Shown: positions 1 through 64,000 of the stretch, piece after piece | Numbering within the stretch: position 1 is the first letter of the stretch | Layout: each line of letters starts with the position of its first letter | Source of the DNA: an uncultured Bacillota bacterium | Lineage (GTDB): Bacteria; Bacillota; DTU025; MWDF01 | Direction: 5' to 3' | Length of the DNA stretch: 64,000 bases | Assembly (NCBI GenBank): GCA_963823655.1 | Contig: CAWGMK010000010.1 | Location: 52,311 to 116,310, forward strand | Notes under the pieces: model-generated | Told to the model about the DNA's origin: nothing | The model's input: only the letters and a program-made list of their open reading frames with translations | The model's database searches: none | Program-made: the position numbers and the translations under genes

Positions 1-996
1 GTGGGCACCGTGCGCCAGGGCGCCATGGCGCCATCCGGGATGGACCGGGAGCGGTCCGGGATGATGCGCTCGACGGAGAACTCCAGGCGGATGCCCAGGC
101 CGGTGCAGTCCGGGCAGGCGCCGTGGGGCGAGTTGAAGGAGAAGGAGCGCGGCTCCAGCTCGTCGATGGTCGTGCCGTCGTAGGCGCAGCTGTAGCTTCT
201 CGCTGTAGCGCTGCTCCTCGAAGGCGCCGGCGTCCGCGGGCGCCACGAGCATGACGCCCTCGCCCAGGCGCAGGGCCGTCTCCACCGAGTCGGCCAGGCG
301 CGCCGCGTCCGGATCGGGATTGGTCAGCGTCGAAGGGGCGGCCGTCAGCGTCCGCGTGGCGGACGATGAGCCGGTCGACCACGACCTCGATGCTGTGGCG
401 CTTGTACTTGTCGAGCGCGGGCGCCTCATCCAGGTCCATGAGCTCGCCGTCCACCCGGACGCGCACGAAGCCCTGGCGCCGGGCGGCGGCGAAGACGCGC
501 TCACCCTCCGTCTTGCGGTCCTTGATGAGCGGGCCGAGGACCAGGATGCGGGAGCCGTCCGGCAGGGCCCGGATGCGGTCGACGATCTGCTGCACGCTCA
601 TGCGCGCGATCTCACGGCCGCAGCTGCGGGCAGTGCGGGATGGCCGACGCGCGCGAAGAGCAGGCGCAGGTGGTCGTAGATCTCCGTCACCGTGCCCACC
701 GTGGAGCGCGGGTTGCGGCTGGCGCCCTTCTGGTCGATGGAGATGGCCGGCGAGAGCCCCTCGATGTGGTCGACGTCCGGCTTCTCCATCTGGCCCAGGA
801 ACTGGCGGGCGTAGGCGGAGAGCGACTCCACGTAGCGGCGCTGGCCCTCCGCGTAGATGGTGTCGAAGGCAAGGCTGGACTTGCCGCTGCCGGAGAGGCC
901 GGTGATGACGATCAGCCGGTCACGCGGCAGCTCCACGGTGATGTTCTTGAGGTTGTGCTCGCGCGCGCCGCGAACGATGAGCAGATCCTGGGGCAC
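1..996 (-). CDS. uvrA: Excinuclease ABC subunit A, N-terminal ~330 aa only (the 3' part lies before the window start).
   Basis: The minus-strand translation gives [63 protein letters not shown]...ISIDQK. The reverse complement of 100-183 gives [18 protein letters not shown]. There is an apparent frameshift near 640. A GTG start is at ~994-996. Confidence 0.9.
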
Positions 997-1096
997 CCTC
1001 CCAGTGTACCGCAGGCGGGGGCATTTGGAACGCGCGTTCGAAGTGCGTGTCATCGGCCGAGCCGTCCTGGTACGGCTCCCGCTGCGCGGGTGCCGC

Positions 1097-2274
1097 CTAC
1101 TGTCCTGGAGGTGCCCCCTGCCCCGGCACGGGCACCTGCCCTGCAGGCGGCACCACCTCGACCGGCACCAGCACGAGGTCCTGCGCCACGGCCTTGTCGA
1201 AGAAGAGTCGGAAGAGGTCTCGCACGATGGAGGCCACCGGCAGTGCCACGATGGCCCCGATGATGCCGCCCAGCGCGAAGCCGATGGCGATGAGCACGAG
1301 CACGGACGCGCCCGTGAAGTTGATCATCTTGCCCTCGAAGGTGGGCACCAGGATGGAGCCCTCGATGTTGAAGGCGATGAAGTAGTAGACGCTCACCAGC
1401 ACGATCGCCGCCGGCCCGGAGGCGAGGGCCAGGATGAGTGCCGGGATGTAGCTGATGATGGGGCCGATCTGCGGATCAGCTCCATGACGAACGCGACGAG
1501 CCCCAGCAGGACGGCGTACTGCATGAGCAGTGGCGAGTCGGTCAGGGCACCGATGACCAGCATGCCCAGGGTGATGATGACGAACATGATCGAGCCGACG
1601 AAGAGCTCGGCCTTGAAGTACTGGGCGACGTTGCCGACGGTGATGGTCAGGATGCGGCTGACATCGTCCCTCCACGGCTCCGGGACGCGCTCGTAGAACG
1701 TCGCGGACATGCGCGGCTGGTCCTTGAGCAGGTAGAAGAGGAAGAATGGCAGCAGGAACCAGGCGAAGAGCCCACCGAGGAAGCTCAGGGCGCTGCCGAT
1801 GATGCCACTGGCGACCGTCTCCTCGTCCACGGCCGCGGCATTGTCCTGGGCAGAGGCGATGATGGCGTCGATGGCTGAGCGCAGCTCGGGCGGCAGGTCG
1901 AGGCTTTCGTACCAGGCGCTCAGGTCCTCGAGGTAGGTCGGCAGGTTCTCCATGAAGGCGATGCCCTGCTCGACGATGATGATGACCACCGTGAACAGGA
2001 CGATGAGCGCCCCGAAGATCGTGACCGCGACGACGGCGATGGCGGCCAGCCAGCGTGGCCAGCCATGTCGCACGAGCCAGCCGACGACCGGGACGAGGAA
2101 GAACGCCAGTGCCGCGCCGACCCCGAAGACGAAGAGGGCGCTGGCCGACAGGACGAAGACGATGACGGAGAGGACGCCCAGCAGGAGAGCGATGAGGAAG
2201 GGTCGACTCGGGGCCTGGGAGGGTCGGAAGGCAGCGCGCATGCCGGGTGGCGTGGTCGCTGTCGCGGCCATCAC
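1097..2274 (-). CDS. AI-2E family transporter (PerM/UPF0118-type permease).
   Basis: It is polytopic and hydrophobic. The 1393..2274 ORF continues as [19 protein letters not shown]...[20 protein letters not shown] in the 1097..2401 frame. There is an apparent frameshift near 1440. Confidence 0.7.
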
Positions 2275-2959
2275 ACCGGTGTCCGCGCCGGCCTGCGGGG
2301 CGACGGGCTCGCTCCGCCCGACGGTGGGCTCGGCCGAGGCGGCCTCGGCCGAGGTCGCGTCGACCGGCCCGGGTGGCTCCTGGCCTCGCCGCTACGTCCA
2401 CGGGGCGAGGCTAGCACAGGCCTCAGGTCGAACGGAGCCATTCCTGCTTCCAGTGCCGGAGTCGCGAGACCACGGCGGAGTCGTCGCCCTGAAGTCACGG
2501 TCTGCGGTCCGGCGCGAGGCGTCATCGACCTCGTCATCGAGGACATGAACGAACCCGCCGTCGTCGCCTGCGAGGCACAGTCGCAGCTCCGTCGGCTCGA
2601 ACAGCAGATCCCGCTGGGCCACCATGAAGGCCGATGCTCTGGCCGAGGCCCGCGACCCCGCGGAACGTGACGACGGGGCCGCCGGTCATGCCGCCGTCTC
2701 GCGCCTGCTGCGCTGCGTTCGACCCAGGCGAATCGCCACGTCGTGACCGAGTTCCGCGAACTGCTGGCTGTGGCGTACCCGGGCGCGCTACGTGGACCTC
2801 GTCGCTGCCATCACCGGCACGGCGCCGTGGCCAGGCCCCGGCCTCTTGTGGTGCGAGGTGGATGGGCAGGGGGCGCGCATCCTCGAGCGGCCGCCGCGTG
2901 GTGTCCGCCTGGGACGATAGGGGTGCCACATCATCGAGGTGGTGGTGCCGCCGCGGTCG

Positions 2960-3195
2960 CGCCGGCGCTGGCGGCCGGATGGGGCTGATCCATCGATCAT
3001 CCCCGGCGGGTACGGGGCGGGCGGCGGGCGGCGGGCCGTCGCTGGCGGCCAGATGGGCGATCCATCGATCATCCCCGGCGGGTATGGCGTGCGGGCGGCG
3101 GGCGTCGCGCTGGCGAACCGCGCCAGATGGGCGATCAATCGATCGTCCCCGTCGGGGCCCGATAGGCAGGCGGCGGCGGCACCCTGGACGCGTAG
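2960..3195. repeat. Intergenic tandem repeat of three ~73-bp units, each carrying an atcgat(c) palindrome.
   Basis: Copies at roughly 2960-3045, 3046-3118 and 3119-3195 share gctggcggcc(a)gatggg(c)gatccatcgatcatccccggcgggta(y)gg...gggcggcgggcg. The third copy is degenerate (tcaatcgatcgtcc). Confidence 0.7.
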
Positions 3196-3220
3196 CCGCT
3201 GTGGATGAGCGATGGATCGA

Positions 3221-3496
3221 TCATCGGGCCCGGTCAGCGTCACCCCGGCGCCCCGCGGCTGCTTCAGCGGCGACGCTGGGCCGCGTGCCGGTCCGCTTGA
3301 TGACGTTGGGCGTGACGCGGCGGTCCCAGGTGGGTCGGTCGACCCAGCGCGCCATCCAGCCCTCGTCGAGGTCCTCGTGCGAGTCCTTGAGGCCCGGGAA
3401 GACGTCCGCGGCGGTGCCTTCGTCGATGTCCAGCGGCTCCTCGCCGGCCGGCAGGACCGTGACCGCGGTGACCTCCAGCGCCGACTCGCTCGCCAT
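3221..3496 (-). CDS. Hypothetical small acidic protein (91 aa) immediately downstream of uvrB; it may instead be a frameshifted uvrB 3' region.
   Basis: ATG-initiated [73 protein letters not shown]. Its frame stays open upstream into the uvrB tail. Confidence 0.3.
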
Positions 3497-3559
3497 CGTG
3501 GCGGTGCCCCTGCCGCTGCCCGGCCCTGCGGGCGCGCGGCCCGCTCCGAGGGGCGGGCG

Positions 3560-5630
3560 CTGGCCGTCGCCCGTCGCGCATCGGCATGCCCCGGCGGCCG
3601 CCCGCTCGGCCGCGCTTGCAGCACGGCCACCGAGGCGTCCTCCTCGAGCACCCGCCGGCGGATGTCCTGGATCTCGTCGCGCAGCGCAGCCGCCCGCTCG
3701 AACTCGAGCTGCTTGGCGGCCGAGCGCATCTCCGCCTCCAGCTGCGAGACGAGCTTCTCCACCTGAGCCTGGCTGAGCTCCGTGAGCTCCCTCGAGTCAG
3801 CGCCCGAAGGCACCCGGCGCCTGGGCCACGGCAGCGAGGCGGTCGTTGATGTCCCGGATCTCCTTGACGATGGTCGTCGGCGTGATGCCGTGCTCGATGT
3901 TGTAGGCCTCCTGGACGGCGCGGCGACGGTTCGTCTCCTCGATGGCGACCTGCATCGACTCGGTGACGCGGTCGGCGTACATGACGACCTCGCCGCCGAT
4001 GTTGCGCGCGGCACGGCCGATGACCTGGATGAGCGACCAGGCGCTGCGCAGGAAGCCCTCCTTGTCCGCGTCCAGGATGGCCACCAGCGTGACCTCCGGC
4101 AGGTCGATGCCCTCCCGCAGGAGGTTGATGCCGACCAGCACGTCGTAGACGCCCAGGCGCAGGTCGCGCAGGATCTGGACCCGCTCCAGGGTGTCCACCT
4201 CGCTGTGCAGGTAGCTGACGCGGATGCCCATCTCGTGGAGGTAGTCGGCGAGGTCCTCCGCCATGCGCTTGGTGAGCGTGGTGACGAGGACGCGCTCGTG
4301 CCGCTCCACGCGCTCCCGGATGCGGTCGATGAGGTCGTCGATCTGGCCCTCCGTGGGCCGCACCTCGATGGTCGGGTCGACGATGCCCGTGGGCCGGATG
4401 AGCTGCTCCACGATGCGCTCCGAGCGCTGCAGCTCCCACGCCCCGGGCGTGGCGCTCATGTGCACGACCTGGCCGAGGTGCGCCTCGAACTCCTCGAAGG
4501 TGAGCGGCCGATTGTCCAGCGCCGATGGCAGCCGGAAGCCGAACTCGACGAGGATCTCCTTGCGCGTGCGGTCGTTCTTGTACATGCCCGCCACCTGGGG
4601 GATGGTCATGTGGCTCTCGTCGACGACCAGCAGCCAGTCCGGCGGGAAGTAGTCGAGCAGCGTCCAGGGACGCGAGCCGGGCTCGCGGCGGGCGAGGTGG
4701 CGCGAGTAGTTCTCGATGCCGGAGCAGAAGCCCAGCTCGCGCATCATCTCCAGGTCGAAGGTGGTGCGCTGCCGGAGCCGCTCCGCCTCCAGGATCATGC
4801 CCTTCTGCTCGAGCTCCGCGACGCGCTCCTCCGCCTCCACCTCGATGTCCGCGATGGCCGCCACCAGCTTCTCCTGCGGGCGTGACGTAATGGGAGGCCG
4901 GGTAGACGTTCAGCTCCGTTGCGCTCGGCGAGGACCTCGCCGGTGAGCGGGTCGACCTCCGTGACGCGCTCCACCTCGTCACCGAAGAACTCGACCCGCG
5001 CGATGAAGTCGTCATAGGCGGGCTGCAGCTCCAGGGTGTCGCCGCGGACGCGGAACTTCGCCCGGCTGAGGGCCTGGTCGTTGCGCTGCGTACTGCAGGT
5101 CCACCAGCTGGCGCAGCACGCCGTCCCGGCGGTAGCGGCCGCCCGACGCGCAGGCGCAGGACCGTGGCGCCGTAGTCCACGGGCGCGCCGAGGCCGTAGA
5201 TGCACGAGACGCTGGCCACGATGATGACGTCGCGCCGCTCGAACAGGGCCCGCGTGGCGGCGTGGCGCAGCTTGTCGATCTCCTCGTTCCGGGAGGAGTC
5301 CTTCTCGATGTAGGTGTCGCTGCGGGGCAGGTAGGCCTCCGGCTGGTAGTAGTCGAAGTAGCTGACGAAGTACTCCACGGCGTTGTCCGGGAAGAAATCG
5401 CGGAACTCGCTGTAGAGCTGGGCCGCCAGCGTCTTGTTGTGCGCCAGCACGAGCGTGGGCTTGTTGACGCTGCGCGATGACCTCCGAGACCGTGTAGCGT
5501 CTTGCCCGTGCCGGTGGCGCCCAGGAGCACCTGGTGCTTGCGTCCGTCGCGGATGCCGGCCACGAGCTGCTCGATGGCCTGGGGCTGGTCACCCGTGGGC
5601 TTGAAGGGCGCCACCAACTGGAAGTCGGCC
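3560..5630 (-). CDS. uvrB: Excinuclease ABC subunit B; the 3' end is unresolved.
   Basis: N-terminus [45 protein letters not shown] begins at ~5630. The 4795..5640 frame has [42 protein letters not shown]. The 3264..5450 frame has [42 protein letters not shown]. The 3797..4864 ORF gives helicase domain 2. The UVR domain [43 protein letters not shown] lies at ~3620-3780. At least three frameshifts are apparent, and no in-frame stop follows the UVR domain. Confidence 0.9.
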
Positions 5631-5899
5631 ATGCCCGCATGATAGCGCCTCAAGCCCCAAACCGAACACGCGTTCATGGGCGGCCGCACCCCAGGGGCTG
5701 GCAGGAAGGTGCGGTCCGCGGTGGTCTGCCTCGGCGCGGACGGGTGCGGGGTAGAAAAGAGTCCTACCGACCCGGACCCGATGGGTCCATGGCAGGCCGA
5801 CACCCATGCACGGATGCTGGCCGATGCACGGACGGGGCCGTCACGCCCAGGCGCTGACCGTCCGGTCGCTCGCGAGCCGCGCAACAGGAGCCTGCCGCC

Positions 5900-6860
5900 A
5901 TGGAGATGGAGTTCAAGGACAACAGCCGGCGACGGACGCTGGTGCTGGTGATCGGTGTGCTGCTGGCCCTTGCGGCCGGCGCTGCCGCGTTCATGCTCAG
6001 CAGCCAGGGGCAGGAGGAGCCTGAGGCAGCCTTCCCCACGCGCGAGGTCGTCGTGGCGGCAGAGGCGATCCCCGCCCGAGCCACCATCGAGAGCCTGCAG
6101 TTGGCGCTTCGCCCCGTTCCGGTCGATGACACCACGGCATCCGCCTTCACCGACCGAGACCAGGTCGTCGGGCCAGGTCGCGGCCATCCCCATCCTGCAG
6201 TTCCAGCCCATCACGCCCAACATGCTCGCCGGGGCTGCATCGGGCCAGGTGGCCATCCTCAAGGCGGACGAGACCGTGTCGCCCGACTCGCCCGTCCTGC
6301 GGGCGGTCAGCCTGACCGTCCCGGCCGACCGCGCTGTGGCCGGCCTGGTCGCCGTGGGCCAGCACGTGGACCTCATCGCCACGATCCCCATCACGGTCGC
6401 CGGACCCGTGGACCCAGAGACCGGCGAACCGCTGACCATCGATCCCGAGACAGGCGAGCCAGTGCCCTTCGTGGAGGGCACGACCACCAAGCTCATGTGG
6501 CTCGACGTCGAGATCCTCGGCCGCGCGGAGGCATCCGACGCGTACATCGTGCGCGCGGACCTGCAGACGTCCGAGGAGATCGCGCACGCCCAGACACAGG
6601 GCGCGGAGTTCACCATGGTGCTGCGACCGGACGAGGACACGCGGGACATCGACCGCAGCACCTACGGCGAGACCACGGACACGCTCCTGACCCGCTACAA
6701 CTTCCGCGTCCCGCAGAAGATCGACGGCCTGGAGTACCCGCAGCCCCTGGCCTTCCCGAGCCCCTTCCCGAACGAACCCTACCTCTCCCCCGCGCCGGAG
6801 CCGTCGCCCAGCCCTGAGAGTGCCCTCATCGTGGCCCCCACGGAGTCGCCCGCGCCCTAG
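5900..6860 (+). CDS. CpaB/RcpC-like Flp pilus assembly protein (N-terminal TM plus SAF domain); an orphan, with no other tad genes nearby.
   Basis: [35 protein letters not shown]...[21 protein letters not shown] is followed in the second frame by [66 protein letters not shown]...[16 protein letters not shown]. There is a frameshift near 6170. Confidence 0.55.
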
Positions 6861-7547
6861 CGGCGCTCCACCGGGCCCCACGGCAGCCCGGCGAACCTCG
6901 GCGCGAGCACATCCGCGAGTGCGTCCTCGACGCACTCGCGGATCGATTCCCGGGAGCCGGACGCGTCGATGCGCCGGTCGGCGTGGGGCGCCAGGCGCTC
7001 CGCGAGATCGGGGCCCTGCGCGGCCAGGCGTCGCTCGATGTCAGCAGCGTCCATGCCCCGGAGCGCGAGCCGCTGGCGCTGGACCCCCGCCGGGCAGTCG
7101 ATGAGCCAGACCTCGTGGCAACGCGCGGCGAGACCGCTCTCGACGAGCTTGATGGCCTCGATGACGACGAAGGGGTCGCCGTCGCGGCGGCCCGCTTCGA
7201 GGCGAGCCTCGATCGCGCGCCCGGACGGCCGGGTGGACGATGGCCTCCAGGTCGCGGAGGGCCGCGGCGTCGGCGAAGACGAGCGTCGCCAGGGCCGCCC
7301 GGTCGAGCATGCCGGGCGGCTCGGAAGACGGCCTCGCCGAAGCGCGCGTGGATGGCCTCCAGGGTCGGCTGGCCGGGCGCCGTGACCTCGCGCGCGAGCG
7401 CGTCGGCGTCGATGACGACGCCACCGAGCTCGGCCAGCATGCCCGCCACGGTGGACTTGCCGCAGCCGATGGGCCCGGTGAGCCCGATGACGACCGGCCG
7501 GTCGTCCTGGTCGCCCGTCTTCTCGATGTCCGCGACCCTCCCCTCGT

Positions 7548-7551
<4 letters not shown>
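6857..7551 (-). CDS. coaE: Dephospho-CoA kinase.
   Basis: [75 protein letters not shown], then [28 protein letters not shown] and a C-terminal ...[23 protein letters not shown] in two further frames (two frameshifts). The ATG at 7549-7551 overlaps the ABC-F stop codon (ATGA overlap). Confidence 0.8.
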
Positions 7552-9629
<2,078 letters not shown>

Positions 9630-9682
9630 GTACCTAAGTGTCCCCGATTCGGCGGCGCCGACGTGGGGGCGCGTGGCCCTGG

Positions 9683-10671
9683 TCAGTCGGCCGGGTCCGG
9701 CCCTCCCAGGTCCGACCAGTTGCGGCCCCGACGTCCCACCTGCCGCGCGCTGGCCGCCAGCGCAGCGGTCGTGCCACGGCGGTCAGCCGCCGGCAGGCGC
9801 TGGCACCACGAGCAGAAGTGGGTGCCGCGCTGAGCCAGCACGAGGCGCCGGATGGGCCGCCCGCACCGATGACAGGGCAGCCCCGTGCGCTGGTAGACGT
9901 CGAGGTGCTCCTGCATCCGGCCGTCACCCTCCGGCGCGGTGTAGTCGTCGACCGACGAGCCGCGCCGCGCCACGGCCTCGCCGAGCACGCCCCGGATGGC
10001 ATCGTAGAGGCGGCGCTCGTCGGCCGGCCCCAGCGTCCCCACCGAGCGCAGCGGGTGGAGGCGCGCACGCCAGAGGGCCTCGTCGGCGTAGATGTTGCCC
10101 ACGCCCGCCAGGAACGACTGGTCCACGATGACCGACTTGAGCCGCCCCCGGCGGGCACGCAGGCGGGCCCGGAAGCGGCGCAGCGTGAAGGCTTCGTCCA
10201 GCGGCTCCGGCCCATGCCGAGCGAAGAGTCCGCCCACGTCCCCGGCGCCCACGACCTCGCCGTCGGGGCCGCGCCGGTAGAGCCCCACCCGGCCGAACTT
10301 GCGCACGTCGCGGAAGAGCAGCCAGCGCGGCACCATCGGTCCGGCCGCCGCCGGCCACCGGACCCGGCCCGAGCGTCAGCCGCAGGTGCACGTGGCGGTC
10401 GTGCCGCGTGCCCTCCGGCAGCACGAAGAGCTGGCCGGTCATCTTGACCTGGATGGCCAGCACGGACCCGTCATCGAGGTCGATGACGAGCCACTTGGCG
10501 CGCCGCGTGACACCCCGGCACGCGTGCGGCCCACGAGGCCCTCGCGGAAGCTCTCGGGCGACGGGTGGCGGATGACCGGTCGCCAGTCCCACCAGACGCC
10601 GGTGATGGTGGCCCCGACGAGAGTGGCGCGAGGTCGCGCGCCATCGTCTCGACCTCGGGCAGCTCCGGCAT
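9683..10671 (-). CDS. mutM: Formamidopyrimidine-DNA glycosylase.
   Basis: N-terminus MPELPEVETMARDLAP (10471..10671 frame). The middle part AIQVKMTGQLFVLPEGTRHDRHVHLRLTLG is in another frame. C-terminal H2TH and zinc finger: SVIVDQSFLAGVGNIYADEALWRARLHP...YQRTGLPCHRCGRPIRRLVLAQRGTHFCSWCQ. There are at least two frameshifts. Confidence 0.8.
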
Positions 10672-13633
10672 GCGCGGTCAGGCACGCTCCAGCGGGCGTC
10701 ATGGACTCCCAGTCGGTGCCCACCTTGATGTCCACGTCGAGCGGCACGTCGAGCTTGAGCGCGCCCTCCATGACCTCGCGCACGATGGGCGCCAGGCCGG
10801 CCACCTCGGCGCGCGGCACCTCCAGCAGCACCTCGTCGTGGACCGAGAGCAGCATCCGCGCCGGAGACCGCTCCGCGGCCAGCCGCTCGTGGAGGCGGAT
10901 GAGCGCGATCTTCATGATGTCCGCGGCCGTGCCCTGGATGGGCATGTTGATGGCCATGCGCTCCCCGGCGCTGCGCAGCTGGGCGTTGCGCGACTGCAGC
11001 TCGGGGATCGAGCGGCGCCGGCCCAGCAGCGTCTCCACGTAGCCCTGCTCGCGGGCCAGTCTCACGCATGTGCAGCATGTAGTAGGCGATGCCGCTGTAG
11101 GCGCCGAAGTAGGACTCGATGAACTCGCGCGCCTCCTCCCGGGGGATGCCCGCCCGCGTCGCCAGCCCGTAGTCGCTCATGCCGTAGGCGAGGCCGAAGT
11201 TGACCATCTTGGCCATGGAGCGCTCGTCGGCGCGTGACGTCCGCGGGGTCCTTCTTGCAGCACGCGCGCGGCGGTCTGGCGATGGATGTCGGCGTGCTGC
11301 TCGAAGGCCTCGCGGAGGTGGGCGTCGCCCGAGACGTGGGCCAGGACGCGCAGCTCGATCTGGCTGTAGTCGGCGGCCAGCAGCACGAGGTCCTCGCCCC
11401 CGGCCACGAAGGCGCTGCGGATGCGCCGCCCGAGCTCCGTGCGGATGGGGATGTTCTGGAGGTTGGGGTCGGCCGAGGAGAGCCGCCCGGTGGCCGCCAC
11501 GGCCTGCTGGAAGCGTGGTGTGCAGGCGGCCGGTGCGTCGGGTCGATGAGGAGCGGCAGGGCCTCGACGTAGGTGGAGCGGAGCTTGGTGTAGATGCGCC
11601 AGTCGAGCAGCATGCGGGATCATGGGGTGGGCCGCGCGCAGCTCCTCGAGCACCTGGGCATCGGTCGAGTAGCCGGTCTTGGTGCGCTTGCCGCGCGGCA
11701 GGTCCAGCTCGTAGAAGAGGACCTGCTCGAGCTGCTTGGGGCTGCCCAGGTTGAACTCGTGGCCGACCGATGCGTAGATGTCCTCGGCCAGGCGGTCGAT
11801 GGCCTCGCGGAACGTGCCCGCCAGCGCGGCCAGGGCGGCGCGGTCGAGGGCCACGCCGGTGGCCTCCATGTCGGCCAGGACCGGGCTCCAGGGGCAGCTC
11901 CAGCTCGTCGAGGATGCGCCGCAGCGCCGGGCTCGGCCTCGAGGACGCCGACGAGCGCGCCCTGCGCGGCGCCGGCGGCGGCCGCCTCGACGGCCGCCTG
12001 CGTCCGCGGCGTCGCAGCTCGCCCGGCCGCGGGCAGGGCGACGTCCAGCCGCTCCGCGCAGATGTCCGCCAGCGACTGGCTGCGCAGGGCCGCGTTGAGG
12101 ATGTAGGCGGCCACCTGCGTGTCGAAGGCGACCGCGCGGCAGGATGCCCGCCGAGGCGCTCAGCGAGCTCGCTCGCGGTCGGGTCGCGCCGCGACAGCTC
12201 CCAGACCAGCAGCGGCTTGACCTCGTGACCGACGAGCGGCCGACCGGCGGCCATGAGCGCCGCCCCGAAGGCCGTGGCGGCCTCGCCCGAGGCGGCCACG
12301 AGGCGGCCGTCGGCGCCGGCCACGGCGAGGCCCATGAGCGTGCCGCGGCGCGGGCGCGGGTCGTCGAACACGGCGCCCACGACGAGCTCCGGCTGGGACG
12401 CCAGCCAGCCAGCCAGGTCGCCCGCGTACGGCTCGACGCTGGATGGGTCGGCCAGCAGCGCTCGCAGGCGCGCCACCGGGACTCCGCCCGCTGGGCCCGG
12501 GGCGCGTGTCGGCGCACCGCCGCGGTCGATCGGGCGACCACGGAGTCCTGGACATCCGTGGCAGGCTCCGTCTCCGGCCCATCGAAGAGGCCCGGCGAGG
12601 CAGCCCCTGGCGGCTGGCAGCGGGCGGCAGGGGCGGCCACGGCCCCGAAGTCGAGGGTCAGCTGCAGGCCGCTGCCCTCCGCCGGCGCCCGCGGCGCCGG
12701 CCGTTGCCGAGCCCGGCCGGGGACCATGGCGGCCAGCATGGGCTCGTCGGGCTCAGCATCGGCGCGACCGGCGTCGGCCGCCTGGCCCGGCAGTCGGTCG
12801 ACGAGCGAGCGGAACTCGTACTCGCGGAAGAGGCGCACGACCTCCGAGCGGTCGTAGTCGCCCAGCCGGGCGCCCTCGAGGTCCAGCGCGATGGGCGCCA
12901 GGCGGTCGATGGTCACCAGCTCGCGCCAGAGCAGCACGTCGTCGCGGTGGTCCCGGAGCTTGTCGCGCAGCTTGTCCGGCCGGACCTCGTCGAGCCGGGC
13001 GAAGATGCCCTCCAGCGAGCCGAAGTCCACGAGCAGCTTGGCGGCCGTCTTGTCGCCCACGCCCGGGATGCCCGGGATGTTGTCGGTCGAATCGCCCTTG
13101 AGCGCCTTGAAGTCGATCATCTGGCCGGGGTCGAGGCCGTAGCGCTCGTGGATGCGGGCGGGGTCGTAGATGACGGTCGACTGGACGCCCAGGCGGGTCG
13201 TCATGAGCTTGGTCCGCTCGGTGACCAGCTGCAGCATGTCCAGGTCGCCGGAGACGATGATGGTCTCCAGGTCGCGCAGCTCGGCCTGCCGGGAGAGCGA
13301 GCCGATGAGGTCGTCCGCCTCGTAGCCGGGCAGCTCGTAGATGGGGATGCCGAAGGCCGCCAGCGTCTCGCGGACGATGGGGAACTGGTCGCGCAGGTCG
13401 TCCGGCGTGGGGCGGCGCGTGGCCTTGTAGCCCTCGTAGCGGTCGGCGCGGAACGAGCGGCCCACGTCGAAGCAGCACATGACGTGGTCCGGCTTCATGT
13501 CCGCGAAGCCGCGCAGGACGATGGACCAGAAGCCGAAGGCGGCGTTGACGAGCTGGCCCTTGCTGGTGGTCAGCGGCGTCTCGAGCAGCGCGAAATAGGC
13601 CCGGTAGATGAGGCTGTGGGCGTCGAGGAGCAT
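10439..13633 (-). CDS. polA: DNA polymerase I.
   Basis: 5'-3' exonuclease N-terminus MLLDAHSLIYRAYFAL...GYEADDLIGSL...DLDMLQLV. Polymerase domain LGSPKQLEQVLFYELDLPRGKRTKTGYSTDAQVLEEL, VLLAADYSQIELRVLAHVSGD, KMVNFGLAYGMSDYGLA. C-terminal INMPIQGTAADIMKIALIRLHE...LLSVHDEVLLEVP (10439..11065). There are multiple frameshifts. The ATG is at 13631-13633. Confidence 0.9.
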
Positions 13634-13747
13634 GAGCCGTTCCACTGCCCGCGAGTGTAGCCCTCGGCCGGGGCCCGCCCGAGGGTCCGCGCCGCCCGTG
13701 GGTGCCAACGCCCGGCGGCCCGACGGCCGGCGAGCCGTGGATCGCAG

Positions 13748-14775
13748 CTAGCGCAGCAGCGGGTCCGCCGCCCGGCGCGACAGCCAGGTGAGCAGCAGCA
13801 GGACGCCGCCGACCACGGCCAGCAGGACGCCGATGCCGAGGAGGACCGACTCGAGCGAGCGGATCCCCACGCGTCGAGCTCGGTCGAGCCTGCGGCTGCG
13901 GGCGTGGCGCCATCGGTGACGGCCTCCTCGACCGCCAGCGGCTTCGAGGCGGTGCTTCGGCAGCCCCCGCCTGTGAGGGCGCGGCCGCGCCGGCGAGTGG
14001 CTGGCTGACATCGGCCGCATCCGTGCCCGGCTCGTCGACCAGGGCCTTGGCCTGCAGGGTCTCGTCATCCTGGGTGGCAGCCAGGTCGTCCCGGGACACG
14101 TCCCTGCTGCCTCGGCTGTCAGCCGCGCCGACGCGCTCCTCGGCCGTGCGCCTCCGCGGCACTGAAGGCCTCGACCTCGGCGGCGTTGCGCTCCGAGGCG
14201 GCCAGGTCGCTCGTCTCGGACGTCGCGGCTGAGGCCAGCAGCCAGCTGGCGCATCGGCGCGGCAGCCGCGTCGTCGACCGGTGGCGGCAGACGATGCCAT
14301 CGGCGGCGCCTGCATCTGCATGGTGAGGGCCGGGCTGGCGGCTGGGTCCGCCGGGACCAGGGCCGCATCATCAGCTGGCCACACGGCGCCGGCGACCATG
14401 AAGAGGAGGCCCACCGAGAGGATGCCTGCCGCGGCCGGGCGCAGGGCGCCCGCCTGCGGCACGGAGAGGCGACGCAGGAAGCGCTGCACCGCTGAGCCGC
14501 GCAACTCGCGCCGCGTGCTCGGGGTCGATGCGGAAGTCGCGTCGTCGCGGAGGCAGCGGCTCCCAGGCCACGGCGGCGGAGATGGCCCGCAGGTCGGCCG
14601 CCAGCGAGGCGCAGGCGGCGCAGCGAGCCACGAGGTGCGCCGCCTCATGCTGCTGGTCGGCGGTCAGGGGGTCGCCCGCGGCCAGCTGCGCGATGAGCAG
14701 GGGGTCGTGCTGCCCGTGGTCGCACGGGCGGCGGCGCGGGCGTCGGGACTGGCATGTCTCTCATCAGACGCCCCT
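13748..14775 (-). CDS. Putative anti-sigma factor with an N-terminal zf-HC2 zinc finger, a TM helix, an Ala/Pro/Asp-rich extracytoplasmic region and a second C-terminal TM helix. Reading frame and exact ends are uncertain.
   Basis: The minus-strand translation of 14581-14760 gives CDHGQHDPLLIAQLAAGDPLTADQQHEAAHLVARCAACASLAADLRAI (H-x3-C-x2-C). A downstream frame gives QRFLRRLSVPQAGALRPAAAGILSVGLLFMVAGAVW (TM). The 13748..14371 frame ends ...IRSLESVLLGIGVLLAVVGGVLLLLTWLSRRAADPLLR*. It overlaps the sigma-factor 3' end. Confidence 0.5.
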
Positions 14776-14789
14776 AGCCACGGAAGAGT

Positions 14790-15358
14790 TCCATGGCCGG
14801 TCCGAGCCGCTCCCGCAGCGCTGACGCGGCCGCGATGGATGCGGGACTTGACGGTGCCCACGCTGACGCCCGTCAGCTCGGCGATCTCGGCGTAGTCGTA
14901 GCCCTGCACGTCGAAGAGGACGATGGCGGTGCGCTGGTCCTCGGTGATGCCGTCCATGGCCTGGGCCAGCGCGGCACGCTGCCGGGCCAGCAGCGCGACC
15001 TGCTCAGGCCCCTCCGACTCCGGGGCCGGCGGCTGCCAGGCCTCGTCCTCCCACTCCGGGTAGGGGTCCGCGGGGCGGCGCTTGCGCTTGCGCAGGATGT
15101 CCTTGGCGGCGTTGAGGGCGATGCGCGTCAGCCAGGCCCGGAAGGACGGCCCGCTGAAGCGCTCCAGGTTGCGGTAGGCGCTGAAGAACGCTTCCTGGAC
15201 GGCATCCTCGGCGATGTCCCGGTCCCGCACGATGCGCAGGGTCATGCCGTAGAGATAGTCCTGGTAGAGGCCCACGAGCTGGTCGAAGGCCGCGAGCTGG
15301 CCCGCCAGAGCCTCGGCTACGAGCGCCCGGTCACGGGCATTCTCGGGCGCCCGCGTTG
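14790..15358 (-). CDS. ECF (sigma-70 family) RNA polymerase sigma factor.
   Basis: DRALVAEALAGQLAAFDQLVGLYQDYLYGMTLRIVRDRDIAEDAVQEAFFSAYRNLERF (region 2). Region 4: DGITEDQRTAIVLFDVQGYDYAEIAELTGVSVGTVKSRIHRGR. A +1 frame restores a typical end, AALRERLGPAMELFRG*, implying a 1-nt indel near 14830. The start is uncertain; there is an ATG at 15358 in another frame. Confidence 0.75.
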
Positions 15359-15367
15359 CATCCCCGC

Positions 15368-16429
15368 TCAGAGCCAGCCGCGATTCCGGAAGAAGGCCAC
15401 CATGCCGACGAGGATGATGGCCATGGCCAGGACGATGACCCAGAAGGCGGTGGACGTCTGCTCACCCGGGAAGAGGACGTTCATGCCGAAGATGCTGGCC
15501 ACGAGGGTCAGCGGCAGGACGATGACGCTGAAGGAGGTCAGGACCCGCAGGATGTCGTTGACGTTGTGCGAGAGGACCGACTCGTTCGTGGACTCCAGGC
15601 CCTCGATGACCTCCTTGTAGTTCTCCAGGGTGTCCCAGATGCGCTCCGAGGCGTCGATGACGTCGTCGAAGTAGACGTCCAGCTCTTCCGGCGTGGTGAT
15701 GTCCATGGCTCGCTCGAGGTCGCGGAAGGCCACGCGCTGGGGGCGCACGATGCGCCGGAAGTTGATGATCTGCTGCTTGAGGTTGGAGATGTCGCGCACG
15801 ACCTCCTCGGAACGGCCCTCGAAGATGTCGTCCTCGATCTTCTCGAGCTTCTGGCCCATCTTGCGCAGCATGGGGAACGAGGCGTCCACCGCGTGGTCGA
15901 CGATCTTGTAGAGCAGGAAGGCGGCGCCCTTCTCGAAGTAGCCCTCGCGGACCTCCTCGCTCTCCTGGCAGCGCGCGAAGAGGCTGTCGATGGGCTCCAG
16001 GTCCGCGTTGGGCATGGTGATGACGTAGTCGGCGCCGACGAAGAGGTCCAGCTCGACGACGTTGAGCCGCTCGCGGTCGCGGTCGAAGCGCGGGAACTGC
16101 AGGACCACGAAGAAGTAGTCGTCGTAGCGGTCCACCTTGGGGCGCTGGTTGCGCGAGTAGATGTCCTCGTAGTCGAGCGGGTGGAACTGGAAGCGCTCCT
16201 CCAGCCAATCCTGGTCCGCCTGGCGGGGCTTGGGGATGTGGATCCAGCGGATGCCGCTGCTGGTGACGATCGACGGGTCAGCCTGGGGCTCCTCAGGCAG
16301 CGCCAGCGTGGTCCGGCCACGGCGCACGGGGCGCACGGGCAGACGGGGCGGGCGGATGACGGGCACGTCAGGCCGCTCCCGGGAGATCGCGGGAGGCGCA
16401 GCCCACGTTTCGGTCGCGGTTCCGGTCAC
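15368..16429 (-). CDS. corA: Magnesium/cobalt transporter CorA.
   Basis: Intact 353-aa ORF with the C-terminal double TM and GMN motif: ...LTSFSVIVLPLTLVASIFGMNVLFPGEQTSTAFWVIVLAMAIILVGMVAFF. Confidence 0.85.
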   Translation of the reverse strand: MTGTATETWAAPPAISRERPDVPVIRPPRLPVRPVRRGRTTLALPEEPQADPSIVTSSGIRWIHIPKPRQADQDWLEERFQFHPLDYEDIYSRNQRPKVDRYDDYFFVVLQFPRFDRDRERLNVVELDLFVGADYVITMPNADLEPIDSLFARCQESEEVREGYFEKGAAFLLYKIVDHAVDASFPMLRKMGQKLEKIEDDIFEGRSEEVVRDISNLKQQIINFRRIVRPQRVAFRDLERAMDITTPEELDVYFDDVIDASERIWDTLENYKEVIEGLESTNESVLSHNVNDILRVLTSFSVIVLPLTLVASIFGMNVLFPGEQTSTAFWVIVLAMAIILVGMVAFFRNRGWL

Positions 16430-16561
16430 TCACGACGACATCCTCCGGAGACCATCGGCAAAGCTGGCGTTTCGCGAGTCTACACCGGCCGCGGGACCGG
16501 ACCGCCGCCGCTCCGCCAGCCGAAGCAGGAGCCGATCTGGAGACCTTCGGCGCCCGGGCGG

Positions 16562-17138
16562 TCAGCCCTTGGGACCGATGAACTCGTCGAGGATGGCGAC
16601 GCTCCGACGGTGGGCGATGGAAACGTCATAGCGGCGGTTGGGCCGACACTCCACGCCGATCATCCCGCACACGTGGACGAAGATCCCCATGATGTCCGCG
16701 GAGCGGTTCGTGAAGAAGTAGCGAGGGTACTCGTACCGCGTGCCGATGCGGTTCCGGACGCGGTTCGTGACCCGACAGCCGTCGGAGTGGATAAGACCCT
16801 TGACCAGCTCCCGCGGGTACGACTCGACGAGGTCCCACTGCCAGGGTTCGAGCTCGATCCTGCGGAGGTGCTTGGGGCCCGGGCCGACCTGTGGGAAGAC
16901 GCACGGCCAGTGCTTCCAGTAGCAGTTGATATCCACGCAGCCGATGCGGCTCACGACGCCGGGCTTCTTGCCGGTGACCTCGGCGATGGCCGCCTTGCAG
17001 CTGCTCGATGAGCCCCGGGTACCGGCTGTCCTGTGAGATGCGGAGCCTCCACACATCGCGGGCACCACGCGAGATGACACCATCACCCAGATAGAGACCC
17101 AGCAGATACACATACGCACGATCGAGGCCACGAGTCAT
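16562..17138 (-). CDS. Small two-motif LAGLIDADG-family homing endonuclease-like protein (~190 aa), directly downstream of tRNA-Leu.
   Basis: Motif 1 MTRGLDRAYVYLLGLYLGDGVISRGARDVWRLRISQDSRYPGLIEQL (frame of 16626..17432). Motif 2 ...YPRELVKGLIHSDGCRVTNRV (frame of 16562..17131). Both keep the penultimate Asp and Gly of LAGLIDADG. There is one apparent frameshift between the motifs. Confidence 0.5.
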
Positions 17139-17204
17139 CGATGCAGAGCGTTGGCTCAGGTGGCACAGCCCGGCACCGGGGCCGCGACTCGGACTGATCG
17201 CTTG

Positions 17205-17289
17205 GTGCGGCGGGTGGGATTCGAACCCACACGTCCTTTCGGACAATGGATTTTGAGGCCATCGCGTCAGCCGTTGCGCCACCGCCGCA
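17205..17289 (-). tRNA. tRNA-Leu (anticodon CAA), type II with a long variable arm; the CCA is encoded.
   Basis: Minus-strand read: GCGGCGG-TG-GCG-CAACGGCTGA-CGC-G-ATGGC-CTCAAAA-TCCAT-TGTCCGAAAGGACGT-GTGGG-TTCGAAT-CCCAC-CCGCCGC-A-CCA. It has a 7-bp acceptor stem with one G·U pair, a GTTCGAATC T-loop and a variable-arm stem GTCC/GGAC. Anticodon-stem pair 31·39 is a C·U mismatch. Confidence 0.8.
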
Positions 17290-17515
17290 GGGCCTCCACT
17301 ATAGCGGAGGCTGATGGGGCGAGTAATAGAACATCTATTCGATTCCGGCAAGTGGCTTTCCGAGCCAGACCCAGCCGTCCTCAGGCGTTGGCCGCGTGGC
17401 TGTGTGGGGCTCGACTGCCACCTTCGCCCCACCGTGCCGAACGGCTAGCGGCCGCAGGACGGCGCGCGCATACTGCGCCGCATCGACCGCAGGGTCGTCG
17501 CATGGAGGCTGACCC

Positions 17516-17899
17516 ATGACGCGCGTGCTCGTCGTCCACCACGACATCGACCTGGCTGACCAGGAGGTCGACTCCCTGAGGCGGATGGGCTACGAGCCCG
17601 TGGAGTGCTCGGGTCCATCCGGCTACTCCTGCCCCGTCCTGCGTGGCGAGCACTGCCCGGCCGTCCAGGACGCGGACGTGCTCGTCTACGACGTCTGGTC
17701 GACGATGGAATCGGGCAGCGGTCGTTCCCTCATCGAGGGCCTGCGAGAGCTCCATCCGGATATCCCCATCGTGCTCACGGCCCCTGGCATGGAGCTCGAC
17801 TGGGTGGAGGTGGAAGGCGCCCACAAGGTCGTGCCGCTGGTGGGCATCCCCACCGCAGAGAAGCTGGACGCGGCCATCAAGGAGGCCCTGGCCAGGTAG
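17516..17899 (+). CDS. Stand-alone receiver (CheY-like) fold protein with a Cys-rich insertion and no output domain.
   Basis: MTRVLVVHHDIDLADQEVDSLRRMGYEPVECSGPSGYSCPVLRGEHCPAVQDADVLVYDVWSTMESGSGRSLIEGLRELHPDIPIVLTAPG. It has the VLVV..D acidic pocket, a DADVLVYDV acceptor-like Asp and IPIVLTA. The insert is C-x6-C-x7-C plus His. Intact ORF. Confidence 0.5.
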   Translation: MTRVLVVHHDIDLADQEVDSLRRMGYEPVECSGPSGYSCPVLRGEHCPAVQDADVLVYDVWSTMESGSGRSLIEGLRELHPDIPIVLTAPGMELDWVEVEGAHKVVPLVGIPTAEKLDAAIKEALAR

Positions 17900-18096
17900 G
17901 GTCGCTCCCCCTGCGGGGCGCCGGCCGAGCGACGGACCAGCCCGGGTTCAGTTGAAGAGGCGGCCCAGCCAGCGCCAGCGCGCGACCTCGGGGAGCTTCG
18001 CATCGATTCGCGCACTGCGGCCCGGGAGCTCCCCGTCAAGGATCGATCGATCGGCTGCGGGTGCCGGGGACGCGACTCGGTGTGCGTCATGGCGGC

Positions 18097-18920
18097 TCAG
18101 GTCACCCTGCCAGCGCCGGCCAGGTGGGCCGCCATCCAATCCACGCCGAAGCCAACGAGGTCCGCGGCGTCGATGAGCTCGCTGTTGGCCGCGCCGACCG
18201 GTCCGACGCTGGCCCGCCCGAGGGACAGGTAGTCCGCCAGGATGTCAGCGAAGTAGTCCCGTCCCGGCAGGTAATCCACGATCCCGTGCTGTCATCGAGG
18301 CAGTCCACGACGCGGACCTCGCTGCCCCAGGCCGTGCGGACACGGCGGTAGCGGCGCACACGTCGCTTGGGCTCGATCGGCGCAAGGTACTCGGCGTAGT
18401 GCAGGAGCGTCGTGGTGGCTGGGTCGGCACCGAGGCGCAGGACCCGGCCACGAGCCTGAAGCAGCTCCTCGAGGGGGGAGCCGGGTCCGAAGTAGTCGTC
18501 CCATGGCACCGTGGCGAGCCAGCGCTCGGCGAGCCGCCCGGCTGCCCCGAAGCGGCCCTCCGGATGATCGCTCACGCGCGTCCCGGGTCGGCGACGGAAG
18601 ACCTCGGCCAGGGCGCCGACCTCGGGGTCGGCGGGCGTCGTCGTGGCATCGAAGGGCTCGGCGTCCGCGAGCAGCGCGGGTCGCTCAGCCTCGGACCGCT
18701 CGTTCACCCACGCCCACTCGTCGGCGGCTCCCAGCACCATGAGCATCGTGCCCTGCGGGCCGATGGCCTCGAGGATGGCGTCGATGACACCCTCGGCGCC
18801 GCCCTCGACCGGGCCGATCCGCCGCAGGGAGGCATGCACCATGAGCGCATCGCCCGTCACCACGCCGAGCGCACGCAGGTCGCGTGCCAGGGCGCCGGGC
18901 GGACGCACGTGGGTCGGCAT
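18097..18920 (-). CDS. Aminoglycoside N3-acetyltransferase family protein (AAC(3)-like, Antibiotic_NAT fold).
   Basis: MPTHVRPPGALARDLRALGVVTGDALMVHASLRRIGPVEGGAEGVIDAILEAIGPQGTMLMVLGAADEWAWV...LLHYAEYLAPIEPKRRVRRYRRV. The C-terminus is in a second frame: DYLPGRDYFADILADYLSLGRASVGPVGAANSELIDAADLVGFGVDWMAAHLAGAGRVT*. There is a frameshift near 18290. Confidence 0.65.
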
Positions 18921-18978
18921 GCCGGAACGATACGACGCACGACCCGAGGTCCTCGCCGCCCCGCTAGGATTCGACGCG

Positions 18979-19687
18979 ATGCGCCCGCACGTGCTCGTGA
19001 ACATGGCCGTCAGCGCCGATGGCAAGATCGACTCGCGAGAGCGTCGCGGTGCACGGATCTCCGGCACGGCCGACACGGCACGGGTGGATCGCCTTCGCGC
19101 CGCCGCGGATGCCGTGATGGTCGGGGGTCGCACGCTGCTGGGCGAGGACCCCCGCCTGACCGTGCGCGACGCGGCCCTGAGCGGCGGCCGCCAGGCGGCC
19201 GGTCGCACGGCGCAGCCGGCCAAGGTCGGCGTGACCTCGCGCATCGGACAGCCCGGGGGGGATGCCCCTGCCCTGCCCTTCCCGAGCCACTTCCTGAGTG
19301 ACGGCGGCGCGACCGTCTTCGTGGCCACCACGCGCGCCACGGACGCCGAGGCCCGAGAGTGGCTCAGCGGCCCAGGGCGTCAGCCTCATCGTCCACGAGG
19401 GAACGCGCGTGGACCTCGCTCGGCTCCTGGACGAGCTCGGTGAGCAGGGCATCGCGCAGCTCATGGTCGAGGGCGGGGGCACCCTCGTCGCCGCGCTCCT
19501 GGAGGCCGGGCTGGTGGACGAGCTGCAGCTGGCCGTGGCTCCCCTCCTGCTCGGGGGTGAAGACGCCCCGACACCCGTGGGTGGGCCGGGCTGGCCGCTG
19601 GCCGGGGCCGTCCACCTCACCCTCCTGGGCACCGAGATCGATGAGGATGACGACGTGATCCTGCGCTATGGCATCGGGCGGGGCTGA
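18979..19687 (+). CDS. RibD C-terminal domain (DHFR-like) reductase; it may be a stand-alone riboflavin-pathway reductase or a paralogue.
   Basis: MRPHVLVNMAVSADGKIDSRERRGARISGTADTARVDRLRAAADAVMVGGRTLLGEDPRLTV...ATVFVATTRATDAEAREWL, then in a second frame IVHEGTRVDLARLLDELGEQGIAQLMVEGGGTLVAALLEAGLVDELQLAVAPLLLGGED. There is a frameshift near 19370. It is divergent from the AAC(3) gene, with ~58 bp between the two starts. Confidence 0.65.
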
Positions 19688-22255
19688 CCTCATGGCTGAC
19701 GCCGATCCGGCCCCGAGCCCGGAGTCGCCACCCGGGCGCGCGGCCCCCGACCTTGACGCCGACACGCCTGTCGACCTGCCGCCCACCCTGCCCAGCGGCC
19801 TGAGCGAGGAGGAGGCCGCCGATCGGCGCGCCCGAGGCCTCGGCAACGTGGCTCCTCCGGCCACCACGCGCACGTACACGGCCATCGTCCGCGAGAACGT
19901 CTTCACCTTCGTCAACAACGTCCTCTTCCTGATGGGCCTTGCCCTGGTCCTCGTGGGCCGGCCCTTCGACGCCTTCGTCTCCCTTGCCGTCATCAGCACC
20001 AACATCCTGGTCGGCATCGTCCAGGAGGTGCGCGCCAAGCAGACGCTGGACCGCATCGCCCTGCTCACACGGCCGACGGCCAAGGTCGTGCGCGACGGCG
20101 ACGTGCGCGAGGTGCGACCGGAGGAGCTCGTCGTCGGCGACCTCATCGCCGTCGAGGCCGGCGACCAGATCGTCGTGGACGGCCGATTGGCGGAGGGCCG
20201 CATCGAGGTCGACGAGTCACAGCTCACCGGGGAGTCGGACCTGGTGCCGAAGCGGCCGGGCGACCGGGTCTTCTCAGGCAGCTACCCGACCTCCGGGCGG
20301 GGCCGCTACGTGGCGGAGACGGTCGGCGAGGCCAGCCTGGCCGGCCGCATCACGACCGGGGCGCGCACGTTCCGACGCACGTTGACGCCATTGCAGCGCG
20401 AGATCCAGACCGTCATCCGGGTGACGCTGGCCATCGTGCTGTACCTGCAGCTGCTGCTCGTCGTCAAGAACGTCCTGCTTGACGTGCCGCTCGACGAGGC
20501 CGTCATCGAGGCCACCGTCCTGGTCGGCCTCATCCCCAACGGCCTCTTCGTGTCCATCGCCATCGCCTACGCCCTGGCGGCCGTGCGCATGACCCGCTAC
20601 GGCGCGCTGGTGCAGCAGGCCAACGCGGTCGAATCGCTCAGCCACGTGGACATGCTCTGCGTGGACAAGACGGGCACGCTCACGGCCAACCAGCTGGAGC
20701 TTGAGCAGATCGTGCCGCTGGAGGGCGAGGAGGCCAGCGCGCGCGCGGCCGTGGCGCTCATGGTCGCCAGCAGCGCCGCCCTCAACAAGACCAGCGAGGC
20801 CATCGCCGCCGCCGTGCCGGTGGCGGGTCGCGCGCCGATCGAGGAAGCGCCGTTCTCGTCAGCCCGCAAGTGGAGCGCGGTCAGCCTGCCGCCTGGCGAT
20901 GAGCCCGATGCCGCGCCGGGCGGCACGTACGCCATGGGCGCGCCGACCTTCCTGCAGCGCTATCTCGCGGTGAGCGATGCGGAGTGGCGCAACATCGAGG
21001 GTCTCGTGGCCCACCACGCCGCACAGGGCATGCGGGTCCTGCTGGCCGCCTGGAGCCCGGATGCGACGACCTTGGTCGACGAGGGCGATGCCTCCGTCCT
21101 GCCGGCTGACTCACGGCCCTACGCGCTCATCGTCCTGCGGGACGTCCTGCGCCAGGACGCGGCCGAGACCCTGCGGCGCTTCCGTGACATGGGCGTGGAC
21201 GTGCGCGTCATCTCCGGCGACGACCCGGACACGGTGGCCACGCTGGCGCGCCAGGCCGGCCTGGACACGAGCCGGGGCGTGGTCTCCGGTCCCGAGCTGG
21301 AGGCCATGGACGACGACCGTTTCAGCAGCGTCGCCGAGCGGACGGCTGTCTTCGGCCGCATCACGCCCGCAGCTCAAGGAGCGGCTCGTGGGCACCTTCC
21401 GCGAGCAGGGGCACTACGTGGCCATGACCGGGGACGGCGTCAACGACGTGCTCTCGCTGAAGCGCTCCAACCTGGCCATCGCCATGGGCAGCGGCAGCCA
21501 GGCGACGCGCGGCGTGGCGGACCTCATCCTCATCGACGATGGCTTCTCGGCCCTGGCCTCGGCCATCGGCGAGGGCCAGCGCATCCTCAACGGGATGCAG
21601 GACATCCTGCGCGTCTTCCTGACCCGCATCCTGTCGCTGGGCATGCTCATCGTCTCCGCCCTGGTCATCGGCTTCTTCCCGGTCGACCTGCGCAACGCCT
21701 CGGTCATCACGCTCTTCACGGTCGGCATCCCCACCGCCCTGCTGGCCATCTGGGCACGGCCCGGTCGCCTGCCCCGGGAGACGCTCCAGCAGACGCTGGC
21801 GCGCTTCGTCGTGCCCCCGGCGGCCGTGGCCTCCTTCCTGGGCCTCCTGGTGGCCGCGGTCGTGCTGCTCATGGCCGAGGCGGACCGCGACGCCGGCCTC
21901 GTCGAAGCGGCGAGCGTGGAGCCCCTGGCTCGCACGGCCGTGACGGCCTTCCTCGTCAGCGTCGGCCTGCTGCTGCTGCTCTTCGTGGAGCCGCCGACCG
22001 ATCGTCTCGCGGTCATCGAGCCCGTCTCGCCGGACAGGCGGCCGAGCCTGGCTGGCGCTGATCCTGGCGATCGCCTTCGCCATCGTGCTGGTCGTGCCGC
22101 CCCTGCGGGCCTTCTTCAATCTGCACCCCCTGGGTCCGCGCGAGGTGCTCGTCGTGCTCGTCGGCCCTGGCGGCGTGGGCGGCCCTCGTGTGGGTCTTCT
22201 GGCGGGGGCGCTTCGTGGACCGCTTCCTGGGCGTCGCCCCACCGGCGACCCCTCG
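19668..22255 (+). CDS. Cation-transporting P-type ATPase (HAD-like P-domain).
   Basis: TGES motif (ESQLTGESDLVPK), phosphorylation site DMLCVDKTGTLTANQ, hinge MTGDGVNDVLSLKRSNLAIAMG (20977..23148 frame) and a C-terminal TM region ending ...LRAFFNLHPLGPREVLVVLV...WVFWRGRFVDRFLG (22085-22385 frames). There are at least three frameshifts. Confidence 0.85.
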
Positions 22256-22398
22256 AGGCGCCCGGTGCCACCGGAACGGCTACGAGCGCACGAGCGGGGA
22301 ACCGGCGCGACGTAGACTGCGTCATAGCGCGGCGACGGGATCGTGGGCGACTGCGCACGACTCCGCACAGTCCAATGACGCATGAGGAGGTCGATCGC

Positions 22399-23576
22399 AT
22401 GACCAAGACCCGGACCCTGCTCGGCTCGCTGGCGGCGTGCGCGCTGCTGGCCTCGATGGCCACGTCGGCCTTCGCGGCGGGCGATGAGCCTGACGCCATC
22501 CCCATCGAAGGCGCAGAGGGCATCCCCTGGCAGCTCGTGGAGCAGTCCGTCGACGGCACCATGACCGCCGTGCCGGACGGCGTCGTCGTGACCCTCCTGC
22601 TGGAGGACGGCGCGGGCGGCGGCAACGGCGGCTGCAACAACTACTTCGGCGAGTACACGCTGGAGGGCACGAGCCTGACCTTCGGCCCGATCGGCTCGAC
22701 GATGATGCTCTGCGAAGGGCCTGCCAGCGAGGTCGAGGCCGCCTACCTCGCCAACCTGGCCAGCGTCGCGACCTGGGCGAACACCGGTGGCTCGCTCGTG
22801 CTGGGTGGCGCGGATGGCCAGCCCATCCTGAACTTCCTGCCGGCGGCCACGGAGCCGGCAGCCAGCATCGAGGGCATCACGTGGCTGCTGACCAGTCAGG
22901 CGGTCGACGGCCAGCTGGCGGCGCTGCCGTCCGGCGACCCGCCGATCGTCGTTTCGCTGCTGCTGGACGAGGGCCGCGCCGGCGGGCGCCGGCGGCTGCA
23001 ACAACTACTTCGCCAGCTACACGCTGGACGGCTCCAGCCTGGTCTTCGGCCCCATCGGCGCCACCCAGATGTTCTGCGAGGGACCGGCCGGCGAGGTCGA
23101 GACGGCCTACCTGGCCAACCTCGCCACGGTGGCCTCCTGGGCCTCTGATGGCTCGACCCTGAGCCTCGCCGATGCGAGCGGCACGATCGTCCTGGAGTAC
23201 GCCATGGCGCCCGAGGCCAGCATCCTGGGCGGCTGGGTCGCGAGCGGCCTCAACAACGGGGCCAACGCGGTCGTGACCTCGGACACCACGCCGCTGGTGA
23301 CCGCCGTCTTCGATGCCGAAGGCCGCCTGACCGGCTTCGACGGCTGCAACGACTACTTCACCGACTACACGCATCGACGGCGACCAGATCAGCATCTCGG
23401 ACGCCATCGGCTCGACGCGCATGGCCTGCGAGTCGGACGCCCTGTCCGAGCAGTCGCAGCAGTACTACGCGGCACTCCTGGCCGCCACGACCTGGTCGGT
23501 GAGCCCGGACGGCATGCTCGAGCTGCGTGATGGCGAGGGCGCCCTGCAGGTGAGCTTCACGGCTGCCATGGGCTGA
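22399..23576 (+). CDS. Lipoprotein with three tandem META (HslJ-like, DUF306) domains.
   Basis: Signal/lipobox MTKTRTLLGSLAACALLASMATSAFAAG. Repeated units W.L...VDG.....P.G....LLLEDG.AGG..GCNNYFG.YTLEG.SL.FGPIG.T.M.CEGPA.EVE.AYLANLA.V..W. Third copy: ...FDAEGRLTGFDGCNDYFTDYT. There are frameshifts near 22980 and 23350. Confidence 0.6.
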
Positions 23577-23762
23577 CCCCCAGTCGCGGGCGACGCGATG
23601 GGCGCTGGCCCGACACGCTCGATGGACGAGGCGCTCTCCTGGCGAGGGCGCCTCGTGCTGTCAGCGGCCTCGCGGCTCGGGCGCAGCAGCCGGGAGCGCG
23701 CTACGATCGATGGCCAGCAGGGGGCGTCGTCGCAGGGGCCCAGACGAGCACAGGAGGTGGCG

Positions 23763-24478
23763 ATGACGCCGACACGACACGATCACGACCAGGGCGCGCT
23801 CGGACAGGCTGCCCCGGCCGAGCCGCCGACCACGCGGCGCCACGTGCTGCGGTCGGGCGGGGCCGCGGCCCTGGCCAGCCTGCTCGGGGTGGTGGGCCTG
23901 GCCTCCGTGACCTCGGCCAAGAACGGCGATCCGCTGCGTGTCGGCGACAAGTCGAGCGCCACCAAGCCCACTCAGCTCGAGTCGTCCAAGGGGCCGGCGC
24001 TGCAGGTGAAGATCAGCGGCAGCGGCGAGGGTGTCGGCGTGCGCGGCTCGGCCAGCTCGGCCAAGGGCGTCGGGCGTGCAGGGCGAGGCCACCTCTGAGA
24101 AGGGCACCTCCATCGGCGTGCAGGGCCTCGTCGAAGTCACCCGAGGGCATCGCCGGCCAGTTCGTGGCGAAGGGCGGCGGCAGCGCCGTGGAGGCGCTGG
24201 CATCGGAGAAGGACGGGGTCGCCCTGCGCACCAAGGGTCGCCTGGAGCTGGGCGGCCGATCGGGCATCGCCTCCGTCTCGGGCGGGGCGGAGTTCGTCAT
24301 CCCCGTGGCCGGCGGCCTCTCCGAGCGATCGCTCGTGCTGGCCACGCTGCAGGAGCACTTCCCCGGCGTGCACGTCGAGTCGGCCAGCGTCCTGGACGCG
24401 GAAGGAGGGCTCGTCGTGGTCCGCCTCAACCAGGCGGTGCCGGAGCCCGCCAAGGTCGGCTGGCTCGTCCTCGACTGA
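23763..24478 (+). CDS. Secreted hypothetical protein with a twin-arginine (Tat) signal and a Gly/Ser/Val-rich repetitive region.
   Basis: MTPTRHDHDQGALGQAAPAEPPTTRRHVLRSGGAAALASLLGVVGLASVTSA (TRRHVL). It is followed by KISGSGEGVGVRGSASSAKGVG...VQGEATSEKGTSIGVQGLVEV and a C-terminal ...FVIPVAGGLSERSLVLATLQEHFPGVHVESASVLDAEGGLVVVRLNQAVPEPAKVGWLVLD*. There is a frameshift near 24070. Confidence 0.45.
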
Positions 24479-27400
24479 TCAGGCCAGCTGCAGTCGCAGC
24501 AGGTCCCCGAAGCGCCGGCGCACGTCGGCCAGCAGCTCGGCGTCGTAGGCGACGCCCACGCCGAGGCGCATCTCCTGCGTGCGCCCGGCACCTGCCGGGA
24601 CGTGGAGCACCACCGGGGTCTGTCCCGGGCGCGACTTGATGAGCGTCCGCAGCTCGCCGAAGGCGGCCACGATGCGCTCGTTCGGGGCGCTGCCGAAGCG
24701 GACGTGAAGCACCTGCCCCGGGCCCGCCTCCATCGCCACGCTGGCAGCCGTGGCCTCGGCGACGATGACGGACCCGACCTCGTCGGGCAACGGGGGCTCC
24801 TCGTCACGGTCTTGAGCCAGGCTGCGGAAGGCCGGAGGCTCCAGCTGGCCCGGAGAGCGGCTCGGGCGGCCCGTCGTCCGGGCCGCCCGCGGCGGGCAGG
24901 TCCCAGCCAGCCGAAGCCGCGGGCGCGGGCGCTGCCACCGGCCGATGCTCCGTGGTCGGGCCGCGGCACGGCCGCCGGACGTCGCGGCGGTGGCGCCCCG
25001 ATGGTGACGACCAGGGTGCCCTGCGGCTGGCTGCCGCGCAGGGGTGAGACGCGCGGGATGGTGATGACCTGAGGCGACGCGCTCGCCGCGGCCCCCAACG
25101 GATCGACTGCCTGGATCCACGGGGCGACCGCATCGGACCCTGACCGAGCGATCGCCACGGGCACCTCAGCGCTGCCAGCGACCGCTGCGGGCCGGGTCAC
25201 GGCCACCGCCGTGCGGGCGCCGTCCGTCCTTCGGCGCGTTCCGCCTGGCCGTTCGCGCGCTCCGGCCACTCCGACGCGGCCCCCGGCGTCCCCGGTCGCC
25301 CGCCGCCACCGCCTGCGCGAAGGCCTCCGGGCCCAGGGCCAGCGCCTCATCCCAGGTCCACACGGAGTCGGCCAGGACCACGGTCTCGTCGCCCTTGTGG
25401 TCGACCCGACCGGCCACGAGCAGCACGCGCGTCCTCGCGCCACGTGTCGCCGGTCTCCGCGTAGGTCCGCGGGAAGACGACGACGTCCACGCTGCCCTGC
25501 AGGTCCTCCAGCGTCACGACGGCCATCGACTCGCGGTTCCGGGTGATGACACGGCGGATGCCCACGGCCATGCCGCCCACCACGACGCGCTGCTGGTCGA
25601 GCGGCTCGCCCACGTCGGCCGACCAGGCGTCGACGTACCTGGCCATCTCGGCAGCCAGCTCGCCCAGGGGGTGGTCGGAGAGGTAGAGGCCCGAGCAGCT
25701 CCTTCTCCCAGCGCAGCCGCTCGCGCGAGGGTGCCTCCGTGCGCACGGGCAGGGGCCGCTCGAGGCTCGCCTCGTCGTCCCCGAACATGTCGAAGAGCGA
25801 GCCCTGCCCGGTCTCGCGATCGCGGGCGCTGGGCCTGGCCGTGGGCCATGGCGTCGTCGAGGCCGTCGAGCAGCTGCGCGGGATGGCCCAGCGAGCGCAG
25901 GGCATCGACCTTGATGAGCGACTCCAGGACGCGCTTGTTGACGAGGCGCAGGTCGATGCGGGCGCAGAGGTCGGCCAGCGAGGTGAACTCGCCACCCGCC
26001 TCGCGGGCGTCGATGATCGACTGGATGGCCCCTCGCCGACGTTCTTGATGGCCAGCAGGCCGAAGCGGATGGAGTCGCCCTCCACGGTGAAGTCGAGGTG
26101 GCTGACGCGGACGTCCGGGCCCGAGCACCTCGATGCCCAGGCGGCGGCACTCGGCGATGGCGCCGGCCACCTTCTCCGTGTTGTCGCGGAAGGCCGACAG
26201 GACGCTGGTCATGTACTCGACCGGGTAGTTGGCCTTCAGGTAGGCGGTCTGGTAGGCGATGAGGCCGTAGCAGGTGGCGTGGGCCTTGTTGAAGCCGTAG
26301 CGCTCGAAGGGCTCGAAGGCCTTGAAGACGGCGTCGATGACCTGGGCGTCCACGCCGCGCTCGGCCGCCTGGCGCACGAACTTGTCCTTCTGGGCGCGCA
26401 GCACCGACGACTTCTTCTTGCGGATGGCATAGCCCAGGGTGTCCGCCTCCGGCCCGGTGAAGCCGCCCAGGGCGATGGCCGCGGCCATGATGTCCTCCTG
26501 GTAGACGAAGATGCCGTAGGTCTTCTCCAGGTAGGGCTTCAGGAGCGGGTGCAGGTAGGTGACCTTCTCCTGGCCGTGCTTGCGCCGGATGTAGGAGGGG
26601 ATGTTGTCCATGGGCCCCGGCCGGAAGAGGGCCACCATGGCCGCCAGGTCGTAGACGGAGGTCGGCCGCAGCTCCTTGATGTAGCGGCGCATGCCCGCCG
26701 ACTCGAGCTGGAAGACGCCCGTCGTCTCGCCGCTGGAGAGCAGCTCGAAGGTCGTCGCGTCGTCGAGGGGGATGCGCTCGAGGTCGATGCGCACCCCGCT
26801 GTGCTGCTCGATGAGGTCCACGGCCTGGCGCAGGATGGTCAGGTTGGAGAGGCCCAGGAAGTCGAACTTGAGCAGGCCCAGGGCCTCCACGCCGTGCATC
26901 TCGTACTGCGTCATGAGGGCGTCCGAGTTGGTGGCCCGCTGGAGGGGCATCAGCTCGGTCAGCGGGTCGCGGCTGATGACGACGCCGGCGGCGTGCGTGG
27001 AGGCGTTGCGCGAGACGCCCTCCAGCTGGCGCGCGATGTCCACGAGCTTGTGGATGCCCTGGTCGCTCTCGACCATCTCGCGGAACGGCGGGGCGACCTT
27101 GAGCGCCTCCTCGAGCGTGATGCCCAGCTGCGTGGGGATGGCCTTGGCGATGCGGTCCACCTCGCCGTAGCCGTAGCCCATGACGCGGCCCACGTCGCGC
27201 ACGGCGGCGCGCGCCAGCATCGTGCCGAAGGTGATGATCTGGGCCACGTGGTCCTGCCCGTACTTGCGGGTGACGTAGTTGATGACCTCGTCGCGGCGGG
27301 CGTCCTCGAAGTCGACGTCGATGTCCGGCATCGTCACGCGGTCGGGGTTGAGGAAGCGCTCGAAGGGCAGCTCGTAGGCGATGGGGTCGACCGGCGTGAT

Positions 27401-28540
27401 GCCCAGGGTGTAGGTGACGATGGAGCCGGGGGCCGAACCGCGGCAGGTGGTGGCGATGCCCTGCTCGCGGGCGAAGCGCGTGAAGTCGGCCACGATGAGG
27501 AAGTAGGCCGCGTAGCCCATGGAGATGATGACGCCGAGCTCGTAGTCGAGGCGCTGGCGGAGGGCCTCGGTGACGGTGCCGTAGCGGCGCTCCAGGCCGC
27601 GCTCGCACTCGGTCCGCAGCCAGGTCTCCACGGTGTAGCCGTCGGGCACGGGGAAGTGCGGCAGGCGCAGCTCGCCGAAGGTCATCTGCAGGTCGGTCAT
27701 CTCGGCCACGCGCCTGCGTGTTCAGTGAGCGCGCGCGGCACGGTCGGGGAAGAGCGCCTCCATCTCCGCGGCCGTCTTGAGGTAGAACTCCTGCGTCTCG
27801 AAGCGCAGCCGGTTGGGCGTGTCGAGGTTGGAGCCGGTGCCCACGCAGAGCAGCACGTCGTGGGCCTCGTGCTGCTCCCGGCGGACGTAGTGCAGGTCGT
27901 TGGTGACGACGAGCTCCGTGCCGGTCTCCGCCGACAGGCGCAGGAGCTTGGGGTTGAGGGCGCGCTGCTCGGGCAGGCCGTGGTCCTGGAGCTCCAGGAA
28001 GAAGCCGTCCGGGCCGAGGATGTCGCGATACTCGCCGGTGACGCGGCGCGCCGCGTCCCAGTCGTCCACCTCGAGGGCCTTGGCGACCTCGCCGCCGAGG
28101 CAGGCGGAGAGGCCGATGAGCCCTGCGCTGTGGCGGGCGCAGCAGCTCGCGGTCGAGGCGCGGCTTGTAGTAGTAGCCGTCGAGGTGCGCCGCCGTGATG
28201 ATGCGGCAGAGGTTCTGGTAGCCCGTCCAGTCCCGGGCCAGCAGCGACGAGGTGGAAGGGCTGCGCGTCGGCCTTGCCCTCGCGGTCGGTCATGCTGCGG
28301 CGGGCCACGTAGGCCTCCACGCCGATGATGGGCTTGATGCCCTTGGCCGTGCAGGCCTGGTAGAAGGCCACCGCGCCGTACAGGGCGCCGTGGTCGGTGA
28401 TGGCCAGGGCGTCGAAGCCGTGGGCGGACGCCTCGCTGACGAGGTCGTTGATGCGCCCGAGGCCGTCGAGCAGGCTGAACTCCGAGTGCAGGTGCAGGTG
28501 GACGAAGTCGTTCGGGGCGATGGGCACGCAGCGATGGTAG
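24479..28540 (-). CDS. dnaE: DNA polymerase III alpha subunit.
   Basis: PHP domain [50 protein letters not shown] (27697..28770 frame). Core: [24 protein letters not shown]...[12 protein letters not shown]...[20 protein letters not shown]...[23 protein letters not shown] (25514..27709). C-terminal OB/tail fragments appear in the 24013-25426 frames, ending ...[40 protein letters not shown]...DLLRLQLA*. There are many frameshifts. A GTG start is at ~28538. Confidence 0.9.
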
Positions 28541-28552
28541 CGGCCGAGGCCT

Positions 28553-28655
28553 CGGGGCGGGCGGGGGCGTCGGGGCGCGGGGCGGGGCGGGGGCGCGGGG
28601 CGTGGGGCGCGGGCGCGGGGCGCGGGGCGCGGGGCGCGGCTGGCGCGGGCTGGCC
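28553..28655. repeat. G-rich heptamer tandem repeat (GGGGCGC and variants, ~14 units) immediately upstream of the dnaE start.
   Basis: gggggcgtcggggcgcggggcggggcgggggcgcggggcgtggggcgcgggcgcggggcgcggggcgcggggcgcggctggcgcgggctgg. It is C-rich on the dnaE coding strand. Confidence 0.8.
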
Positions 28656-29109
28656 CGGGCGGTCCTCGATGATCGACGGGCTGGCGCCCTGCCGGACTCT
28701 GACGCGTCAGGACAGTATCGGCCGAGCGCGCCTGCTCAACGGTCGACATTGCGCCCAAGTTCATGTCCATCGCGGGTCTTCTCGGCCATTCGGTGCGTGT
28801 GACGCCAAGCGCAGCCGATCACAGCGCAGCCGTGGCCCCTCGCAGAGCGCAGATCGGCCGATAGTGTCCTGGGAGGAGAGACGCGGGGACCGGGCCACGG
28901 GGGCGTCCGTGGGCCGCGGCCGGGGCCGTGGGACCGCTCGCGGTTTGGCCCGCTCCGCTCTGCGGATCACGTCCCGGCACCACCACGACAGGGTCGTGAC
29001 GACATCCTCTGGTCGCGACGGGTCGTTGGCCGCAGCCCCGAGCCCCTTCGGCTCGCTGACTGGCGCGCCTGGAGACGCGGCTCAGGCAAAGCGCAGATAA
29101 GTCCGAGCG

Positions 29110-29829
29110 ATGTCCTGGATCAGTGGGCATCCTCAGGACCTCGCCATGCCGGCCAGGGTCCGACGGGTCGATCGAGGGTCTCAGAACGGGCGTCACCTGC
29201 TTGGCACGCTCGCGACCGAGCTTCGAGTCGCCCGTCGCGAGGCTGGCCTGAGCCAGACGAGCGTCGGCCGCGCCGCGGGGATCAGCGGCGGCCACGTTGC
29301 GCGTCTTGAACGCGGAGAGGTGAGCGGCGCTTCGGTCATGCTCTACTCGCGACTGTTCGCCGTGCTTGGACTGCGCCTGAGCGCGCGCGCCTATCCGGAT
29401 GGTGCACCGGTGCGGGACGTCGCCCATCTCCAGCTCCTCGCACGGTTCCGGGCCACGCTGCCGCCGACCATCAGGCTGCGGACGGAAGTCCCGCTGCGAC
29501 TCGACCGCGACCTGCGGGCGTGGGATGGCGAGCTGGAAGTCGTCGGCGGCGTGGAAGCCTCCGGAGCGGGGCGTCGCAGTACATGCAAGCTTGAGGCGGA
29601 GACAGTCCTCTACGACCTCCAGTCGCAGGAACGCCGGGTCGCCCTGAAGATGGCCGATGACCGCGTCGACCGCGTCATCCTCCTGGTGGCAGACACCCAT
29701 CGCAATCGGCGAGTCCTCCGGGAGTTCCGCGAGCAGCTGATGGCTCGCTTCCCGCTCGGCACCGCGGCAGTCATGCGCGAGCTGCGAGCGGGTCGATTGC
29801 CCGGGCGAAGCGGGATCGTCATCCGCTGA
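29110..29829 (+). CDS. XRE-family HTH transcriptional regulator with an uncharacterised C-terminal domain.
   Basis: HTH: LATELRVARREAGLSQTSVGRAAGISGGHVARLERGE. The C-terminal ~150 aa carries a D/E...E.K pattern (RAWDGELEVVGGVEASGAGRRSTCKLEAE) that may be nuclease-fold-like. Intact ORF. Confidence 0.6.
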   Translation: MSWISGHPQDLAMPARVRRVDRGSQNGRHLLGTLATELRVARREAGLSQTSVGRAAGISGGHVARLERGEVSGASVMLYSRLFAVLGLRLSARAYPDGAPVRDVAHLQLLARFRATLPPTIRLRTEVPLRLDRDLRAWDGELEVVGGVEASGAGRRSTCKLEAETVLYDLQSQERRVALKMADDRVDRVILLVADTHRNRRVLREFREQLMARFPLGTAAVMRELRAGRLPGRSGIVIR

Positions 29830-29903
29830 CAGGTGGAGGGCGAGCTGCGAGCGGGTCGATTGCCCGAGCGAAGCGGGATCGTCATCCGCTGACACGTGGA
29901 GGA
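29774..29903. repeat. Perfect-adjacent tandem duplication (2 x ~65 bp) of the XRE gene 3' end, including its stop codon.
   Basis: gcgagctgcgagcgggtcgattgcccgGgcgaagcgggatcgtcatccgctgacaGgtggagg is followed directly by gcgagctgcgagcgggtcgattgcccgAgcgaagcgggatcgtcatccgctgacaCgtggagg. Confidence 0.85.
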
Positions 29904-30339
29904 CGAGCCGCGGCGGCCGGCCCGGGACCCGTCGGTGATCGAGGTGATGTCGAGCTCGCCGGCCACGAGACCGGTCAGGTGCTGCCTGCGGCGCTGGTCC
30001 TTGGCGGTCATCGTGACGGTCGCCCTCATGTCCCGGAGGCTGACAAGTCACGGACCGGTCAGCACTGCCAGATTCTGCGGAGCAACGACACCGAATGGCC
30101 GATTCGCTCGCAGGTCGTAGAATCCCGGTTCGCTGCCCTGCCGTGGTGGGCAGCACCCCAGGGAGGGCATGCCCTTGCTCCCGCCTCCTCCGCGAGAGCC
30201 CAGTCGATGCGCCGATCCAGCGAGCCCGACCCCGCGCGCCTCAGACCCGCGCGCCTCAGACATGTACCTGGCGCGCCGTGCCCGTCCTCAGGTACCGGGA
30301 GTGGTCGCCGCGCCGTCAGCCCGGCAGGGGCAGCACAGG

Positions 30340-32332
30340 TGGCAACCCTCCCGCGACGGCAGACACCTCATCGACAGCAGGCCGCCGCGGCCCTGGTGAT
30401 GGTCGTCGTCATGCTCTTCGGCAGCTGGGCGTTCGCGTCGCCGCCGTGGCCCAGGACGCTGTCGCCGGTGCCGCACGTCGTCGGCCGCCGGAAGGGGCGG
30501 CCATCGACCTGATCCAGGGCGAACGGTCTCCGGGTGGGGTCCCGCTGGCAGCTGCCTACGACGCCGAACGTGCCCGCTGCACGGTCATCAGCCCGGATCC
30601 GGTGGCCGGCACGATCGTCGAGCCGGCGCCACGCCGTCAGCTATGTGCTCAGCGCCGGGCCGCCGCCGCAGTCACGGCAGCCGGCGCCGGAGCCCTGCCC
30701 GACCCCAAAGCCCTCCCCGACCCCAAAGCCGTCGCCCACGCCCAAGCCGCCGCCCACCCCAAAGCCGACGCCCTGGCCGACGCCTCCGGGGGTCAAGGGC
30801 GTGGACGTCTCCCATTGGAACGGCGCGCCCGACTTCGGGACGCTGCGCGGAAACGGCATGGAGTTCGTGTTCTCGAAGGCGTCACAGGGCACGTGGCTCC
30901 AGGACGAGACCTTCCTGCGTAACACGCAGGCGGCCCGCGCGGCCGGCATGCTGCCGGGCGCCTACCACTTCTTCGACTACAACAAGGGCGGCAAGGAGCA
31001 GGCCAGACACTTCCTGGCCACGGTGCAGAACTCGACTGGCCTCGGCGGACTGCTACCCCTCGTCGTGGACGTGGAGACGCTCAAGTCGCTCGGAACGCCG
31101 AACCCCGCCCTGGCGCGCACCCGCCTGCACACGCTCCTGGACGAGCTCTACCGACAGACGGGCCGCTACCCGATGATCTACACGAGTCGCGAGATGTGGA
31201 AGCGCGTCGTCGGCGAGCCGGATGACTTCGGCGCCTATCCGCTGTGGGTGGCCTGCTGGAAGTGCGACAACATCCACCTGCCGCGCGGCTGGTCGGGCTG
31301 GGATTTCTGGCAGGTCGGCCCGTTCCGTTCCCGGGCATGTCGAACCTGGACGGCAACACCTACCGCTCGAGTGCGCAGAAGCTGCGCAAGGAAGTGCAGC
31401 GCGACATGCGCCTCAACAAGGGCGCCGAGTGGTCGGCGAGCACGACCGCCCTGGCCGACCTGTCGCGCTACGACGGCACGGACGTGCGGGTCGCCCTGGA
31501 GGACGGCGGCTTCGGCCCGTGGGCGCCATTTCAGCACCCCTTCCCGGTGCAGCTCGGCGATCAGCAGGGACCCCGCAGCGTCCTGCTGCAGCTGCGCAGC
31601 TACCGCGGCGTCCCGTCGCCGGTCATCAGCGACGCCATCCAGCTCGACTCCGTGCCACCGAAGGTCAAGGGGCCGTGGGTCTCGCTGGTCTCCGGCGGGC
31701 AGCTCAAGCCGAGACGCAGACCGGGTGCCGGTGACGGCCAAGATCGAGGCCACTGACGCCACGTCCGGCCTCGAATCGTCGCGCGTCGAGGCCAGCCTGC
31801 GGGCCGCGTCGGGCCAGTCGCACGCGCCAGGCCCAGGCGGCAGAGCTCGCCATGAACATCGACCGCACGGGCTGCACGATCACCGGCATCGCTACCGACA
31901 AGGTCGGCCTCACTGGCAGCTCGTCGCTCGGCCCGCGCATCCAGCTTCGGGACGTGCGCGAGCGCTCCCGTGACTTCAGCTTCAAGGGTGACTGGAAGAC
32001 GGCCAGGATGAACGAGCGCGATCGGCCGGACGCTCACGCAGGCCTCCGAGCGCGGGGCCCGGATGCGGCTGCCGTTCGAGGGCGCGCAGTACGCCATCGT
32101 GACGCGACGCGGACCATCCGGCGGCCAGCTCGACGTCCTCGTCGATGGCAAGCGGGTCACGACCCTCGACCTCTACGCGAAGAAGTCGGACAGCCGGCGC
32201 ATCGTCCACGTCGGCAGCGTGCCCAGGCGCAAGCACGTCCTGGAGCTGCGCCCGACCGGGACGAGCGACCCGGCCTCGACGGGCACGACCGTCTGGCTGG
32301 ACGCGGTCCTGGTGCTCGACCGGCAGAAGTAG
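30340..32332 (+). CDS. Secreted glycoside hydrolase family 25 (lysozyme/muramidase) with an N-terminal domain, a Pro/Thr-rich linker and a C-terminal extension.
   Basis: Signal-like ...AAAALVMVVVMLFGSWAFASP. Linker PTPKPSPTPKPSPTPKPPPTPKPTPWPTPP. GH25 domain: GVKGVDVSHWNGAPDFGTLRGNGMEFVFSKASQGTWLQDETFLRNTQAARAAGMLPGAYHFFDY...LPLVVDVE...YPMIYTSREMW...WDFWQ. C-terminal frames (31244-32332) end ...VWLDAVLVLDRQK*. There are frameshifts near 30520 and 31320. Confidence 0.6.
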
Positions 32333-32370
32333 CGCCGACGCGAGGCGGGGCGGCGGCCGACGCTCCCCGG

Positions 32371-33520
32371 TCAGTCCTGGAAGCTGACGACCCGGCGAGC
32401 CCCGTCACGGCGGCGCATGGCCGCGAAGGCCGCCTCGATGTCCTCGAGGCGGATCGACTCGCTGATGAGGCGCCCCAGGGGCAGTCGGCCCGCGACCGCA
32501 TCAGCCGCGATCCGGGGAAAGTCGCGTGCCGGGAGACAGGAGCCGTAGTTGGAGCCGAGCAGGCGCTTGCCGTCCTCCACGAAGCGATAGACGTCGATGG
32601 CAGCGGTGGCGTCCATCGCGGTCATGCCCACCAGCGTGACCGTGCCGCCGGGCCGGACCGCGCGCAGCGAGAGCTCCACGGTGTCCGTCAGGCCGATGCA
32701 CTCGAGCACGTGGTCGGGACCACCTGACGCCATCCCGGACGCCAGGGCCATGACCTCGTCCGGCATCACGGTGACCGTCGCCCCGAGCGAGCGCGCCTGC
32801 TCCAGCTTGGCCGGCTCCACATCCACCGCGATGATGGAAGCAGCCCCGGCGTCCACGGCCGCCATCAACGCCGCCAGGCCCACGCCGCCCAGACCGACGA
32901 CGACGACCGACTCCCCTGCCCTCACAGCCGCCGTGTTGCGCACCGCCCCGACGCCGGTGGTGGCCGCGCAGCCGATGAGGGCGGCCACGCCGGGCGGCGT
33001 CCGGGGATCGATCGGGATGGCCGCCTCGGCCGCGACGACCTGACGAGTGGAGAACGTGCCGATCCCCGAGTAGACCCCGAGCCCGGACCCATCCGGGCGG
33101 TGAAGGCGCATGGACGCCGGGTCGAGCCTGTGGCCCGAGCCCCGCGGTGCGGCACAGAGCCACGCCTCGCCACGAAGGCAGGCCGGACACACCGCGCACG
33201 GTGCGGTCCAGGCGAGCGTGACGAGGTCACCGACCCGGAGGCCACCCGCCTCGAGCGGTGCGTCGGGCGGGCGCTCGGTCACGCCATCCCCGAGCTCCTC
33301 GACGATGCCGGCACCCTCGTGCCCGAGGACGACGTCAGCCGGGCGACGCCACTCGCCATCGACGACATGGAGGTCCGAGTGGCACACGCCGGAGGCGACC
33401 ATCCGCACGCGAACCTCGCGTGGGCCGGGCGGGTCGAGCCACAGGTCCTCCAGCGTGGGTGGCCTGTCCGGGCCGTGGTAGACCAGGCCACGGACGGGCG
33501 TTCGGTTCGGGTCCTGGCTC
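32371..33520 (-). CDS. Zinc-dependent alcohol dehydrogenase (MDR superfamily).
   Basis: VRGLVYHGPDRPPTLEDLWLDPPGPREVRVRMVASGVCHSDLHVVDGEW...VLGHEGAGIVEELGDGV...CAVCPACLRGEAWLC...VVVVGLGGVGLAALMAA. The ORF reads through upstream into a Gly/Ser-rich repeat, so the true start is uncertain. Confidence 0.8.
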
Positions 33521-33544
33521 ACGGGCGGCTCTCCTCGTGGGGCG

Positions 33545-33660
33545 GAGGGGGTTCCTCGTCGGGCGCAGCGGCCGCTTCCACTGGCGCCTGGGCCGTGGCC
33601 ACTGGCGCTGCGGCCGCTTCCACTGGCGCTGCGGCCACGTCCACTGCCCCGGTCTCGAGC
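33545..33660. repeat. 21-bp tandem repeat (~5 units) between the plsC and adh coding regions.
   Basis: gccgcttccactggcgcctgg / gccgtggccactggcgctgcg / gccgcttccactggcgctgcg / gccacgtccactgccccggtc. On the minus strand it translates as QWKRPQRQW repeats in one frame and GSGRS repeats in the ADH frame. Confidence 0.7.
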
Positions 33661-33779
33661 AGCCAGGGTCGATCGTTGAAGGCCTCCGAGAGGGTCCGCC
33701 CGAACCAGCCCGGCGGCTCGCGCTCCGGCGACGCCGACCAGCATCGCCTCCAGCCGCTCCTGGACGACGTCGGTCATCG

Positions 33780-34291
33780 CCCGGGCACCGGCCTTGCCGC
33801 GAGCGAAGCCGTCGCGGATGGACCGGCTCGCCGATGCGGACGTCCACGCGGCTGCCGAAGTGCACCCAACGGGTGCCGATGATGGCCGTGGGCACGATGG
33901 GCGCGCGAGCCATCATGGCGAAGTGCGCCAGGCCCGTCTCGAGCGGCAGGATGCGGCCCTCGTGGTCGCTGAGGCGGCCCTCGCCGGCGATGGCCAGGCA
34001 GGCGCCGGTCCGCAGCACGGCCACGGCGCGGCGCGTGGTGTCGATGACGTCCTGTGCCGCGGGCTTGAAGGGCACGCCGCGCCGCGTCCAGGTGATGACG
34101 TGGTTGCGGATGCCCGTGCCCATGTCCTGCTCGCGCGGACCGAAGATGTAGAGCAGGCGCTCGCGGTCCGGCCACGTCGCCGCCAGGACGACGGGATCGA
34201 GCCACGAGGGGTGGTTGAAGCAGATGATGTAGGGGCCGCCGGGCGGCAGCTGCTCGGCGCCGCGGACGCTGGTGCGCACGTAGGCGCTCAC
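33780..34291 (-). CDS. 1-acyl-sn-glycerol-3-phosphate acyltransferase family (PlsC-like); the 3' end is unresolved.
   Basis: MSAYVRTSVRGAEQLPPGGPYIICFNHPSWLDPVVLAATWP (H-x4-D motif), ...FGPREQDMGTGIRNHVITWTRRGVPFKP...LAIAGEGRLSDHEGRILPLETGLAHFAMMARAPIVPTAIIGTRWV. Confidence 0.6.
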
Positions 34292-34395
34292 GAGCGCCTT
34301 GAGGACGAGGCGGACGGCGTGGTAGCGGAGCGGTCCGGGGCTCGTTGTGCTCGGCCGGCTCGACCGTGCGTCAGGCGCTCGGCGACGCTCGGCGC

Positions 34396-35440
34396 CTAGA
34401 TGCGCAGCGCGCCGGCGCGGGTGACGATGGCGGCATCGCGGCCCAGGAGCGCCGCGGGCGGCAGCTCCACGCTCGGCGCGACGCCCGAATCGAGCCGGTC
34501 GGCCTCCTCGATGAAGAGCGGCACGAGGCCCGGGTCGAACTGCTGGCCGGCGTGCTTGCGCAGCTCGTCGAAGGCCTCGTCCACGGAGCGGGCGGCGCGG
34601 TAGGGGCGGCCGCGCACGATGGCGTCGAAGGCGTCGGCGAGGGCCACGATGCGGGCACCCAGGGGGATCTGCTCGCCCTTCAGGCCATCCGGGTAGCCGC
34701 TGCCGTCCCAGCGCTCGTGGTGGTGGCGGATGATGGGCGTGAAGTCGCGCGACATGCGCAGCGGGTCGCAGATGCGCTCCCCGATCTCGGGGTGCTCGCG
34801 CATGATGCGGAACTCCTCGTCCGTGAGCGGGCCTGGCTTGTGGAGGACGTGCTCCGCGATGCCGATCTTGCCGATGTCGTGGAGCAGCGCGCCGTAGGCG
34901 ACGCCCTCCAGCTCGCCGTCGCGCAGGCCGACGTAGGCGGCCAGGCGGGCCGAGCGGTAGGCCAGGTAGCGGCAGTGGTCCTTGAGCCCGAGGTCCTTGG
35001 CCTCGACCGCGTTGGCCAGGGCGACCACGATGTCGTGGGCCTGCTCCATGCGCCGGATGACCTCGCGCGTCCGATACGAGCTGCGCAGGCGAGCCAGGAG
35101 CTCGACCTGCTGGAAGGGCTTGGTGACGAAGTCGTCGGCGCCCGCGTCCAGGGCGGCCACCATGTCCGAGGTGGACGTGTGGGCCGTGAGCACGATGATG
35201 GGCAGCGTCACGGTGCGGTGGTCGGCCCGCAGCCGCCGGCAGATCTCCAGCCCGTCCATGCCAGGCAGGGTGAGGTCCAGGATGACCATGTCCGGCTGGT
35301 GCTCGGCCACGGCGCGCAGCCCGTTGACGCCATCCGCCACGGCGATGACGCTGTAGCCGGCGTCCTCCAGGATGCGGCCCAGGACACGCCTGACGGCCGC
35401 GTCATCCTCGATGACTGCCACGCGGGGACGCACCGTGCCC
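34396..35440 (-). CDS. Response regulator with REC and HD-GYP domains (putative c-di-GMP phosphodiesterase).
   Basis: REC: RVAVIEDDAAVRRVLGRILEDAGYSVIAVADGVNGLRAVAEHQPDMVILDLTLPGMDGLEICRRLR. HD-GYP: ALLHDIGKIGI...IIRHHHERWDGSGYPDGLKGEQIPLGARIVALADAFDA. The C-terminal part is intact. The start is probably GTG near 35430. Confidence 0.75.
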
Positions 35441-35641
35441 CGGTGGGCGGTGTGGTCCAAGAGTCTCCCTCCACAGCGCCACGACGACTTGACGCGGGTC
35501 GGGCTGGAGTATACCCGCCGGTGCGTTCTGTCACCGGCTTCAGGCGCGGTGTCATCGGCTGTCCCGATGGCCGCGGTCGCCTCGGCACGGGTGGTGACGC
35601 GACGCACGGGCCTTCTGCGATCAGGTGGTAGCGTGACGACC

Positions 35642-36540
35642 ATGAGCGGTCGCGATCTCGGTCGTGCGTTCCGGGCGCACCCGCTGGCGGTCGCGGCGAG
35701 GCTGGCCATGGCGCTGTGCATGGCGCTGGCGGTGCTGACCGTCGGGTCCGTGTCGCTCTGTCGCGGTGCCGGGGTCGCTGGCCGGGCGGCGCGCCAGCGG
35801 TCGCCCTGGCGCAGGGCAAGCCCCCGCTCGACGATCCGGCCGTCCCGGTGCGCATCACCGTGCCCGCCCTCGGCATCGACCTGCCGGTGGTCTCGAGCGA
35901 GCGCACCGTGCCCGGCAACGTGCGCGACTACCCGCTCTGTGACGTGGCCCAGTACTGGGACATCTACGACCTGCCCGGTGCCCCGGGCACGACCTGGATC
36001 TACGCCCATGCCCAGCCGGGCATGTTCCTGCCGCTGCTGCTGAACGCGGAGGCCACGTCGGGCGAGGGACTGCTGGGTCAGATGGTGACGCTGCAGCTGA
36101 AGGACGGACGCCTGCTGCGCTACCGCATCGTGGAGGTCAAGCAGCACGCCTACAACCGCCGCCTCGCGCTGCGCGCCCGCCCCAGCCAGCAGCGACTCAT
36201 CCTGCAGACGAGCGAGGGGCCACCGGGCACCATCCCCAAGCTGCAGGTGGCCGCCAACCTCATCGGCGCCACGTGGACGGATGAGCCAGCCGCCCAAGGC
36301 CCAGCCACGCGCCTGCTGGCAGCCACGGCCGAAGCCGACCGACCGGGCGGCAAGGCGGGGCGCACGGGCGCCGCGAAGCCGACACCGCAGCCGTCGCCCA
36401 CGACCATGGCGGCCGGTGGCACCACCGACGCAGCCTCCCTCGCCCTGGGTGGCGGCGCGGTCCTCATCGGCGCCACGCTGGTAGCGATCTACATGGTCAG
36501 ACGGCCCGCTCCCGACCGACGGCAACCACCCCGCCGATAG
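35642..36540 (+). CDS. Sortase-fold membrane protein. The TLxTC catalytic Cys position reads Ser, and it has a C-terminal QPSPTT-TM-RR tail.
   Basis: N-terminal TM MSGRDLGRAFRAHPLAVAARLAMALCMALAVLTVGSV (35372..36043 frame). Sortase-like core: PVRITVPALGIDLPVVSSE...GAPGTTWIYAHAQPGMFLPLL...RLLRYRIVEVKQHAY...QRLILQTSEGPPG, where LILQTS replaces the expected TLITC. C-terminal ...KPTPQPSPTTMAAGGTTDAASLALGGGAVLIGATLVAIYMVRRPAPDRRQPPRR*. There is a frameshift near 35720. Confidence 0.45.
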
Positions 36541-36588
36541 AGCGGCCTGGGAGGACAGGCGGCAGCGACGATCGCCGCGGTTCGATCG

Positions 36589-36990
36589 TTATCGCCCACG
36601 ACGTCTTCGGTGCCAGGGCTCGAGTCGATAGGTCCGAATCAGGAACTGGTCGAAGAATGGGACAGTGAAATCCGCCAAGCCCAAGGCAGGCGAGTAGATC
36701 AGGCCTTTTTCGATCAGGCTCCCCCTGACAGTGCCGACCTCAGCGCTCGAACCGAGCCCCAGCTTCGATGCGATGGCGCCCGACCGTCGGGACTCCGGGG
36801 CGAGTTCAGCCATGGCTCGCAGGTATGAGATCTCGCGAGGTTGTGTCACGCGTGCCATGCGCCCCTTGAAGAACGACTCATCGAGCTCAGCCTCAAGCAG
36901 TGGAACCGTGGCGGCAACGTCGTCGGTGCTGATCGGCGAATGGTCCGCCACGTTCCAGACCCTGCTCCCGAACTCCTGGATGATGTCCAT
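36589..36990 (-). CDS. Hypothetical protein with a C-terminal winged-helix DNA-binding motif; local GC is lower (~58%).
   Basis: MDIIQEFGSRVWNVADHSPISTDDVAATVPLLEAELDESFFKGRMARVTQPREISYLRAMAELAPESRRSGAIASKLGLGSSAEVGTVRGSLIEKGLIYSP. The ORF could start upstream at 37056. Confidence 0.4.
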   Translation of the reverse strand: MDIIQEFGSRVWNVADHSPISTDDVAATVPLLEAELDESFFKGRMARVTQPREISYLRAMAELAPESRRSGAIASKLGLGSSAEVGTVRGSLIEKGLIYSPALGLADFTVPFFDQFLIRTYRLEPWHRRRRGR

Positions 36991-37131
36991 CGAGGCCTCT
37001 TTGCTGTGTTCACTGGTGTTTACAACCACCGTGTAAACCAAGATGAACGCTGTCAAGGATGCTGGACAGATCGACGGCCGGATCCTTCGCGGGATCCGGC
37101 CGTCGCTTGTGGTGGCGGAGGTTGGCGTGGG

Positions 37132-40100
37132 CTACGTCCTGGCCAGTCGATGCCGACGGATGAGCCATGCGCCGCTGACGATCATCATGGCCGCGACGAG
37201 GACGATGAAGGCCCAGCCCGTCGGGCCCCCAAGGAATCCACCTGACGTCGACGCGGCCTCGGTCGCGAGGAGTGTGTCCGTGGACGGCTGCTTGTCGCCG
37301 TCACCTGCGCCACCGCCGCTTCCGCTCTCGTCATCGCCAGCGCCGCCATCCCGGACGGGGACGATGCGGATGAAGGCCTGGGCAGTCGCGGAGATGACCG
37401 TGACCGCTGTATCGCGGAACTCTCCAGCCAGCAGGGCCTCCTCGTCGTCAGTGACCGTGACGGTCACGGTGTTCACGTGACGGTCGCCAGCCTGCCCGGT
37501 GACGAAGGCCGTGAACTGGCATTCGTATGTCGCGCCGGCGGCGATGAGGTCGCCGACCGAGTTCGCGCACGTGTTGTTCGTGAGATCCCGATTGCGTGGG
37601 TCATCCAGGTCGCCCAGCAGGTCGTCGCTCAGGGCCACGATGCCGAGGCTCTCGGGAACGAGGTTCTGGATGGTGATGGTGAAGGTCACGTCGCCACCCG
37701 GCTCTTCCAGCCTGGTCACGGACGGGGTCTTGGTGACCGCGATGGCAGGCACGATATCCGTGATCGTCACCGTCGCGTCGTCAGACGCGACGGCCTGGCG
37801 ACCCTCGAGCGTGGCGGCCCTGGCCGTGACCACGTCGGTCTCGACCGTCCCGCCGACCCCACCCACGAATGCGGTGAAGGCGCAGGCGTAGGTCGCTCCA
37901 GGCGCCAGTGACTGCGGCACGGCGCACGTCCCCTTGCCGTTCACGTCGCCGTGGACGTTGTCCACCAGGCTCGTGAGCGAGACGGCCACATTGCCGGTGT
38001 TGGTGACGCTGACGGCGAAAGAGACGTCCCCGCCCGGCTCGGGGACGGAGCCCGGAGTGGCGGTCTTGGTGACGGAGATCGTGGGGGTCGAGCGGATCTT
38101 GAACGTGGCCGTGGCCGCGTTGTCAGCCGGATCCGGGTCAGTGGTCTGGCTCGAGACGGTGGCGCTGTTGGAGACGGTCGTCAGGTCGAGGTAGGTGCCG
38201 GGTACGACGGTGGCGTTGACCGTGATGGTGGCGTCGACGCCGACCGGGTGGCTGGCGATCGTGCAGGTGAGCGTGTTACCGACGATCGGCGCGCAGGTGT
38301 ATGGCCCGTCATCGACGACGGTGACGCCCTGGAGCTGCGCTGGGAACGTGTCACTGAGGGTGGCGTCGGCTGCGTCGGAGGGACCGGCGTTGGAGACGCT
38401 CAGGGTGTAGGTGACGCTGCCGCCCGAGACGGTCTCGGCCGGGGTGACGCTCTTGGTGACCGAGAGGTCGGCGACCGCTCCCACCTCCACCGACGCCGTG
38501 TCGCTGTTGGGCAGGGCGTCGGGGACCTGTGGGGTGCGCGCCGCCACCGTGGCCGTGTTGGGGATCGACCGCGCCGTCAGGGAGGCCCACCGGCACGACC
38601 GCGGTCAAGGTGACCGTGGCCGTCGAGCCGGCCGCCATCGTGGCGGCGTCGCAGGTCAGCACGAACTGGGTGCCGGGGGGCGCCAGCGTGCAGCCGAGCG
38701 ACGGCGGCGTCACCGTGCCAAGCGTGACCTGGGTGAAGACAGCCGGGAACGAGTCGGTCACCACGACCCCGCTGGCATCGCTTGGGCCCGCGTTGGTCAC
38801 CGTCAGCGTGTAGGTGATCGTCTGGCCGGCGGCGACAGCCACCGGGTCCGGGTTGCCATCCTGCCCCTGCACCTGTTTGACGATGCCGAGGTCGGCCTGG
38901 GCGACCAGCGGGGTGTCGGCGCAGGCGACGTTGTTCGATGAGTCGCTGATCGCGGCTGCGGCCGTCAGCGTGGGGGCGACCTGACGGCACGTTGGATCGG
39001 GCGGTGCTGGATCGTCGGGGTGATCGAGGACCGCGAGGTTGGGGTAGCCGGCTCCCGGGTCGGGGGCCGTGCTCGCGTCGGCACGAGCCCGCAGCACCAC
39101 CGTCGCCGTGGCACCGGCGGGCAGCGCCGCCGCCGGGATGGTGCAGGTGATGGTCTGGCCACTCGGCGCGGCGCAGGTCACGCTGGCCGTCGATGCCGTC
39201 GTGTCGAGCGGCGTAGGTGCGAACGAGAAGCCGGTCGGCAAGGTGTCGGTCACGGTGGCATCGCCAACCACCCCGCTCGTGCCGAGGTTCTCAACCGTGA
39301 TCGTGTACGGGAAGGCCGCTCCACCGGCCACGGCCGGTGTGGTGTCCGTGCCGTCGCGGAAGACCTTGGTCAGAGCCAGGTCGAACGTCTTCAGGTAGGC
39401 GACATCGGCGTTGTCGGTCTGGACGGGGTCGCTGGTGAGACCCGACACCGTGGCGCTGTTCGGGAACGGCGCCGTCGCAGTGACCGGGTCCGCCGCCGTA
39501 GCGGTGAACACGATCGAGCCCGCCGACCCGACCGCCAGCGTGGCGGCCCGGCAGGTGACCGGGACATCGAGCGGCTCGCCGGCCGCGGCCGTCCCGCCGC
39601 CGGCCCGGTCACAGGTCAACCCGGCCGGTGCGCTGACGAAGAGCACGGGCGTCACCAGGTCGCTGGCCAGCGGGTCGATGACGGTCACGCTCTGCGCCAC
39701 CGACGGCCCGTTGTTCGTCACCCGCAGGGTGAACGTCACGGGCTGAGCGGGAATGATCCCTTCCGCCGTGGCGGGCGTCTGGGCGTCGTTCGGCGTCGTG
39801 CCGCCCGGGCCGGTCGCCAGCTTCGGTGACCGAGAGGTCGGCGGATGTGGCCACGGTGGTCGTGGTGGTCGCGCTGTCGTTGGCAGCGTTCGGATCGCTG
39901 GTCGCCGCGGAGACGGTGGCCGTGTTGCTGATGACCGTGCCGGCGGCGACACTCGCCCCGACCTGGACGATGAGCGTGAAGGTCTGGGTGGCACCGGCGG
40001 CCAGGCTGGCGATCGTGCAGGTGACGGTGCCGTTGCCCCCCACGGCGGGCGTCGTGCAGCTGAAGCCTGCGGGCGCGGTGAGCGAGACGAAGGTCGTGCC

Positions 40101-42759
40101 CGCGGGCAGGGTGTCGGTCAGGCTCACGCTCTGGGCGGCGTTGGGACCGGCGTTGGCGACGGTGATGGTGTAGGTGAGGTTCGCGCCGGCGATGACCGGG
40201 TCGGGACTGTCGGTCTTGGTGATCGAGAGGTCGGCGGAGGTGGCCACGGTGGTGGTGTCGGTGGCGGTGTTGTTGGCCGGGGTCGGGTCGGTGGTCGAGC
40301 TCGAGACGGTGGCCGTGTTGGCCTGAGGGCCCGCCGGGGTCGAGGCTGGCACCGTGTAGGTGACGACCAGCGTCGTGGTGGCACCGGCCAGGATGGGCCC
40401 GAGGGCACAGTCGAAGCTCGGACCGCCTCCGACGTCGGTGCAGGCGGCGGGCAGCGAGGTGCGCGTGAAACCGGCCGGCCAGGTGTCGGAGAGGCTCACC
40501 GCTTGGGCATTCGAAGGTCCGTTATTGATGACGGTGATGGTGTAGGTGCGCGTGGCGCCGTCACCGGCGGTCACGGTGGCGACTCCGTCGCTCTTGGTGA
40601 CGGAGAGGTCGGCGGACGTGGCCACGGTATTGGTGTCGGTGGCGGTGTTGTTCGACGCGTTCGGGTCGCTGGTCGAGCTCGAGACGGTGGCCGTGTTGGC
40701 CTGAGGGCCCGCCGGGGTCGAGGCTGGCACCGTGTAGGTGACGACCAGCGTCGTGGTGGCACCGGCCAGGATGGGCCCGAGGGCACAGTCGAAGCTCGGA
40801 CCGCCTCCGACGTCGGTGCAGGCCGCGGGCAGCGAGGTGCGCGTGAAACCGGCCGGCCAGGTGTCGGAGAGGCTCACGCCGGTCGCCGTGCTGGGCCCCG
40901 CGTTGCGCACCGTGATGGTGAAGGTGCGGGTCAGGCCGTCACCGGCGGTCACGGTCGTGACCCCGTCGCTCTTGGTGACCGAGAGGTCGGCGGATGTGGC
41001 CACGGTGGTCGTGGTGGTCGCGCTGTCGTTGGCAGCGTTCGGATCGCTGGTCGCCGCGGAGACGGTGGCCGTGTTGCTGATGACCGTGCCGGCGGCGACA
41101 CTCGCCCCGACCTGGACGATGAGCGTGAAGGTCTGGGTGGCACCGGCGGCCAGGCTGGCGATCGTGCAGGTGACGGTGCCGTTGCCCCCCACGGCGGGCG
41201 TCGTGCAGCTGAAGCCTGCGGGCGCGGCGAGCGAGACGAAGGTCGTGCCCGCGGGCAGGGTGTCGGTCAGGCTCACGCTCTGGGCGGCGTTGGGACCGGC
41301 GTTGGCGACGGTGATGGTGTAGGTGAGGTTCGCGCCGGCGATGACCGGGTCGGGACTGTCGGTCTTGGTGACCGAGAGGTCGGCGCGGAGCGCCGGATCC
41401 AACAGCAGGGTCACAGGCGACGCCGTGCACGACGAGCCGTTGCCCGTGCAGGTGCGTGTGTCGGAGGATTGTGGGACCGAGCTGTAACCCGGAGCTGATG
41501 CCGTCAACGTGACCGTCGCCGGACCGCGCCCGGGGTACGTGACGCTGACCGAGAAGCCCCCGGTGGCGTTGGTGCTGGTCCCCCCACCCGTATACGACAC
41601 GGTGGGAGAGTTGTTGCAGCCCGTGCACGTGGCCGTGACGGTTGCGCCGGCGATGAGTGGGGTGCCTGTCGGATAGGTTGCGACCGAGCCGGTGATCGTG
41701 ACATTCGATTGCGGCGTGATGATGAGGTCCTCGGCGGCCATCTTGCTGGCGCTGACAGACATGTCATCCGCCGGTCCGACCTGCGCCGTCGGCTGACCGA
41801 CTGCGTCCGTGGTCGACTCCGCGGCCGCACCCATGTCAGCCGCCGGCGCTTCGTGGGGAGTCGCGTCGAACACGCTCTTGCCGGCCGTGGCACCGCCTTG
41901 TTCGCGCTGTGCGACGGCGTCACTCGCAGCCGCTGAACGTGCGGCACTGATGGTCAACTCAGCCTTGGCAGTCAACTTGTCGAGCGTGGCTACGACCTCG
42001 GTGGCGCCGATGACGGCCACGGCGGCGAGGCGCACGTCGTTGGCGTCTGGCGCTTCGAACGAGGCGACACCCTCATCCCTGACCGACCAACGGACGTCCG
42101 TGGCTGGCGAGCATGCGTCGGACTGGCCGGGCTCCTGGTCGGACCCGGGTCCGGCGCCATCGCCGGACGTGGTGCAGAGCCAGGCCGAGAGCTTGGCCAC
42201 ATCACCCACGACCAGGTCGAGCTTGCGCGGCTGGGAGTCGATGACGAGCTTGCGCTCGGGCTCGGCGGGGGCGACGTCGGGCGCAGGCTCGACTGGAGCC
42301 TGCTCGGCCTTGGGCTCGGCGGCCGGCTCCCGGTCGGGCGCCGTGTCGGGCTTCTGTTCCTTATCGGCCTTCGGTCCCTGTGCCCTGGGCTCGGGCGCCG
42401 GTTCCTGCGTCGTGGGCTCGGGCGCGGCCTCCTGGGCGGGCGCAGCCTGGGGCTCGGGCTCGGACGTTGGGCGGATCGGCGGGAGCCGGTGCGGGCTCCG
42501 AAGCCTGGACCTCCGCGGCAGGGGCGGGCTCCTCGGCGGCCACCTCGGGCTCGGGTGCCGGCGATGGCTCGGCAGCGACAGGCTGGGCAGAGGCGTCCGC
42601 CTCCGCATCCTGGGCGATGACCAGCGCCGGGGTCAGCAACAGCGACGACGTCAGCAGGATGACCTGCAGGACGGCCAGCAGGGCGGCCAGGCGGTGGACG
42701 CGCGGGGACACGGAGGTGCTCGGAGCCAAATCGCTTCTCCCGTGGAAACCAGCGGTCAT
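37132..42759 (-). CDS. Giant cell-surface protein A (~1870 aa): signal peptide, small N-terminal domain, Pro/Glu/Lys/Ala-rich linker, many DUF11-type Ig-like repeats and a C-terminal QPSTDTL-TM-RR anchor tail.
   Basis: Signal ...RVHRLAALLAVLQVILLTSSLLLTPALVIAQD. N-domain KLVIDSQPRKLDLVVGDVAKLSAWLCT. DUF11 units ADLSVTKTDSPDPVIAGANLTYTITVANAGPNAAQSVSLTDTLPAGTTFVSL...; one ~130-aa unit is duplicated nearly identically. Tail ...GDGDKQPSTDTLLATEAASTSGGFLGGPTGWAFIVLVAAMMIVSGAWLIRRHRLART*. There are several frameshifts. Confidence 0.7.
39810..40200. repeat. Internal near-identical direct repeat within giant protein A (copy 1); it pairs with 40960-41350.
   Basis: The six-frame ORFs 39826..40173 and 40738..41322 share the identical string MTERSADVATVVVVVALSLAAFGSLVAAETVAVLLMTVPAATLAPTWTMSVKVWVAPAARLAIVQVTVPLPPTAGVVQLKPAGA.SETKVVPAGRVSVRLTLWAALGPALATVMV. 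Confidence 0.75.
40960..41350. repeat. Internal near-identical direct repeat within giant protein A (copy 2).
   Basis: See copy 1. A second shorter pair is 40124..40408 versus 40571..40786 (identical MPSGPSWPVPPRRWSSPTRCQPRPRRALRPTRPPSRAR in six-frame). Confidence 0.75.
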
Positions 42760-43016
42760 CGACGCTGGTGGATGATGACAGACGGAGCGAACCGTACCAA
42801 GAAAGCCCCGCACGGTTCGCTGCTGGCGCGAGACGATACTCGAGCCACGGCGCTTTCCGCACCGGGCCTGATAGTCCACCGGAGCCGTAGTACTTTCCCG
42901 AGCCCGCGGTCCGCGACGCCTCAGGCCCTCCACCGAGGCCCCGAAAAGCCGACGGCCGGGTCCCTGGTGGGAGCCCGGCCGTCGGGAGTGTCGCGATGGA
43001 TGCTGGCTAGATCTCG

Positions 43017-46000
43017 GAGGTGCGGACCCTCCGGATGACCCAGCCCGCGGACAGGATGACCGTGGCCGACATCAGGATCGATGAGGATCCAGTTCATCGG
43101 GCTGTCGAGCGGACCGCTCGCGGCCGACACGGTGTCGGTCGGGATGAGCGTGTCCGTGGGAGGCTGGCCACCGCCGCCACCGCCACCACCAGCACCGCCG
43201 ATCCAACCGATCTCCTCATCATCCTCGGCGCAGACCCTGTCGGACTGGCTCTGGGAGGGACCGGCCACGGCACAGGCCGTGAAAGTATTGACGTGCGGGA
43301 TGGTGTCCTGCGGCGGATCGGCGACCACTTCCGGCTCGACGAAGAACGTCGCTTCGAACTGGCACGAGGCACCCGCCGGCAGCGTCACGCCGACCTGGCA
43401 GTCCGCATCACCCTGGAGGGCTCCGAAGTCGGAGTCGACGAGTGACACGATGCTGACCGGGACCTTCGACGTGTTGGTCACGGTGAAGGTGAAGGTGACG
43501 TCCTCACCCTCGATGTCGGCGATGGGCGTGTCGGCCGTCTTCACGACCGCCAGCTTGATGGCCGGGATGTCGAGGTCGTCGCAGACCTCAGGGGTCTGGT
43601 CGGAGTCGGCGCAGGCGGTGTTCAGGACATCGCCCTTGTCGAGGTCGGCCTGGGTGATGGTGTGGCTGCCGGTGCAGGTGATGCTGGCACCGGGCGCCAG
43701 GGATGCCACCGGGACGGTCGGGCTGCAGACGAAGTTGTCGAGCTTCACCGTGAGCAGCTTGTCGGTCACGACCACATTGGTAAGCGGGTAGTTGCCGATG
43801 TTGGTGGCCTTCACGGTGTACGTGATGACGTCGCCGACCGCGTCGTACGTCTGCACGTTGGAGGTCTTGACGATGGAGAGCTCGGACTCGTAGACGCGCT
43901 CGTCATCGCAGACCGGCTTGGATGTCTGCGCGCTGATGGCGCAGGCCGTATTGGGGATGGACTTGTTGGCGTTGTCCACGTCAGCCTGGGTGACGGTATA
44001 CGTCGCCTTGCAGACGATGGCCTTGCCGGGTGCCAGGCTGGCCACCGGGAGGGTGACGGCCGCACCGTCAACGGTGCAGGCCCAGCTGGCAAGTTGCGGG
44101 ATGAGCGGGTCGCTGACGCCCACGTTGGTGAGCGTGGCGGCGCCGACATTGGTGGTCGTCACCGTGTAGGTGATGAGGTCACCGGCCTTCGAGTAGAACG
44201 CCGGGCTGGCCGACTTCACCACGCTGAGCTTGGCGAACAGGTTCGTGAAGGTGCACTTCACGGTCTCGCCCGCGTCGAGCTTGAAGGTTGCCTTGCGATC
44301 GACCAGGCTGCCCGAGCTTGGGTTCTGGCTCTGGCCGTCATCGCAGACGATCGAGTCGAGGACCCAGTCTGGGGTCACAGCTTCAGTCGAGGTGTACGTG
44401 CCGGGCACGAGGTTGCCGACCACGATCTGGCCGTTGTCGGCGATGGAGCCAGCAGCGTCACCGGTGAAGGTGAACGTCTGAGGGGAGTCAGCGGGGTTGG
44501 TCTGCTTCTCGACGATGATCGTGCCGCGCTGGGTGTTGGTGAAGACGCAGGTGACGGTCTCACCGGGATCGAGATCGATCTCGTCGGCGGCCTCGGTGCC
44601 CTCGATGGAGCTCGTGCAGACCGTGCTGGTCAGATCCCAGCCGGCAGGCACGGTCTCGGAGACCGAGTAGGTGCCGGGGGTCAGGAACCCGCTGTCGTGC
44701 GGGGTCGTGGCATCGGCGAGCTGGAAGTCAGCGCCCCAGCTCGGGTCGAAGGTGAAGAGCTGCGGTGAGCCGCTCGGGTCCGTGACCTTGTCGACGATGA
44801 TCGTGCCGCGCTGCGTATTGGTGAAGACGCAGGTGACGGTTTCACCGGCCGCGATGACCGCCTGCACGGTCGTGTCACCGGCGTCGAAGTCGGCGTCGCC
44901 CACGAAGCCTGCGCCGGTGCCGGTGCCGATCAGATGGCGGCCCCATTGGCGGTGCAGACGATGTTGGTGAGCGTGTAGCCGGGCTTCGCCGTCTCCGTCA
45001 CGTACTTGGTCCCGAGTTCGAGACCGGTGAAGGGGAACGGGGCGTTGGCCGTCGGGTTGGTGACCGAGGTGTCGCGGTTGAACGGCGAGAGGGCCGAGCC
45101 TTCGACCGTGTAGGCGAAGGTCGCGGGGGCACCCACGGTGGTCTTCTCGATGTCCAGGGAGGCGTTCTGGGTGTTGGTGAAGACGCAGGTCGGGGTGTTC
45201 CCGGCCGCGATGACCGCCTGCACGGTCGTGTCACCGGCGTCGAAGTCGGCGTCGCCCACGAAGCCTGCGCCGGTGCCGGTGCCGATCGAGATGGCGGCCC
45301 CATTGGCGGTGCAGACGATGTTGGTGAGCGTGTAGCCGGGCTTCGCCGTCTCCGTCACGTACTTGGTCCCGAGTTCGAGACCGGTGAAGGGGAACGGGGC
45401 GTTGGCCGTCGGGTTGGTGACCGAGGTGTCGCGGTTGAACGGCGAGAGGGCCGAGCCTTCGACCGTGTAGGCGAAGGTCGCGGGGGCACCCACGGTGGTC
45501 TTCTCGATGTCCAGGGAGGCGTTCTGGGTGTTGGTGAAGACGCAGGTCGGGGTGTTCCCGGCCGCGATGACCGCCTGCACGGTCGTGTCACCGGCGTCGA
45601 AGTCGGCGTCGCCCACGAAGCCTGCGCCGGTGCCGGTGCCGATCGAGATGGCGGCCCCATTGGCGGTGCAGACGATGTTGGTGAGCGTGTAGCCGGGCTT
45701 CGCCGTCTCCGTCACGTACTTGGTCCCGAGTTCGAGACCGGTGAAGGGGAACGGGGCGTTGGCCGTCGGGTTGGTGACCGAGGTGTCGCGGTTGAACGGC
45801 GAGAGGGCCGAGCCTTCGACCGTGTAGGCGAAGGTCGCGGGGGCACCCACGGTGGTCTTCTCGATGTCCAGGGAGGCGTTCTGGGTGTTGGTGAAGACGC
45901 AGGTCGGGGTGTTCCCGGCCGCGATGACCGCCTGCACGGTCGTGTCACCGGCGTCGAAGTCGGCGTCGCCCACGAAGCCTGCGCCGGTGCCGGTGCCGAT

Positions 46001-48780
46001 CGAGATGGCGGCCCCATTGGCGGTGCAGACGATGTTGGTGAGCGTGTAGCCGGGCTTCGCCGTCTCCGTCACGTACTTGGTCCCGAGTTCGAGACCGGTG
46101 AAGGGGAACGGGGCGTTGGCCGTCGGGTTGGTGACCGAGGTGTCGCGGTTGAACGGCGAGAGGGCCGAGCCTTCGACCGTGTAGGCGAAGGTCGCGGGGG
46201 CACCCACGGTGGTCTTCTCGATGTCCAGGGAGGCGTTCTGGGTGTTGGTGAAGACGCAGGTCGGGGTGTTCCCGGCCGCGATGACCGCCTGCACGGTCGT
46301 GTCACCGGCGTCGAAGTCGGCGTCGCCCACGAAGCCTGCGCCGGTGCCGGTGCCGATCGAGATGGCGGCCCCATTGGCGGTGCAGACGATGTTGGTGAGC
46401 GTGTAGCCGGGCTTCGCCGTCTCCGTCACGTACTTGGTCCCGAGTTCGAGACCGGTGAAGGGGAACGGGGCGTTGGCCGTCGGGTTGGTGACCGAGGTGT
46501 CGCGGTTGAACGGCGACGAGGGCCGAGCCTTCGACCGTGTAGGCGAAGGTCGCGGGGGCACCCACGGTGGTCTTCTCGATGTCCAGGGAGGCGTTCTGGG
46601 TGTTGCCGAAGTCGTTGTTGAGATAGGTCGGCGTCGTCGCGCTTACGGTCAGAGGACCGTAGTAGACCGTGGCAGGCGCCGTCTGGGTCCAGCCGTTCTG
46701 GTTGACTTCGTACACGTAGTAGGGGTCGTTCGCGGCGGTCGCCTTGATCGCATCCGGCGTGACCGAGAAGTAGTAGAAGCCAACGGGATCGATGGCACCG
46801 TTGCCATCCAGGTCGTCGGTCGTGCCGTTCGCGGTCTGGACACAGCCAAGGTTGCCGTTGTTCGGATTGCTGTCGCTGTCGAGACAGATCGTCCAATTGG
46901 CGAGGCCCGGCTCCCCGGCGTCCTTCGAGCCGTTCCCGTTCAGGTCGTGGAACTTCACACCGCTGATCTCGCCCTGGATGATCGCGTCCGGCGCGAGCTG
47001 GATGGATGTTGCGCCCGACCCGCCGATGTCGACGGTCGTCTGGAGCGAGCCGCCTGTCCAGGCACCAGCGCCGTTCGTCTTGCCTGCGCCCTGGTTGGGC
47101 ACCTCGCCCGGCTTGGCGATGTACAGGCCGTAGTAGATCGCGGCGTAGCCGTTGCTGGTGGTCGTCCCCGTGTAGGTGAACGTGATGGTGACGTGCCCAT
47201 CCTTGGTGCCTGAGCCCGTGTATGTGACGGCGCTGACGCCGGTGATGTTCGCGTCTACCGTGAAGAACGAACCCGCATGCATCCCGCCGTTATTGGTGAA
47301 CGAGCCGTCCTCCGTCGGCGTGATGGCAGGCGTGGCCCAGTCGAAGACGGTGGGCTGCCGGCTCAGGTTGTACTGCGTCATGTACGCGAAGCCACCGGCA
47401 TCGGTGTTCTGCTGGTAGTAGTTGTACGTGACGTTGAACGAATAGGACTGCCCGTTCACGAGCTGCGCGTTGTTGGACGCCCCGTACATGAAGACGTGGG
47501 GGATGACCTCGCCTTCGAAGTAGTTGGACTTGTTGGCGTTGAGGATGTTGTTGTTCCAGTCGCCGGGCAGCGGCTCGTCCGACCAGTGCGCGTAGGGCTT
47601 GGAGAAGCTGCCGGCCGCAGCGGGCTCGATGATCGGCTCCAGGGCAACCTTGGCAGCAGCCGAGGAAACGAGCGGCTCCTCGACCACCGGCGCCTCTTCG
47701 ACGACGGGCTCCGGCTCGACGACCGGAGCCTCCTCGACCAGCGGCGCCACCACCGGCTCGACGACCTGGGCGTCTTCGACCAGCGGCTCGACGATGGCGT
47801 CGTTGCCCTTGCCGTTGTCTTCCTTGTCGCTGTCCTTGGGCTCCTCGGCAGGCGTCTCCTCGACGATCGGAACGTCTTCGACGACCGGCTCCTCGGCAGG
47901 CGTCGCCTCGACGACCGGGGCCTCTTCGACGACTGGCTCCTCGGCAGGCGTCTCCTCGACGACCGGGGCGTCGTTGCCCTTGCCGTTGTCCTCGCCCTTG
48001 GGCTCGTCCTGGGCCGGCTTGACGCCCTGGCCCTCGTTCGTCGCCCTTGGGCTCGTCCTGGGCCTGCTTGGGCTCGTCCTGGGCCTGCTTGTCGCTCAGG
48101 CCCGCGCTGTCGGTCTTATCGTTCCTGGGTTCGTCGGCAGCGGTCTTGTCGCCCTTGGGCTCGTCCTGCCTGGACTGCTCGTCAGCCTTGGAGCCGTCGT
48201 TCTTGGGCTCGTCCTGGGCCTGCTTCGGCTCGTCCTGGGCCTGCTGCTCCTCGGCCTGGGGCTGCGCTTCGACAGCAGCCGGTGGCTCCGGCGCGGGCGC
48301 CTCCTTGACGACGAGGCTGGCGGCATAGCGAAGATCACCCAGGGTGGCAACGATCTTGCCTTCACCCGCGGCGACCGCGCTCAGCTTGGTGCGCTTGCCG
48401 GTCTCGTCCTCTTCGATGGCCAGGCTGGCCAGCGGCGCCGCCGGCATCATTCAGGGACCACTCCGCCTGGACGGGCTGACAGCCGACGGCCGCCGGCTCC
48501 TGGTCGGCGCGCGAGCGGCAAGCGTGACGCCTGGGTCACACGTCCATGCGCTGACCTTCTGGGACTCGCCCACCGTCAGCTTCAGCGGATCGGGATGCAC
48601 GTACAGGTTGAGCGCGGGAGCCGCCGGCTGGGCAGATTCCGCCGCTGCCTGCTCGTCCTGCGCGATGACCAGCGCCGGTGTCAGCACCAGCGATGAGATC
48701 AGCAGGAAGGCCTGCAAGACGGCGGTGAGCGCCACCGGGCCGCGCAGTCGGCGCGATTCGGACCTCGACATCGATACCAC
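43017..48780 (-). CDS. Giant cell-surface protein B (~1920 aa), a paralogue of A: signal peptide, N-domain, Glu/Lys/Gln-rich linker, SdrD-B-like domain, five tandem 119-aa repeats, prealbumin-fold (SpaA/Cna-B-like) domains, a poly-Gly run and a C-terminal QPPTDTL-TM-RR tail.
   Basis: Signal MSRSESRRLRGPVALTAVLQAFLLISSLVLTPALVIAQD. N-domain LNLYVHPDPLKLTVGESQKVSAWTCDPGVT. SdrD-B-like ISGVKFHDLNGNGSKDAGEPGLANWTICLD...NGTTDDLDGNGAIDPVGFYYF. Repeats NASLDIEKTTVGAPATFAYTVEGSALSPFNRDTSVTNPTANAPFPFTGLELGTKYVTETAKPGYTLTNIVCTANGAAISIGTGTGAGFVGDADFDAGDTTVQAVIAAGNTPTCVFTNTQ. Prealbumin-like GTIIVDKVTDPSGSPQLFTFDPSWGADFQL...GTYSVSETVPAGWDLTSTVC...GETVTCVFTNTQ. Tail ...GGGGGGGGQPPTDTLIPTDTVSAASGPLDSPMNW, then after a 1-nt indel SSILMSATVILSAGWVIRRVRTSEI* with the stop at 43017. 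Confidence 0.7.
44930..46561. repeat. Tandem array of ~4.6 near-perfect 357-bp (119-codon) repeats inside giant protein B.
   Basis: Identical six-frame ORFs recur at 44998, 45355, 45712 and 46069 (period 357 bp) on the coding strand and at 45138, 45495, 45852 and 46209 on the opposite strand. Confidence 0.9.
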
Positions 48781-49176
48781 TCCTCTGTGTGTGGTGGCCC
48801 CCGAAACGTCCCAGGCAGTGGCCTGAGGGATGAATGCGCCCCATCGAGGTCACCCCGATCGAGCCGGGCGTCGGGATCGTGCTCGGTACGGACCGTCCGC
48901 CGTACGAAAGTCTCAGCCCTGAACGGGCGGATGGCAAGGACCGATAGTACCTCTGGGGGCACATGCGGTGCTCCCCGGCACCAAGAGTTGTGTGACCAAT
49001 GGCCCTTGACGGCCCCAGACCCCCTCACGTCGGACCTCGACCGCACACCCTCGCATCCAACCTCGCCGTGAAGTGCACGCAGTCCACCAGAGCGCAGTAC
49101 CGCTGGAACGGGTACCCCCGGGCTACCACCGGTGCACGAGCCATTCGGCCCCCAGGGCGTAGCATCGGGCGCTCGA

Positions 49177-50283
49177 ATGCGCGCCCTCTCTGCGGCCGTC
49201 GCCGCGCTTCTGCTGACCACGCTGGCGGCCAGCCTCCCCACGCAAGCCACGGCGACCGACTACCCCGCGCGCGATGCCGGCTACCACTCGTACCCGGAGA
49301 TGGTCGAGCACATCCGGCAGGTGGCGGCCGCGCACCCGGACATCGTGCGGCTCTTCTCCATCGGCCAGAGCTTCGAGGGCCGCGAGCTCTGGGCGGCCGA
49401 GGTGTCCGACCAGCCGGGCACCGACGAGGGCGAGCCGGAGGTCCTCTTCGACGGCCTGCACCACGCGCGCGAGCATCTCAGCGCGGAGATGACCATCGCC
49501 ATCCTGGACCTGCTGGTCGGCCAGCTACGGCCAGGACACGCAGCTGGGCCGGCGGGTCACCCGGCTGGTGGACGAGCGGCGCACCTGGATCGTCTTCATG
49601 GTCAACCCCGACGGCCTGGCCTACGACCTGGGCGGCTCCCCTATCGCTCCTGGCGCAAGAACCGCCAGCCGACGCCTGGGTCAGCTGGCGCCGACGGCGG
49701 ACATCGGCACCGACCTCAATCGCAACTACGGCTACCGGTTCGGCTGCTGCGGCGCCTCGTCCGGCGACCCCGCCAGCCCCTACTACCGCGGCCCGCGGGC
49801 CTGGTCGGCGCCGGAGACGCGGGCCATGCGCGACTTCGTGCTGAGCCGCGTCGTGGACGGGCGGCAGCGCATCCGGACGCACATCACGTTCCACACCGCG
49901 GGCGAGATGGTGCTCTGGCCCTACAGCTACACGCGCGCGGACCGGCCGCCCGACATGCGCGCCATCGACCTGCGCGCCTTCCGGGCCATGGGCCGGGCCA
50001 TGGCGGCCACCAACGGCTACACGCGCCATGCAGTCGAGCGCCATGTACCCCACCGACGGCGACCAGATCGACTGGATGTACGGCGCGCCAGGGCATCTTC
50101 TCGTTCACCTTCGAGCTGTACCCCAAGGGCGGCGGCACGCCGCGGCACCACTACCCGCCCGACGAGATCATCGGCCGGGAGACCCGGCGCAACCGCGAGG
50201 CCGTGCTGTACCTCATGGAGCAGGCGGCCTGTCCGTACGCGGTGCTCGGGGCGCGCGCTGCGGAACGCCACTGTACGCCCTGA
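49177..50283 (+). CDS. Secreted M14-family zinc carboxypeptidase.
   Basis: Signal MRALSAAVAALLLTTLAASLPTQATA. YHSYPEMVEHIRQVAAAHPDIVRLFSIGQSFEGRELWAAEVSD...PEVLFDGLHHAREHLSAEMTIAILDLLV (zinc-ligand region). Second frame: RRTWIVFMVNPDGLAYDL...GTDLNRNYGYRFG...HITFHTAGEMVLWPYSYT. C-terminal IFSFTFELYPKGG...NREAVLYLMEQAACPYAV. There are at least three frameshifts. Confidence 0.7.
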   Translation: MRALSAAVAALLLTTLAASLPTQATATDYPARDAGYHSYPEMVEHIRQVAAAHPDIVRLFSIGQSFEGRELWAAEVSDQPGTDEGEPEVLFDGLHHAREHLSAEMTIAILDLLVGQLRPGHAAGPAGHPAGGRAAHLDRLHGQPRRPGLRPGRLPYRSWRKNRQPTPGSAGADGGHRHRPQSQLRLPVRLLRRLVRRPRQPLLPRPAGLVGAGDAGHARLRAEPRRGRAAAHPDAHHVPHRGRDGALALQLHARGPAARHARHRPARLPGHGPGHGGHQRLHAPCSRAPCTPPTATRSTGCTARQGIFSFTFELYPKGGGTPRHHYPPDEIIGRETRRNREAVLYLMEQAACPYAVLGARAAERHCTP

Positions 50284-50382
50284 GGCGCGGTCCGAAGCCG
50301 GCGCGGTCGGGTCGCTCGCATCGCCGGAGTCGTCTCCCGACCAGTGACGCGGCCCGTGTCGCCGCCCTGGCCGGTGACGCGG

Positions 50383-50432
50383 CCAGTCGTCGCCGCCAGG
50401 GTCGCCGCCAGGTCGCCGCCAGTCGCCGAACC
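50383..50432. repeat. Short tandem repeat of (a)gtcgccgccag(g), ~4 units, in an 870-bp gene-poor spacer.
   Basis: agtcgtcgccgccagggtcgccgccaggtcgccgccagtcgccg. Confidence 0.6.
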
Positions 50433-50598
50433 CTGCACCACAGGACAGTATCGACCGAGGCGTCCCGGCCAGAGCCCATGAGACCGCGGTCCCTTGGCCG
50501 CATGTGACATCCCACGTCACGCATGGCCAAAGGAACGCACCGAATCCGCCTCGCGTCGGCTCCCTGGCCCGCGCCGCCGGTCGATAGTGACCTCCAGG

Positions 50599-50940
50599 TC
50601 AAGCGCGGCCGCGAGCCGCCCCTGGCCCGCGCGGCCGGTCGATGGTCGACCTGCGCAGCGTCGAGCGCGGCCGCGACGCCGCCTCAGGCCCGCGCCGCCG
50701 CCTCTGGCTCGCGATGGTCGCGTTGCGATCGACGACCAGCCAGGCCTTGATGCGCAGGATCTCGGCGGGCGTCGGCACGCGCAGCGGCCCTGACGCCGTG
50801 CTGATCTCACGGGTCTCAAGGGGTGCCGACCGGCGCTGGTTGCGAACCGTCGTCATGATCCCGTCCAGGCGACCCATGATGACGACCGGGCTGTCGGCGG
50901 TCGGTCCGCCAGCCAGCGACAGCCTCCAGCGTGCGAGCAC
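50599..50940 (-). CDS. Hypothetical protein (113 aa), no recognisable family; it may be a gene fragment.
   Basis: ...DSPVVIMGRLDGIMTTVRNQRRSAPLETREISTASGPLRVPTPAEILRIKAWLVVDRNATIASQ... The only protein-like frame in the 50284-51157 spacer. Confidence 0.25.
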   Translation of the reverse strand: MLARWRLSLAGGPTADSPVVIMGRLDGIMTTVRNQRRSAPLETREISTASGPLRVPTPAEILRIKAWLVVDRNATIASQRRRRGPEAASRPRSTLRRSTIDRPRGPGAARGRA

Positions 50941-51157
50941 CTCGTCGAATCGGCCTGGGCACGACCATCACGTGGACTGCGTCCAGGGTCGTCGTGCACC
51001 CTCCGCGAGGCGCCGGACGGGCTGCGTGCCGGGACCTTCCGGGGGCACCGGCGACCCGCTACGATGGCGCCGTGCCCGACCCATCGTGTGCTGCTGGGGG
51101 GCGAAGACCTGAGCGGGTGAGGCGCCGTTGCGCCAGCCCGACACAGAGGAGGAGTGC

Positions 51158-52309
51158 ATGCGCAGGTTCACCACCGCATCCCTCGCGCTGACCATCGCGG
51201 CGACCGGCATCCTGGCCGGCGCGCTCGCGGTGGCGGCGCAGGACGGATCCGACCTCAAGATCGGCCTCGTGACGGACGTCGGCACGATCGACGACCGCAA
51301 CTTCAACCAGTACTCGTGGGAAGGCGCCGTCGCTGGCGCGGAGGCCGTCGGGGCTGCCGGAGCCGCAGTACGCCATCAGCGCGCAGTCGGCTGACATCGG
51401 CCCGAACATCCAGGCCTTCGTGGACCAGGGCTACGACGTCATCGTGACGGTCGGCTTCGCGGCCGGCGCGGACACCATCAACGCCGCCCTGGCCAACCCG
51501 GACATCAGGTTCATCGGCGTGGACCAGGCCCCCTGCATCAACGAGGACGGCACACCCGGACGACAGCTTCACCTGCGCCGGCGACCCGGCCGCGCTCCTG
51601 CCGAACCTCCAGGGCATCAACTGGCGCGAGCAGCAGCCCGGCTACCTGGCCGGCATCGTGGCCGCCTCCGTCAGCGAGACGCGGCCACATCGCCGCCGTC
51701 GGCGGCACGGCCGTCATCCCGGCCGTCGTCAACTACATCGAGGGCTACGCCAACGGCGCCAAGTCCATCAACCCTGATGCCGTCGTGACGGTGGTCTACG
51801 TGTCCGGCGCGCCCGGACACGGCGGCCTTCAATGACCCGGCCGGCGGCCAGTCCACCGCCCAGCAGCTGCTGGCCCAGGACCCGACATCGACGTCATGTT
51901 CCAGGTCGCCGGCAAGACCGGCAACGGCGTCCTCCAGGCCGCCTGCGACGCGGGCATCTACGGCATCGGCGTGGACGTCGACCAGTTCCTCTCCACCCCG
52001 GAGACGGCCGCCTGCACGATCGTCAGCGCCGAGAAGAAGCTGACCAAGAACGTCGCCGACGCCATCGAGCGCATCGCGGCCGGCACGGACCAGGGCGGCA
52101 TCCTGCGCCTGGGCATCGACACCCAGGACGTGGGCCTCTCGCCCTTCCATGACTTCGAGAGCCTCATCACCCCTGAGACCGCTGACACGCTTGACGCTGC
52201 CGAAGCGGCGCTGGCCGACGGCTCGCTCAAGGCCTGCGAGGAGCAAGAGGGCAGCGGCGTTCTGCGTGCAGACGCTGCCGTAGACGACGCCCTTCCAGGA
52301 GTCACCTGA
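51158..52309 (+). CDS. BMP-family (Med/PnrA-like) ABC transporter substrate-binding lipoprotein.
   Basis: MRRFTTASLALTIAATGILAGALAVAAQDGSDLKIGLVTDVGTIDDRNFNQYSWEGAVAGAEAVG. Then GYDVIVTVGFAAGADTINAALANPDIRFIGVDQAP. Then MFQVAGKTGNGVLQAACDAGIYGIGVDVDQFLSTPETAACTIVSAEKKLTKNVADAIERIAAGT in further frames. There are at least two frameshifts. Confidence 0.7.
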
Positions 52310-52387
52310 GTCCTTGTCGAACGGGCCGACCCCCAGGGCCGGCCCGTTCGAGTACCCGAGGCAGGAGAGCATGGGAAGCCCCGCGAC

Positions 52388-53990
52388 GTGACCGCGCTGG
52401 ACACCACCCTGACGCCCGAGCGCATCAGCGCGCCGGCGCTCGAGATGCGCGGCATCACCAAGCGCTACCCGGGCGTCGTCGCCAACGACGGCATCGACCT
52501 CGACGTGCGGCCCGGCGAGATCCACGCCCTGCTCGGCGAGAACGGCGCCGGCAAGACGACGCTCATGAACGTCCTCTACGGCCTGGCCACGCCGGACGCG
52601 GGCGAGATCCTGCTCGACGGGCAGGCCGTCGAGATCGCCGGCCCATCGGACGCCATCGACCGCGGCATCAGCATGGTCCACCAGCACTTCATGCTCGTGC
52701 CCGGTCCTGACCGTGGCCGACAACATCCTGCTCGGCGAGGAGGCCATGCGCGGACCGCGTCTTCCTCGACCAGCAGCGAGGCGCGCCGGCGCATCCGCGA
52801 GCTGGGCGAGCGCTTCGGCTTCGAGATCGACCCCGACGCAGAAGGTCGGCGAGCTGTCGGTCGGCTGGCAGCAGCGGGTGGAGATCCTCAAGGCGCTCTA
52901 CCGCGATGCGCGCATCCTGGTCCTCGACGAGCCGACGGCCGTCCTGACGCCGCAGGAGACCGACGAGATCTTCGGCGTCCTGCGGCGGCTGGCCGCCGAG
53001 GGCCACAGCATCATCTTCATCAGCCACAAGCTCTACGAGGTGCTGGAGATCGCCGACCGCATCACGGTCATCCGGCGCGGCAAGGTGGTCGGCAGTCGCA
53101 TCCCGAGCCGAGACGAACGAGGACGACCTGGCCGAGCTGATGGTCGGCCGCGAGGTCCAGCTGACCGTCGACCGCGGCGCAGAGCCATCCGGGCGAGGTC
53201 ATGCTCGCAGGTCGGCGGACCTGCGCGTGCCGCGACGACCGCGGCCGCGAGGTCGTCGATGGCGTCAGCTTCGAGGTGCGCGCGGGCGAGATCCTGGGCA
53301 TCGCCGGCGTCGCCGGCAACGGCCAGGACGAGCTGGTCGAGGCCATCACGGGCCTGCGCCAGCCGCACCGGCGGCACGGTCACGCTCGGCGGCGAGGACG
53401 TCACGCAGGCGATGGCCCGCGGGCCCTGCACGGGCAGGACGTCGCCTTCGTGCCCGGCCGACCGCCAGCGCTTCGGCCTGGTGCTCTCCTTCCCCATCGC
53501 CGACAACCTCGTCCTGACCGACTACTACGCGGCGCCCTACTCGCACGGGCATCGTCCGCGACGAGGCGGCCATCCTGGAACGCGCCGAGCGAGGCGATCG
53601 CGGAGTACGACGTCCGGACGCCGTCGTGCGACCGTCAACGCCGGGACGCTCTCCGGCGGCAACCAGCAGAAGGTCATCGTGGCCCGCGAGTTCGACCGCG
53701 ACCTGCAAGCTGCTCGTGCTCGACCAGCCGACGCGCGGCCTGGACGTGGGCAGCATCGAGTTCATCCACCAGCAGGTCATCGCCAAGCGCGATGCGGGCA
53801 CGGCCGTCCTGCTCGTCTCCGCGGAGCTGGACGAGGTCCTGGAGCTCTCCGACCGCATCGCGGTCATGTACCGCGGCGGATCGTGGCGGTCGTGGACGGT
53901 CGCACCGCCAACAAGGAGGAGGTCGGCCTGCTGATGGCGACCGGGGGCCGGAGCGAGGCGCCAGACGAGACCGGAGCCACAGGCCGATGA
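52388..53990 (+). CDS. ABC transporter ATP-binding protein with two fused NBDs (nucleoside/sugar-type).
   Basis: NBD1 [48 protein letters not shown]...[15 protein letters not shown]...[18 protein letters not shown]2 [20 protein letters not shown]...[15 protein letters not shown]...[27 protein letters not shown] start at 52388. There are several frameshifts. Confidence 0.8.
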
Positions 53991-55156
53991 GCCCCGACGA
54001 GAAGCCCATGAGCACCATCGATCGGCTCCTGAGCCGATCGCTGCGGGGCCAGCTGGCCGTGACGGGCGGCGCCATCGTCCTGGCCCTCGTCGTCGGCGCG
54101 GTGCTCATGATCCTGACCAGCCCCATCATCACTGGCAGCCTCGACCCATGGCTCTGGGCAGAGGCCTACCTGGCGCTGGTCGCAGGGCGCACTGCTGAGC
54201 TCGAGCGGCCTGATCGACACGCTCGTCCGCGCCACGCCGCTCATCCTGGCGGGCCTCTCCGTGGGCCTCGGCTTCAAGGCCGGCCTGTTCAACATCGGCG
54301 CCCAGGGCCAGTTCCTCATGGGCGCCCTGGGCAGCGTCGCGGCTGGCATCGCCCTCGCGCGACGCGCCGTCCATCGTCGCCATCCCGCTCGCCCTCCTGG
54401 CCGGCGTGGCGGCGGGCGCGGCCTATGGCTTCATCCCGGGCTGCCTCAAGGCGTTCACCGGCGCCCACGAGGTGGTCATCACCATCATGCTCAACTACAT
54501 CGCCCTCCAGATCGTCTCGTGGGCGGTCAGCGAGCCGCTCCGGGCCCGCGGCGCCACGTTCGCGCGGACGACGACGTCGGCGAGGCCGGCATCCCGGTCC
54601 TGATCGGCACACGGGCACAGCTGCATCTGGCGTGCTCATCGCGCTGGCCGCCGTGCCCATCGTCTGGTGGCTCCTGTACCGCACCACGCTCGGCTTCGAG
54701 ATCCGCACCGTGGGCGCCAACCCGGATGCGGCGCGCTACGCCGGCATGCGCCCGCGCCTGATCATCGTGCTCACGATGACGCTGCGCGGCCTGCTGGCCG
54801 GCCTGGCCGGCGCCATCGAGATCCTGGGCGTGCACGGACTACATGCCGGCCGCCTACGCCACCACGGTCGGCTTCGACGCCATCGCCGTGGCGCTGCTGG
54901 GCCGCGCCAACCCGTGGGGCATCCTGCTCGGCGGCCTGCTCTTCGGCGCCCTGCGCGCCGGCGCCCCGCTCATGCAGATCCAGGCCGGCGTCCCCGTCGA
55001 GATGATCGACATCCTGCAGGGCGTCATCCTGTTCTTCCTGGCCGCCGACCTCATCGTGCGCTGGGTCTTCCGGCTGCGCGAGACGCGGGGCGGCAGTGTC
55101 GACGAGCTGCAGACCGTGACCAGCAGCTACGGCGGTCGACCGCCACGCGGGGCTAG
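53987..55156 (+). CDS. ABC transporter permease (BMP-system permease 1).
   Basis: [46 protein letters not shown]... It continues in shifted frames with [29 protein letters not shown]..., [19 protein letters not shown] and ends [36 protein letters not shown]. Its ATG overlaps the ATPase stop. Confidence 0.65.
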
Positions 55157-55161
55157 GCGCT

Positions 55162-56242
55162 AGCGTGGACGTCCTCTTCGACATCCCGGTCGTCGGGCTC
55201 TTCTTCCAGCTCGTCGACTACCTCATCGTCGTCCTGCCATCGACTGGCGCCGATCATCCTGGCCGCTCGCGGCGCCCATCGCCCTGGGCGCCTGTGCGGC
55301 CTCATGAACGAGCGCTCCGGCGTCGTCAACATCGGCATCGAGGGCATGATGCTCACGGCCGCCTTCGTCGGCTGGTTCGCGGCCTCGCTGGTCGTGCAGG
55401 TCTTCCCTGACCAGCCCAAGGCCGACTTCGCCTTCGGCGCCACGCCGGCGCTGCTCGTCGGGCTCGCTGGCCGCCCTGCTGACCGGGATGGCCGTCTCCG
55501 CGATCCACGCCTGGCTGTCCATCACCGTCCGGGCCGACCAGATCATCAGCGGCACGATCATCAACATCGTGGCCTTCGGCATCACCGGCTACCTGAATCA
55601 TCATCATCAGCGCGCTCGTCCCCGCCATCGGCCGGCAAGTTCGCACCGTTCGTGCCGCCCGCGTGGCTCACCGACCTGCCCTTCGTCGGCTGGCTCTTCG
55701 ACATGTTCCTCAGCCAGGGGCCGATCGCGATGTCTGTCCTGCTGCTCGCCGTCGTGCTGCAGGTGCTGCTCTTCCGGTCGCGCTGGGGCCTGCGCACCCG
55801 GGCCGTGGGCGAGCACCCGAAGGCCGCCGAGACGGTCGGCATCGACGTCATCCGGCTGCGCTACCGCAACGTCATCCTGGGCGGCGTCTTCGCGGGCCTG
55901 GCGGGCGCCTGGTTCACCCTGGAGCTTCGGCACCAACGTTCCAGACCGGCATGACCGGCGGGCGCGGCTTCATCGCCCTGGCGGCGCTCATCTTCGGCCG
56001 CTGGACGCCGCTGGGCTCGTTCGGCGCAGCGCTCCTGTTCGCGGCCGCCGGATCGCTCGAGCATCGCCATCCGCACCGTGCCGCCGACCGGCCAGCTGGG
56101 CGAGATCCTGACCGCGATCCCGGACCAGTTCTGGTCCGCCCTGCCCTACCTCGTGACCATCATCGTCCTGGCCGGGGTCGTGGGCCGCAGCGTGGCTCCG
56201 GCAGCGGTGGGCAAACCCTACGAGCGAGAGAGTGCCTCGTAG
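55162..56242 (+). CDS. ABC transporter permease (BMP-system permease 2).
   Basis: [25 protein letters not shown]... It continues with [34 protein letters not shown], ...[18 protein letters not shown], ...[16 protein letters not shown] and ...[37 protein letters not shown] across frames. The stop is TAG at 56240-56242. Confidence 0.65.
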
Positions 56243-56650
56243 CCCGGACGAGCCGGAGCAGGCCGGGGCAGGGCCGGTCGTGACGCCGGTCCCCGTCCTT
56301 GACGCGGAGGGTGCGCGAGCGGTCCTGCGGGCGGCGCGGCGGATCGCGGTCGTGGGCGCCTCGCCCTACCCGTGGCGCGCTTCCAACGTCGTCATGGCGT
56401 ACCTGCTCGAGCAGGACTACGAGTGCGTGCCCGTCAACCCAGAGGCTGCCAGCGTCCTGGGCCAACCCTGCTTCCCGACGCTGGAGGCGGCGGTCGCGGC
56501 CGGCGACGGTCGCCCCTTCGACATCGTGGACGTCTTTCGCCGGGCCGAGCACGCACCGGATATCGCTCGCTCGGCGGGCGTTGACGATGGCGGCGCCGGC
56601 CACGGTGGAGGTGGGTGCGACGCGCGTCGCGAAGCCATCCACCTCGACGG
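56232..56650 (+). CDS. CoA-binding domain protein (YccU/CoA_binding_2-like); the 3' end is uncertain.
   Basis: [93 protein letters not shown]. It converges on, and may overlap, the SIS gene's 3' end. Confidence 0.55.
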
Positions 56651-57188
56651 CGGCATCGCCCACGGCGCCGCCGTTGTCGATGGCCACGTCCACGAGCTCG
56701 TGGAGCCCGGCGGCCCCGGGTCCCGCGCCGAGCCGGACGACGCGTGGCGCAGGCTGGTGATGGCGATGGTCCGCACCCCGGCCTCGCTCGCCGCGCGCGC
56801 CATCTCGCGGCTGACCGCGTTGCTGCCCGAGTTGGACGCGATGAGCAGCACATCACCGGGCGCCATGGCGTGGTCCGCGGCCAGCGCAGCGGCGAGCCCG
56901 GGCAGCCGCTCCAGGGCCGTGCTGAGCGCCGTGCTCCCGTGAAGCGTCAGGCCCTCGAACAGGATGGCCGGACCCGGACCAGGCCGCCGGCGCGGTGGAA
57001 CAGCTCCTCCCGCGATGATGGCGAGTGCCCGAACCGAAGCTGTGGATGGTCCCGCCGGCGGCGAGCGCATCGGCCATCAGCGAAGCCGCCGCGTCAATTC
57101 GCGGCCACTCCTCGGTGCCGAGGCGGGCGACGAGCTCCTCCGCGATCCGGAGGTAGCGCTGGCCGGCGGACGCACGCTCGCTCGTCAT
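56560..57188 (-). CDS. SIS (sugar isomerase) domain protein, GmhA-like.
   Basis: MTSERASAGQRYLRIAEELVARLGTEEWPRIDAAASLMADALAAGGTIHSFGSG. Then ALERLPGLAAALAADHAMAPGDVLLIASNSGSNAVSREMARAASEAGVRTIAITSL. Then [40 protein letters not shown] in shifted frames. The ATG (rc of cat at 57186-57188) abuts the GC-content break at 57189. Confidence 0.6.
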
Positions 57189-57189
57189 A

Positions 57190-60100
57190 ATACGGGTAAT
57201 GTGGCCCTAGATATTACACTGTCTGATGCCCTTGATGGCATGACGCCCATTAATCCGCTTCCTATAATCCTGACAATTGGTCCTAGCGGAAATTCCTTGG
57301 ATATAATCAATATCACCTATTCCAGGCCATGGTCTCCAGGTCAGCATCACAACATCGCGACAGTGACTACTCAATACGCGGGGGCGACTGCTCAAGACGA
57401 TGCCTACTATTTCGGCATCATGCCCACCATTGAGATTGTCAAGGACGGCGCGTGGGTAGATGGCAATGCAGATGGACACCCTGATGCGGGAGAGCTCATA
57501 AACTATACATTTACCCTCTCCAACACAAGCAATGTTGATCTGCACATTGTTACAGTAACCGATCCACTGTTAACTGTTCATGGCGGTCCTATCACGCTAC
57601 ATATGGGAGAAACGAACTCGACAACATTCACCGGTTCGTATGTGATAACCCAGGCGGACATTGAAGCAGGCTTCGTTTACAACATAGCGACAGCGGATTC
57701 AGTTGAATCTCCTCCGGCTACCAGCGAAAAGACAGTCTTGCTGCCGCAGTATCCAGCGCTGTCGATTATAAAGAACGGCTTCTGGATCGATGACAACGAT
57801 GATGGAAACGCTGATCCGGGTGATCTGCTCAACTACTTCTTCACCGTAACTAACATAGGGAACGTTGCGCTCCACAATGTTGTGGTCACAGATCCTAAGG
57901 TGGTAGAAGTGGGCGGGCCTACGACACTGGATGTCGGCGAGGCGGACTCGACCACATTCATGGGCTCGTATGCGATAACCCAAGCCGACATCGATGCCGG
58001 TTTCGTGTACAACATCGCCACCGCTGACTCCACTGAATCGCCTGCTGCCACCGGCGAAGAGACGGTCGCGCTACCTCAATACCCTCTGCTTTCGATAGTG
58101 AAGAACGGAGTTTGGGTGGATGGCGACGCGAACGGAAAAGCTGACCCAGGAGAGCTCGTCAATTACACCTTCACGGTAACTAACGTAGGCAATCTAACAC
58201 TCCACAATGTGACGGTTACGGATCCTAAGATCACAGAGGTGGGTGGGCCTACGACTCTGGATGTCGGTGAGGTTGACTCAACCACGTTTACCGGTTCGTA
58301 TTCGATAACCCAGGCGGATATAGACGCCGGCTTCGTATACAACATCGCAACTGCAGACTCAACTGAGTCACCTGCAGCCACAGGTGAAAAGACTGTCATG
58401 TTGCCACAAAATCCGCTGCTTTCGATAGTGAAGAATGGCGCTTGGGCAGACGGCAACGCAGACGGCAACGCAGACCCGGGAGAGCTCATCAACTATACAT
58501 TTGTAGTCACAAACCTCGGGAATGTGACGCTTCATAATGTTACAGTCACAGATCCCAAGATTATTGAAGTGGGCGGGCCGACCATCCTGGCAGTCGGCGA
58601 GGCAGACTCGAGCACATTCTCCGGCTCATATGCAATCACCCAGGAGGATATAGACGCCGGCATCGTCTACAACATCGCCACAGCGGACTCTACTGAATCG
58701 GGTGCCGCCAATGGCGAGAAGACCGTAACGTTGCCACAATACCCGCTGCTTTCGATAGTGAAGAACGGCACCTGGGTTGATGGCAACGCTGATGGCAATG
58801 CCGATCCCGGAGAGCTGATCAACTACACCTTCACGTTAACGAACACCGGTAATGTGACGCTTCATAATGTGACCGTTACGGATATAAGGATTACGGAACT
58901 GGGCGGGCCTACGACCCTGGATGTCGGAGAGGTTGATTTCGACCACATTTACTGGTTCGTATGCAATAACCCAGGCGGACATCAACGCCGGCTTCGTATA
59001 CAACATCGCCACCGCTGACTCCACTGAGTCGCCTGCCGCTACCGGCGAAAAGACAGTCGCACTGCCTCAATACCCACTGCTATCGATAGTGAAGAACGGA
59101 ACTTGGGTGGATGGCGACGCGAACGGCAATGCAGACCCAGGAGAGCTCATCAACTACACATTCATAGTCACCAATCTCGGGAATGTAACTCTTCACAATG
59201 TAACTGTCACGGATCCGAAGATCGTAGAAGTGGGCGGGCCTACGACACTGGATGTCGGCGAGGCTGACTCGACCACATTCACAGGCTCGTATGCGATAAC
59301 CCAGGCGGACATCGACGCCGGCTTCGTGCACAACATCGCAACAGCTGACTCCACTGAGTCGCCTGCTGCTACCGGCGAGAAGACGGTCACGCTGCCTCAG
59401 TACCCAAGGCTTTCAATAGTGAAGAATGGCGCTTGGGTTGATGGCAACGCTGACGGCAATGCCGACCCCGGTGAGCTCATCAATTACACCTTCACGGTAA
59501 CGAACATAGGAAACGTGACGCTCCACAATGTAACTGTCACGGATCCTAAGATCACTGAAGTGGGCGGGCCTACGACCCTGGATGTCGGCGAGGCTGACTC
59601 GACCACATTTACAGGTTCGAATGCGATAACCCAGGCGGACATCGACGCCGGTTTCGTTTACAACATCGCAACAGCGGACTCCACTGAGTCGCCTGCTGCT
59701 ACCGGCGAGAAGACCGTCACGCTGCCGCAATCACCAGCCCTGACTTTATTGAAGAATGGTGCTTGGGTTGATGGCAACGCGGACGGCAACGCTGATCCTG
59801 GAGAGCTGATCAATTACACCTTCACGGTAACGAACATAGGAAATGTGACACTTCACAACGTGACCGTCACAGATCCTAAGATCGTTGAAGTGGGAGGGCC
59901 TACTACACTGGATGTCGGCGAGGCAGACTCGACCACATTTACAGGCTCATATGCGATAACCCAAGCAGACATAGACGCGGGCTTCGTCTACAACAACGCT
60001 GTAGCCGATTCGAACGAATTCGAATTCCACGAATGGAAATAAGACCGTAACGCTGCCACAGTACCCGCTGCTTTCGATAGTGAAGAACGGCGCTTGGGTT

Positions 60101-63100
60101 GATGGCAACGCGGATGGCAACGCAGACCCCGGAGAGCTCATCAACTATACATTCATAGTCACGAACCTCGGGAATGTGACGCTTCATAATGTGACAGTCA
60201 CAGATCCTAAGATTGTAGAAGTGGGCGGGCCTACGACCCTGGATGTTGGCGAGGCAGACAATCGCCACATTCACAGGTTCGTATGCGATAACCCAGGCGG
60301 ACATCGACGCCGGCTTCGTATACAATATCGCAACAGCTGACTCCACTGAGTCGCCTGCTGCTACGGCGAGAAGACCGTCACGCTGCCTCAGTACCCAAGG
60401 CTTTCAATAGTGAAGAATGGCGCTTGGGCTGACGGCAACGCTGACGGCAATGCGGACCCCGGTGAGTTAATCAATTACACCTTCACAGTAACGAACATAG
60501 GAAACGTGACGCTTCACAATGTAACAGTCACAGATCCTAAGATCGTTGAAGTGGGCGGGCCTACGACCTTGGATGTCGGCGAGGCAGACTCTAGCACATT
60601 TACCGGTTCATATGCGATAACCCAGGCAGACATCGACGCAGGCTTCGTATACAATATCGCAACAGCTGACTCGACTGAGTCGCCTGCCGCCAATGGCGAG
60701 AAGTACGTCACACTGCCGCAGTACCCGCTGCTTTCTATAGTGAAGGACGGAGCTTGGGTTGATGGCAACGCAGACGGCAATGCAGACCCAGGAGAACTTA
60801 TTAATTACACCTTCGTAGTAACGAATGAGGGGAATGTGACACTTCACAATGTGAGAGTCACAGATGCAAAAATTGTGGAAGTGGGAGGGCCTATCACTCT
60901 GGATGTCGGCGAGTCTGACTCGAGCACATTCACCGGTTCGTATTCGATAACCCAGGCGGACATAGACGCGGGCATGGTATTTAACAGGGCAACAGCTGAT
61001 TTGGACGAGTCGCATTCCACAAATAGCGAGATTACAATCCCGTTGCCGCAGTACCCGCACATGAGCATTAACAAGACCGCACTTGAGACATCAGTCAGCA
61101 CGCCTGGTTTGATCCACTACAATGTGGTTCTTACAAATGACGGCAATATCACCCTAAATGGAATTACGCTTGCCGATACCCTAGTTGCTAATCCCGGGGC
61201 GAAAGTTGAATTGCAGACGGCCAACGATCAGCTAAACGTTGGCGAGACGTGGACCTGGACATATACATACTTTGTCAATCAGGCCGCAATCAACCTGGGG
61301 GACAGCATAGTAAACACGGCGACGGCCAGCTACTATTTCCAGCAGCTGGAGCCCGTTAGCGACAGCGTAACGGTAAGCATAATCCAAAACCCCGCATGGA
61401 GCCTTGATAAGACCGTGCTGGAGACCGAAATAAGCTCTCCGGGTGATTTGCATTACACAGTAGTGCTAAGTAACGACGGGAATGTCGACCTTACCGGTAT
61501 AGTCCTGGTGGATACGCTGGTCGCAAATCCAGGAGCACCCGTAGAATTGCTATCAAGCAACGGCATCTTGAATGTAGGGGAGACATGGACCTGGTCCTAT
61601 ACCTATTACGTAGACCAGGCGGCTATAAACCTCGGACAGTCTATCACCAACGGGGCAAGCGCAACATGTGCACAGTTGCAAACGCTTCCCGCAGGGGATG
61701 AGATTGCAGTGACCATTCTGCAAAACCCCGCATGGAGCATCGATAAGACGGCATCCGAGGAAACGGTGGGCGCACCAGGCGATTTGCACTACACGGTCGT
61801 TCTAAGCAACGACGGAAATATCGACCTGACGGGGATAACCCTGGTTGACACATTGGTGCCTGATCCGGGCCTGCCTGTAGAATCGCTTTCAAGCAACGGC
61901 ATCCTGAATGTGGGCGAGACGTGGACCTGGAGCTACATTTACACCGTAGGCTGGGATGCTCTCTACCTCGGTGACGATGTAGAAAACACAGCGACCGCAA
62001 ACAGCGACCAGCTGGAAGGCTATCCTGTCTCAAGCGGGTTCTCCGTGGTAGTAATCCAGGATCCGAACTGGCAGCCGGGACTTGAGATCACAAAAGAAGC
62101 AACCCCCGGCTCCGCAGCAGTGGGCGACATAGTCACATACCGGGTCAGCATCTTTAACGACAGCGAATTGCCCTCACCTATGACTGCTTACGATGTAGTC
62201 CTGGTAGACGACCTGCCAGACGGCTTCAGTTATATTGCAGGCACATCACACCTGGATGGGGTGCTTATCGCCGACCCGATAGTGTCGGGTTCAGAGGTAT
62301 CGTGGCCCATAGGGGACATAGAGATGGAAGAGGGCCACGTACTGACCTATAAAGTTGGAATAGGCGCTGGAGCGCTCAATGGGGATGGCATCAACTACGT
62401 AACCGCAATCGGTATTGGCGAAGCCAGCTTCCCGTTCGAGATAGGTCCCGCCTCAGCTCAAGTAATAATAACCGGACCCGCGTTCTCATCGCATGGGGCC
62501 ATCTTAGGCAAGGTGTTCCATGATAAGGATGCGGACGGTATGCAGGACAAGGACGAACCGGGCATTGCAAACGCCGAAGTGATCATGGACGATGGCATGA
62601 GCGCTCGCACCGATGAAGAGGGCCAGTACCATATCGGCCAGGTTAAGCCCGGAGTGCGTTCCATTAAGCTCAATCTGGGATCCCTGCCGGCAGGGTCGAC
62701 GCTCACAAACAGCTTCAAGGATGTAACGGGCATATCGGCATCGTTCTTCGTAGATGTGCTGCCATCAGGAGTGGCAAGGGCCGACTTCGCAGTAGGCATG
62801 CCCAGTCAGGCGAAGGAGCCTGTAGGAAGGCCGGGTGGCTCAGAGCCGCTAATCATAACAGGGACAATCGAGCTTACCCACAACGTGAGCGGTTTCGACG
62901 GCTCCTATATAAGGGCCAGGGCGTTCCTGATGAAGAGGTTCGAGGGAGGCTCCCTGGTGCTTAGGTACGATATGCAGCAGGGCATTGCGGACGGATTGTA
63001 TTCGGACGCGTCGGATGATCCGATGTACAGCCTGTACGGCGATGGCTCGGGCACAACGAACCTCGCCCCGTCATCAAGCCCGTTCTATGCGAAGCTTGAT

Positions 63101-64000
63101 TCGAAGTACTTCGACATCGCATGGAGCGACTTCCAGCCCGCGTTCGAGTCGGTCGAGCTGGCAAGCTTCATGACCAAGATGACGGGAGGCCAGGCTTCAA
63201 TAAAAGTAGGAGGCTTCTCGCTAGAAGGCTTCGTAGCCCCCACAAGGGCAGGCATGCAGACCGACAGGATAGCAGGAAACGGCACCTCGGGATACTTCTT
63301 CCTGGATGACTACCCTGTAGTAACGGGCAGCGAGACAATCTACGTAATCCGTACGAGGTTCTACGATGAAAGCATAATACTCGACAGGAAGCTTCTCATT
63401 CGCAACCTGGACTACAAGATCGATTACTCGACAGGCTCCATACTGCTCACAGACGCCATGCCGTCATACGATGAGGAGGGCAACAAGTACTTCCTCGAAG
63501 TGACATACTCGATTACGGGCGGCGATTACGACGGGCTTGCGGCAGGCATCAGGGCGCATGCGGACTTTGGGGCCTTCGACCTTGGGGCGACTACCGCGAT
63601 AAGCAACAAGAGCGGTGGAGTCAGTACGGTAGTAGGGGCGGATATGGGCCTCGACTTCGGCGAGGCGTTCACCTTCGACGCAGAAGGCGCAGTATCCTTC
63701 GCCTCAGGGATATATGGAGGATATGCCGTAAAGGCAGGCGCCGCATCCAGGATAGGCAAGGTCGAACTGAGAGTAGAAGCAGGAGCGAGCGACGGAGGCT
63801 TCGTAAAGCCGGGTGAGACGGCCACAATGCCAAGGCAGATCACTCTGTACGGCTCGGCCGGAATTGATCCTGCTGAAGCGCTCATACTGTCGCTTACCAG
63901 CAATAATGCCTGGAAGGGTCTGGACTACAGCTTCAGCAGCGAAAACAAGCTGACAGCTGGATACAAGCTGCCTTTGAAGTTCGGCGTGGCGCTAGGCATG
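57190..64000 (+). CDS. Partial, low-GC giant repeat surface protein: DUF11/DUF7507-type ITQADIDAG repeats, further conserved-repeat domains, an SdrD-B/Cna-B-like module and a large C-terminal region. It has no start codon at the 5' boundary and runs off the window end.
   Basis: ~10 tandem 114-aa units ITQADIDAGFVYNIATADSTESPAATGEKTVTLPQYPLLSIVKNGTWVDGNADGNADPGELINYTFTVTN.GNVTLHNVTVTDPKI.EVGGPTTLDVGEADSTTFTGSYA. Then ...PAWSIDKTASEETVGAPGDLHYTVVLSNDGNIDLTGITLVDTLV...GETWTWSYTY repeats. Then GKVFHDKDADGMQDKDEPGIANAEVIMDDGMSARTDEEGQYHIGQVKPG. The frame is open to 64000. There are frameshifts near 58930, 60010, 60260 and 60365. Confidence 0.6.
57640..60990. repeat. Tandem array of ~10 near-identical 342-bp (114-codon) coding repeats in the low-GC segment.
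   Basis: Recurring DNA blocks ...ataacccaggcggacatcgacgccggcttcgt(a/g)tacaacatcgc(a/c)ac(a/c)gc(t/g)gactc(c/a)actga(a/g)tc(a/g)cctgc... with 342-bp period. Six-frame ORFs on both strands repeat accordingly. Confidence 0.85.

Follow-up and report, generated by a model that had tools for sequence, protein, structure and literature searches.

Gene content and frame breaks of the window

The window analysed here, a stretch of DNA 64,000 nucleotides in length, has a GC content of 71% and was treated in the analysis as belonging to the Limnocylindria (Chloroflexota). Nearly every gene in it is broken by single-nucleotide indels that change the reading frame, with approximately 150 events over the 64 kb in a tally across several methods. 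The GC3 phase switches every 0.3–1.5 kb along the window, and GC3 periodicity is kept in all of the resulting fragments. Events were counted gene by gene using frameshift-aware protein-to-DNA alignment. The long ORFs of contig_16511 (L001/L083), which is from the same species and shares 97.8% nucleotide identity with the window, served as the frame reference for other genes as well as for dnaE.

At the left end, the in-window part of uvrA (3..1041, minus strand; the gene runs off the end) contains four one-base insertions at approximately 638, 622, 322 and 194. Once corrected, it is 96–97% identical to the L089 and L090 proteins in frameshift-aware alignment and matches Pfam UvrA_inter. An AI-2E family transporter (1151..2364, minus strand) has one break near 1473 in the reference-free model; the corrected product covers positions 5–323 of 327 in PF01594 (AI-2E_transport), and the uncorrected fragment corresponds to part of a related NCBIfam profile. 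The uvrB gene (3278..5840, minus strand) holds approximately 12 insertions (5704, 5496, 5471, 5143, 5088, 4916, 4879, 3804, 3613, where 2 nt are inserted, 3585, 3533 and 3487), and its public gene call on the window's contig is a 355-residue fragment, P0037. Breaks near 7220 and 7320 interrupt coaE (approximately 6875–7596). The ABC-F ATPase gene together with the end of coaE (7478..9782, minus strand) carries at least four insertions (9298, 7884, approximately 7805 and 7738); this span is the one aligned to the stop-to-stop frame of the relative, and outgroup ABC-F matches stop near 9629. Aligned to the intact 319-residue fpg of L082, from the same species, fpg (9686..10644, minus strand) shows four events (a deletion at 10621, then 10524, 10517 and 10327).

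Fifteen events, 14 insertions and one deletion, fall in polA (10681..13747, minus strand), whose corrected product agrees at 980 of 1018 residues with a long intact frame of L083, where the gene call is a protein of 981 residues. A 336-residue gene of unknown function adjoining the sigma factor (13751..14773, minus strand) has eight events. The ECF sigma factor itself (14777..15275, minus strand) is altered by one insertion (14818/14819). The sequence-only reading had used this gene as its worked example, and it was exactly right: the relative reads ...VKSRIHRGRVSLRERLGPAMELFRG*, and the window copy has one extra base on the coding strand, CAGC[G]CTG. The corrected product is identical at 164 of 166 residues to the L083 protein, which finishes ...HRGRVSLRERLGPAMELFRG*. 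Two neighbouring genes are clean, namely corA (15371..16429, minus strand; identical at 352 of 353 residues, with no event) and a REC-like gene of 127 residues (17516..17896, plus strand), which is identical across several assemblies. Without correction, the NCBIfam match of corA is complete, and those of uvrB (249–598 of 653), dnaE (267–906 of 1146) and fpg (93–266 of 269) are partial.

Further along, an AAC(3)-type acetyltransferase gene (Pfam Antibiotic_NAT; 18100..18920, minus strand) lacks one base at 18285 and a RibD_C-domain gene (18979..19641, plus strand) has one extra base at 19367. The P-type ATPase gene (19659..22312, plus strand) contains at least five insertions (21367, 22046, 22161, 22249 and 22271), and its corrected product is identical to the relative at 869 of 882 residues. 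With 16 events, dnaE (24482..28735, minus strand) is corrected to a protein with 1378 of 1414 residues identical to the same-species relative. The stretch 29896..32329 (plus strand) forms one 810-codon open frame in the relative and is interrupted by 14 events in the window, ten of which lie between 30077 and 30696; the L088 copy of this stretch is annotated with a Glyco_hydro_25 gene. A zinc-type alcohol dehydrogenase gene (32374..33717, minus strand) is clean.

In the right-hand part, a giant surface-repeat gene (43010..48747, minus strand) has at least six breaks, and its counterpart on the L082 contig is called as 2013 residues with SpaA and CLIPPER domains. An M14 carboxypeptidase gene (49177..50247, plus strand) has three breaks and covers positions 2–285 of 286 in PF00246 once corrected. 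The densest stretch of breaks in the window, with approximately 30, is a set of ABC transporter genes (51146..56240, plus strand) encoding a Bmp-family binding protein, a double ATPase and two permeases, which after correction give full Bmp, ABC_tran and BPD_transp_2 matches. A SIS-domain gene (56544..57188, minus strand) with three breaks gives a corrected match to PF13580 (SIS_2) over 2–138 of 138. The last gene is a giant gene of lower GC content made up of 330-nt repeats (56943..64000, plus strand), which runs off the right end; it has four indels, near 58.94, 60.0, 60.26 and 60.35 kb. The tandem repeat acts as an internal ruler, since its spacing becomes 331, 332 and 329 nt precisely at frame breaks. 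Two of the breaks occupy an identical place in the repeat unit.

A reference-free frameshift detector returned 1.6 events per kb for the window, compared with 0.14–0.47 per kb for clean relatives, Illumina MAGs among them. The detector fuses adjoining same-strand genes, scores some gene boundaries as shifts and recovers 40–66%, depending on the penalty, of the events known from the same-species ORF comparison, and its totals (104–110) are therefore rough. Pervasive frameshifts that include essential genes had been proposed from sequence inspection at a density of about one per kb. The frameshifts are real and were understated: dnaE, polA and uvrB have 16, 15 and approximately 12 events, respectively, and the density measured is approximately 2.4–4.4 per kb, three to four times the earlier figure. 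Single-base indels relative to two other assemblies each were found at six of the seven sites that had been flagged (622/638, 9298, 14819, 18285, 19367 and 27717/27726/27741). The seventh, near 1440, is not covered by that comparison, the window being unaligned to L089 or L090 from approximately 1018 to 2470; the nearest event is that of the reference-free detector at 1473. As had been noted, corA, the REC-like gene and the XRE regulator read cleanly, and so does most of the HD-GYP gene, but these are not the only clean stretches: the alcohol dehydrogenase gene and the last 3.65 kb of the window (60350–64000, within the 330-nt-repeat gene) are also free of breaks.

Comparison with same-species assemblies

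The window was compared with two other, independent assemblies of its species, each approximately 98% identical to it. From 7.6 to 37.7 kb these two share one reading against the window at 132 indel columns, or 4.4 per kb, where the window has 93 extra and 39 missing bases. One example is dnaE, which in contig_16511 is one intact ORF of 1347 residues with no frameshift relative to three outgroup proteins; the window copy needs 11–16 frame changes. Removal of the indels gives back full-length conserved proteins with full Pfam matches. Over 8,138 aligned codons, the corrected window proteins are 97.5% identical in amino-acid sequence to the intact ORFs of the same species, with 77 frameshift events and one in-frame stop. 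The indels thus exist and almost all of them are private to the window's contig, and wherever tested the genes beneath them proved intact.

The substitutions that part the window from its relatives follow the original frame. Of 241 coding substitutions that separate it from both relatives, 168 (70%) are synonymous and 73 are non-synonymous; 172 lie at codon position 3, with 34 and 35 at positions 1 and 2. Selection has therefore acted in the true frame.

Some indels call for a separate reading. Clusters at 35560–35590, 28960 and 30420–30700 fall within divergent segments, where they may reflect true differences between strains. Insertions near 5473 and 11256 (two of approximately 50) are shared with L089, a different error-rich contig; as random independent errors seldom coincide, either part of the error process is systematic or both insertions are real. 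For 43.5–64 kb, a search with an ABC-ATPase fragment for a same-species reference returned nothing closer than 75% full-length identity, and the calls in that part rest on the reference-free model, the Pfam checks and the repeat spacing.

Character of the extra and missing bases

The homopolymer context that the sequence-only reading had expected at the inferred shifts is mostly absent. Among the 93 private extra bases, 74 (80%) extend no run, the typical case being a C placed between two Gs. An inserted C is flanked by G at −1 in 56% and at +1 in 62% of cases, against a background of 36%, so that G[C]G is favoured, which reads C[G]C from the opposite strand. The isolated deletions lean towards runs, with five of nine in runs of three or more bases. 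A homopolymer origin is thus ruled out for the insertions and is partly true of the deletions. On the plus strand 47 inserted C and 31 inserted G bases were counted, an asymmetry that is not significant (p = 0.09). G[C]G and GC[A]GC are candidate motifs for systematic insertion.

Placement along the window is uneven: counted in 1-kb bins, the indels have a variance-to-mean ratio of 4, which indicates clustering. Their density is weakly related to GC content within 8–37 kb (Spearman 0.32, p = 0.09), and the repeat gene, at 54–59% GC, has far fewer events (approximately 0.6 per kb). The emission of both alleles of a SNP side by side was considered as the main cause and rejected, a mismatch being present within 3 nt of seven of 43 isolated insertions (16%) against a background of 8%.

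The usual source of real indels is replication slippage in repeats, which gives run extensions. Since the extra bases mostly lie outside runs, theirs is not a mutational pattern. The pattern also departs from the classical Nanopore signature, in which indels are concentrated in homopolymer runs and which published descriptions of Nanopore consensus error emphasize (PMC9262707): extra bases outnumber missing ones, most of them extend no run and G[C]G is the preferred context. The class of artefact still fits, and its subtype, insertion-dominated and homopolymer-avoiding, is unusual. Insertion-dominated breaks occur at other positions in other loci of the Microflora Danica catalogue (L005, L028, L089 and L015), in which polA, dnaE, fpg and RibD_C are also split in the gene calls; the Illumina MAGs of the same order are without them.

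Origin of the frame breaks

Taken together, the data indicate that the frames were broken by errors in the consensus of one public long-read metagenome contig and not by mutation in the organism, the same genes being intact in other assemblies of the species. We assign this reading a probability of approximately 0.93. That the indels are an error signature rather than biology had been the central proposal of the sequence-only reading, and it held up in all of the tests run. The closest relatives are Nanopore-only Flye and Medaka assemblies from Microflora Danica, a catalogue built from Nanopore data only, with Flye assembly and one round of Medaka polishing (PMC12313526); the same group states that bins below approximately 40-fold coverage still require short-read polishing (PMC9262707). 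From these relatives we infer that a Nanopore-only platform and low coverage were the cause. The contig would then belong to an assembly made from Nanopore reads alone and at low coverage, in which the consensus step may have left non-templated single bases, most often a surplus C or G in GC-rich surroundings, and would have dropped bases less often than it added them. Each stray base shifts the frame, and gene callers therefore split real genes into fragments.

Similar errors are documented in long-read (Nanopore or PacBio) assemblies, where single-base indels private to one assembly split real genes and the shortened proteins enter public databases, as the UvrB fragment of the window has done; in published work such indels are tied to coverage and are removed by polishing (PMC9262707, PMC12007338). 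The rate in the window, approximately 4 per kb, is high for a deposited genome.

It is possible, although we consider it unlikely, that the error process is partly systematic, with base modification or the sequence context of high-GC Limnocylindria genomes leading the Nanopore basecaller or polisher to insert a non-templated base. The two insertions common to two independent contigs point this way, as do the two breaks at an identical position of the 330-nt repeat unit and the same insertion bias in other Microflora Danica assemblies of the order. If present, such an artefact would point to a modification motif or to a blind spot of the model, with effects on many deposited soil MAGs.

A mixed-strain consensus, in which reads of co-occurring strains were collapsed and both alleles emitted or mis-joined, would place the cause in strain mixing and not in coverage as such. 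The sample assembly ERZ25039596 does hold two contigs for the region, one clean and one error-rich, the indels are clustered, their counts in 1-kb bins seem by eye to follow SNP density, and several uvrB insertions resemble paired alleles, as in GACG[C]TAC, a site with G or C in the relatives. However, the enrichment of mismatches beside isolated insertions is weak and most insertions lie at sites where all relatives agree, which makes strain mixing a very improbable main cause.

Genuine genome decay, with the frameshifts as real pseudogenizing mutations and gene loss as in reductive evolution, is more improbable still. Decay of the Mycobacterium leprae type resembles the window in its many frameshifted genes, and the affected majority of genes, the 2–4 events per kb and the two insertions in common with another contig could be read in its favour. 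In such genomes, however, essential replication genes are spared, breaks are common to related strains, and stop codons, larger deletions and relaxed selection accompany them; none of these hallmarks was seen in the window. The breaks fall repeatedly in dnaE, polA and uvrB, and a replicative polymerase is not losable; they are not inherited by the close relatives, nearly all being private; and a single in-frame stop beside 77 frameshifts, the high identity of the corrected proteins and the synonymous excess do not indicate relaxed selection. The GC3 periodicity kept in every fragment and the scarcity of run extensions among the extra bases also argue against decay.

Correction of the frame in the cell, by programmed frameshifting, transcriptional slippage or other recoding, has a negligible probability: a one-base shift at each break does suffice for a full-length homologous protein, as in prfB and dnaX, but programmed sites of that kind are single, conserved in relatives and on slippery motifs, whereas those of the window number tens per 10 kb, with as many as 16 in a single gene, mostly lack even a short run and are nearly all missing from the closest relatives where tested, and no recoding system is known to operate at such density.

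Consequences for the record

If consensus error is the origin, the breaks have no biological importance, since the organism itself carries ordinary, intact genes. The provisional status that had been advised for gene calls in the window is warranted, all ORF boundaries and pseudogene calls being unreliable, and any finding in it that rests on a split or shortened gene or on a 'missing domain' should be discounted. As most extra bases lie outside runs, error checks confined to homopolymers may miss errors of this type in high-GC long-read MAGs. NCBI and ENA list the truncated proteins of the window itself on a single contig of 508,948 bp, and fragments such as the 355-residue 'UvrB' are already in public protein collections.

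Composition and reference sequences

The G+C content of the window is 69% overall, 70–74% up to ~36 kb and 54–59% in the last 8 kb. A search with a dnaE fragment placed the window in the Chloroflexota, class Limnocylindria, with MAG MFD09848.bin.1.119 as the top match. Its contig_16511 (stretch L001) is 97.8% identical to the window over positions 15500–37708, and the two therefore represent the same species. A second stretch of contig_16511 (L083) was used as a further reference, and a second same-species reference was provided by contig_28754 of ERZ25039462 (stretches L082 and L088), which derives from another sample and covers window 7.6–43.5 kb. Two contigs that are ~92% identical to the window (L089 and L090) span its 1–14 kb. 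Positions 1018–2470, which contain the AI-2E transporter gene, are unaligned to these two contigs despite alignment of uvrA and uvrB on either side, and may represent a local difference in gene content between populations.

Frame breaks in the window

At such high G+C content the GC3 phase is a marker of the coding frame, and along the window this phase flips every 0.3–1.5 kb. The cleanest fragments match partial NCBIfam profiles (uvrB, 249–598 of 653; dnaE, 267–906 of 1146; fpg, 93–266 of 269), and corA matches a complete profile. Frameshifts were counted using a purpose-written protein-to-DNA aligner that permits them. Against three outgroup DnaE proteins the window dnaE requires 11–12 shifts and that of L001, a single 1347-residue ORF, requires none. 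When long L001 ORFs were taken as the reference, window 15.5–37.7 kb (~18 kb coding) showed 50 frame-breaking events, comprising 35 insertions and 12 deletions of one base and three insertions of two bases. Alignment to the relatives gave 15 events in polA, ~12 in uvrB, four in the first 1 kb of uvrA, four in fpg, at least four in the ABC-F gene, eight in the gene adjoining the sigma factor and one each in AAC(3), RibD_C and the ECF sigma factor. Summed by hand, the per-gene counts total ~150 events in 64 kb.

The phase switching, partial profiles and alignments agree that the frame changes described in the sequence-only reading are real. Six of the seven positions that it flagged are one-base indels relative to two other assemblies; for the seventh (~1440) the evidence is a reference-free model and Pfam. 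Its ECF sigma example proved exact: the protein of the relative ends in HRGRVSLRERLGPAMELFRG followed by a stop, and the coding strand of the window has a single additional base (CAGC[G]CTG). The genes that it listed as clean (corA, the XRE regulator and the REC-like gene) are so, as is most of the HD-GYP gene, of which it named the C-terminal part; the ADH gene and 60.35–64.0 kb are clean as well.

In window 7.6–37.7 kb there are 132 indel columns (93 extra and 39 missing bases) at which two independent same-species assemblies agree with each other and differ from the window, a density of 4.4 per kb; the earlier estimate of ~1 per kb was therefore three to four times too low. These private indels are clustered (variance-to-mean ratio of 4 per kb bin). 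The homopolymer context that had been predicted is mostly absent, as 74 of the 93 extra bases match neither neighbour. The typical event is a C set between Gs, with G at −1 in 56% and at +1 in 62% of cases (background 36%). Isolated deletions lean towards runs, with five of nine in runs of three or more. Hot spots occur at 30077–30696 (10 events in 620 nt) and 52400–56240, the ABC transporter genes (~25 events in 4 kb); neighbouring genes, 1–1.3 kb long, have zero events.

Regions lacking a same-species reference were analysed using a codon-usage Viterbi model with frameshift states. For the window the model called 104–110 events (1.6 per kb), and for clean relatives, Illumina MAGs included, 0.14–0.47 per kb. 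Of the events established against same-species references it finds just 40–66%, and it therefore undercounts. The corrected translations span the breaks with complete Pfam domains: AI-2E_transport (profile positions 5–323 of 327), Peptidase_M14 (2–285 of 286), Bmp (6–276 of 301), ABC_tran, BPD_transp_2 (2–268 and 23–269 of 269) and SIS_2 (2–138 of 138). In the repeat gene of lower GC that runs to the right end, the units are spaced by exactly 330 nt save for spacings of 331, 332 and 329 nt, which coincide precisely with changes of open frame; two of the breaks in this gene lie at an identical position within the repeat unit.

Error or biology

We consider it very likely (a probability of a little over 90%) that the frame breaks are a sequence artefact, namely consensus errors in a long-read contig, rather than biology. 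The indels are almost all private to the window; in the relatives these genes form long open frames, and the occasional breaks of the relatives themselves lie at other positions. Across 8138 codons aligned to intact same-species ORFs there are 77 frameshifts and one in-frame stop, and the corrected proteins are 97.5% identical to their orthologues. The lone stop is probably genuine, since its reading frame spans two adjacent genes. Real pseudogenes with so many frameshifts would be expected to carry nonsense and missense changes too. The window is a distinct strain, set apart from both relatives at 287 sites. Coding sequence accounts for 241 of these, 172 of them at codon position 3; synonymous changes outnumber non-synonymous ones by 168 to 73 in an unrooted comparison, such that some changes may lie on the shared branch of the relatives. 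The excess of third-position and synonymous changes shows that selection acted in the true frame. Furthermore, replication slippage does not yield an inserted base that matches neither neighbour, and essential genes carry many breaks. Together, these observations argue for an artefact.

Some indel clusters fall in divergent segments (35560–35590, ~28960 and 30420–30700) and may be real differences between strains. A consensus effect of mixed strains as the origin of the indels is weak at best, the signal in the test (16% against a background of 8%) being slight if present.

With the two corrections to rate and context, the interpretation as error stands, and every gene coordinate and pseudogene call in the window is to be taken as provisional. 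The window has the same one-base insertions at ~5473 and ~11256 as L089, which is from the assembly of another sample, and cleaner relatives lack them. Such exact coincidences, like the shared repeat-unit position, are unlikely for independent random errors, and hint that part of the error process may be context-specific and systematic.

In ERZ25039596 the polA–fpg–ABC-F region is present on two contigs, the nearly clean contig_16511 (L083) and the error-rich contig_11117 (L089), which differ in gene order beyond uvrB. This difference suggests co-occurring strains, and two strains with different coverage would fit the contrast in quality.

Likely source of the errors

NCBI and ENA list the exact proteins of the window, including a 355-residue UvrB fragment, as encoded by a single 508 948 bp contig. 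The closest relatives belong to the Microflora Danica long-read catalogue, as indicated by their contig ('contig_N') and MAG ('MFD...bin...') names. Genomes in this catalogue come from Nanopore reads alone, with Flye as the assembler and a single round of Medaka polishing (PMC12313526); according to the same group, short-read polishing is still needed for bins with less than ~40-fold coverage (PMC9262707). The frameshift problem extends beyond the contig of the window to other Microflora Danica loci of the same order. Insertion-dominated breaks at other positions occur at 1.4 per kb in L005, 1.3 in L028 and 1.2 in L089; polA, dnaE, fpg and RibD_C are split in the gene calls of those assemblies; and Illumina MAGs of the order show background calls only. 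Raised, insertion-dominated calls (0.6–1.4 per kb) were seen in L005, L010, L015, L028, L082, L088 and L089.

Other features of the window

Among the sites in 7600–27900 at which the window departs from both same-species relatives, 166 have G or C in the window and A or T in the relatives, and just 20 show the opposite; most are third codon positions. The comparison is unrooted, and the change may lie in either lineage. The private changes of L083 run in the opposite direction (50 GC>AT and nine AT>GC).

The sole RNA gene found is a tRNA-Leu(CAA) at 17203–17288 (− strand). Just downstream on the same strand, within the stretch 16577–17288 that also includes the tRNA gene, is a 184-residue ORF with zero Pfam matches, containing the sequence LLGLYLGDG, which we take to resemble the LAGLIDADG homing-endonuclease motif.

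Three giant repeat-built genes resembling surface-protein genes occupy 37135–48747 (− strand) and 56943–64000 (+ strand). The first two carry CLIPPER and SpaA Pfam domains in the gene calls of the same-species contig, and the third lies where the G+C content falls to 54–59%. Their tandem arrays comprise five 357 nt units at 99% identity (44811–46605), 2.3 units of 378 nt and ten 330 nt units at 79% identity (57616–60999).

Follow-up and report, generated by a model that had tools for sequence, protein, structure and literature searches.

What ties a free-standing LAGLIDADG endonuclease-like gene to the tRNA-Leu(CAA) gene directly upstream of it? The locus lies in the window, the whole stretch of 64,000 nucleotides analyzed here. 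The original prediction offered two answers, a domesticated homing endonuclease or the remnant of an integrated element, with the tRNA gene as the landing site of the mobile DNA. Our analyses favor a different answer, which we regard as probable: a promoter, the tRNA-Leu(CAA) gene and the free-standing gene for a monomeric LAGLIDADG protein would together form a selfish homing cassette of two genes. The argument draws on the following features of the window.

15368–16429, minus strand: CorA magnesium transporter, flanking gene (Pfam CorA, 219 bits)
16562–17138, minus strand: LAGLIDADG endonuclease-type gene, short form without an N-terminal HTH, split over two frames
16562–16999, minus strand: C-terminal segment of this gene in the +1 frame, with motif 2 (16772–16798) and the stop codon TGA at 16562–16564
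17000–17006, minus strand: frame break, at which the window has one base more than its in-frame relatives (from alignments)
17007–17138, minus strand: N-terminal segment in the frame of ATG 17138, with motif 1 (17079–17108)
17133–17135, minus strand: second single-base length difference, which brings ATG 17138 into frame with motif 1 (from alignments)
17203–17288, minus strand: cassette-borne tRNA-Leu(CAA), class II, with a long variable arm, A73, an encoded CCA and C31·U39
17298–17303, minus strand: TATAGT, a −10-like hexamer 9 nt upstream of the tRNA (read from the sequence)
17402–17433, plus strand: degenerate remnant of the resident tRNA-Leu(CAA), T-arm and 3′ strand of the acceptor stem, GTGTGGGGCTCGACTGCCACCTTCGCCCCACC
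17516–17899, plus strand: conserved 127-aa ORF, flanking gene (tblastn, 84% identity in L204 and L201)

The nuclease gene and the tRNA gene in the window

ARAGORN detects a single tRNA in the 64 kb, a tRNA-Leu(CAA) at 17203–17288 on the minus strand. It scores 51.2 bits on the Rfam tRNA model, against a cut-off of 29, and its acceptor stem is GCGGCGG/CCGCCGC. Together with the motif positions given below, these results confirm that a tRNA-Leu(CAA) gene stands beside a two-motif LAGLIDADG gene. The close spacing that had been predicted is also present, although the distance from the 3′ end of the tRNA to ATG 17138 measures 64 nt, instead of about 67 bp. The Rfam alignment flags the 31:39 position as a non-standard pair, bearing out the C31·U39 mismatch noticed in the original prediction, which had left open whether it was a sequencing error. 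Three further sequences, L201, L003 and the independent assembly L100, show the same non-pair, and we therefore reject that explanation. Non-Watson–Crick combinations at 31:39 occur in 37 of 106 collected tRNA(CAA) genes, as A31·C39 in 34 (other linked tRNAs) and as C·U in three, and in none of the five empty-site tRNAs included in this count. Upstream of the tRNA, the hexamer TATAGT is a likely candidate for the cassette promoter, as read from the sequence, and the block surrounding it, GCTATAGTGGAGG, is kept in L100 and L102 and is almost unchanged in L201. A scan for consensus sigma-70 promoters and terminators around the cassette returned nothing and did not flag this hexamer.

The coordinates and motifs of the nuclease gene had been predicted correctly, but the minus strand was left unstated and a frame break was read through. 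A two-motif protein of about 190 residues had been expected; both motifs are present, but not in a single ORF, because they lie in different frames on the two sides of the break at 17000–17006. The frame from ATG 17138 encodes MTRGLDRAYVYLLGLYLGDGVIS... and contains motif 1, YLLGLYLGDG, whereas the stretch with motif 2, ...LVKGLIHSDGCRV..., is in the +1 frame that ends at the TGA stop codon. The invariant linker block WKHWPCVFPQVGPGPKH (16868–16918) also belongs to the C-terminal segment. The penultimate Asp predicted for both motifs is indeed encoded, by GAT (17082–17084) in motif 1 and by GAC (16781–16783) in motif 2, which reads GLIHSDGCR.

The product of the window gene is 97% identical to the intact protein P0001, which is encoded in a single frame at the same locus of the independent Logan assembly L100, at about 98.5% identity. 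Over about 930 nt, the window exceeds L100 by three single bases; two of these, A 17135 and G 17006, fall inside the gene. When L201 is used as the reference, the extra bases at the same two sites are T 17133 and C 17000 or 17003.

The frame break is not the only irregularity of this kind. The neighboring P-type ATPase changes its reading frame near 21360, immediately ahead of the GDGVND motif, and its HAD domain is cut at position 140 of 191 of the Pfam profile. A GC3 frame heuristic applied to the window reports about 13 places at which the frame changes on the same strand without a stop codon, further ORFs of the window go off-frame after recognizable starts, and the gene calls on long sister contigs are likewise fragmented. 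Such an indel-rich window, together with the fragmented gene calls of its sisters, argues for an assembly artefact. On the other hand, the window is at both indel sites the exact intermediate between the consensus-like L201 (GAC-CGT and GAG-AGC; DDR and IESC) and L100 (G-CTCGT and ATC-AGCAGC), and random error is disfavored because it would have had to recreate the intermediate state twice. On the sequences, we consider an assembly artefact and a real pseudogene about equally probable, and the window's own copy may be inactive through the frame break, or else mis-assembled. Programmed +1 frameshifting was rejected, as every sufficiently close relative is in frame at this point. The frame break leaves the identity of the element unaffected.

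Single-sequence searches of Pfam, NCBIfam and the PDB with the window protein were uninformative, and profiles and a structure model were needed. The Pfam search that had been proposed as a check returned LAGLIDADG_3, one of the families expected, but the conceptually repaired protein scored below the threshold (15.4 bits against a cut-off of 22.5). Across the family, Pfam LAGLIDADG matches at E ≤ 1 are found in 31 of 60 members, with a best value of 5.7e-6; P0243 and P0144 just pass the Pfam LAGLIDADG threshold, and a profile search of the PDB gave weak matches only, all of them to LAGLIDADG enzymes. The AlphaFold2 model of P0003, built from 60 homologs (pLDDT 94, pTM 0.90), displays two α-β-β-α-β-β-α units. 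The top 50 Foldseek matches of the model in the PDB are all LAGLIDADG proteins with a probability of 1.00, the best being the monomeric archaeal I-Tsp061I (TM 0.71), and sequence identity of the family to solved LAGLIDADG structures is 8–18%. The model and its matches support the predicted free-standing, two-domain LAGLIDADG nuclease-type gene, and indicate that the family adopts a divergent form of the monomeric two-domain LAGLIDADG fold.

The catalytic Asp is kept in motif 1 of 241 of 245 members and in motif 2 of 253 of 261. Between the two domains, the block WKHW.C.FPQHGPG.KH.R is nearly invariant across the family, and we know of no counterpart to it. Most members have an N-terminal homeodomain-like HTH, which is missing from the short form in the window. 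The family is large: at least about 8000 homologs of the repaired protein exist in a large protein collection, a representative library contains at least 3156 clusters at 50% identity (E ≤ 1e-3; 672 with E ≤ 1e-30), and members are spread over at least 585 species genomes.

Occupied and empty sites in the lineage of the window

Relatives of the window lineage were fetched through the flanking CorA gene. An exact look-up of the window's CorA protein found no entry, and its nearest named counterpart is 82% identical and comes from an Anaerolineae MAG. The comparison of the locus in relatives, which the original prediction had called for, finds the nuclease gene at five loci (the window, L100, L101, L102 and L201) and not at eight others (L103, L106, L108, L110, L111, L202, L203 and L204). 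Wherever the contig reaches, which is the case for all occupied loci but L101, the order is cassette tRNA (+), nuclease gene (+) and CorA (+). In the window and in L201, the 127-aa ORF (−), which has no Pfam family, lies upstream of the cassette. The empty loci carry a different allele of tRNA-Leu(CAA), on the opposite strand and 100–160 nt upstream of CorA. This resident allele has the acceptor stem GCCGAAG, compared with GCGGCGG in the cassette tRNA, and the anticodon stems and variable arms differ as well. Both flanking genes of the window are present at the empty locus L204, and both flanks are common to the window, L201 and L204. On the other side of the insert, homology with the empty sites restarts at the CorA leader (GGTGTAGACTCG...).

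A degenerate trace of the resident tRNA is retained at occupied loci. In the window, the remnant at 17402–17433 lies next to the 127-aa ORF, in the position and orientation of the resident gene and opposite to the cassette tRNA. Its local alignment score is 28 in the window and 27 in L201, and in neither case did any of 2000 shuffles reach the score. Its acceptor strand, CTTCGCC, resembles the resident CTTCGGC, unlike the CCGCCGC of the cassette. At the 5′ edge of the T-stem, the remnant ceases to resemble the resident tRNA, and the 5′ two-thirds of the resident tRNA left no significant trace on the CorA side. A candidate for this missing part, noticed by eye between the nuclease stop codon and CorA (GCGCCGAAGG...CTTCGGC), was rejected, the 12-mer giving p ~0.03 and the other tests being non-significant. 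At the other occupied loci, a search for remnants of displaced tRNAs yielded only two marginal T-arm-like matches, an outcome that counts against homing.

The origin of the cassette tRNA can be traced by its similarity to other tRNAs. It is 100% identical to the tRNA of L100 and 92% identical to that of L102. Compared with gene-linked tRNAs of Chloroflexota MAGs, it shows 84–88% identity to those of L001–L003 and 72–78% to those of L004–L007, but only 73–77% to the resident tRNAs at the empty sister loci of its own lineage. By this measure, the linked tRNA of the window is xenologous, that is, of foreign origin. Because it is nearer to the linked tRNAs of L001–L003 than to the residents, the adjoining tRNA is best understood as cargo. 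The displaced resident tRNA, in view of its remnant, is best understood as the landing site. The original idea that a tRNA gene served as a landing site of mobile DNA is therefore retained, but the target would be the resident tRNA marked by the remnant, and not the adjoining one.

The comparison of occupied and empty sites further indicates that a cassette of about 1 kb inserted into the resident tRNA-Leu(CAA) gene, of which it replaced the larger part. Cassette and resident tRNA point in opposite directions in the window lineage, which counts against homing. Given this inversion, and since the 5′ remnant is not detected on the CorA side, the founding insertion cannot, as far as the sequences tell, have been a simple homology-templated conversion from a syntenic donor. 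Later spread between relatives could use the shared flanks.

The other origin proposed at the outset, a remnant of a larger integrated element, is not borne out. The direct repeat of the tRNA 3′ end that would mark an att site was searched for in the window and not found within 3 mismatches, and a general repeat search of the window returned nothing relevant. Neither an integrase nor any additional gene is present in the insert, which amounts to about 1 kb in total between unchanged flanks.

Linkage to tRNA-Leu genes and the Streptomyces loci

A tRNA-Leu gene adjoins the nuclease gene in all 80 species genomes examined, with the anticodon CAA in 79 and TAG in one, and linkage to a tRNA is a property of the family. 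Genes at the linked loci were detected by tblastn, strict-motif ORF finding being unreliable at this GC content. The proximity is even visible in the databases, where many homologs start with “…VRKDVWVRIPPAAP”, which is frame 3 of the tRNA-Leu gene read through by gene callers. The geometry varies among clades. In Chloroflexota, the tRNA lies 45–53 bp upstream on the same strand, and the window has the same arrangement. At most Streptomyces loci, it is found about 250–280 bp upstream, and the gap is taken up by the HTH extension. Some Acidimicrobiia and other Actinomycetota have the tRNA downstream or on the opposite strand. Four phage-like contigs in IMG/VR contain members at 38–39% identity, which directly follow either a tRNA-Leu(CAA) or a tRNA-Leu(TAA) that closes a tRNA cluster. 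No homolog was found in plasmids or in cultured phages, and searches of PHROGs and PADLOC gave only weak, generic endonuclease matches. The lack of a plasmid or cultured phage with the family counts against homing, as does the sub-threshold Pfam match of the single sequence.

In 58 of the 80 loci, the tRNA and the nuclease gene are located between an ANTAR response regulator of the PdtaR type and pyruvate kinase. The Streptomyces loci were sampled only through four widely shared PdtaR proteins (n = 39), and the integrity of the copies was judged by tblastn, since calls based on the longest ORF are unreliable at this GC content. Within this sample, the gene or a remnant of it is present at all 39 loci, and 14 distinct tRNA(CAA) alleles occur among genomes that share four PdtaR proteins. 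Class II tRNAs (84–85 nt) and class I-shaped tRNAs (74–76 nt) coexist in three of the four groups with identical PdtaR. The flanking DNA is 90–100% identical between the loci. Between types, the block composed of the tRNA, the spacer, the HTH and LAGLIDADG domain 1 falls to 35–60% identity, and the C-terminal half of the gene is a mosaic with 73–93% identity. The dN/dS ratio is 0.07–0.47 in comparisons within types and stays below 1 in all comparisons. Five of the 39 copies (13%) have decayed: two carry frameshifts, two, from two genomes, share an in-frame deletion that takes out motif 2, and one is truncated.

Full occupancy, fast replacement of alleles, purifying selection and recurrent decay together fit a homing cycle, one in which a rival allele faces another rival allele, rather than full sites facing empty ones. 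A host function, the main rival explanation, is compatible with these observations too; the complete occupancy and the purifying selection also suit such a function and in this respect count against homing. The original prediction had named the presence of the gene at all orthologous loci as evidence against a mobile origin. This is observed in Streptomyces, where the locus is hypervariable, and not in the window lineage.

The Streptomyces loci also contain tRNAs of an unusual shape. A tRNA(CAA) with a 5-nt variable loop was found at 60 Streptomyces-type loci among the first 80, and at more loci later. These short tRNAs score 52.6–56.6 bits on the Rfam tRNA model and comprise 41 distinct sequences in 75 loci, with compensatory double changes in 13 of 20 cloverleaf pairs and an invariant A73. 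To our knowledge, the long variable arm is otherwise universal in bacterial tRNA-Leu. Complete genomes with class I-shaped alleles include CP108179.1, CP108065.1 and CP032427.1. In sister genomes, class II alleles stand at the site of the short tRNAs, which makes allelic replacement the probable origin of the latter. A bolder proposal, which we put forward only tentatively and consider rather doubtful, is that the rivalry between cassettes has remodelled core translation. According to this proposal, the only UUG-reading tRNA in many Streptomyces would be a cassette-borne, class I-shaped tRNA of 74–78 nt, the variable arm would have been lost to delete the variable half-site of the nuclease at the variable arm/T-stem junction, and the 31:39 non-pairs would likewise be escape changes.

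Proposed homing, its alternatives and known systems

Taken together, an intron-less homing cassette akin to T4 SegB appears to us the best reading of the locus, and a fairly likely one. The nuclease would cut both strands of a rival tRNA-Leu(CAA) gene, probably close to the variable arm/T-stem junction, a position suggested by the insertion scar and by the analogy with SegB. Repair would then copy the cassette into the break, thereby destroying the resident tRNA. The cassette tRNA would escape cutting, as it differs from the resident in the acceptor stem, the anticodon stem and the variable arm, and it would restore UUG decoding, so that the insertion is tolerated. On the protein side, the T-arm side of the target, which is conserved, may be recognized by domain 2, itself conserved, and the allele-specific side by the HTH and domain 1, which are variable; differences on the latter side would allow the linked tRNA to escape. 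A point against homing is that the cassette's own tRNA also contains the T-arm half of the presumed target, so that self-immunity would have to rest on the other half-site. We infer the cleavage, the position of the cut and the immunity of the linked tRNA by analogy with SegB and from the insertion scar.

The explanation that competes most directly with homing is that the family consists of domesticated, WhiA-like LAGLIDADG DNA-binding proteins, which regulate or service the adjoining tRNA-Leu(CAA), the co-variation of the N-terminal half with the tRNA being a sign of cognate recognition. The occupation of all 39 sampled Streptomyces loci at a fixed site, dN/dS values below 1 in all parts of the gene, the N-terminal HTH fused in most members and a variable block made up of tRNA, HTH and domain 1 would all agree with this role, and one source labels a member “transcriptional regulator”. 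However, WhiA (DUF199), a domesticated LAGLIDADG and HTH regulator, has lost its catalytic acidic residues and cannot cut DNA (PMC3384342), whereas both catalytic Asp are conserved here. The eight empty sites in the window lineage indicate that the tRNA needs no such protein. Moreover, 13% of the Streptomyces copies have decayed, close relatives have very different alleles, the resident tRNA was destroyed on arrival, and members are found in phage tRNA clusters. We consider domestication, which the original prediction had offered as one of its two possibilities, unlikely.

High occupancy and diversifying alleles also recall defense loci, and related genes stand beside tRNA-Leu genes on phage-like contigs. 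Another possibility would be a locus-guarding or addiction nuclease, which cuts incoming DNA with other tRNA-Leu alleles, such as phage tRNA clusters or integrating elements, to the benefit of the host. Yet the matches to defense models are weak and sub-significant, and all of them are to generic homing-endonuclease models; nothing supports the host benefit, and the insertion scar in the resident tRNA is explained by invasion instead. Guarding of the locus thus seems quite improbable. Least of all do the data suit cargo or a remnant of an integrase-type island integrated at the 3′ end of a tRNA, a reading that we regard as extremely improbable and already largely refuted. tRNA genes are classical att sites, and a fragment of a tRNA 3′ end does lie near the insert. 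This fragment, however, is inverted with respect to the intact tRNA and comes from a different allele, and the absence of a direct repeat and of an integrase or any other gene, as well as the small insert in unchanged flanks, also argue against an island.

If the homing mechanism is true, this very widespread family of free-standing LAGLIDADG proteins of bacterial chromosomes would spread at the expense of a host tRNA gene, which it destroys and for which it provides a substitute. The gene for tRNA-Leu(CAA) is normally ultra-conserved; the mechanism would explain why 14 alleles of it occur among near-identical Streptomyces genomes, and why the long variable arm is missing from some of them. 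The family provides many natural pairs of nuclease and target with differing specificity for meganuclease engineering, as well as a case in which the influence of selfish DNA on the translation apparatus can be tested, and in Streptomyces the locus could be used as a marker for recombination and gene flow. As far as we found, neither the family nor its linkage to tRNA genes is described in the searchable literature, and the same applies to class I-shaped tRNA-Leu(CAA) of Streptomyces.

Among known systems, the closest in its working is T4 SegB, a free-standing GIY-YIG homing endonuclease in a phage tRNA gene cluster, whose 27-bp site takes in the conserved TΨC segment of the tRNA gene and which drives the inheritance of itself and of the neighboring tRNA genes (PMC2330249). 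The present family likewise combines a free-standing nuclease gene beside tRNA genes with a co-inherited tRNA allele (here judged by comparison only), and it also has members in the tRNA clusters of phage-like contigs. The insertion scar that ends at the edge of the T-stem recalls the TΨC site. Unlike SegB, the family has a LAGLIDADG fold instead of GIY-YIG, so it is SegB-like in its working and not a member of that group. It further differs from SegB in residing mostly on chromosomes of Actinomycetota and Chloroflexota and in replacing a single host tRNA of the essential type, by a cleavage that is presumed.

The fold places the family beside I-Tsp061I, I-DmoI, I-AniI and I-SceI, but in contrast to these enzymes it occurs outside introns and inteins and carries a linked tRNA gene as cargo. 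The WKHW.C.FPQHGPG.KH.R block, and the N-terminal HTH of most members, also set it apart from the monomeric LAGLIDADG enzymes. With WhiA, the family shares the combination of a LAGLIDADG scaffold and an HTH in Actinomycetota and the presence in all sampled Streptomyces. The HTH of WhiA is C-terminal (PMC3384342), whereas that of the family is N-terminal or absent, and the family keeps both Asp. In addition, one conserved copy per genome would be expected of a WhiA-type regulator; the family shows presence and absence as well as allelic turnover, and is missing from eight sister loci.

A free-standing LAGLIDADG protein whose break drives the replacement of a cassette is known from the yeast HO endonuclease, which acts at MAT (for the concept, see PMC3384342). 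As with HO, the break, which is presumed here, would be made by a free-standing LAGLIDADG protein and lead to a swap of allele cassettes at a fixed locus. HO is controlled by its host and derived from an intein, whereas there is no sign of host control here, and the donor would be foreign DNA instead of the silent copies used by HO. In kind, the element therefore belongs to a previously known class, intron-less homing by a free-standing endonuclease. What is unusual is that it carries a replacement tRNA and saturates a chromosomal locus across a large genus, and that the cassette may have reshaped the tRNA itself.

Partner tRNAs and gene copy number

In the genomes and contigs compared with the window, the free-standing two-domain LAGLIDADG nuclease-type gene varies both in its copy number and in the tRNA gene that it adjoins. 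The departures from one gene beside one tRNA-Leu(CAA) were as follows.

L035, 5215-6564: two divergent LAGLIDADG gene copies in tandem, one tRNA(CAA) ahead of both
L052, 5184-6570: the same arrangement
L054 (Mycolicibacterium llatzerense), 5631-6534: tRNA-Leu(TAG) as neighbour, on the opposite strand

The tandem copies behind a single tRNA(CAA), whose hosts are an Embleya and a Kitasatospora, may represent stacked cassettes. L054 is the sole genome locus in which tRNA-Leu(TAG) replaces tRNA-Leu(CAA) beside the gene, and tRNA-Leu(TAA) adjoins it in the phage-like contigs L205-L207. The family is therefore associated with tRNA-Leu genes generally, and not with the CAA isoacceptor alone.

The partner also differs in shape. 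In Streptomyces-type genomes, it can be a class I-shaped tRNA of 74-78 nt with anticodon CAA and A73, located where sister genomes have the class II tRNA-Leu(CAA) with its long variable arm. Loci with this short tRNA fall within L010-L079, where they account for some 60 of the first 80 loci, and within L081-L099; L185, L188 and L198 have it too. These short tRNAs show strong covariation, at 13 of 20 pairs. At L084, ARAGORN identified an 84-nt class II tRNA-Leu(CAA) at 3316-3399; this tRNA gave no match at the Rfam gathering threshold in a search that recovered the tRNAs of seven other loci.

Cassette boundary and reading frames in the window

The right boundary of the cassette (tRNA gene plus nuclease-type gene) was located by the conserved leader of the flanking magnesium transporter gene, CorA. 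This leader, which is probably a promoter and start region, is kept among relatives whose CorA is 75-93% identical.

Window ~16430-16530, with a counterpart at the matching place of every CorA locus: conserved CorA leader, GGTGTAGACTCGC ... CCGGGAGG.AGTCGTCGTG
Window 21311-21430, plus strand: P-type ATPase, reading frame switch without a stop codon
Window 53201-55156 and 6826-8301: further such switches in housekeeping-type genes

The GDGVND motif of the ATPase sits in the +1 frame, and one ABC ATPase and one CoaE-like kinase continue off-frame past recognisable starts. A GC3 heuristic flagged about 13 stop-free switches in the 64 kb. Given such switches, the window is indel-rich, probably as a result of long-read metagenome assembly.

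The window also carries several very large surface-type protein genes with internal repeats (37132-46561 and 56964-59018), whose modules either end in TATVSS.TSDPN..NN.AT or are of the ITQADIDAGFVYNIATADS type. Short tandem repeats lie at 29777-29902 and 2987-3161: the first has a 63-nt unit present twice at 97% identity, and the second is GATCCATCGATCATCCCCGGCGGG, present three times at a spacing of 72-74 nt.

Protein architecture and a viral relative

Across the family, conservation is highest in the inter-domain segment WKHW.C.FPQHGPG.KH.R of the protein (window 16868-16918), whose richness in Cys and His may point to a metal site. Some members have an additional CPRC motif, which follows the HTH and precedes domain 1.

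A different layout is found in L208, a viral contig of 78 kb and 34% GC.

L208, 1220-9701: array of Leu-anticodon tRNAs (TAA, CAA, AAG, TAG, TAG)
L208, 4704-5504: LAGLIDADG ORF, its frame open through the tRNA(CAA) sequence

Several tRNAs of this array are merely 73-76 nt long, and HNH-type endonuclease-like ORFs are scattered between them. Within the LAGLIDADG ORF, the HTH comes first, followed by the tRNA and then by the LAGLIDADG core.

Follow-up and report, generated by a model that had tools for sequence, protein, structure and literature searches.

By definition, and in the MEROPS classification (C60), sortases are cysteine transpeptidases, and in Staphylococcus aureus SrtA, replacing the catalytic Cys abolishes or greatly reduces activity. 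The locus analyzed here, part of a 64,000-nucleotide stretch of DNA (the window), codes for a sortase-fold protein with a serine in the column of that cysteine, next to two giant exported proteins that end in the same type of tail. We asked whether these genes form a protein sorting module and, if so, whether this module is related to the LPXTG/sortase systems. An initial annotation of the locus had proposed a dedicated processing and anchoring system unrelated to LPXTG and sortase; the peptides that it quoted are present where it had placed them.

Two giant exported proteins and their common tail

Table 1. Positions of the genes and sequence features discussed in the text
Feature	Position	Strand	Evidence or remarks
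REC + HD-GYP response regulator	34396..35559	-	Pfam Response_reg, E 5e-33; HD_5, E 1e-37
Sortase-fold gene, Ser-type C-terminally anchored subfamily	35642..36540	+	
His codon	36007..36009	+	Corresponds to His120 of SrtA; in YAHAQPGMF, where strand beta4 ends
AGC Ser codon	36211..36213	+	LILQTSEGP, end of strand beta7; column of the catalytic Cys (TLxTC)
C-terminal TM anchor and RR of the sortase-like protein	36439..36507	+	Without sorting motif
Giant A	37132..42756	-	About 1,870 codons; from the frame map, start inferred from MTAGFHGRS...LTPALVIAQD
Giant A sorting tail	37135..37305	-	KQPSTDTLLATE, spacer, GW, AFIVLVAAMMIVSGAWLI, RRHRLART, stop
Giant B	43007..48771	-	About 1,920 codons; Pfam SpaA_4, E 2.5e-53; DUF7507, E 1.4e-52
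Giant B sorting tail	43010..43181	-	GQPPTDTLIPTDT, spacer, NW, ILMILMSATVILSAGWVI, RRVRTSEI, stop
M14 zinc carboxypeptidase	49132..50347	+	Peptidase_M14 (Pfam) matched in two frames, E 3e-17 and 1e-25

The genes of the two giants lie on the minus strand; that of the sortase-fold protein converges on them from the plus strand (Table 1). Plus-strand ORFs for the giants were ruled out by third-position GC and peptide mapping, and scanning the 590-bp convergent gap for a terminator and a promoter revealed neither. Giant A comprises, in this order, a signal peptide, a small N-domain, a Pro/Glu/Lys linker, at least nine CLIPPER(DUF11)/DUF7507 Ig-like domains (Pfam DUF11, E 9e-97, 2e-38, and 6e-30 on three pieces), and the sorting tail. 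Giant B begins with the signal peptide and N-domain of Giant A, followed by a Lys/Glu/Pro linker and a domain without a Pfam match; its remainder consists of five 119-aa SpaA_4 repeats that are 99% identical (tandem array at 44811-46605, period 357, 5 copies, 99% matches), SpaA_2/SpaA_4, three DUF7507 domains, and the sorting tail. The signal peptide (...LTPALVIAQD), small N-domain, and charged linker that the giants had been said to share are thus indeed common to both. Their predicted architecture shows the giants to be Sec-exported, fibrillar adhesin-like proteins with Ig-like domains of the kind that typically carries isopeptide bonds, and the SpaA-type and CLIPPER domains of the tail carriers are classic sortase-substrate architectures.

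Both giants end in QP[SP]TDTL, a spacer, a Trp, a TM helix, and IRRxR. Across homologues, the motif is best written [QKL][PK][PS]TD[MT]L, which fits them better than the form QP[SP]xT(D)T first given to it. A Gly/Asp-rich spacer of 20 to 25 aa separates TD from the conserved Trp at the beginning of the TM helix, and an alignment of 16 diverse tail sequences shows no variation in its T, D, L, W, I, and R columns. The TM helix of the giants is itself unusually well conserved (WAIWVLLSALLILS). A tail HMM matched about 25 related loci with E values of 1e-15 to 1e-30 (2e-30 for Giant A) and nothing else among 17,456 six-frame ORFs, which puts the tail of the giants well outside what chance would give. 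A database search with the tail profile returned at least 18 short fragments. The tail is also portable, being found on paralogues with unlike domain content (A versus B); a PT/SpaA_3 protein carries it too, as does a VWA/SpaA_3 locus, and these two lie at least 8 kb from any sortase-like gene.

In its order, the tail is of the LPXTG type, with a motif, a hydrophobic segment, and a basic stretch at the extreme C terminus of a signal-peptide-bearing protein. It lacks the LPXTG pentapeptide, of which Pro2 (or Pro3) and Thr4 are retained, as well as variants such as LAXTG and NPQTN, and its motif stands 20 to 25 residues from the helix instead of up to about 10. With LPXTG_anchor (TIGR01167), the Giant A tail scores 13.6 bits (cutoff, 15.9), and the match covers the TM and basic part only. 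When the tails were compared with the NCBIfam CTERM models, none reached the cutoff.

In the window, the reading frames of both giants are broken. We counted at least three frame changes in Giant A and at least four in Giant B, and relative to L009, a 97.7%-identical locus, the 0.9-kb sortase-like gene has seven indels within it and a further one shortly before its ATG. The giants and the sortase-like gene could accordingly be pseudogenes, with a module that is nonfunctional here and a Ser that is a sequencing error, and the distribution of the indels would fit this, homopolymers of at least 3 bases holding only 15 of the 76 events (60 of them single-base) that separate the window from L009 over about 10.8 kb. 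However, indels also occur in housekeeping genes, such as dnaE, of the window as well as of sister assemblies; different genes are split in the sister assemblies L004 and L005; and codon bias persists and third-position GC stays high across the frameshifts. Intact orthologues exist: the enzyme and the B tail are unbroken in L009, and the giants in L003, L005, and L011. A base-calling error at the Ser codon is ruled out, since the window, L009, and L001, three independent assemblies, all have AGC and the residue is conserved in the family. We regard decay of the locus as very improbable, and the frameshifts are most likely long-read assembly indels. The tail of Giant B had been recovered by a 1-nt correction, and this correction is needed: compared to L009, whose orthologue reads through, the window contains a single additional G near position 43080.

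Serine in the nucleophile column of a sortase-fold protein

The sortase-fold protein consists of an N-terminal TM anchor, a sortase beta-barrel, a Pro/Thr linker, and a C-terminal TM segment with VRRP. It has the eight-stranded beta-barrel fold and the catalytic His after beta4 that characterize the sortase superfamily (PF04203/MEROPS C60), and it departs from the superfamily in the Cys of TLxTC, which is Ser here, and in the Arg at the start of beta8, which is mostly Lys. The Pfam PF04203 score is above threshold but marginal (27.8 bits; gathering score, 26.6), and when PDB sequences were searched with a profile built from the family, no sortase came up at E < 0.1. In an AF2 model, H127 is predicted at the end of beta4, S195 at the end of beta7, and K204 at the start of beta8, so that the catalytic positions read His/Ser/Lys versus His/Cys/Arg of sortases.

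These positions are conserved in the family. The His column holds H in 251 of the 256 aligned members, and the surrounding YAHAQPGMF motif is common to the Ser-type family and its Cys-type relatives. As the initial annotation had noted, Ser occupies the column of the TLxTC cysteine: S is found in 245/252 aligned members and C in one. In the Cys-type relatives, this column aligns with LLLVTCT, LVLYTCT, and LTLLTCT, and in S. aureus SrtA with LTLITC; the key inference rests on the loci of the Cys-type relatives rather than on the SrtA sequence. T194 is conserved in 250 members, and the position of the catalytic Arg is taken by Lys (K204) in 223 and by R in 15. The protein had been called Cys-less, which holds for the nucleophile column and is imprecise for the remainder, where two Cys residues, C75 and C200 (window numbering), are invariant in the family and most likely form a disulfide.

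One part of the original proposal did not stand. The tail had been assigned to three proteins, and while the two giants do share it, the sortase-fold protein does not. Its C terminus is conserved in homologues as D..L.LGxGAVLLGAT..AVYLVRRP, but the upstream QPSPTT is not, and its match to PVV_CTERM stays below threshold (19.4 bits; cutoff, 27). This end of the protein is a generic membrane anchor, as in class C sortases, and not substrate-like.

Association of the enzyme with the tail across related loci

To be informative for pairing, a locus had to contain the C-anchored subfamily and readable flanking DNA. All 26 such loci, including two independent JGI contigs, have the end of a tail-bearing gene 87 to 1,440 bp away. 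The two JGI contigs came from a metagenome search with a narrower tail alignment, and the pairing holds in both loci that it gave. Around other sortase relatives (Ser-type without the C-terminal TM segment and Cys-type), a tail-bearing gene within 10 kb was found in 0 of 55 loci, and the subfamily without the C-terminal TM segment has no visible substrate nearby. These distributions support a locus that behaves as a dedicated enzyme-plus-substrate sorting module, in agreement with the module and sortase-fold partner that had been proposed.

The genes said to flank the cluster, a REC/HD-GYP regulator and an M14 carboxypeptidase, were recovered by their Pfam matches. The regulator gene is divergent from the sortase-like gene, a position kept in L001 to L006, and the M14 gene, which has a frameshift near 49.5 kb, is a conserved neighbor on the far side of the giants; L005 carries an intact 533-aa orthologue. 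Related genomes share the order dnaE, REC-HD, M14, ABC, with an ADH gene also within the syntenic stretch. Because the whole neighborhood is syntenic, the adjacency of enzyme and tail stems partly from shared ancestry rather than from selected linkage.

The enzyme and the tail might therefore be neighbors by coincidence. The tail would then be processed by another enzyme (rhomboid, signal-peptidase-like, or exosortase-like) encoded elsewhere in the genome or remain unprocessed, the Ser-type homologue would act on other substrates, and the synteny would simply be inherited. The unrelated genes (dnaE, ADH, M14) within the extended synteny speak for this, as do the tail-bearing genes with no sortase-like gene within 8 kb and the paralogous subfamily without the C-terminal TM segment, which has no tail-bearing neighbor. 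We nevertheless consider it rather unlikely, since the association of the C-anchored subfamily with the tail is perfect at sortase-like identities of 49 to 100%, including the inverted arrangement in L045; neither a polytopic sorting enzyme nor any other candidate sorting enzyme was found among the window genes examined; and the tail motif is a derivative of LPxT[SD]TL, that is, of a sortase-type signal.

A sister family and the nature of the module

The latter point comes from an unclassified sister family of Chloroflexota sortases (L076 and L090 to L092), which is about 33% identical to the window family. Its nucleophile column holds S in 109/121 members and C in 12/121, and the motif around Ser or Cys is otherwise identical (EQLTLQT[S/C]TSYYPTAPRF). 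Ser- and Cys-types are encoded in the same operon, consisting of a Big_1 protein, the sortase, and a DUF4012 protein. The single small Big_1 protein is the substrate, and its tail carries LPNTSTL in L090 (S-type) and L092 (C-type) and LPRTDTL in L091 (S-type), followed by a spacer, a TM segment, and RR. This family thus resembles that of the window in its QT[S/C] context, its mostly Ser nucleophile column, and the T-[SD]-T-L core of its substrates, and it differs in having kept its own beta8 Arg and in lacking both the extra Cys pair and the C-terminal TM segment. That substrate and operon remain the same despite the alternation of Ser and Cys is the hallmark of a functional nucleophile position, and LPNTSTL and LPRTDTL are bridging forms that tie the QPxTDTL of the window to ordinary LPXTG-like signals.

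Two other candidate arrangements of the active site were considered. Cys75 (YPLCDVAQY) is unlikely to be a relocated nucleophile, both because it appears together with the second invariant Cys (PRxC, C-terminal extension) and because, in the sister family, it is the canonical column that switches between Ser and Cys. A Ser-Lys dyad arising from the Arg-to-Lys change is weakened by the occurrence of Lys with Cys (L077 and L079) and of Arg with Ser (L076 family).

A Ser-type protein with an intact fold could also be catalytically inert. It would then serve as a membrane-tethered receptor, chaperone, or scaffold, the giants would be held by their own TM helix, and the conserved residues of PTDML, W, and the TM segment would be protein contacts. 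The loss of the defining Cys and the mostly Lys beta8 position are what one would expect from such a protein, and the second TM anchor of the enzyme and the well-conserved TM helix of the giants are as expected for helix-helix packing. Dead enzymes, however, normally lose catalytic conservation, and here the catalytic site (H, T194, S195, K204/R) is nearly invariant over 250 representatives, which argues against a dead enzyme, as does the exchange of Ser and Cys at this exact column in the sister family. An inert protein therefore seems to us unlikely, if less so than coincidental neighborhood.

Among known systems, the actinobacterial-type class E and class F housekeeping sortases have in common with the window family an N-terminal membrane anchor, the His on beta4, and the Thr before the nucleophile, and their LAXTG/LPXTG signals likewise continue into a hydrophobic helix and end in a basic tail. 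In contrast to them, the window family has Ser in the nucleophile column, mostly Lys for Arg, two extra invariant Cys residues, and a C-terminal extension; its score with the NCBIfam class F model (NF033748) is 18.9 bits, below the cutoff of 166. Its signal, xPxTD[MT]L with a spacer of 20 to 25 aa, is farther from the TM helix than classical ones and has a residue other than Leu at position 1 and Asp instead of Gly at position 5. The closest Cys-type relatives, from Dormibacterota and Actinomycetes, share YAHAQPGMF and adjoin substrates with LPFTG, FPNTA, LPNTS, or LPATS followed by W, a TM segment, and RR. The class C (pilus-specific) sortases are similar in their C-terminal TM anchor besides the N-terminal one, in the very large SpaA-fold/isopeptide-bonded Ig-like substrates that adjoin them, and in having one dedicated enzyme per locus. 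They differ in having Cys where the window protein has Ser and in their hosts, ours being taken as a member of the Chloroflexota and not a Firmicute or an Actinobacterium; the NCBIfam class C model gave no match to the sortase-fold protein at E <= 0.1. Finally, the PEP-CTERM/exosortase, PGF-CTERM/archaeosortase, GlyGly-CTERM/rhombosortase, and MYXO-CTERM/myxosortase systems use a tripartite tail of motif, TM helix, and basic cluster as well, but their partners are polytopic intramembrane enzymes, unlike the soluble-domain sortase fold found here.

From the sister-family tails that link the motif to LPXTG-like signals, we therefore conclude that the module is a divergent sortase/sorting-signal system and not a new kind of machinery. 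The proposed independence from LPXTG and sortase has to be abandoned: the enzyme is a genuine homologue with the sortase fold, and the tail derives from LPxT[SD]TL signals. The reading that we favor, with somewhat better than even confidence, is that the locus encodes a sortase/cell-wall-sorting-signal module specific to the lineage of Limnocylindria-type Chloroflexota, with Ser as the putative nucleophile, which would make it a naturally occurring serine counterpart of sortase anchoring in Gram-positive bacteria. In such a module, the TM helix and basic tail would hold the exported giant in the membrane, and the sortase-fold enzyme, tethered by its N- and C-terminal TM helices, would recognize PxTD, the motif derived from LPxT[SD]TL. 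By analogy with sortases, its Ser would attack the peptide bond after the Thr to form an acyl-enzyme ester, which could be resolved by an envelope amine, leading to covalent anchoring, or by water, leading to release.

More broadly, and somewhat more tentatively, Chloroflexota may harbor natural serine sortases in at least two families and roughly a thousand sequence clusters that still process LPxT-derived signals, the window subfamily attaching or releasing giants via xPxTD[MT]L. No description of serine or Cys-less sortases was found in the literature searched, which lay largely outside subscription journals. If true, such a clade, large, natural, and with Ser invariant at the nucleophile position, would change the definition of sortases, and this change would weigh more given the cognate substrates and the Ser/Cys interchange in the sister family. 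Next to the PA-clan proteases, it would be the second clear example of a fold within which the nucleophile has switched, and protein engineering could gain ligases that are insensitive to oxidation and recognize a new sequence (xPxTD[MT]L or LPxT[SD]TL). For the organisms themselves, the module offers a first handle on the display of very large adhesins by the abundant, uncultured Limnocylindria of soil.

Serine at the nucleophile position of a sortase-like family

The sortase-fold protein barely passes the Pfam Sortase threshold (27.8 versus 26.6 bits) and passes none of the NCBIfam sortase class models. We found 365 homologs in a set of 5.8 billion proteins, all of them, where named, from Chloroflexota or Limnocylindrales MAGs; when 1.84 billion cluster representatives were searched with a profile, 425 sequences passed E <= 1e-3 and 257 passed the stricter E <= 1e-10. 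In the predicted model, His127 lies at the end of beta4, Ser195 at the end of beta7, and Lys204 at the start of beta8, and there they take the positions of SrtA His120, Cys184, and Arg197. The stretch LILQTSEGP...PKLQVAA aligns with LLLVTCTTY...PRIVAVA and LVLYTCTSW...PKVVAVA of relatives that keep the TLxTC cysteine (Cys-type; Dormibacterota, Actinomycetes, and Solibacter loci), which also have YAHAQPGMF in common with the window family, and with SrtA LTLITCDDY...KRKIFVA, the Cys-type relatives carrying the key comparison.

In the 267-member family alignment, the nucleophile column holds Ser in 245 of 252 sequences and Cys in one, the His column is His in 251 of 256, Thr194 is found in 250, and position 204 is Lys in 223 and Arg in 15. 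The initial annotation had placed a serine where the TLxTC cysteine should be, and judging from the alignment this serine is a fixed character of the family. Such family-wide fixation rules out an error at this residue. Two further cysteines are invariant, in YPLC (256/256) and in PRxC (226/230). Because this pair and the C-terminal extension are both absent from the Cys-type relatives, we infer that the two cysteines form a disulfide.

The enzyme belongs to the sortase superfamily by its fold and His but lacks the Cys and the Arg that count among the defining catalytic features of that superfamily; by lineage, it is closest to actinobacterial-type housekeeping sortases.

Surface proteins and their C-terminal tail

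Since long ORFs are mostly spurious at the ~72% G+C of the window, coding frames were mapped by third-position GC and by placing the peptides of the initial annotation.

Positions of the features in the window and at related loci
Feature	Position	Strand	Remarks
Sortase-fold gene	35642-36540	+	
Giant A	~42756 to 37132	-	at least 3 frame changes; not a single ORF
Giant A, second tandem array	40209-41076		378 bp, 2.3 copies
Giant B	~48771 to 43007	-	at least 4 frame changes; not a single ORF
Giant B, tandem repeats	44811-46605	-	five of 357 bp, 99% identical; each a 119-aa SpaA_4 domain
Third giant surface-protein gene	56964-64000	+	>2,300 codons; at least 2 frame changes
REC/HD-GYP regulator	34396-35559	-	flank of cluster
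M14 carboxypeptidase	~49.1-50.35 kb	+	flank of cluster
PlsC-type acyltransferase (PF01553)	33.9-34.4 kb	-	
GH25 muramidase-domain protein	30513-31970	+	
tRNA-Leu(CAA)	17203-17288	-	sole Rfam or ARAGORN match in the 64-kb window
Tail-bearing ORF end	L045:9699-9869	+	87 bp upstream of the sortase-like gene, same strand
Ser-type genes without C-terminal TM (examples)	L036:8640-9356, L046:9737-10552		
Big_1/sortase/DUF4012 operon	L090:4418-7651, L091:4333-7600, L092:3447-5461, L076:8905-12447		small Big_1 protein with LP[NR]T[SD] tail

The signal peptides of Giants A and B (...LTPALVIAQD) are nearly identical, and in both proteins a small N-domain (P.KL.L.VG...K.SAW.C) and then a charged linker come next, which bears out their description as paralogs. 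Their domain types are those from which Gram-positive pilins and fibrillar adhesins are built: according to Pfam, Giant A contains multiple DUF11 domains (CLIPPER in newer labels) and DUF7507, and Giant B contains five SpaA_4 repeats, SpaA_2, and DUF7507. A recent survey treats CLIPPER/DUF11 as domains with intramolecular isopeptide bonds (bioRxiv 10.1101/2025.04.25.650565). Each SpaA_4 repeat harbors an E-box-like YVTETAKPGY motif; tandem copy numbers from a long-read assembly may be unreliable. The third giant has many DUF7507/CLIPPER_2 repeats and extends past the window end, leaving its C-terminal tail out of view. It sits in a stretch of 52-56% G+C, unlike the rest of the window; either acquired DNA forming a compositional island or a bias driven by the repeats may account for this. 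The regulator and the carboxypeptidase were both found where first placed. At syntenic loci, the PlsC-type acyltransferase belongs to a conserved block upstream of the regulator; this protein and the GH25 protein, both envelope related, may have a functional tie to the module.

The consensus of 16 diverse tails is QPPTDMLLxTD-x(12-18)-GGPxxWAIWVLLSALLILSxGWVIRRQRLAEV, with invariant T, D, L, W, I, and R columns, and in more distant loci giants beside a sortase-like gene end in, e.g., ...TPKPTKPPTDMLLVTDTLGGDAGSGFGDPIGWAVWVLLSALLILSTGFVIRRERLAEVRNRR. Conservation is 53% in the tail versus 43% in the preceding 150 residues, a modest excess, and reaches at least 90% in the core columns. A six-tail HMM searched against related loci recovered the other tails (E 1e-15 to 1e-30), with no unrelated ORF below 1e-5. 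The tail is modular: in the window two different architectures carry it, and elsewhere it turns up on a PT/SpaA_2/SpaA_3 protein (L086) as well as at a VWA/SpaA_3 locus (L087), in these last two cases with no sortase-like gene within 8 kb. No NCBIfam sorting-domain model matched it at cut-off, TIGR01167 (LPXTG_anchor) reaching 13.6 bits (cut-off, 15.9) over the helix and basic part only. The sortase-fold protein itself does not share the motif, contrary to what had been claimed, as its homologs conserve only the TM helix and VRRP at the C terminus.

Pairing of enzyme and tail

A GTDB-wide scan, biased by search patterns containing the QTS motif, gave 78 loci, which were sorted by the presence of a C-terminal TM helix in the sortase-like gene (C-anchored) and then searched for tails. 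All 26 distinct C-anchored loci with readable flanking DNA, including two independent JGI contigs, have a tail-bearing gene end 87 to 1,440 bp away, whereas in none of 55 loci of other sortase relatives does a tail lie within 10 kb. The two genes are usually convergent, L045 being the exception. However, the dnaE-to-ABC-transporter region is syntenic throughout these genomes, so that adjacency is weaker evidence than the counts suggest. We hold a coincidental neighborhood to be unlikely and an enzyme-substrate pair to be probable.

At L045, the sortase-like gene is split over three frames, and the arrangement could be a rearrangement or a misassembly. C-anchored and non-C-anchored proteins are paralogs, since one MAG has both (L025 and L027). 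The Ser-type subfamily lacking the C-terminal TM (L029-L072) terminates just past the PRxC cysteine, and a gene for a corA-type Mg transporter is convergent with most of its genes; loci of this subfamily have no tail-bearing neighbor and no obvious substrate nearby. Some of its members (P0065, P0070, P0074, and P0081) carry a tandem pair of sortase-like domains.

Compared with L009, a Microflora-Danica-style "MFD" long-read MAG locus, the window is 97.7% identical over 34.0-44.8 kb, with 76 indel events (60 single-base). The sortase-like gene (0.9 kb) has seven internal indels and an eighth just upstream of the ATG, and the Giant B tail has an extra G at ~43080; both are intact in L009, confirming the 1-nt indel suspected in that tail. 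Since, in addition, two sister assemblies of one species (L004 and L005) have different housekeeping genes split and codon bias carries on through every frame change in the window, these frameshifts are most likely assembly noise. Indels amount to ~7 per kb in the sortase-like gene (against L009:9992-10891) and ~0.7% overall, and only ~20% fall in homopolymers of at least 3 bases, an unusual error profile or possibly real decay. Locus decay or an artefact as the explanation of the module seems very unlikely, given the intact L009 copies.

A Ser/Cys sister family and the proposed mechanism

At L076, the gene for a small secreted protein ending in LPRTSAIED...TM...RR is followed immediately by that for a sortase (LTLQTSTSY...PRF). 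With this sortase as query, we obtained 566 proteins (E <= 1e-5), many of which bear the automatic annotation "LPXTG-site transpeptidase." Among 121 aligned sequences (the query and the best 120 of the 566 matches), 109 have Ser in the nucleophile column and 12 have Cys, and the motif EQLTLQT[S/C]TSYYPTAPRF is otherwise identical between the two types. The Big_1 protein-sortase-DUF4012 operon occurs in three contexts, two Ser-type on Mb-scale contigs (L090, LPNTSTLPGE...; L091, LPRTDTLPAS...) and one Cys-type (L092, LPNTSTLPPS...), each substrate tail continuing with a spacer, a helix, and RR. These tails thus suggest that Ser-type and Cys-type sister enzymes serve the same sorting signal, which is expected if Ser is a working nucleophile. 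The main rival explanation, a noncatalytic pseudo-sortase, would fit the missing Cys and Arg of the window enzyme, but in view of this shared signal we consider it rather improbable. The L090 operon sits among genes of a sugar-modification/glycosyltransferase cluster, a hint that the sister-family sortase is linked to envelope polysaccharide.

The tail had been thought to fall outside LPXTG-type signals. P-x-T-D-T-L is, however, common to LPRTDTL of L091 and to QPSTDTL/QPPTDTL of the window, and by this comparison the seemingly new motif is an LPXTG-class signal that has drifted.

For the mechanism, the data show the fold, the residue equivalences, the conservation of catalytic positions, the tail module, the enzyme-tail pairing, and the sister-family Ser/Cys interchange. 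The giants would be exported by Sec via the AQD-type signal peptide, with the helix and RRxR acting as stop-transfer, and the doubly anchored enzyme would recognize xPxTD[MT]L; the long tail spacer may fit its long Pro/Thr tethers. Ser195 would attack, helped by His127 and/or Lys204, and an envelope amine (anchoring) or water (release) would resolve the intermediate. We give the predicted role of Ser195 as catalytic nucleophile an even chance.

No family was found in Pfam or NCBIfam for the Ser-type enzymes or for the tail, nor any description of natural Ser sortases in the literature searched, largely outside subscription journals. Like class C sortases, the window enzyme is encoded beside putative adhesin substrates and is predicted to be dedicated to them. 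Overall, a Ser-type sortase module that processes the tails of the giants is the explanation toward which we lean.

Follow-up and report, generated by a model that had tools for sequence, protein, structure and literature searches.

Near the right end of a 64,000-nt stretch of DNA, here called the window, high-GC sequence gives way to sequence of much lower GC that encodes part of a giant surface protein. Does this step record the arrival of a foreign gene, or a join between molecules that never belonged together? The sequence-only reading, made from the letters of the window, had named both a chimera and a recent, truncated insertion without choosing between them. Our analysis supports the chimera and disfavours the insertion: the right end of the window is probably a three-segment, inter-species chimera produced by a chimeric read or a misjoin, and no feature of any genome. 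The segments (A, B and C) and the features discussed below are as follows.

1..56576: piece A, 71% GC Limnocylindria-like Chloroflexota chromosome with many single-base indel errors
56232..56576, plus strand: CoA_binding_2 gene, 3′ end cut off, last ~45 codons missing
56564..56573, plus strand: 10-nt direct repeat CGCTCGCTCG, copy 1, ending 3 nt short of breakpoint 1
56576..56577: breakpoint 1 (A–B), located to within ~3 nt
56577..57188, minus strand: piece B, SIS_2 (UPF0309-type sugar isomerase domain) fragment, codons 1 to ~205 of ~245
57175..57184, plus strand: 10-nt direct repeat CGCTCGCTCG, copy 2, ending 4 nt short of breakpoint 2
57188..57189: breakpoint 2 (B–C), site of the GC step, located to within ~2 nt, reading ...gctcgtcat/aatacgggtaatgtg...
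57189..64000, plus strand: piece C, 53.6% GC, giant fibrillar-adhesin gene without its 5′ end (internal and 3′ part), running off the window
57616..60999, plus strand: tandem array, 10.2 units of 330 nt (110 aa, ...ITQADIDAGFVYNIATADS...)
62510..62710, plus strand: SdrD_B-like domain, PF17210 E = 4.4e-07, residues 721–787 of the fragment starting at 60350
62771..64000, plus strand: C-terminal module, first ~410 aa, comprising a conserved region and the start of a predicted large beta-barrel; unannotated

Composition step and breakpoints

We confirm that the GC step is real and sharp. GC content is 71.0% to the left and 53.6% to the right of 57188/57189, and the fall takes place within a few bases: 300-nt windows go from 0.72–0.76 to 0.51–0.47 between 57050 and 57500, and 1-kb windows stay at 0.65–0.78 through the first 57 kb and then read 0.52–0.56. 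By maximum likelihood the change point falls at 57184, and the eight best candidates span 57177–57186, next to the minus-strand SIS start codon at 57186–57188, where the sequence-only reading had placed the drop. That reading gave the drop as ~70% to ~45–52%; the high side stands, and the low side averages more than it had proposed. The comparison of tetranucleotide usage that it recommended finds the two sides sharply different (z = 6.9 for A versus C), and after normalisation for GC the A–C correlation is 0.45, versus at least 0.86 inside A. Base and oligonucleotide composition therefore change abruptly at a single point (57184 ± 4), as at a misjoin. Each piece has the composition of its own relatives, which counts for a chimera: pieces A and B have 71–75% GC and the contigs of their relatives 65–74%, and piece C matches the contig of its closest relative (L001) at 53.6% versus 53.3%.

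The step is one of two junctions. The join between A and B, two high-GC pieces, is invisible to GC and was found through a check of gene truncation and synteny; it lies 612 bp left of the GC step and was missed by the sequence-only reading, which described a single junction. Related metagenome contigs are colinear with 51.0–56.5 kb, sharing genes for a BMP lipoprotein, an ABC ATPase, two permeases and a CoA-binding protein, and this colinearity ends at about 56573–56576. There the CoA_binding_2 gene breaks off, its Pfam PF13380 match covering profile positions 1–76 of 116, and all 25 CoA-binding relatives examined continue for another 44–49 aa beyond the equivalent of ...DIARSA. The missing tail was found nowhere in the window, and none of 80 CoA-binding loci has a SIS gene nearby. 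Similarity to CoA-binding genes stops at ...DIARSA (56576) and similarity to SIS genes at ...AAIVNA (56577–56579), which fixes the breakpoint closely. Synteny that stops at the join (about 56576), with relatives of different lineage for the pieces, is what a misjoin leaves behind.

No mark of a mobile element was recognised at either join. The sole tRNA in the window lies at 17203–17288, far from both; no repeat of at least 17 nt is common to the joins and the rest of the window; and no adapter or run of Ns is present at either join. Pfam and NCBIfam scans of the plus strand gave only adhesin-type repeat domains, with no integrase or transposase recognised in the visible 6.8 kb, and no plasmid or phage DNA matching piece C was found. 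The locus shares with a genomic island the abrupt GC drop, the change in oligonucleotide usage and a surface-protein gene on the foreign side. It differs from one in having no tRNA or intergenic attachment site, in the cutting of host genes at the boundary and of the cargo in mid-domain, in the orphan fragment of host type lodged between them, and in that the sole direct repeat near the joins, the 10-nt CGCTCGCTCG, flanks piece B rather than the foreign segment, of which the distal end lies beyond the window. The 10-mer has just two plus-strand copies in 64 kb, each beside a breakpoint. Dinucleotide-preserving shuffles of the whole window average 1.57 copies when both strands are counted, and by a rough estimate the chance of such a pair near both joins is about 1%.

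The three pieces and their relatives

Judged from its genes, piece A appears to be chromosome of a Limnocylindria (Chloroflexota). A DnaE fragment (26071–27709, minus strand) shares 93% identity with a JGI protein; the relatives that carry names are 'Candidatus Limnocylindrales/Limnocylindria' and Chloroflexota. Piece A also encodes DUF11 adhesins of its own, at 37–48 kb.

Piece B begins at the SIS start codon, a position that agrees with most homologues in the protein alignment (A1); one DNA alignment, to L007, begins at gene base 2. Identity is 61–67% to the eight homologues aligned, and a BLASTP local alignment to the closest homologue (P0003) gives 77%. The fragment matches only positions 4–203 of the 247 in profile NF002805, so that it falls short of a full-length SIS_2 match, and homologues are 243–269 aa long; the gene is cut at its 3′ end and not, as had been supposed, intact except for its promoter and ribosome-binding site. 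DNA similarity to the SIS genes of three contigs (L004, L007 and L008) is confined to 56578–57187. Elsewhere the gene sits in operons, in a kinase-SIS-GH84-SBP-permease order in L007 and L008 and as SIS-GH84-SBP-permease behind an acetyltransferase gene in L004–L006, and none of these partners (BadF-type kinase, GH84 NAGidase, SBP, permeases) was found in the window. Piece B is a 3′-truncated orphan, taken out of an otherwise conserved operon.

In piece C, the frame after 57189 reads NTGNVALDITLSD..., which comparison with internal units places some 32 residues inside a repeat unit; upstream, a single start codon is in frame, a spurious ATG at 56964 that lies in high-GC sequence read antisense. 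The description of a start-less plus-strand frame that opens in mid-domain was thus correct. The piece consists of CLIPPER_2/DUF7507 and CLIPPER/DUF11 repeats, an SdrD_B domain and a C-terminal module. Pfam finds DUF7507 (PF24346; E = 3.8e-86, 4.8e-68 and 9.6e-86) and DUF11 (PF01345; 1.8e-29), TIGR01451 likewise matches, and the DUF11-like units and SdrD-B-like module recognised by eye are both borne out. Tandem Repeats Finder resolves 57616–60999 with a period of 330 nt (79% matches, score 3727); the ten repeats originally counted agree with the 10.2 copies, the length of 114 aa then given to them does not. The C-terminal region was put at >650 aa, but only about 430 aa follow the SdrD_B module within the window; the gene is estimated to extend roughly 380 aa past base 64000.

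Relatives of the C-terminal module form a family of 1161 members (hmmsearch, E ≤ 1e-10), of which the named ones are mostly Pseudomonadota and also include Zetaproteobacteria; no close relative of piece C was found in GTDB. Pieces A and C therefore appear, from these relatives, to be of different lineages, and the outer-membrane-type barrel predicted for C points the same way. The suggestion that the low-GC side might come from Chloroflexi or Archaea has the sides reversed, the high-GC side being the Chloroflexota one.

The error content of the pieces also differs. The window is an error-rich, long-read-type consensus, with frameshifts in uvrB, polA and dnaE of piece A and three in the 0.6 kb of the SIS fragment. 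Over the last 5.5 kb of A, alignment to an intact relative (L011) needs 56 gaps, mostly of 1 nt, or about 10 single-base indels per kb; most are single G/C insertions outside homopolymers and are not diagnostic of a platform. Alignment of the repeat units shows four single-base indels disrupting the adhesin frame, insertions at ~58938, 60019 and 60260 and a deletion at ~60363, or 0.6 per kb over the 6.8 kb of C. Frame-switch density is higher in the 9 kb that lead up to the junction than anywhere else in the window, and indel-error density, used here as a proxy for coverage, is about tenfold lower beyond the junction. Piece A is itself heterogeneous, with only 1–3 frame switches per 2 kb at 36–48 kb, and frame-switch density correlates weakly with GC (rho 0.35, p 0.07).

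Chimera, other joins and insertion

Two breakpoints, three truncated genes, lost synteny, pieces unlike in composition and relatives, and this indel profile are the observations to be explained. Genes are cut on both sides of the joins regardless of gene structure; of the four cut ends, one (5′ of SIS) falls on a start codon. We favour a chimera over an insertion because of the second breakpoint 612 bp away, the three cut genes, the broken synteny and the lack of recognised mobile-element features. The join would have arisen in vitro or in silico, and we infer a single chimeric read as its cause. A real Limnocylindria contig (A) may lose read support as it nears its end, and two further pieces would follow it: 612 bp (B) of a different locus, either in this organism or in a similar one of high GC, and DNA (C) of a bacterium of ~53% GC that is unrelated. 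The most likely origin would be one multi-segment chimeric long read, its fragments joined during library preparation or sequencing, that linked A with a contig of the other organism that had better coverage; with coverage thin at the contig end, nothing would have contradicted the read, and the assembler would have let it through. In nanopore metagenome data, multi-segment chimeric reads, both intra- and inter-species, account for 1.7–8.2% (PMC10025935). The locus resembles those described with Meta-NanoSim (PMC10025935) in combining segments of several loci and species through arbitrary joins with no common sequence, and in its setting, the weakly supported end of a contig whose consensus is error-rich and of long-read type; the 10-nt repeat near both joins is not one of their described hallmarks.

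Several observations speak against a chimera. That piece B starts exactly at a start codon is an unexpected coincidence under random breakage, and the proximity of CGCTCGCTCG to both breakpoints, at 3–4 nt, is not predicted by simple ligation. The step in error density is not clean. The far end of piece C lies outside the window, and a second junction with the host may lie there. A search of public data turned up no native 'parent' contig for either side.

The same three pieces could have met at the level of files, if three records of one draft genome or bin were concatenated without a spacer through a data-handling artefact: a long contig's end, a contig of 612 bp and a contaminant from another organism. 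Breaks at arbitrary positions inside genes on all sides, joins without overlap, repeat or Ns, and pieces unlike in composition and lineage all agree with this; however, a stand-alone contig of 612 bp with long-read-type indels (three frameshifts) is unusual for a long-read assembler, and contigs of 71% and 53% GC are rarely mixed in one bin. We consider concatenation unlikely. Template switching in vitro, an MDA or PCR chimera in which a polymerase jumps at microhomologies to make a physical A–B–C molecule that is then faithfully sequenced and assembled, is a variant of the chimera reading that differs in how the chimeric molecule formed. The only plus-strand copies of CGCTCGCTCG, beside the two breakpoints, point its way; but they flank piece B and are common to no single junction, and no microhomology is evident directly at the joins (GCG/GGC and CAT/AAT). 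MDA chimeras mostly join inverted stretches of a single molecule, and the origin of C in another organism is unlike them. We consider template switching very unlikely.

Genuine biology would require a recent insertion from a distant donor of ~53% GC, followed by local deletions or rearrangements that trimmed the adhesin at its 5′ end, the SIS gene upstream and at its 3′ end, and the CoA-binding gene at its 3′ end. DNA of foreign composition set against host genes does resemble a fresh island, DUF11 adhesin-type genes are reported to move laterally (PMC12617251), and the host carries such adhesins already. Yet at least three independent events would be needed within 612 bp, the orphan SIS fragment would have to leave its conserved operon by translocation, and the transferred gene is a 5′-truncated fragment with zero amelioration, its GC being that of its relative's contig. 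The joins have no tRNA at or beside them, the scans made of the visible 6.8 kb recognised neither integrase nor transposase, and the flanking 9 kb are the contig's poorest-quality part. The predicted outer-membrane barrel, as an anchor, would moreover lack an obvious place in the Chloroflexota envelope. We regard such an insertion as highly improbable, and accord equally little credence to a physically real junction in which a Limnocylindria captured an unameliorated segment of a barrel-anchored CLIPPER_2 adhesin from a distant diderm donor, with deletions and a translocated SIS fragment. A real join would mean that Chloroflexota had acquired a surface adhesin from another phylum unusually recently, for which the evidence leaves little room.

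With the chimera as the preferred reading, the main value of the result is as a quality flag. Bases 56577–64000 should not be assigned to the organism from which the first 56.6 kb derive, and gene calls, taxonomy or inferences of horizontal transfer that cross 56576 or 57188 would be wrong.

The adhesin fragment and its C-terminal module

Whatever joined it to A and B, piece C has the tandem DUF7507 and DUF11 domains (E down to 1e-86) of the CLIPPER (DUF11) and CLIPPER_2 (DUF7507) fibrillar adhesins, the domains of which carry isopeptide bonds and form the stalks of giant adhesins in diderm and monoderm bacteria and in archaea, some DUF11 domains having no intramolecular isopeptide bond (PMC12617251). 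Unlike the characterised members, it is only an internal and 3′ fragment, opening in mid-domain where a signal peptide and N-terminal region would be expected. It also departs from the Acinetobacter example, which has an OmpA-like anchor, in ending in an unannotated module of ~790 aa with a predicted barrel of ~30 strands.

The module had no match in Pfam, NCBIfam or PDB sequence searches and is 55% identical to residues 82–497 of a relative, P0001. In the AF2 model of P0001, residues 340–874 form about 31 antiparallel strands (pLDDT mostly 70–88), and the model's best Foldseek matches are the large outer-membrane barrels SprA, FimD, SlpA and LptD, with TM-scores to solved barrels of only about 0.2. 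From this relative, the C-terminal module of piece C is predicted to be an outer-membrane-type beta-barrel. Autotransporter, BamA/TpsB and usher Pfam families do not match it, and the predicted barrel of about 30 strands is unlike those of known autotransporters, which have 12–16; the likeness to Type V secretion is one of resemblance, not membership. It lies in the order of parts in the full-length relative P0243, which has about 1270 aa upstream of the shared module and is made up of a signal peptide, a long passenger of Ig-like repeats, and a C-terminal all-beta module with an aromatic last residue, the C-termini of the relatives ending in ...YLKAxxKF.

Two breakpoints and three segments

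Composition changes abruptly at the boundary between segments B (56577–57188) and C (57189–64000), where the sequence reads ...gacgcacgctcgctcgtcat / aatacgggtaatgtggccctagatattacac.... In 300-nt windows, GC content is 0.72–0.76 up to 57199 and 0.47–0.55 from 57200 onwards; in 1-kb windows, it is 0.65–0.78 over the first 57 kb and 0.52–0.56 over the last 7 kb. In a likelihood scan with two segments, the change point falls at 57184 (best eight positions, 57177–57186), bearing out the GC drop that the sequence-only reading had noticed at the start codon of the minus-strand sugar isomerase (SIS) gene. Overall, GC falls from 71.0% on the left of the step to 53.6% on the right, the latter above the ~45–52% estimated in that reading. 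Its proposed comparison of tetranucleotide usage also gave a sharp difference: C is an outlier to segment A (1–56576; z = 6.9), with a GC-corrected correlation of 0.45 compared with at least 0.86 for every sub-window of A.

The SIS gene had been taken to lack merely its promoter and ribosome-binding site. Rebuilt over three frameshifts, however, it covers only positions 4–203 of the 247 in NCBIfam model NF002805 and is a fragment whose 3′ part is missing. In comparison with eight homologues (245–269 aa), alignment similarity ends past ...AAIVNA, and the SIS DNA aligns to the SIS genes of three related contigs solely at 56578–57187. The adjoining gene is also incomplete:

from 56232, plus strand: CoA_binding_2 gene, directly left of B, matching only positions 1–76 of the 116 in the Pfam profile

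In all 25 related metagenome contigs examined, the CoA-binding protein continues past the divergence point for a further 44–49 residues (VATGxxALWLQLGV...MDRCT...); this tail and the SIS C terminus are both absent from the whole window. Because both genes are cut at 56576/56577, these alignments indicate a second breakpoint there, overlooked in the sequence-only reading, which divides the window into three pieces, A, B and C. Curiously, the end of B coincides exactly with the SIS start codon; the other three cut ends are arbitrary positions within genes.

Gene order in relatives bears on the origin of B. Segment A is colinear with many related contigs at 51.0–56.5 kb (genes for a BMP-type lipoprotein, an ABC ATPase, two permeases and the CoA-binding protein), and similarity stops at ~56573–56576. 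In each of the six related loci that were retrieved, SIS is part of an operon, and its stop codon is overlapped by the downstream gene. Two of these loci (L007 and L008) have the order BadF/BcrA-type kinase, SIS, GH84 NAGidase, solute-binding protein and permeases, with a GntR regulator ahead in L008; in L004–L006, which carry the closest SIS homologue, an acetyltransferase gene replaces the kinase upstream of SIS. A tblastn search of the window recovers none of these operon partners, only the SIS fragment in four frame pieces, and no SIS gene occurs near the CoA-binding gene in 80 CoA-binding loci. Since its partners are missing from the window and SIS genes are not found beside CoA-binding genes, B is an orphan piece from another locus and not a neighbour of A after a small deletion. 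A small deletion between natural convergent neighbours was ruled out on the 0 of 80 loci and the conserved operon of SIS itself.

Segments A and B have similar affiliations. A carries the housekeeping genes uvrB, polA, dnaE and corA and a P-type ATPase gene; the DnaE fragment shares 93% identity with the JGI protein P0123, the nearest relative of A on this measure, and named DnaE relatives are Candidatus Limnocylindrales/Limnocylindria and Chloroflexota. The best protein matches of B (up to 77%) bear Limnocylindrales, Limnocylindria or Chloroflexota names, like those of A.

As a separate observation, L004–L008 share a conserved Chloroflexota operon of SIS_2, GH84 NAGidase, solute-binding protein and two permeases. 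Judging from its genes, this may be a locus for salvage of N-acetylhexosamine or glycans, with the SIS protein taking part.

Error profile and origin of the joins

The window is an error-rich consensus in which even essential genes of A are frameshifted:

3264–5450: uvrB, divided over several reading frames
9924–13708: polA, divided over several reading frames
24013–28770: dnaE, divided over several reading frames

The splitting of all three genes shows the frameshifts to be sequencing or consensus errors, not pseudogenes. A GC3-phase Viterbi track gives 1–13 frame switches per 2 kb. The short-read JGI contig L011 has four intact open reading frames (ORFs) and is colinear with the window over 5.5 kb at 87.3% identity. 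Relative to it, the window has 56 gaps, nearly all of 1 nt (~10 indels per kb), comprising 41 insertions in the window, mostly single G/C outside homopolymers, and 15 deletions. Frame switches peak at 48000–57188 (6–13 per 2 kb), several-fold above most of the contig, an excess that GC content does not explain; B has three frameshifts in 0.6 kb, and C shows four single-base indels in 6.8 kb when compared with sister repeat units. Thinning read support towards the true end of A, followed by better-covered sequence, would be expected to give this pattern. The step in error density is only partly usable as a clean coverage proxy, varying within A and following GC weakly (rho = 0.35, p = 0.07). 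Because A also holds low-error stretches, such as 36–48 kb with its indel-free 357-nt × 5 repeat, we count the error profile as supportive only.

Near the joins there are no tRNA genes (the only one in the window, tRNA-Leu, is at 17203–17288), no adapter remnants (SMRTbell, ONT, Nextera, TruSeq, 454 or Ion) and no Ns. The junction region shares no repeat of at least 17 nt with the remaining window, leaving no mediator for an overlap misjoin or recombination and ruling out a repeat-mediated misjoin. A plasmid or phage origin of C was rejected, as its DNA matches neither, and Pfam and NCBIfam scans of the adhesin frame, which takes up the plus strand of the visible part of C, found only adhesin-type repeat domains and no mobility genes. 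One short repeat accompanies the joins:

56564–56573 and 57175–57184, plus strand: 10-nt direct repeat CGCTCGCTCG, 3–4 nt left of each breakpoint

Two arbitrary joins, 612 bp apart, cut three genes without junction features, and the simplest account, which we consider probable, is a multi-segment chimera taken into the assembly. Two loci of a Limnocylindria-like genome would have been linked with sequence from an unrelated organism. The joins lie where the error-rich contig is worst supported, at its end, and at low depth a single chimeric read could lengthen or bridge contigs. Nanopore metagenome reads include 1.7–8.2% intra- and inter-species chimeras with several segments (PMC10025935), and the junction matches inter-species chimeric contigs. 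Simple concatenation of three records, which would be an artefact as well, seems unlikely.

The 10-nt repeat, whose two copies, 611 nt apart, are the only ones on the plus strand in 64 kb, may reflect template switching, but its geometry is unlike that of a simple switch and does not fit junction microhomology; a template-switch chimera arising in amplification is an improbable source of the joins. A genuine recent insertion would require several rearrangements in addition and is the least probable reading, at very long odds: unlike a genomic island, the junction has no attachment site, host genes are cut and the cargo gene is truncated. The GC-step junction is confirmed as an observation, but it almost certainly does not represent real biology.

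The adhesin fragment of segment C and its relatives

Segment C carries part of a single repeat-protein gene:

57102–59015, 58888–60039 and 60350–64000, plus strand: adhesin protein frame, one protein over three reading frames
57616–60999, plus strand: tandem array, 10.2 copies of 330 nt (110 aa; Tandem Repeats Finder)
62771–64000, plus strand: window part of a ~790-aa C-terminal module, also in related proteins P0001, P0243, P0272, P0281 and P0287

The first residues past the junction, NTGNVALDITLSD, match a point ~32 residues into a later repeat unit (...INYTFTVTNIGNVTLHNVTVTD...), so the frame begins mid-domain, and the sole in-frame start upstream is a spurious ATG within antisense high-GC DNA. 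The gene is therefore start-less, as first described. Of the ten 114-aa repeats reported then, the copy number stands and the unit length is corrected to 110 aa. Pfam supports the DUF11-like units and SdrD-B-like module of that description, with matches to DUF7507 (now CLIPPER_2; E = 3.8e-86, 4.8e-68 and 9.6e-86), DUF11 (CLIPPER; 1.8e-29) and one SdrD_B domain; the C-terminal region, given as >650 aa, amounts to only ~430 aa in the window past SdrD_B. Among fibrillar adhesins with CLIPPER and CLIPPER_2 domains (PMC12617251), the gene is an ordinary class member, present as a fragment only.

A word-indexed search of 5.8 billion proteins with the C-terminal 518 aa of C returned two matches. The better, P0001 (55% identity), is encoded on a 3.6-kb JGI contig whose GC content (53.3%) is the same as that of C. 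Scans of genome and metagenome contigs found no relatives of the module, which, resting on two 8-aa motifs, shows the absence of close relatives only, and the exact 34-mer at 57189–57222 has no match among GTDB genomes. An exact look-up of an ORF from the window likewise gave no record, and no native parent contig was recovered. A full HMMER search recovered 1161 proteins carrying the module at E ≤ 1e-10. Few members are named: three proteins from Pseudomonadota (forming two clusters at 90% identity), one from a zetaproteobacterium and one from a 'Firmicutes' MAG, in contrast to the Limnocylindria names of A. A difference in lineage of this kind is what the sequence-only reading had proposed to look for.

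The module has no sequence match in Pfam, NCBIfam or PDB. Its relatives finish in ...YLK/RxxxKF, an ending shared by P0243 (...GFYLKAMLKF), a full-length relative of 2172 aa with a signal peptide and Big_1/Invasin_D3, CarboxypepD_reg and DUF11 domains. When modelled with AlphaFold2 (mean pLDDT 64.8), P0001 shows ~31 consecutive antiparallel strands at residues 340–874 (pLDDT mostly 70–88). The top PDB matches to this model, with TM-scores of only ~0.2, are without exception large barrels of the outer membrane (SprA, FimD, SlpA, LptD and TonB-dependent receptors). On the basis of the relatives, this model and the barrel matches, C encodes part of a secreted, probably barrel-anchored fibrillar adhesin from a diderm-type organism. 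For giant repeat adhesins, the module may serve as an outer-membrane anchor or secretion module of a large-barrel type not described before. This large unannotated family may merit study of its own, independent of this window.

Adhesins of segment A

Segment A has repeat proteins of its own:

36500–48500, minus strand: cluster of giant DUF11-type repeat proteins with few frameshifts
44811–46605, minus strand: 357-nt × 5.0 tandem repeat within the cluster, 99% identical, no indels
40209–41076, minus strand: 378-nt × 2.3 repeat within the cluster

The cluster is probably one or two genes split by the few frameshifts. Chloroflexota are not generally known to have a classical outer membrane. Two of the adhesin ORFs share a QP(S/P)TDTL motif (37132–37300 and 42921–43100, both minus strand). 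In ORF 37132–38547, a glycine-rich stretch comes after the motif, then a hydrophobic helix and a basic tail (...GWAFIVLVAAMMIVSGAWLIRRHRLART), an arrangement resembling a C-terminal sorting signal; no NCBIfam model matches it. This one adhesin of A ends in a hydrophobic helix and basic tail, whereas the adhesin family of C ends in a predicted barrel.
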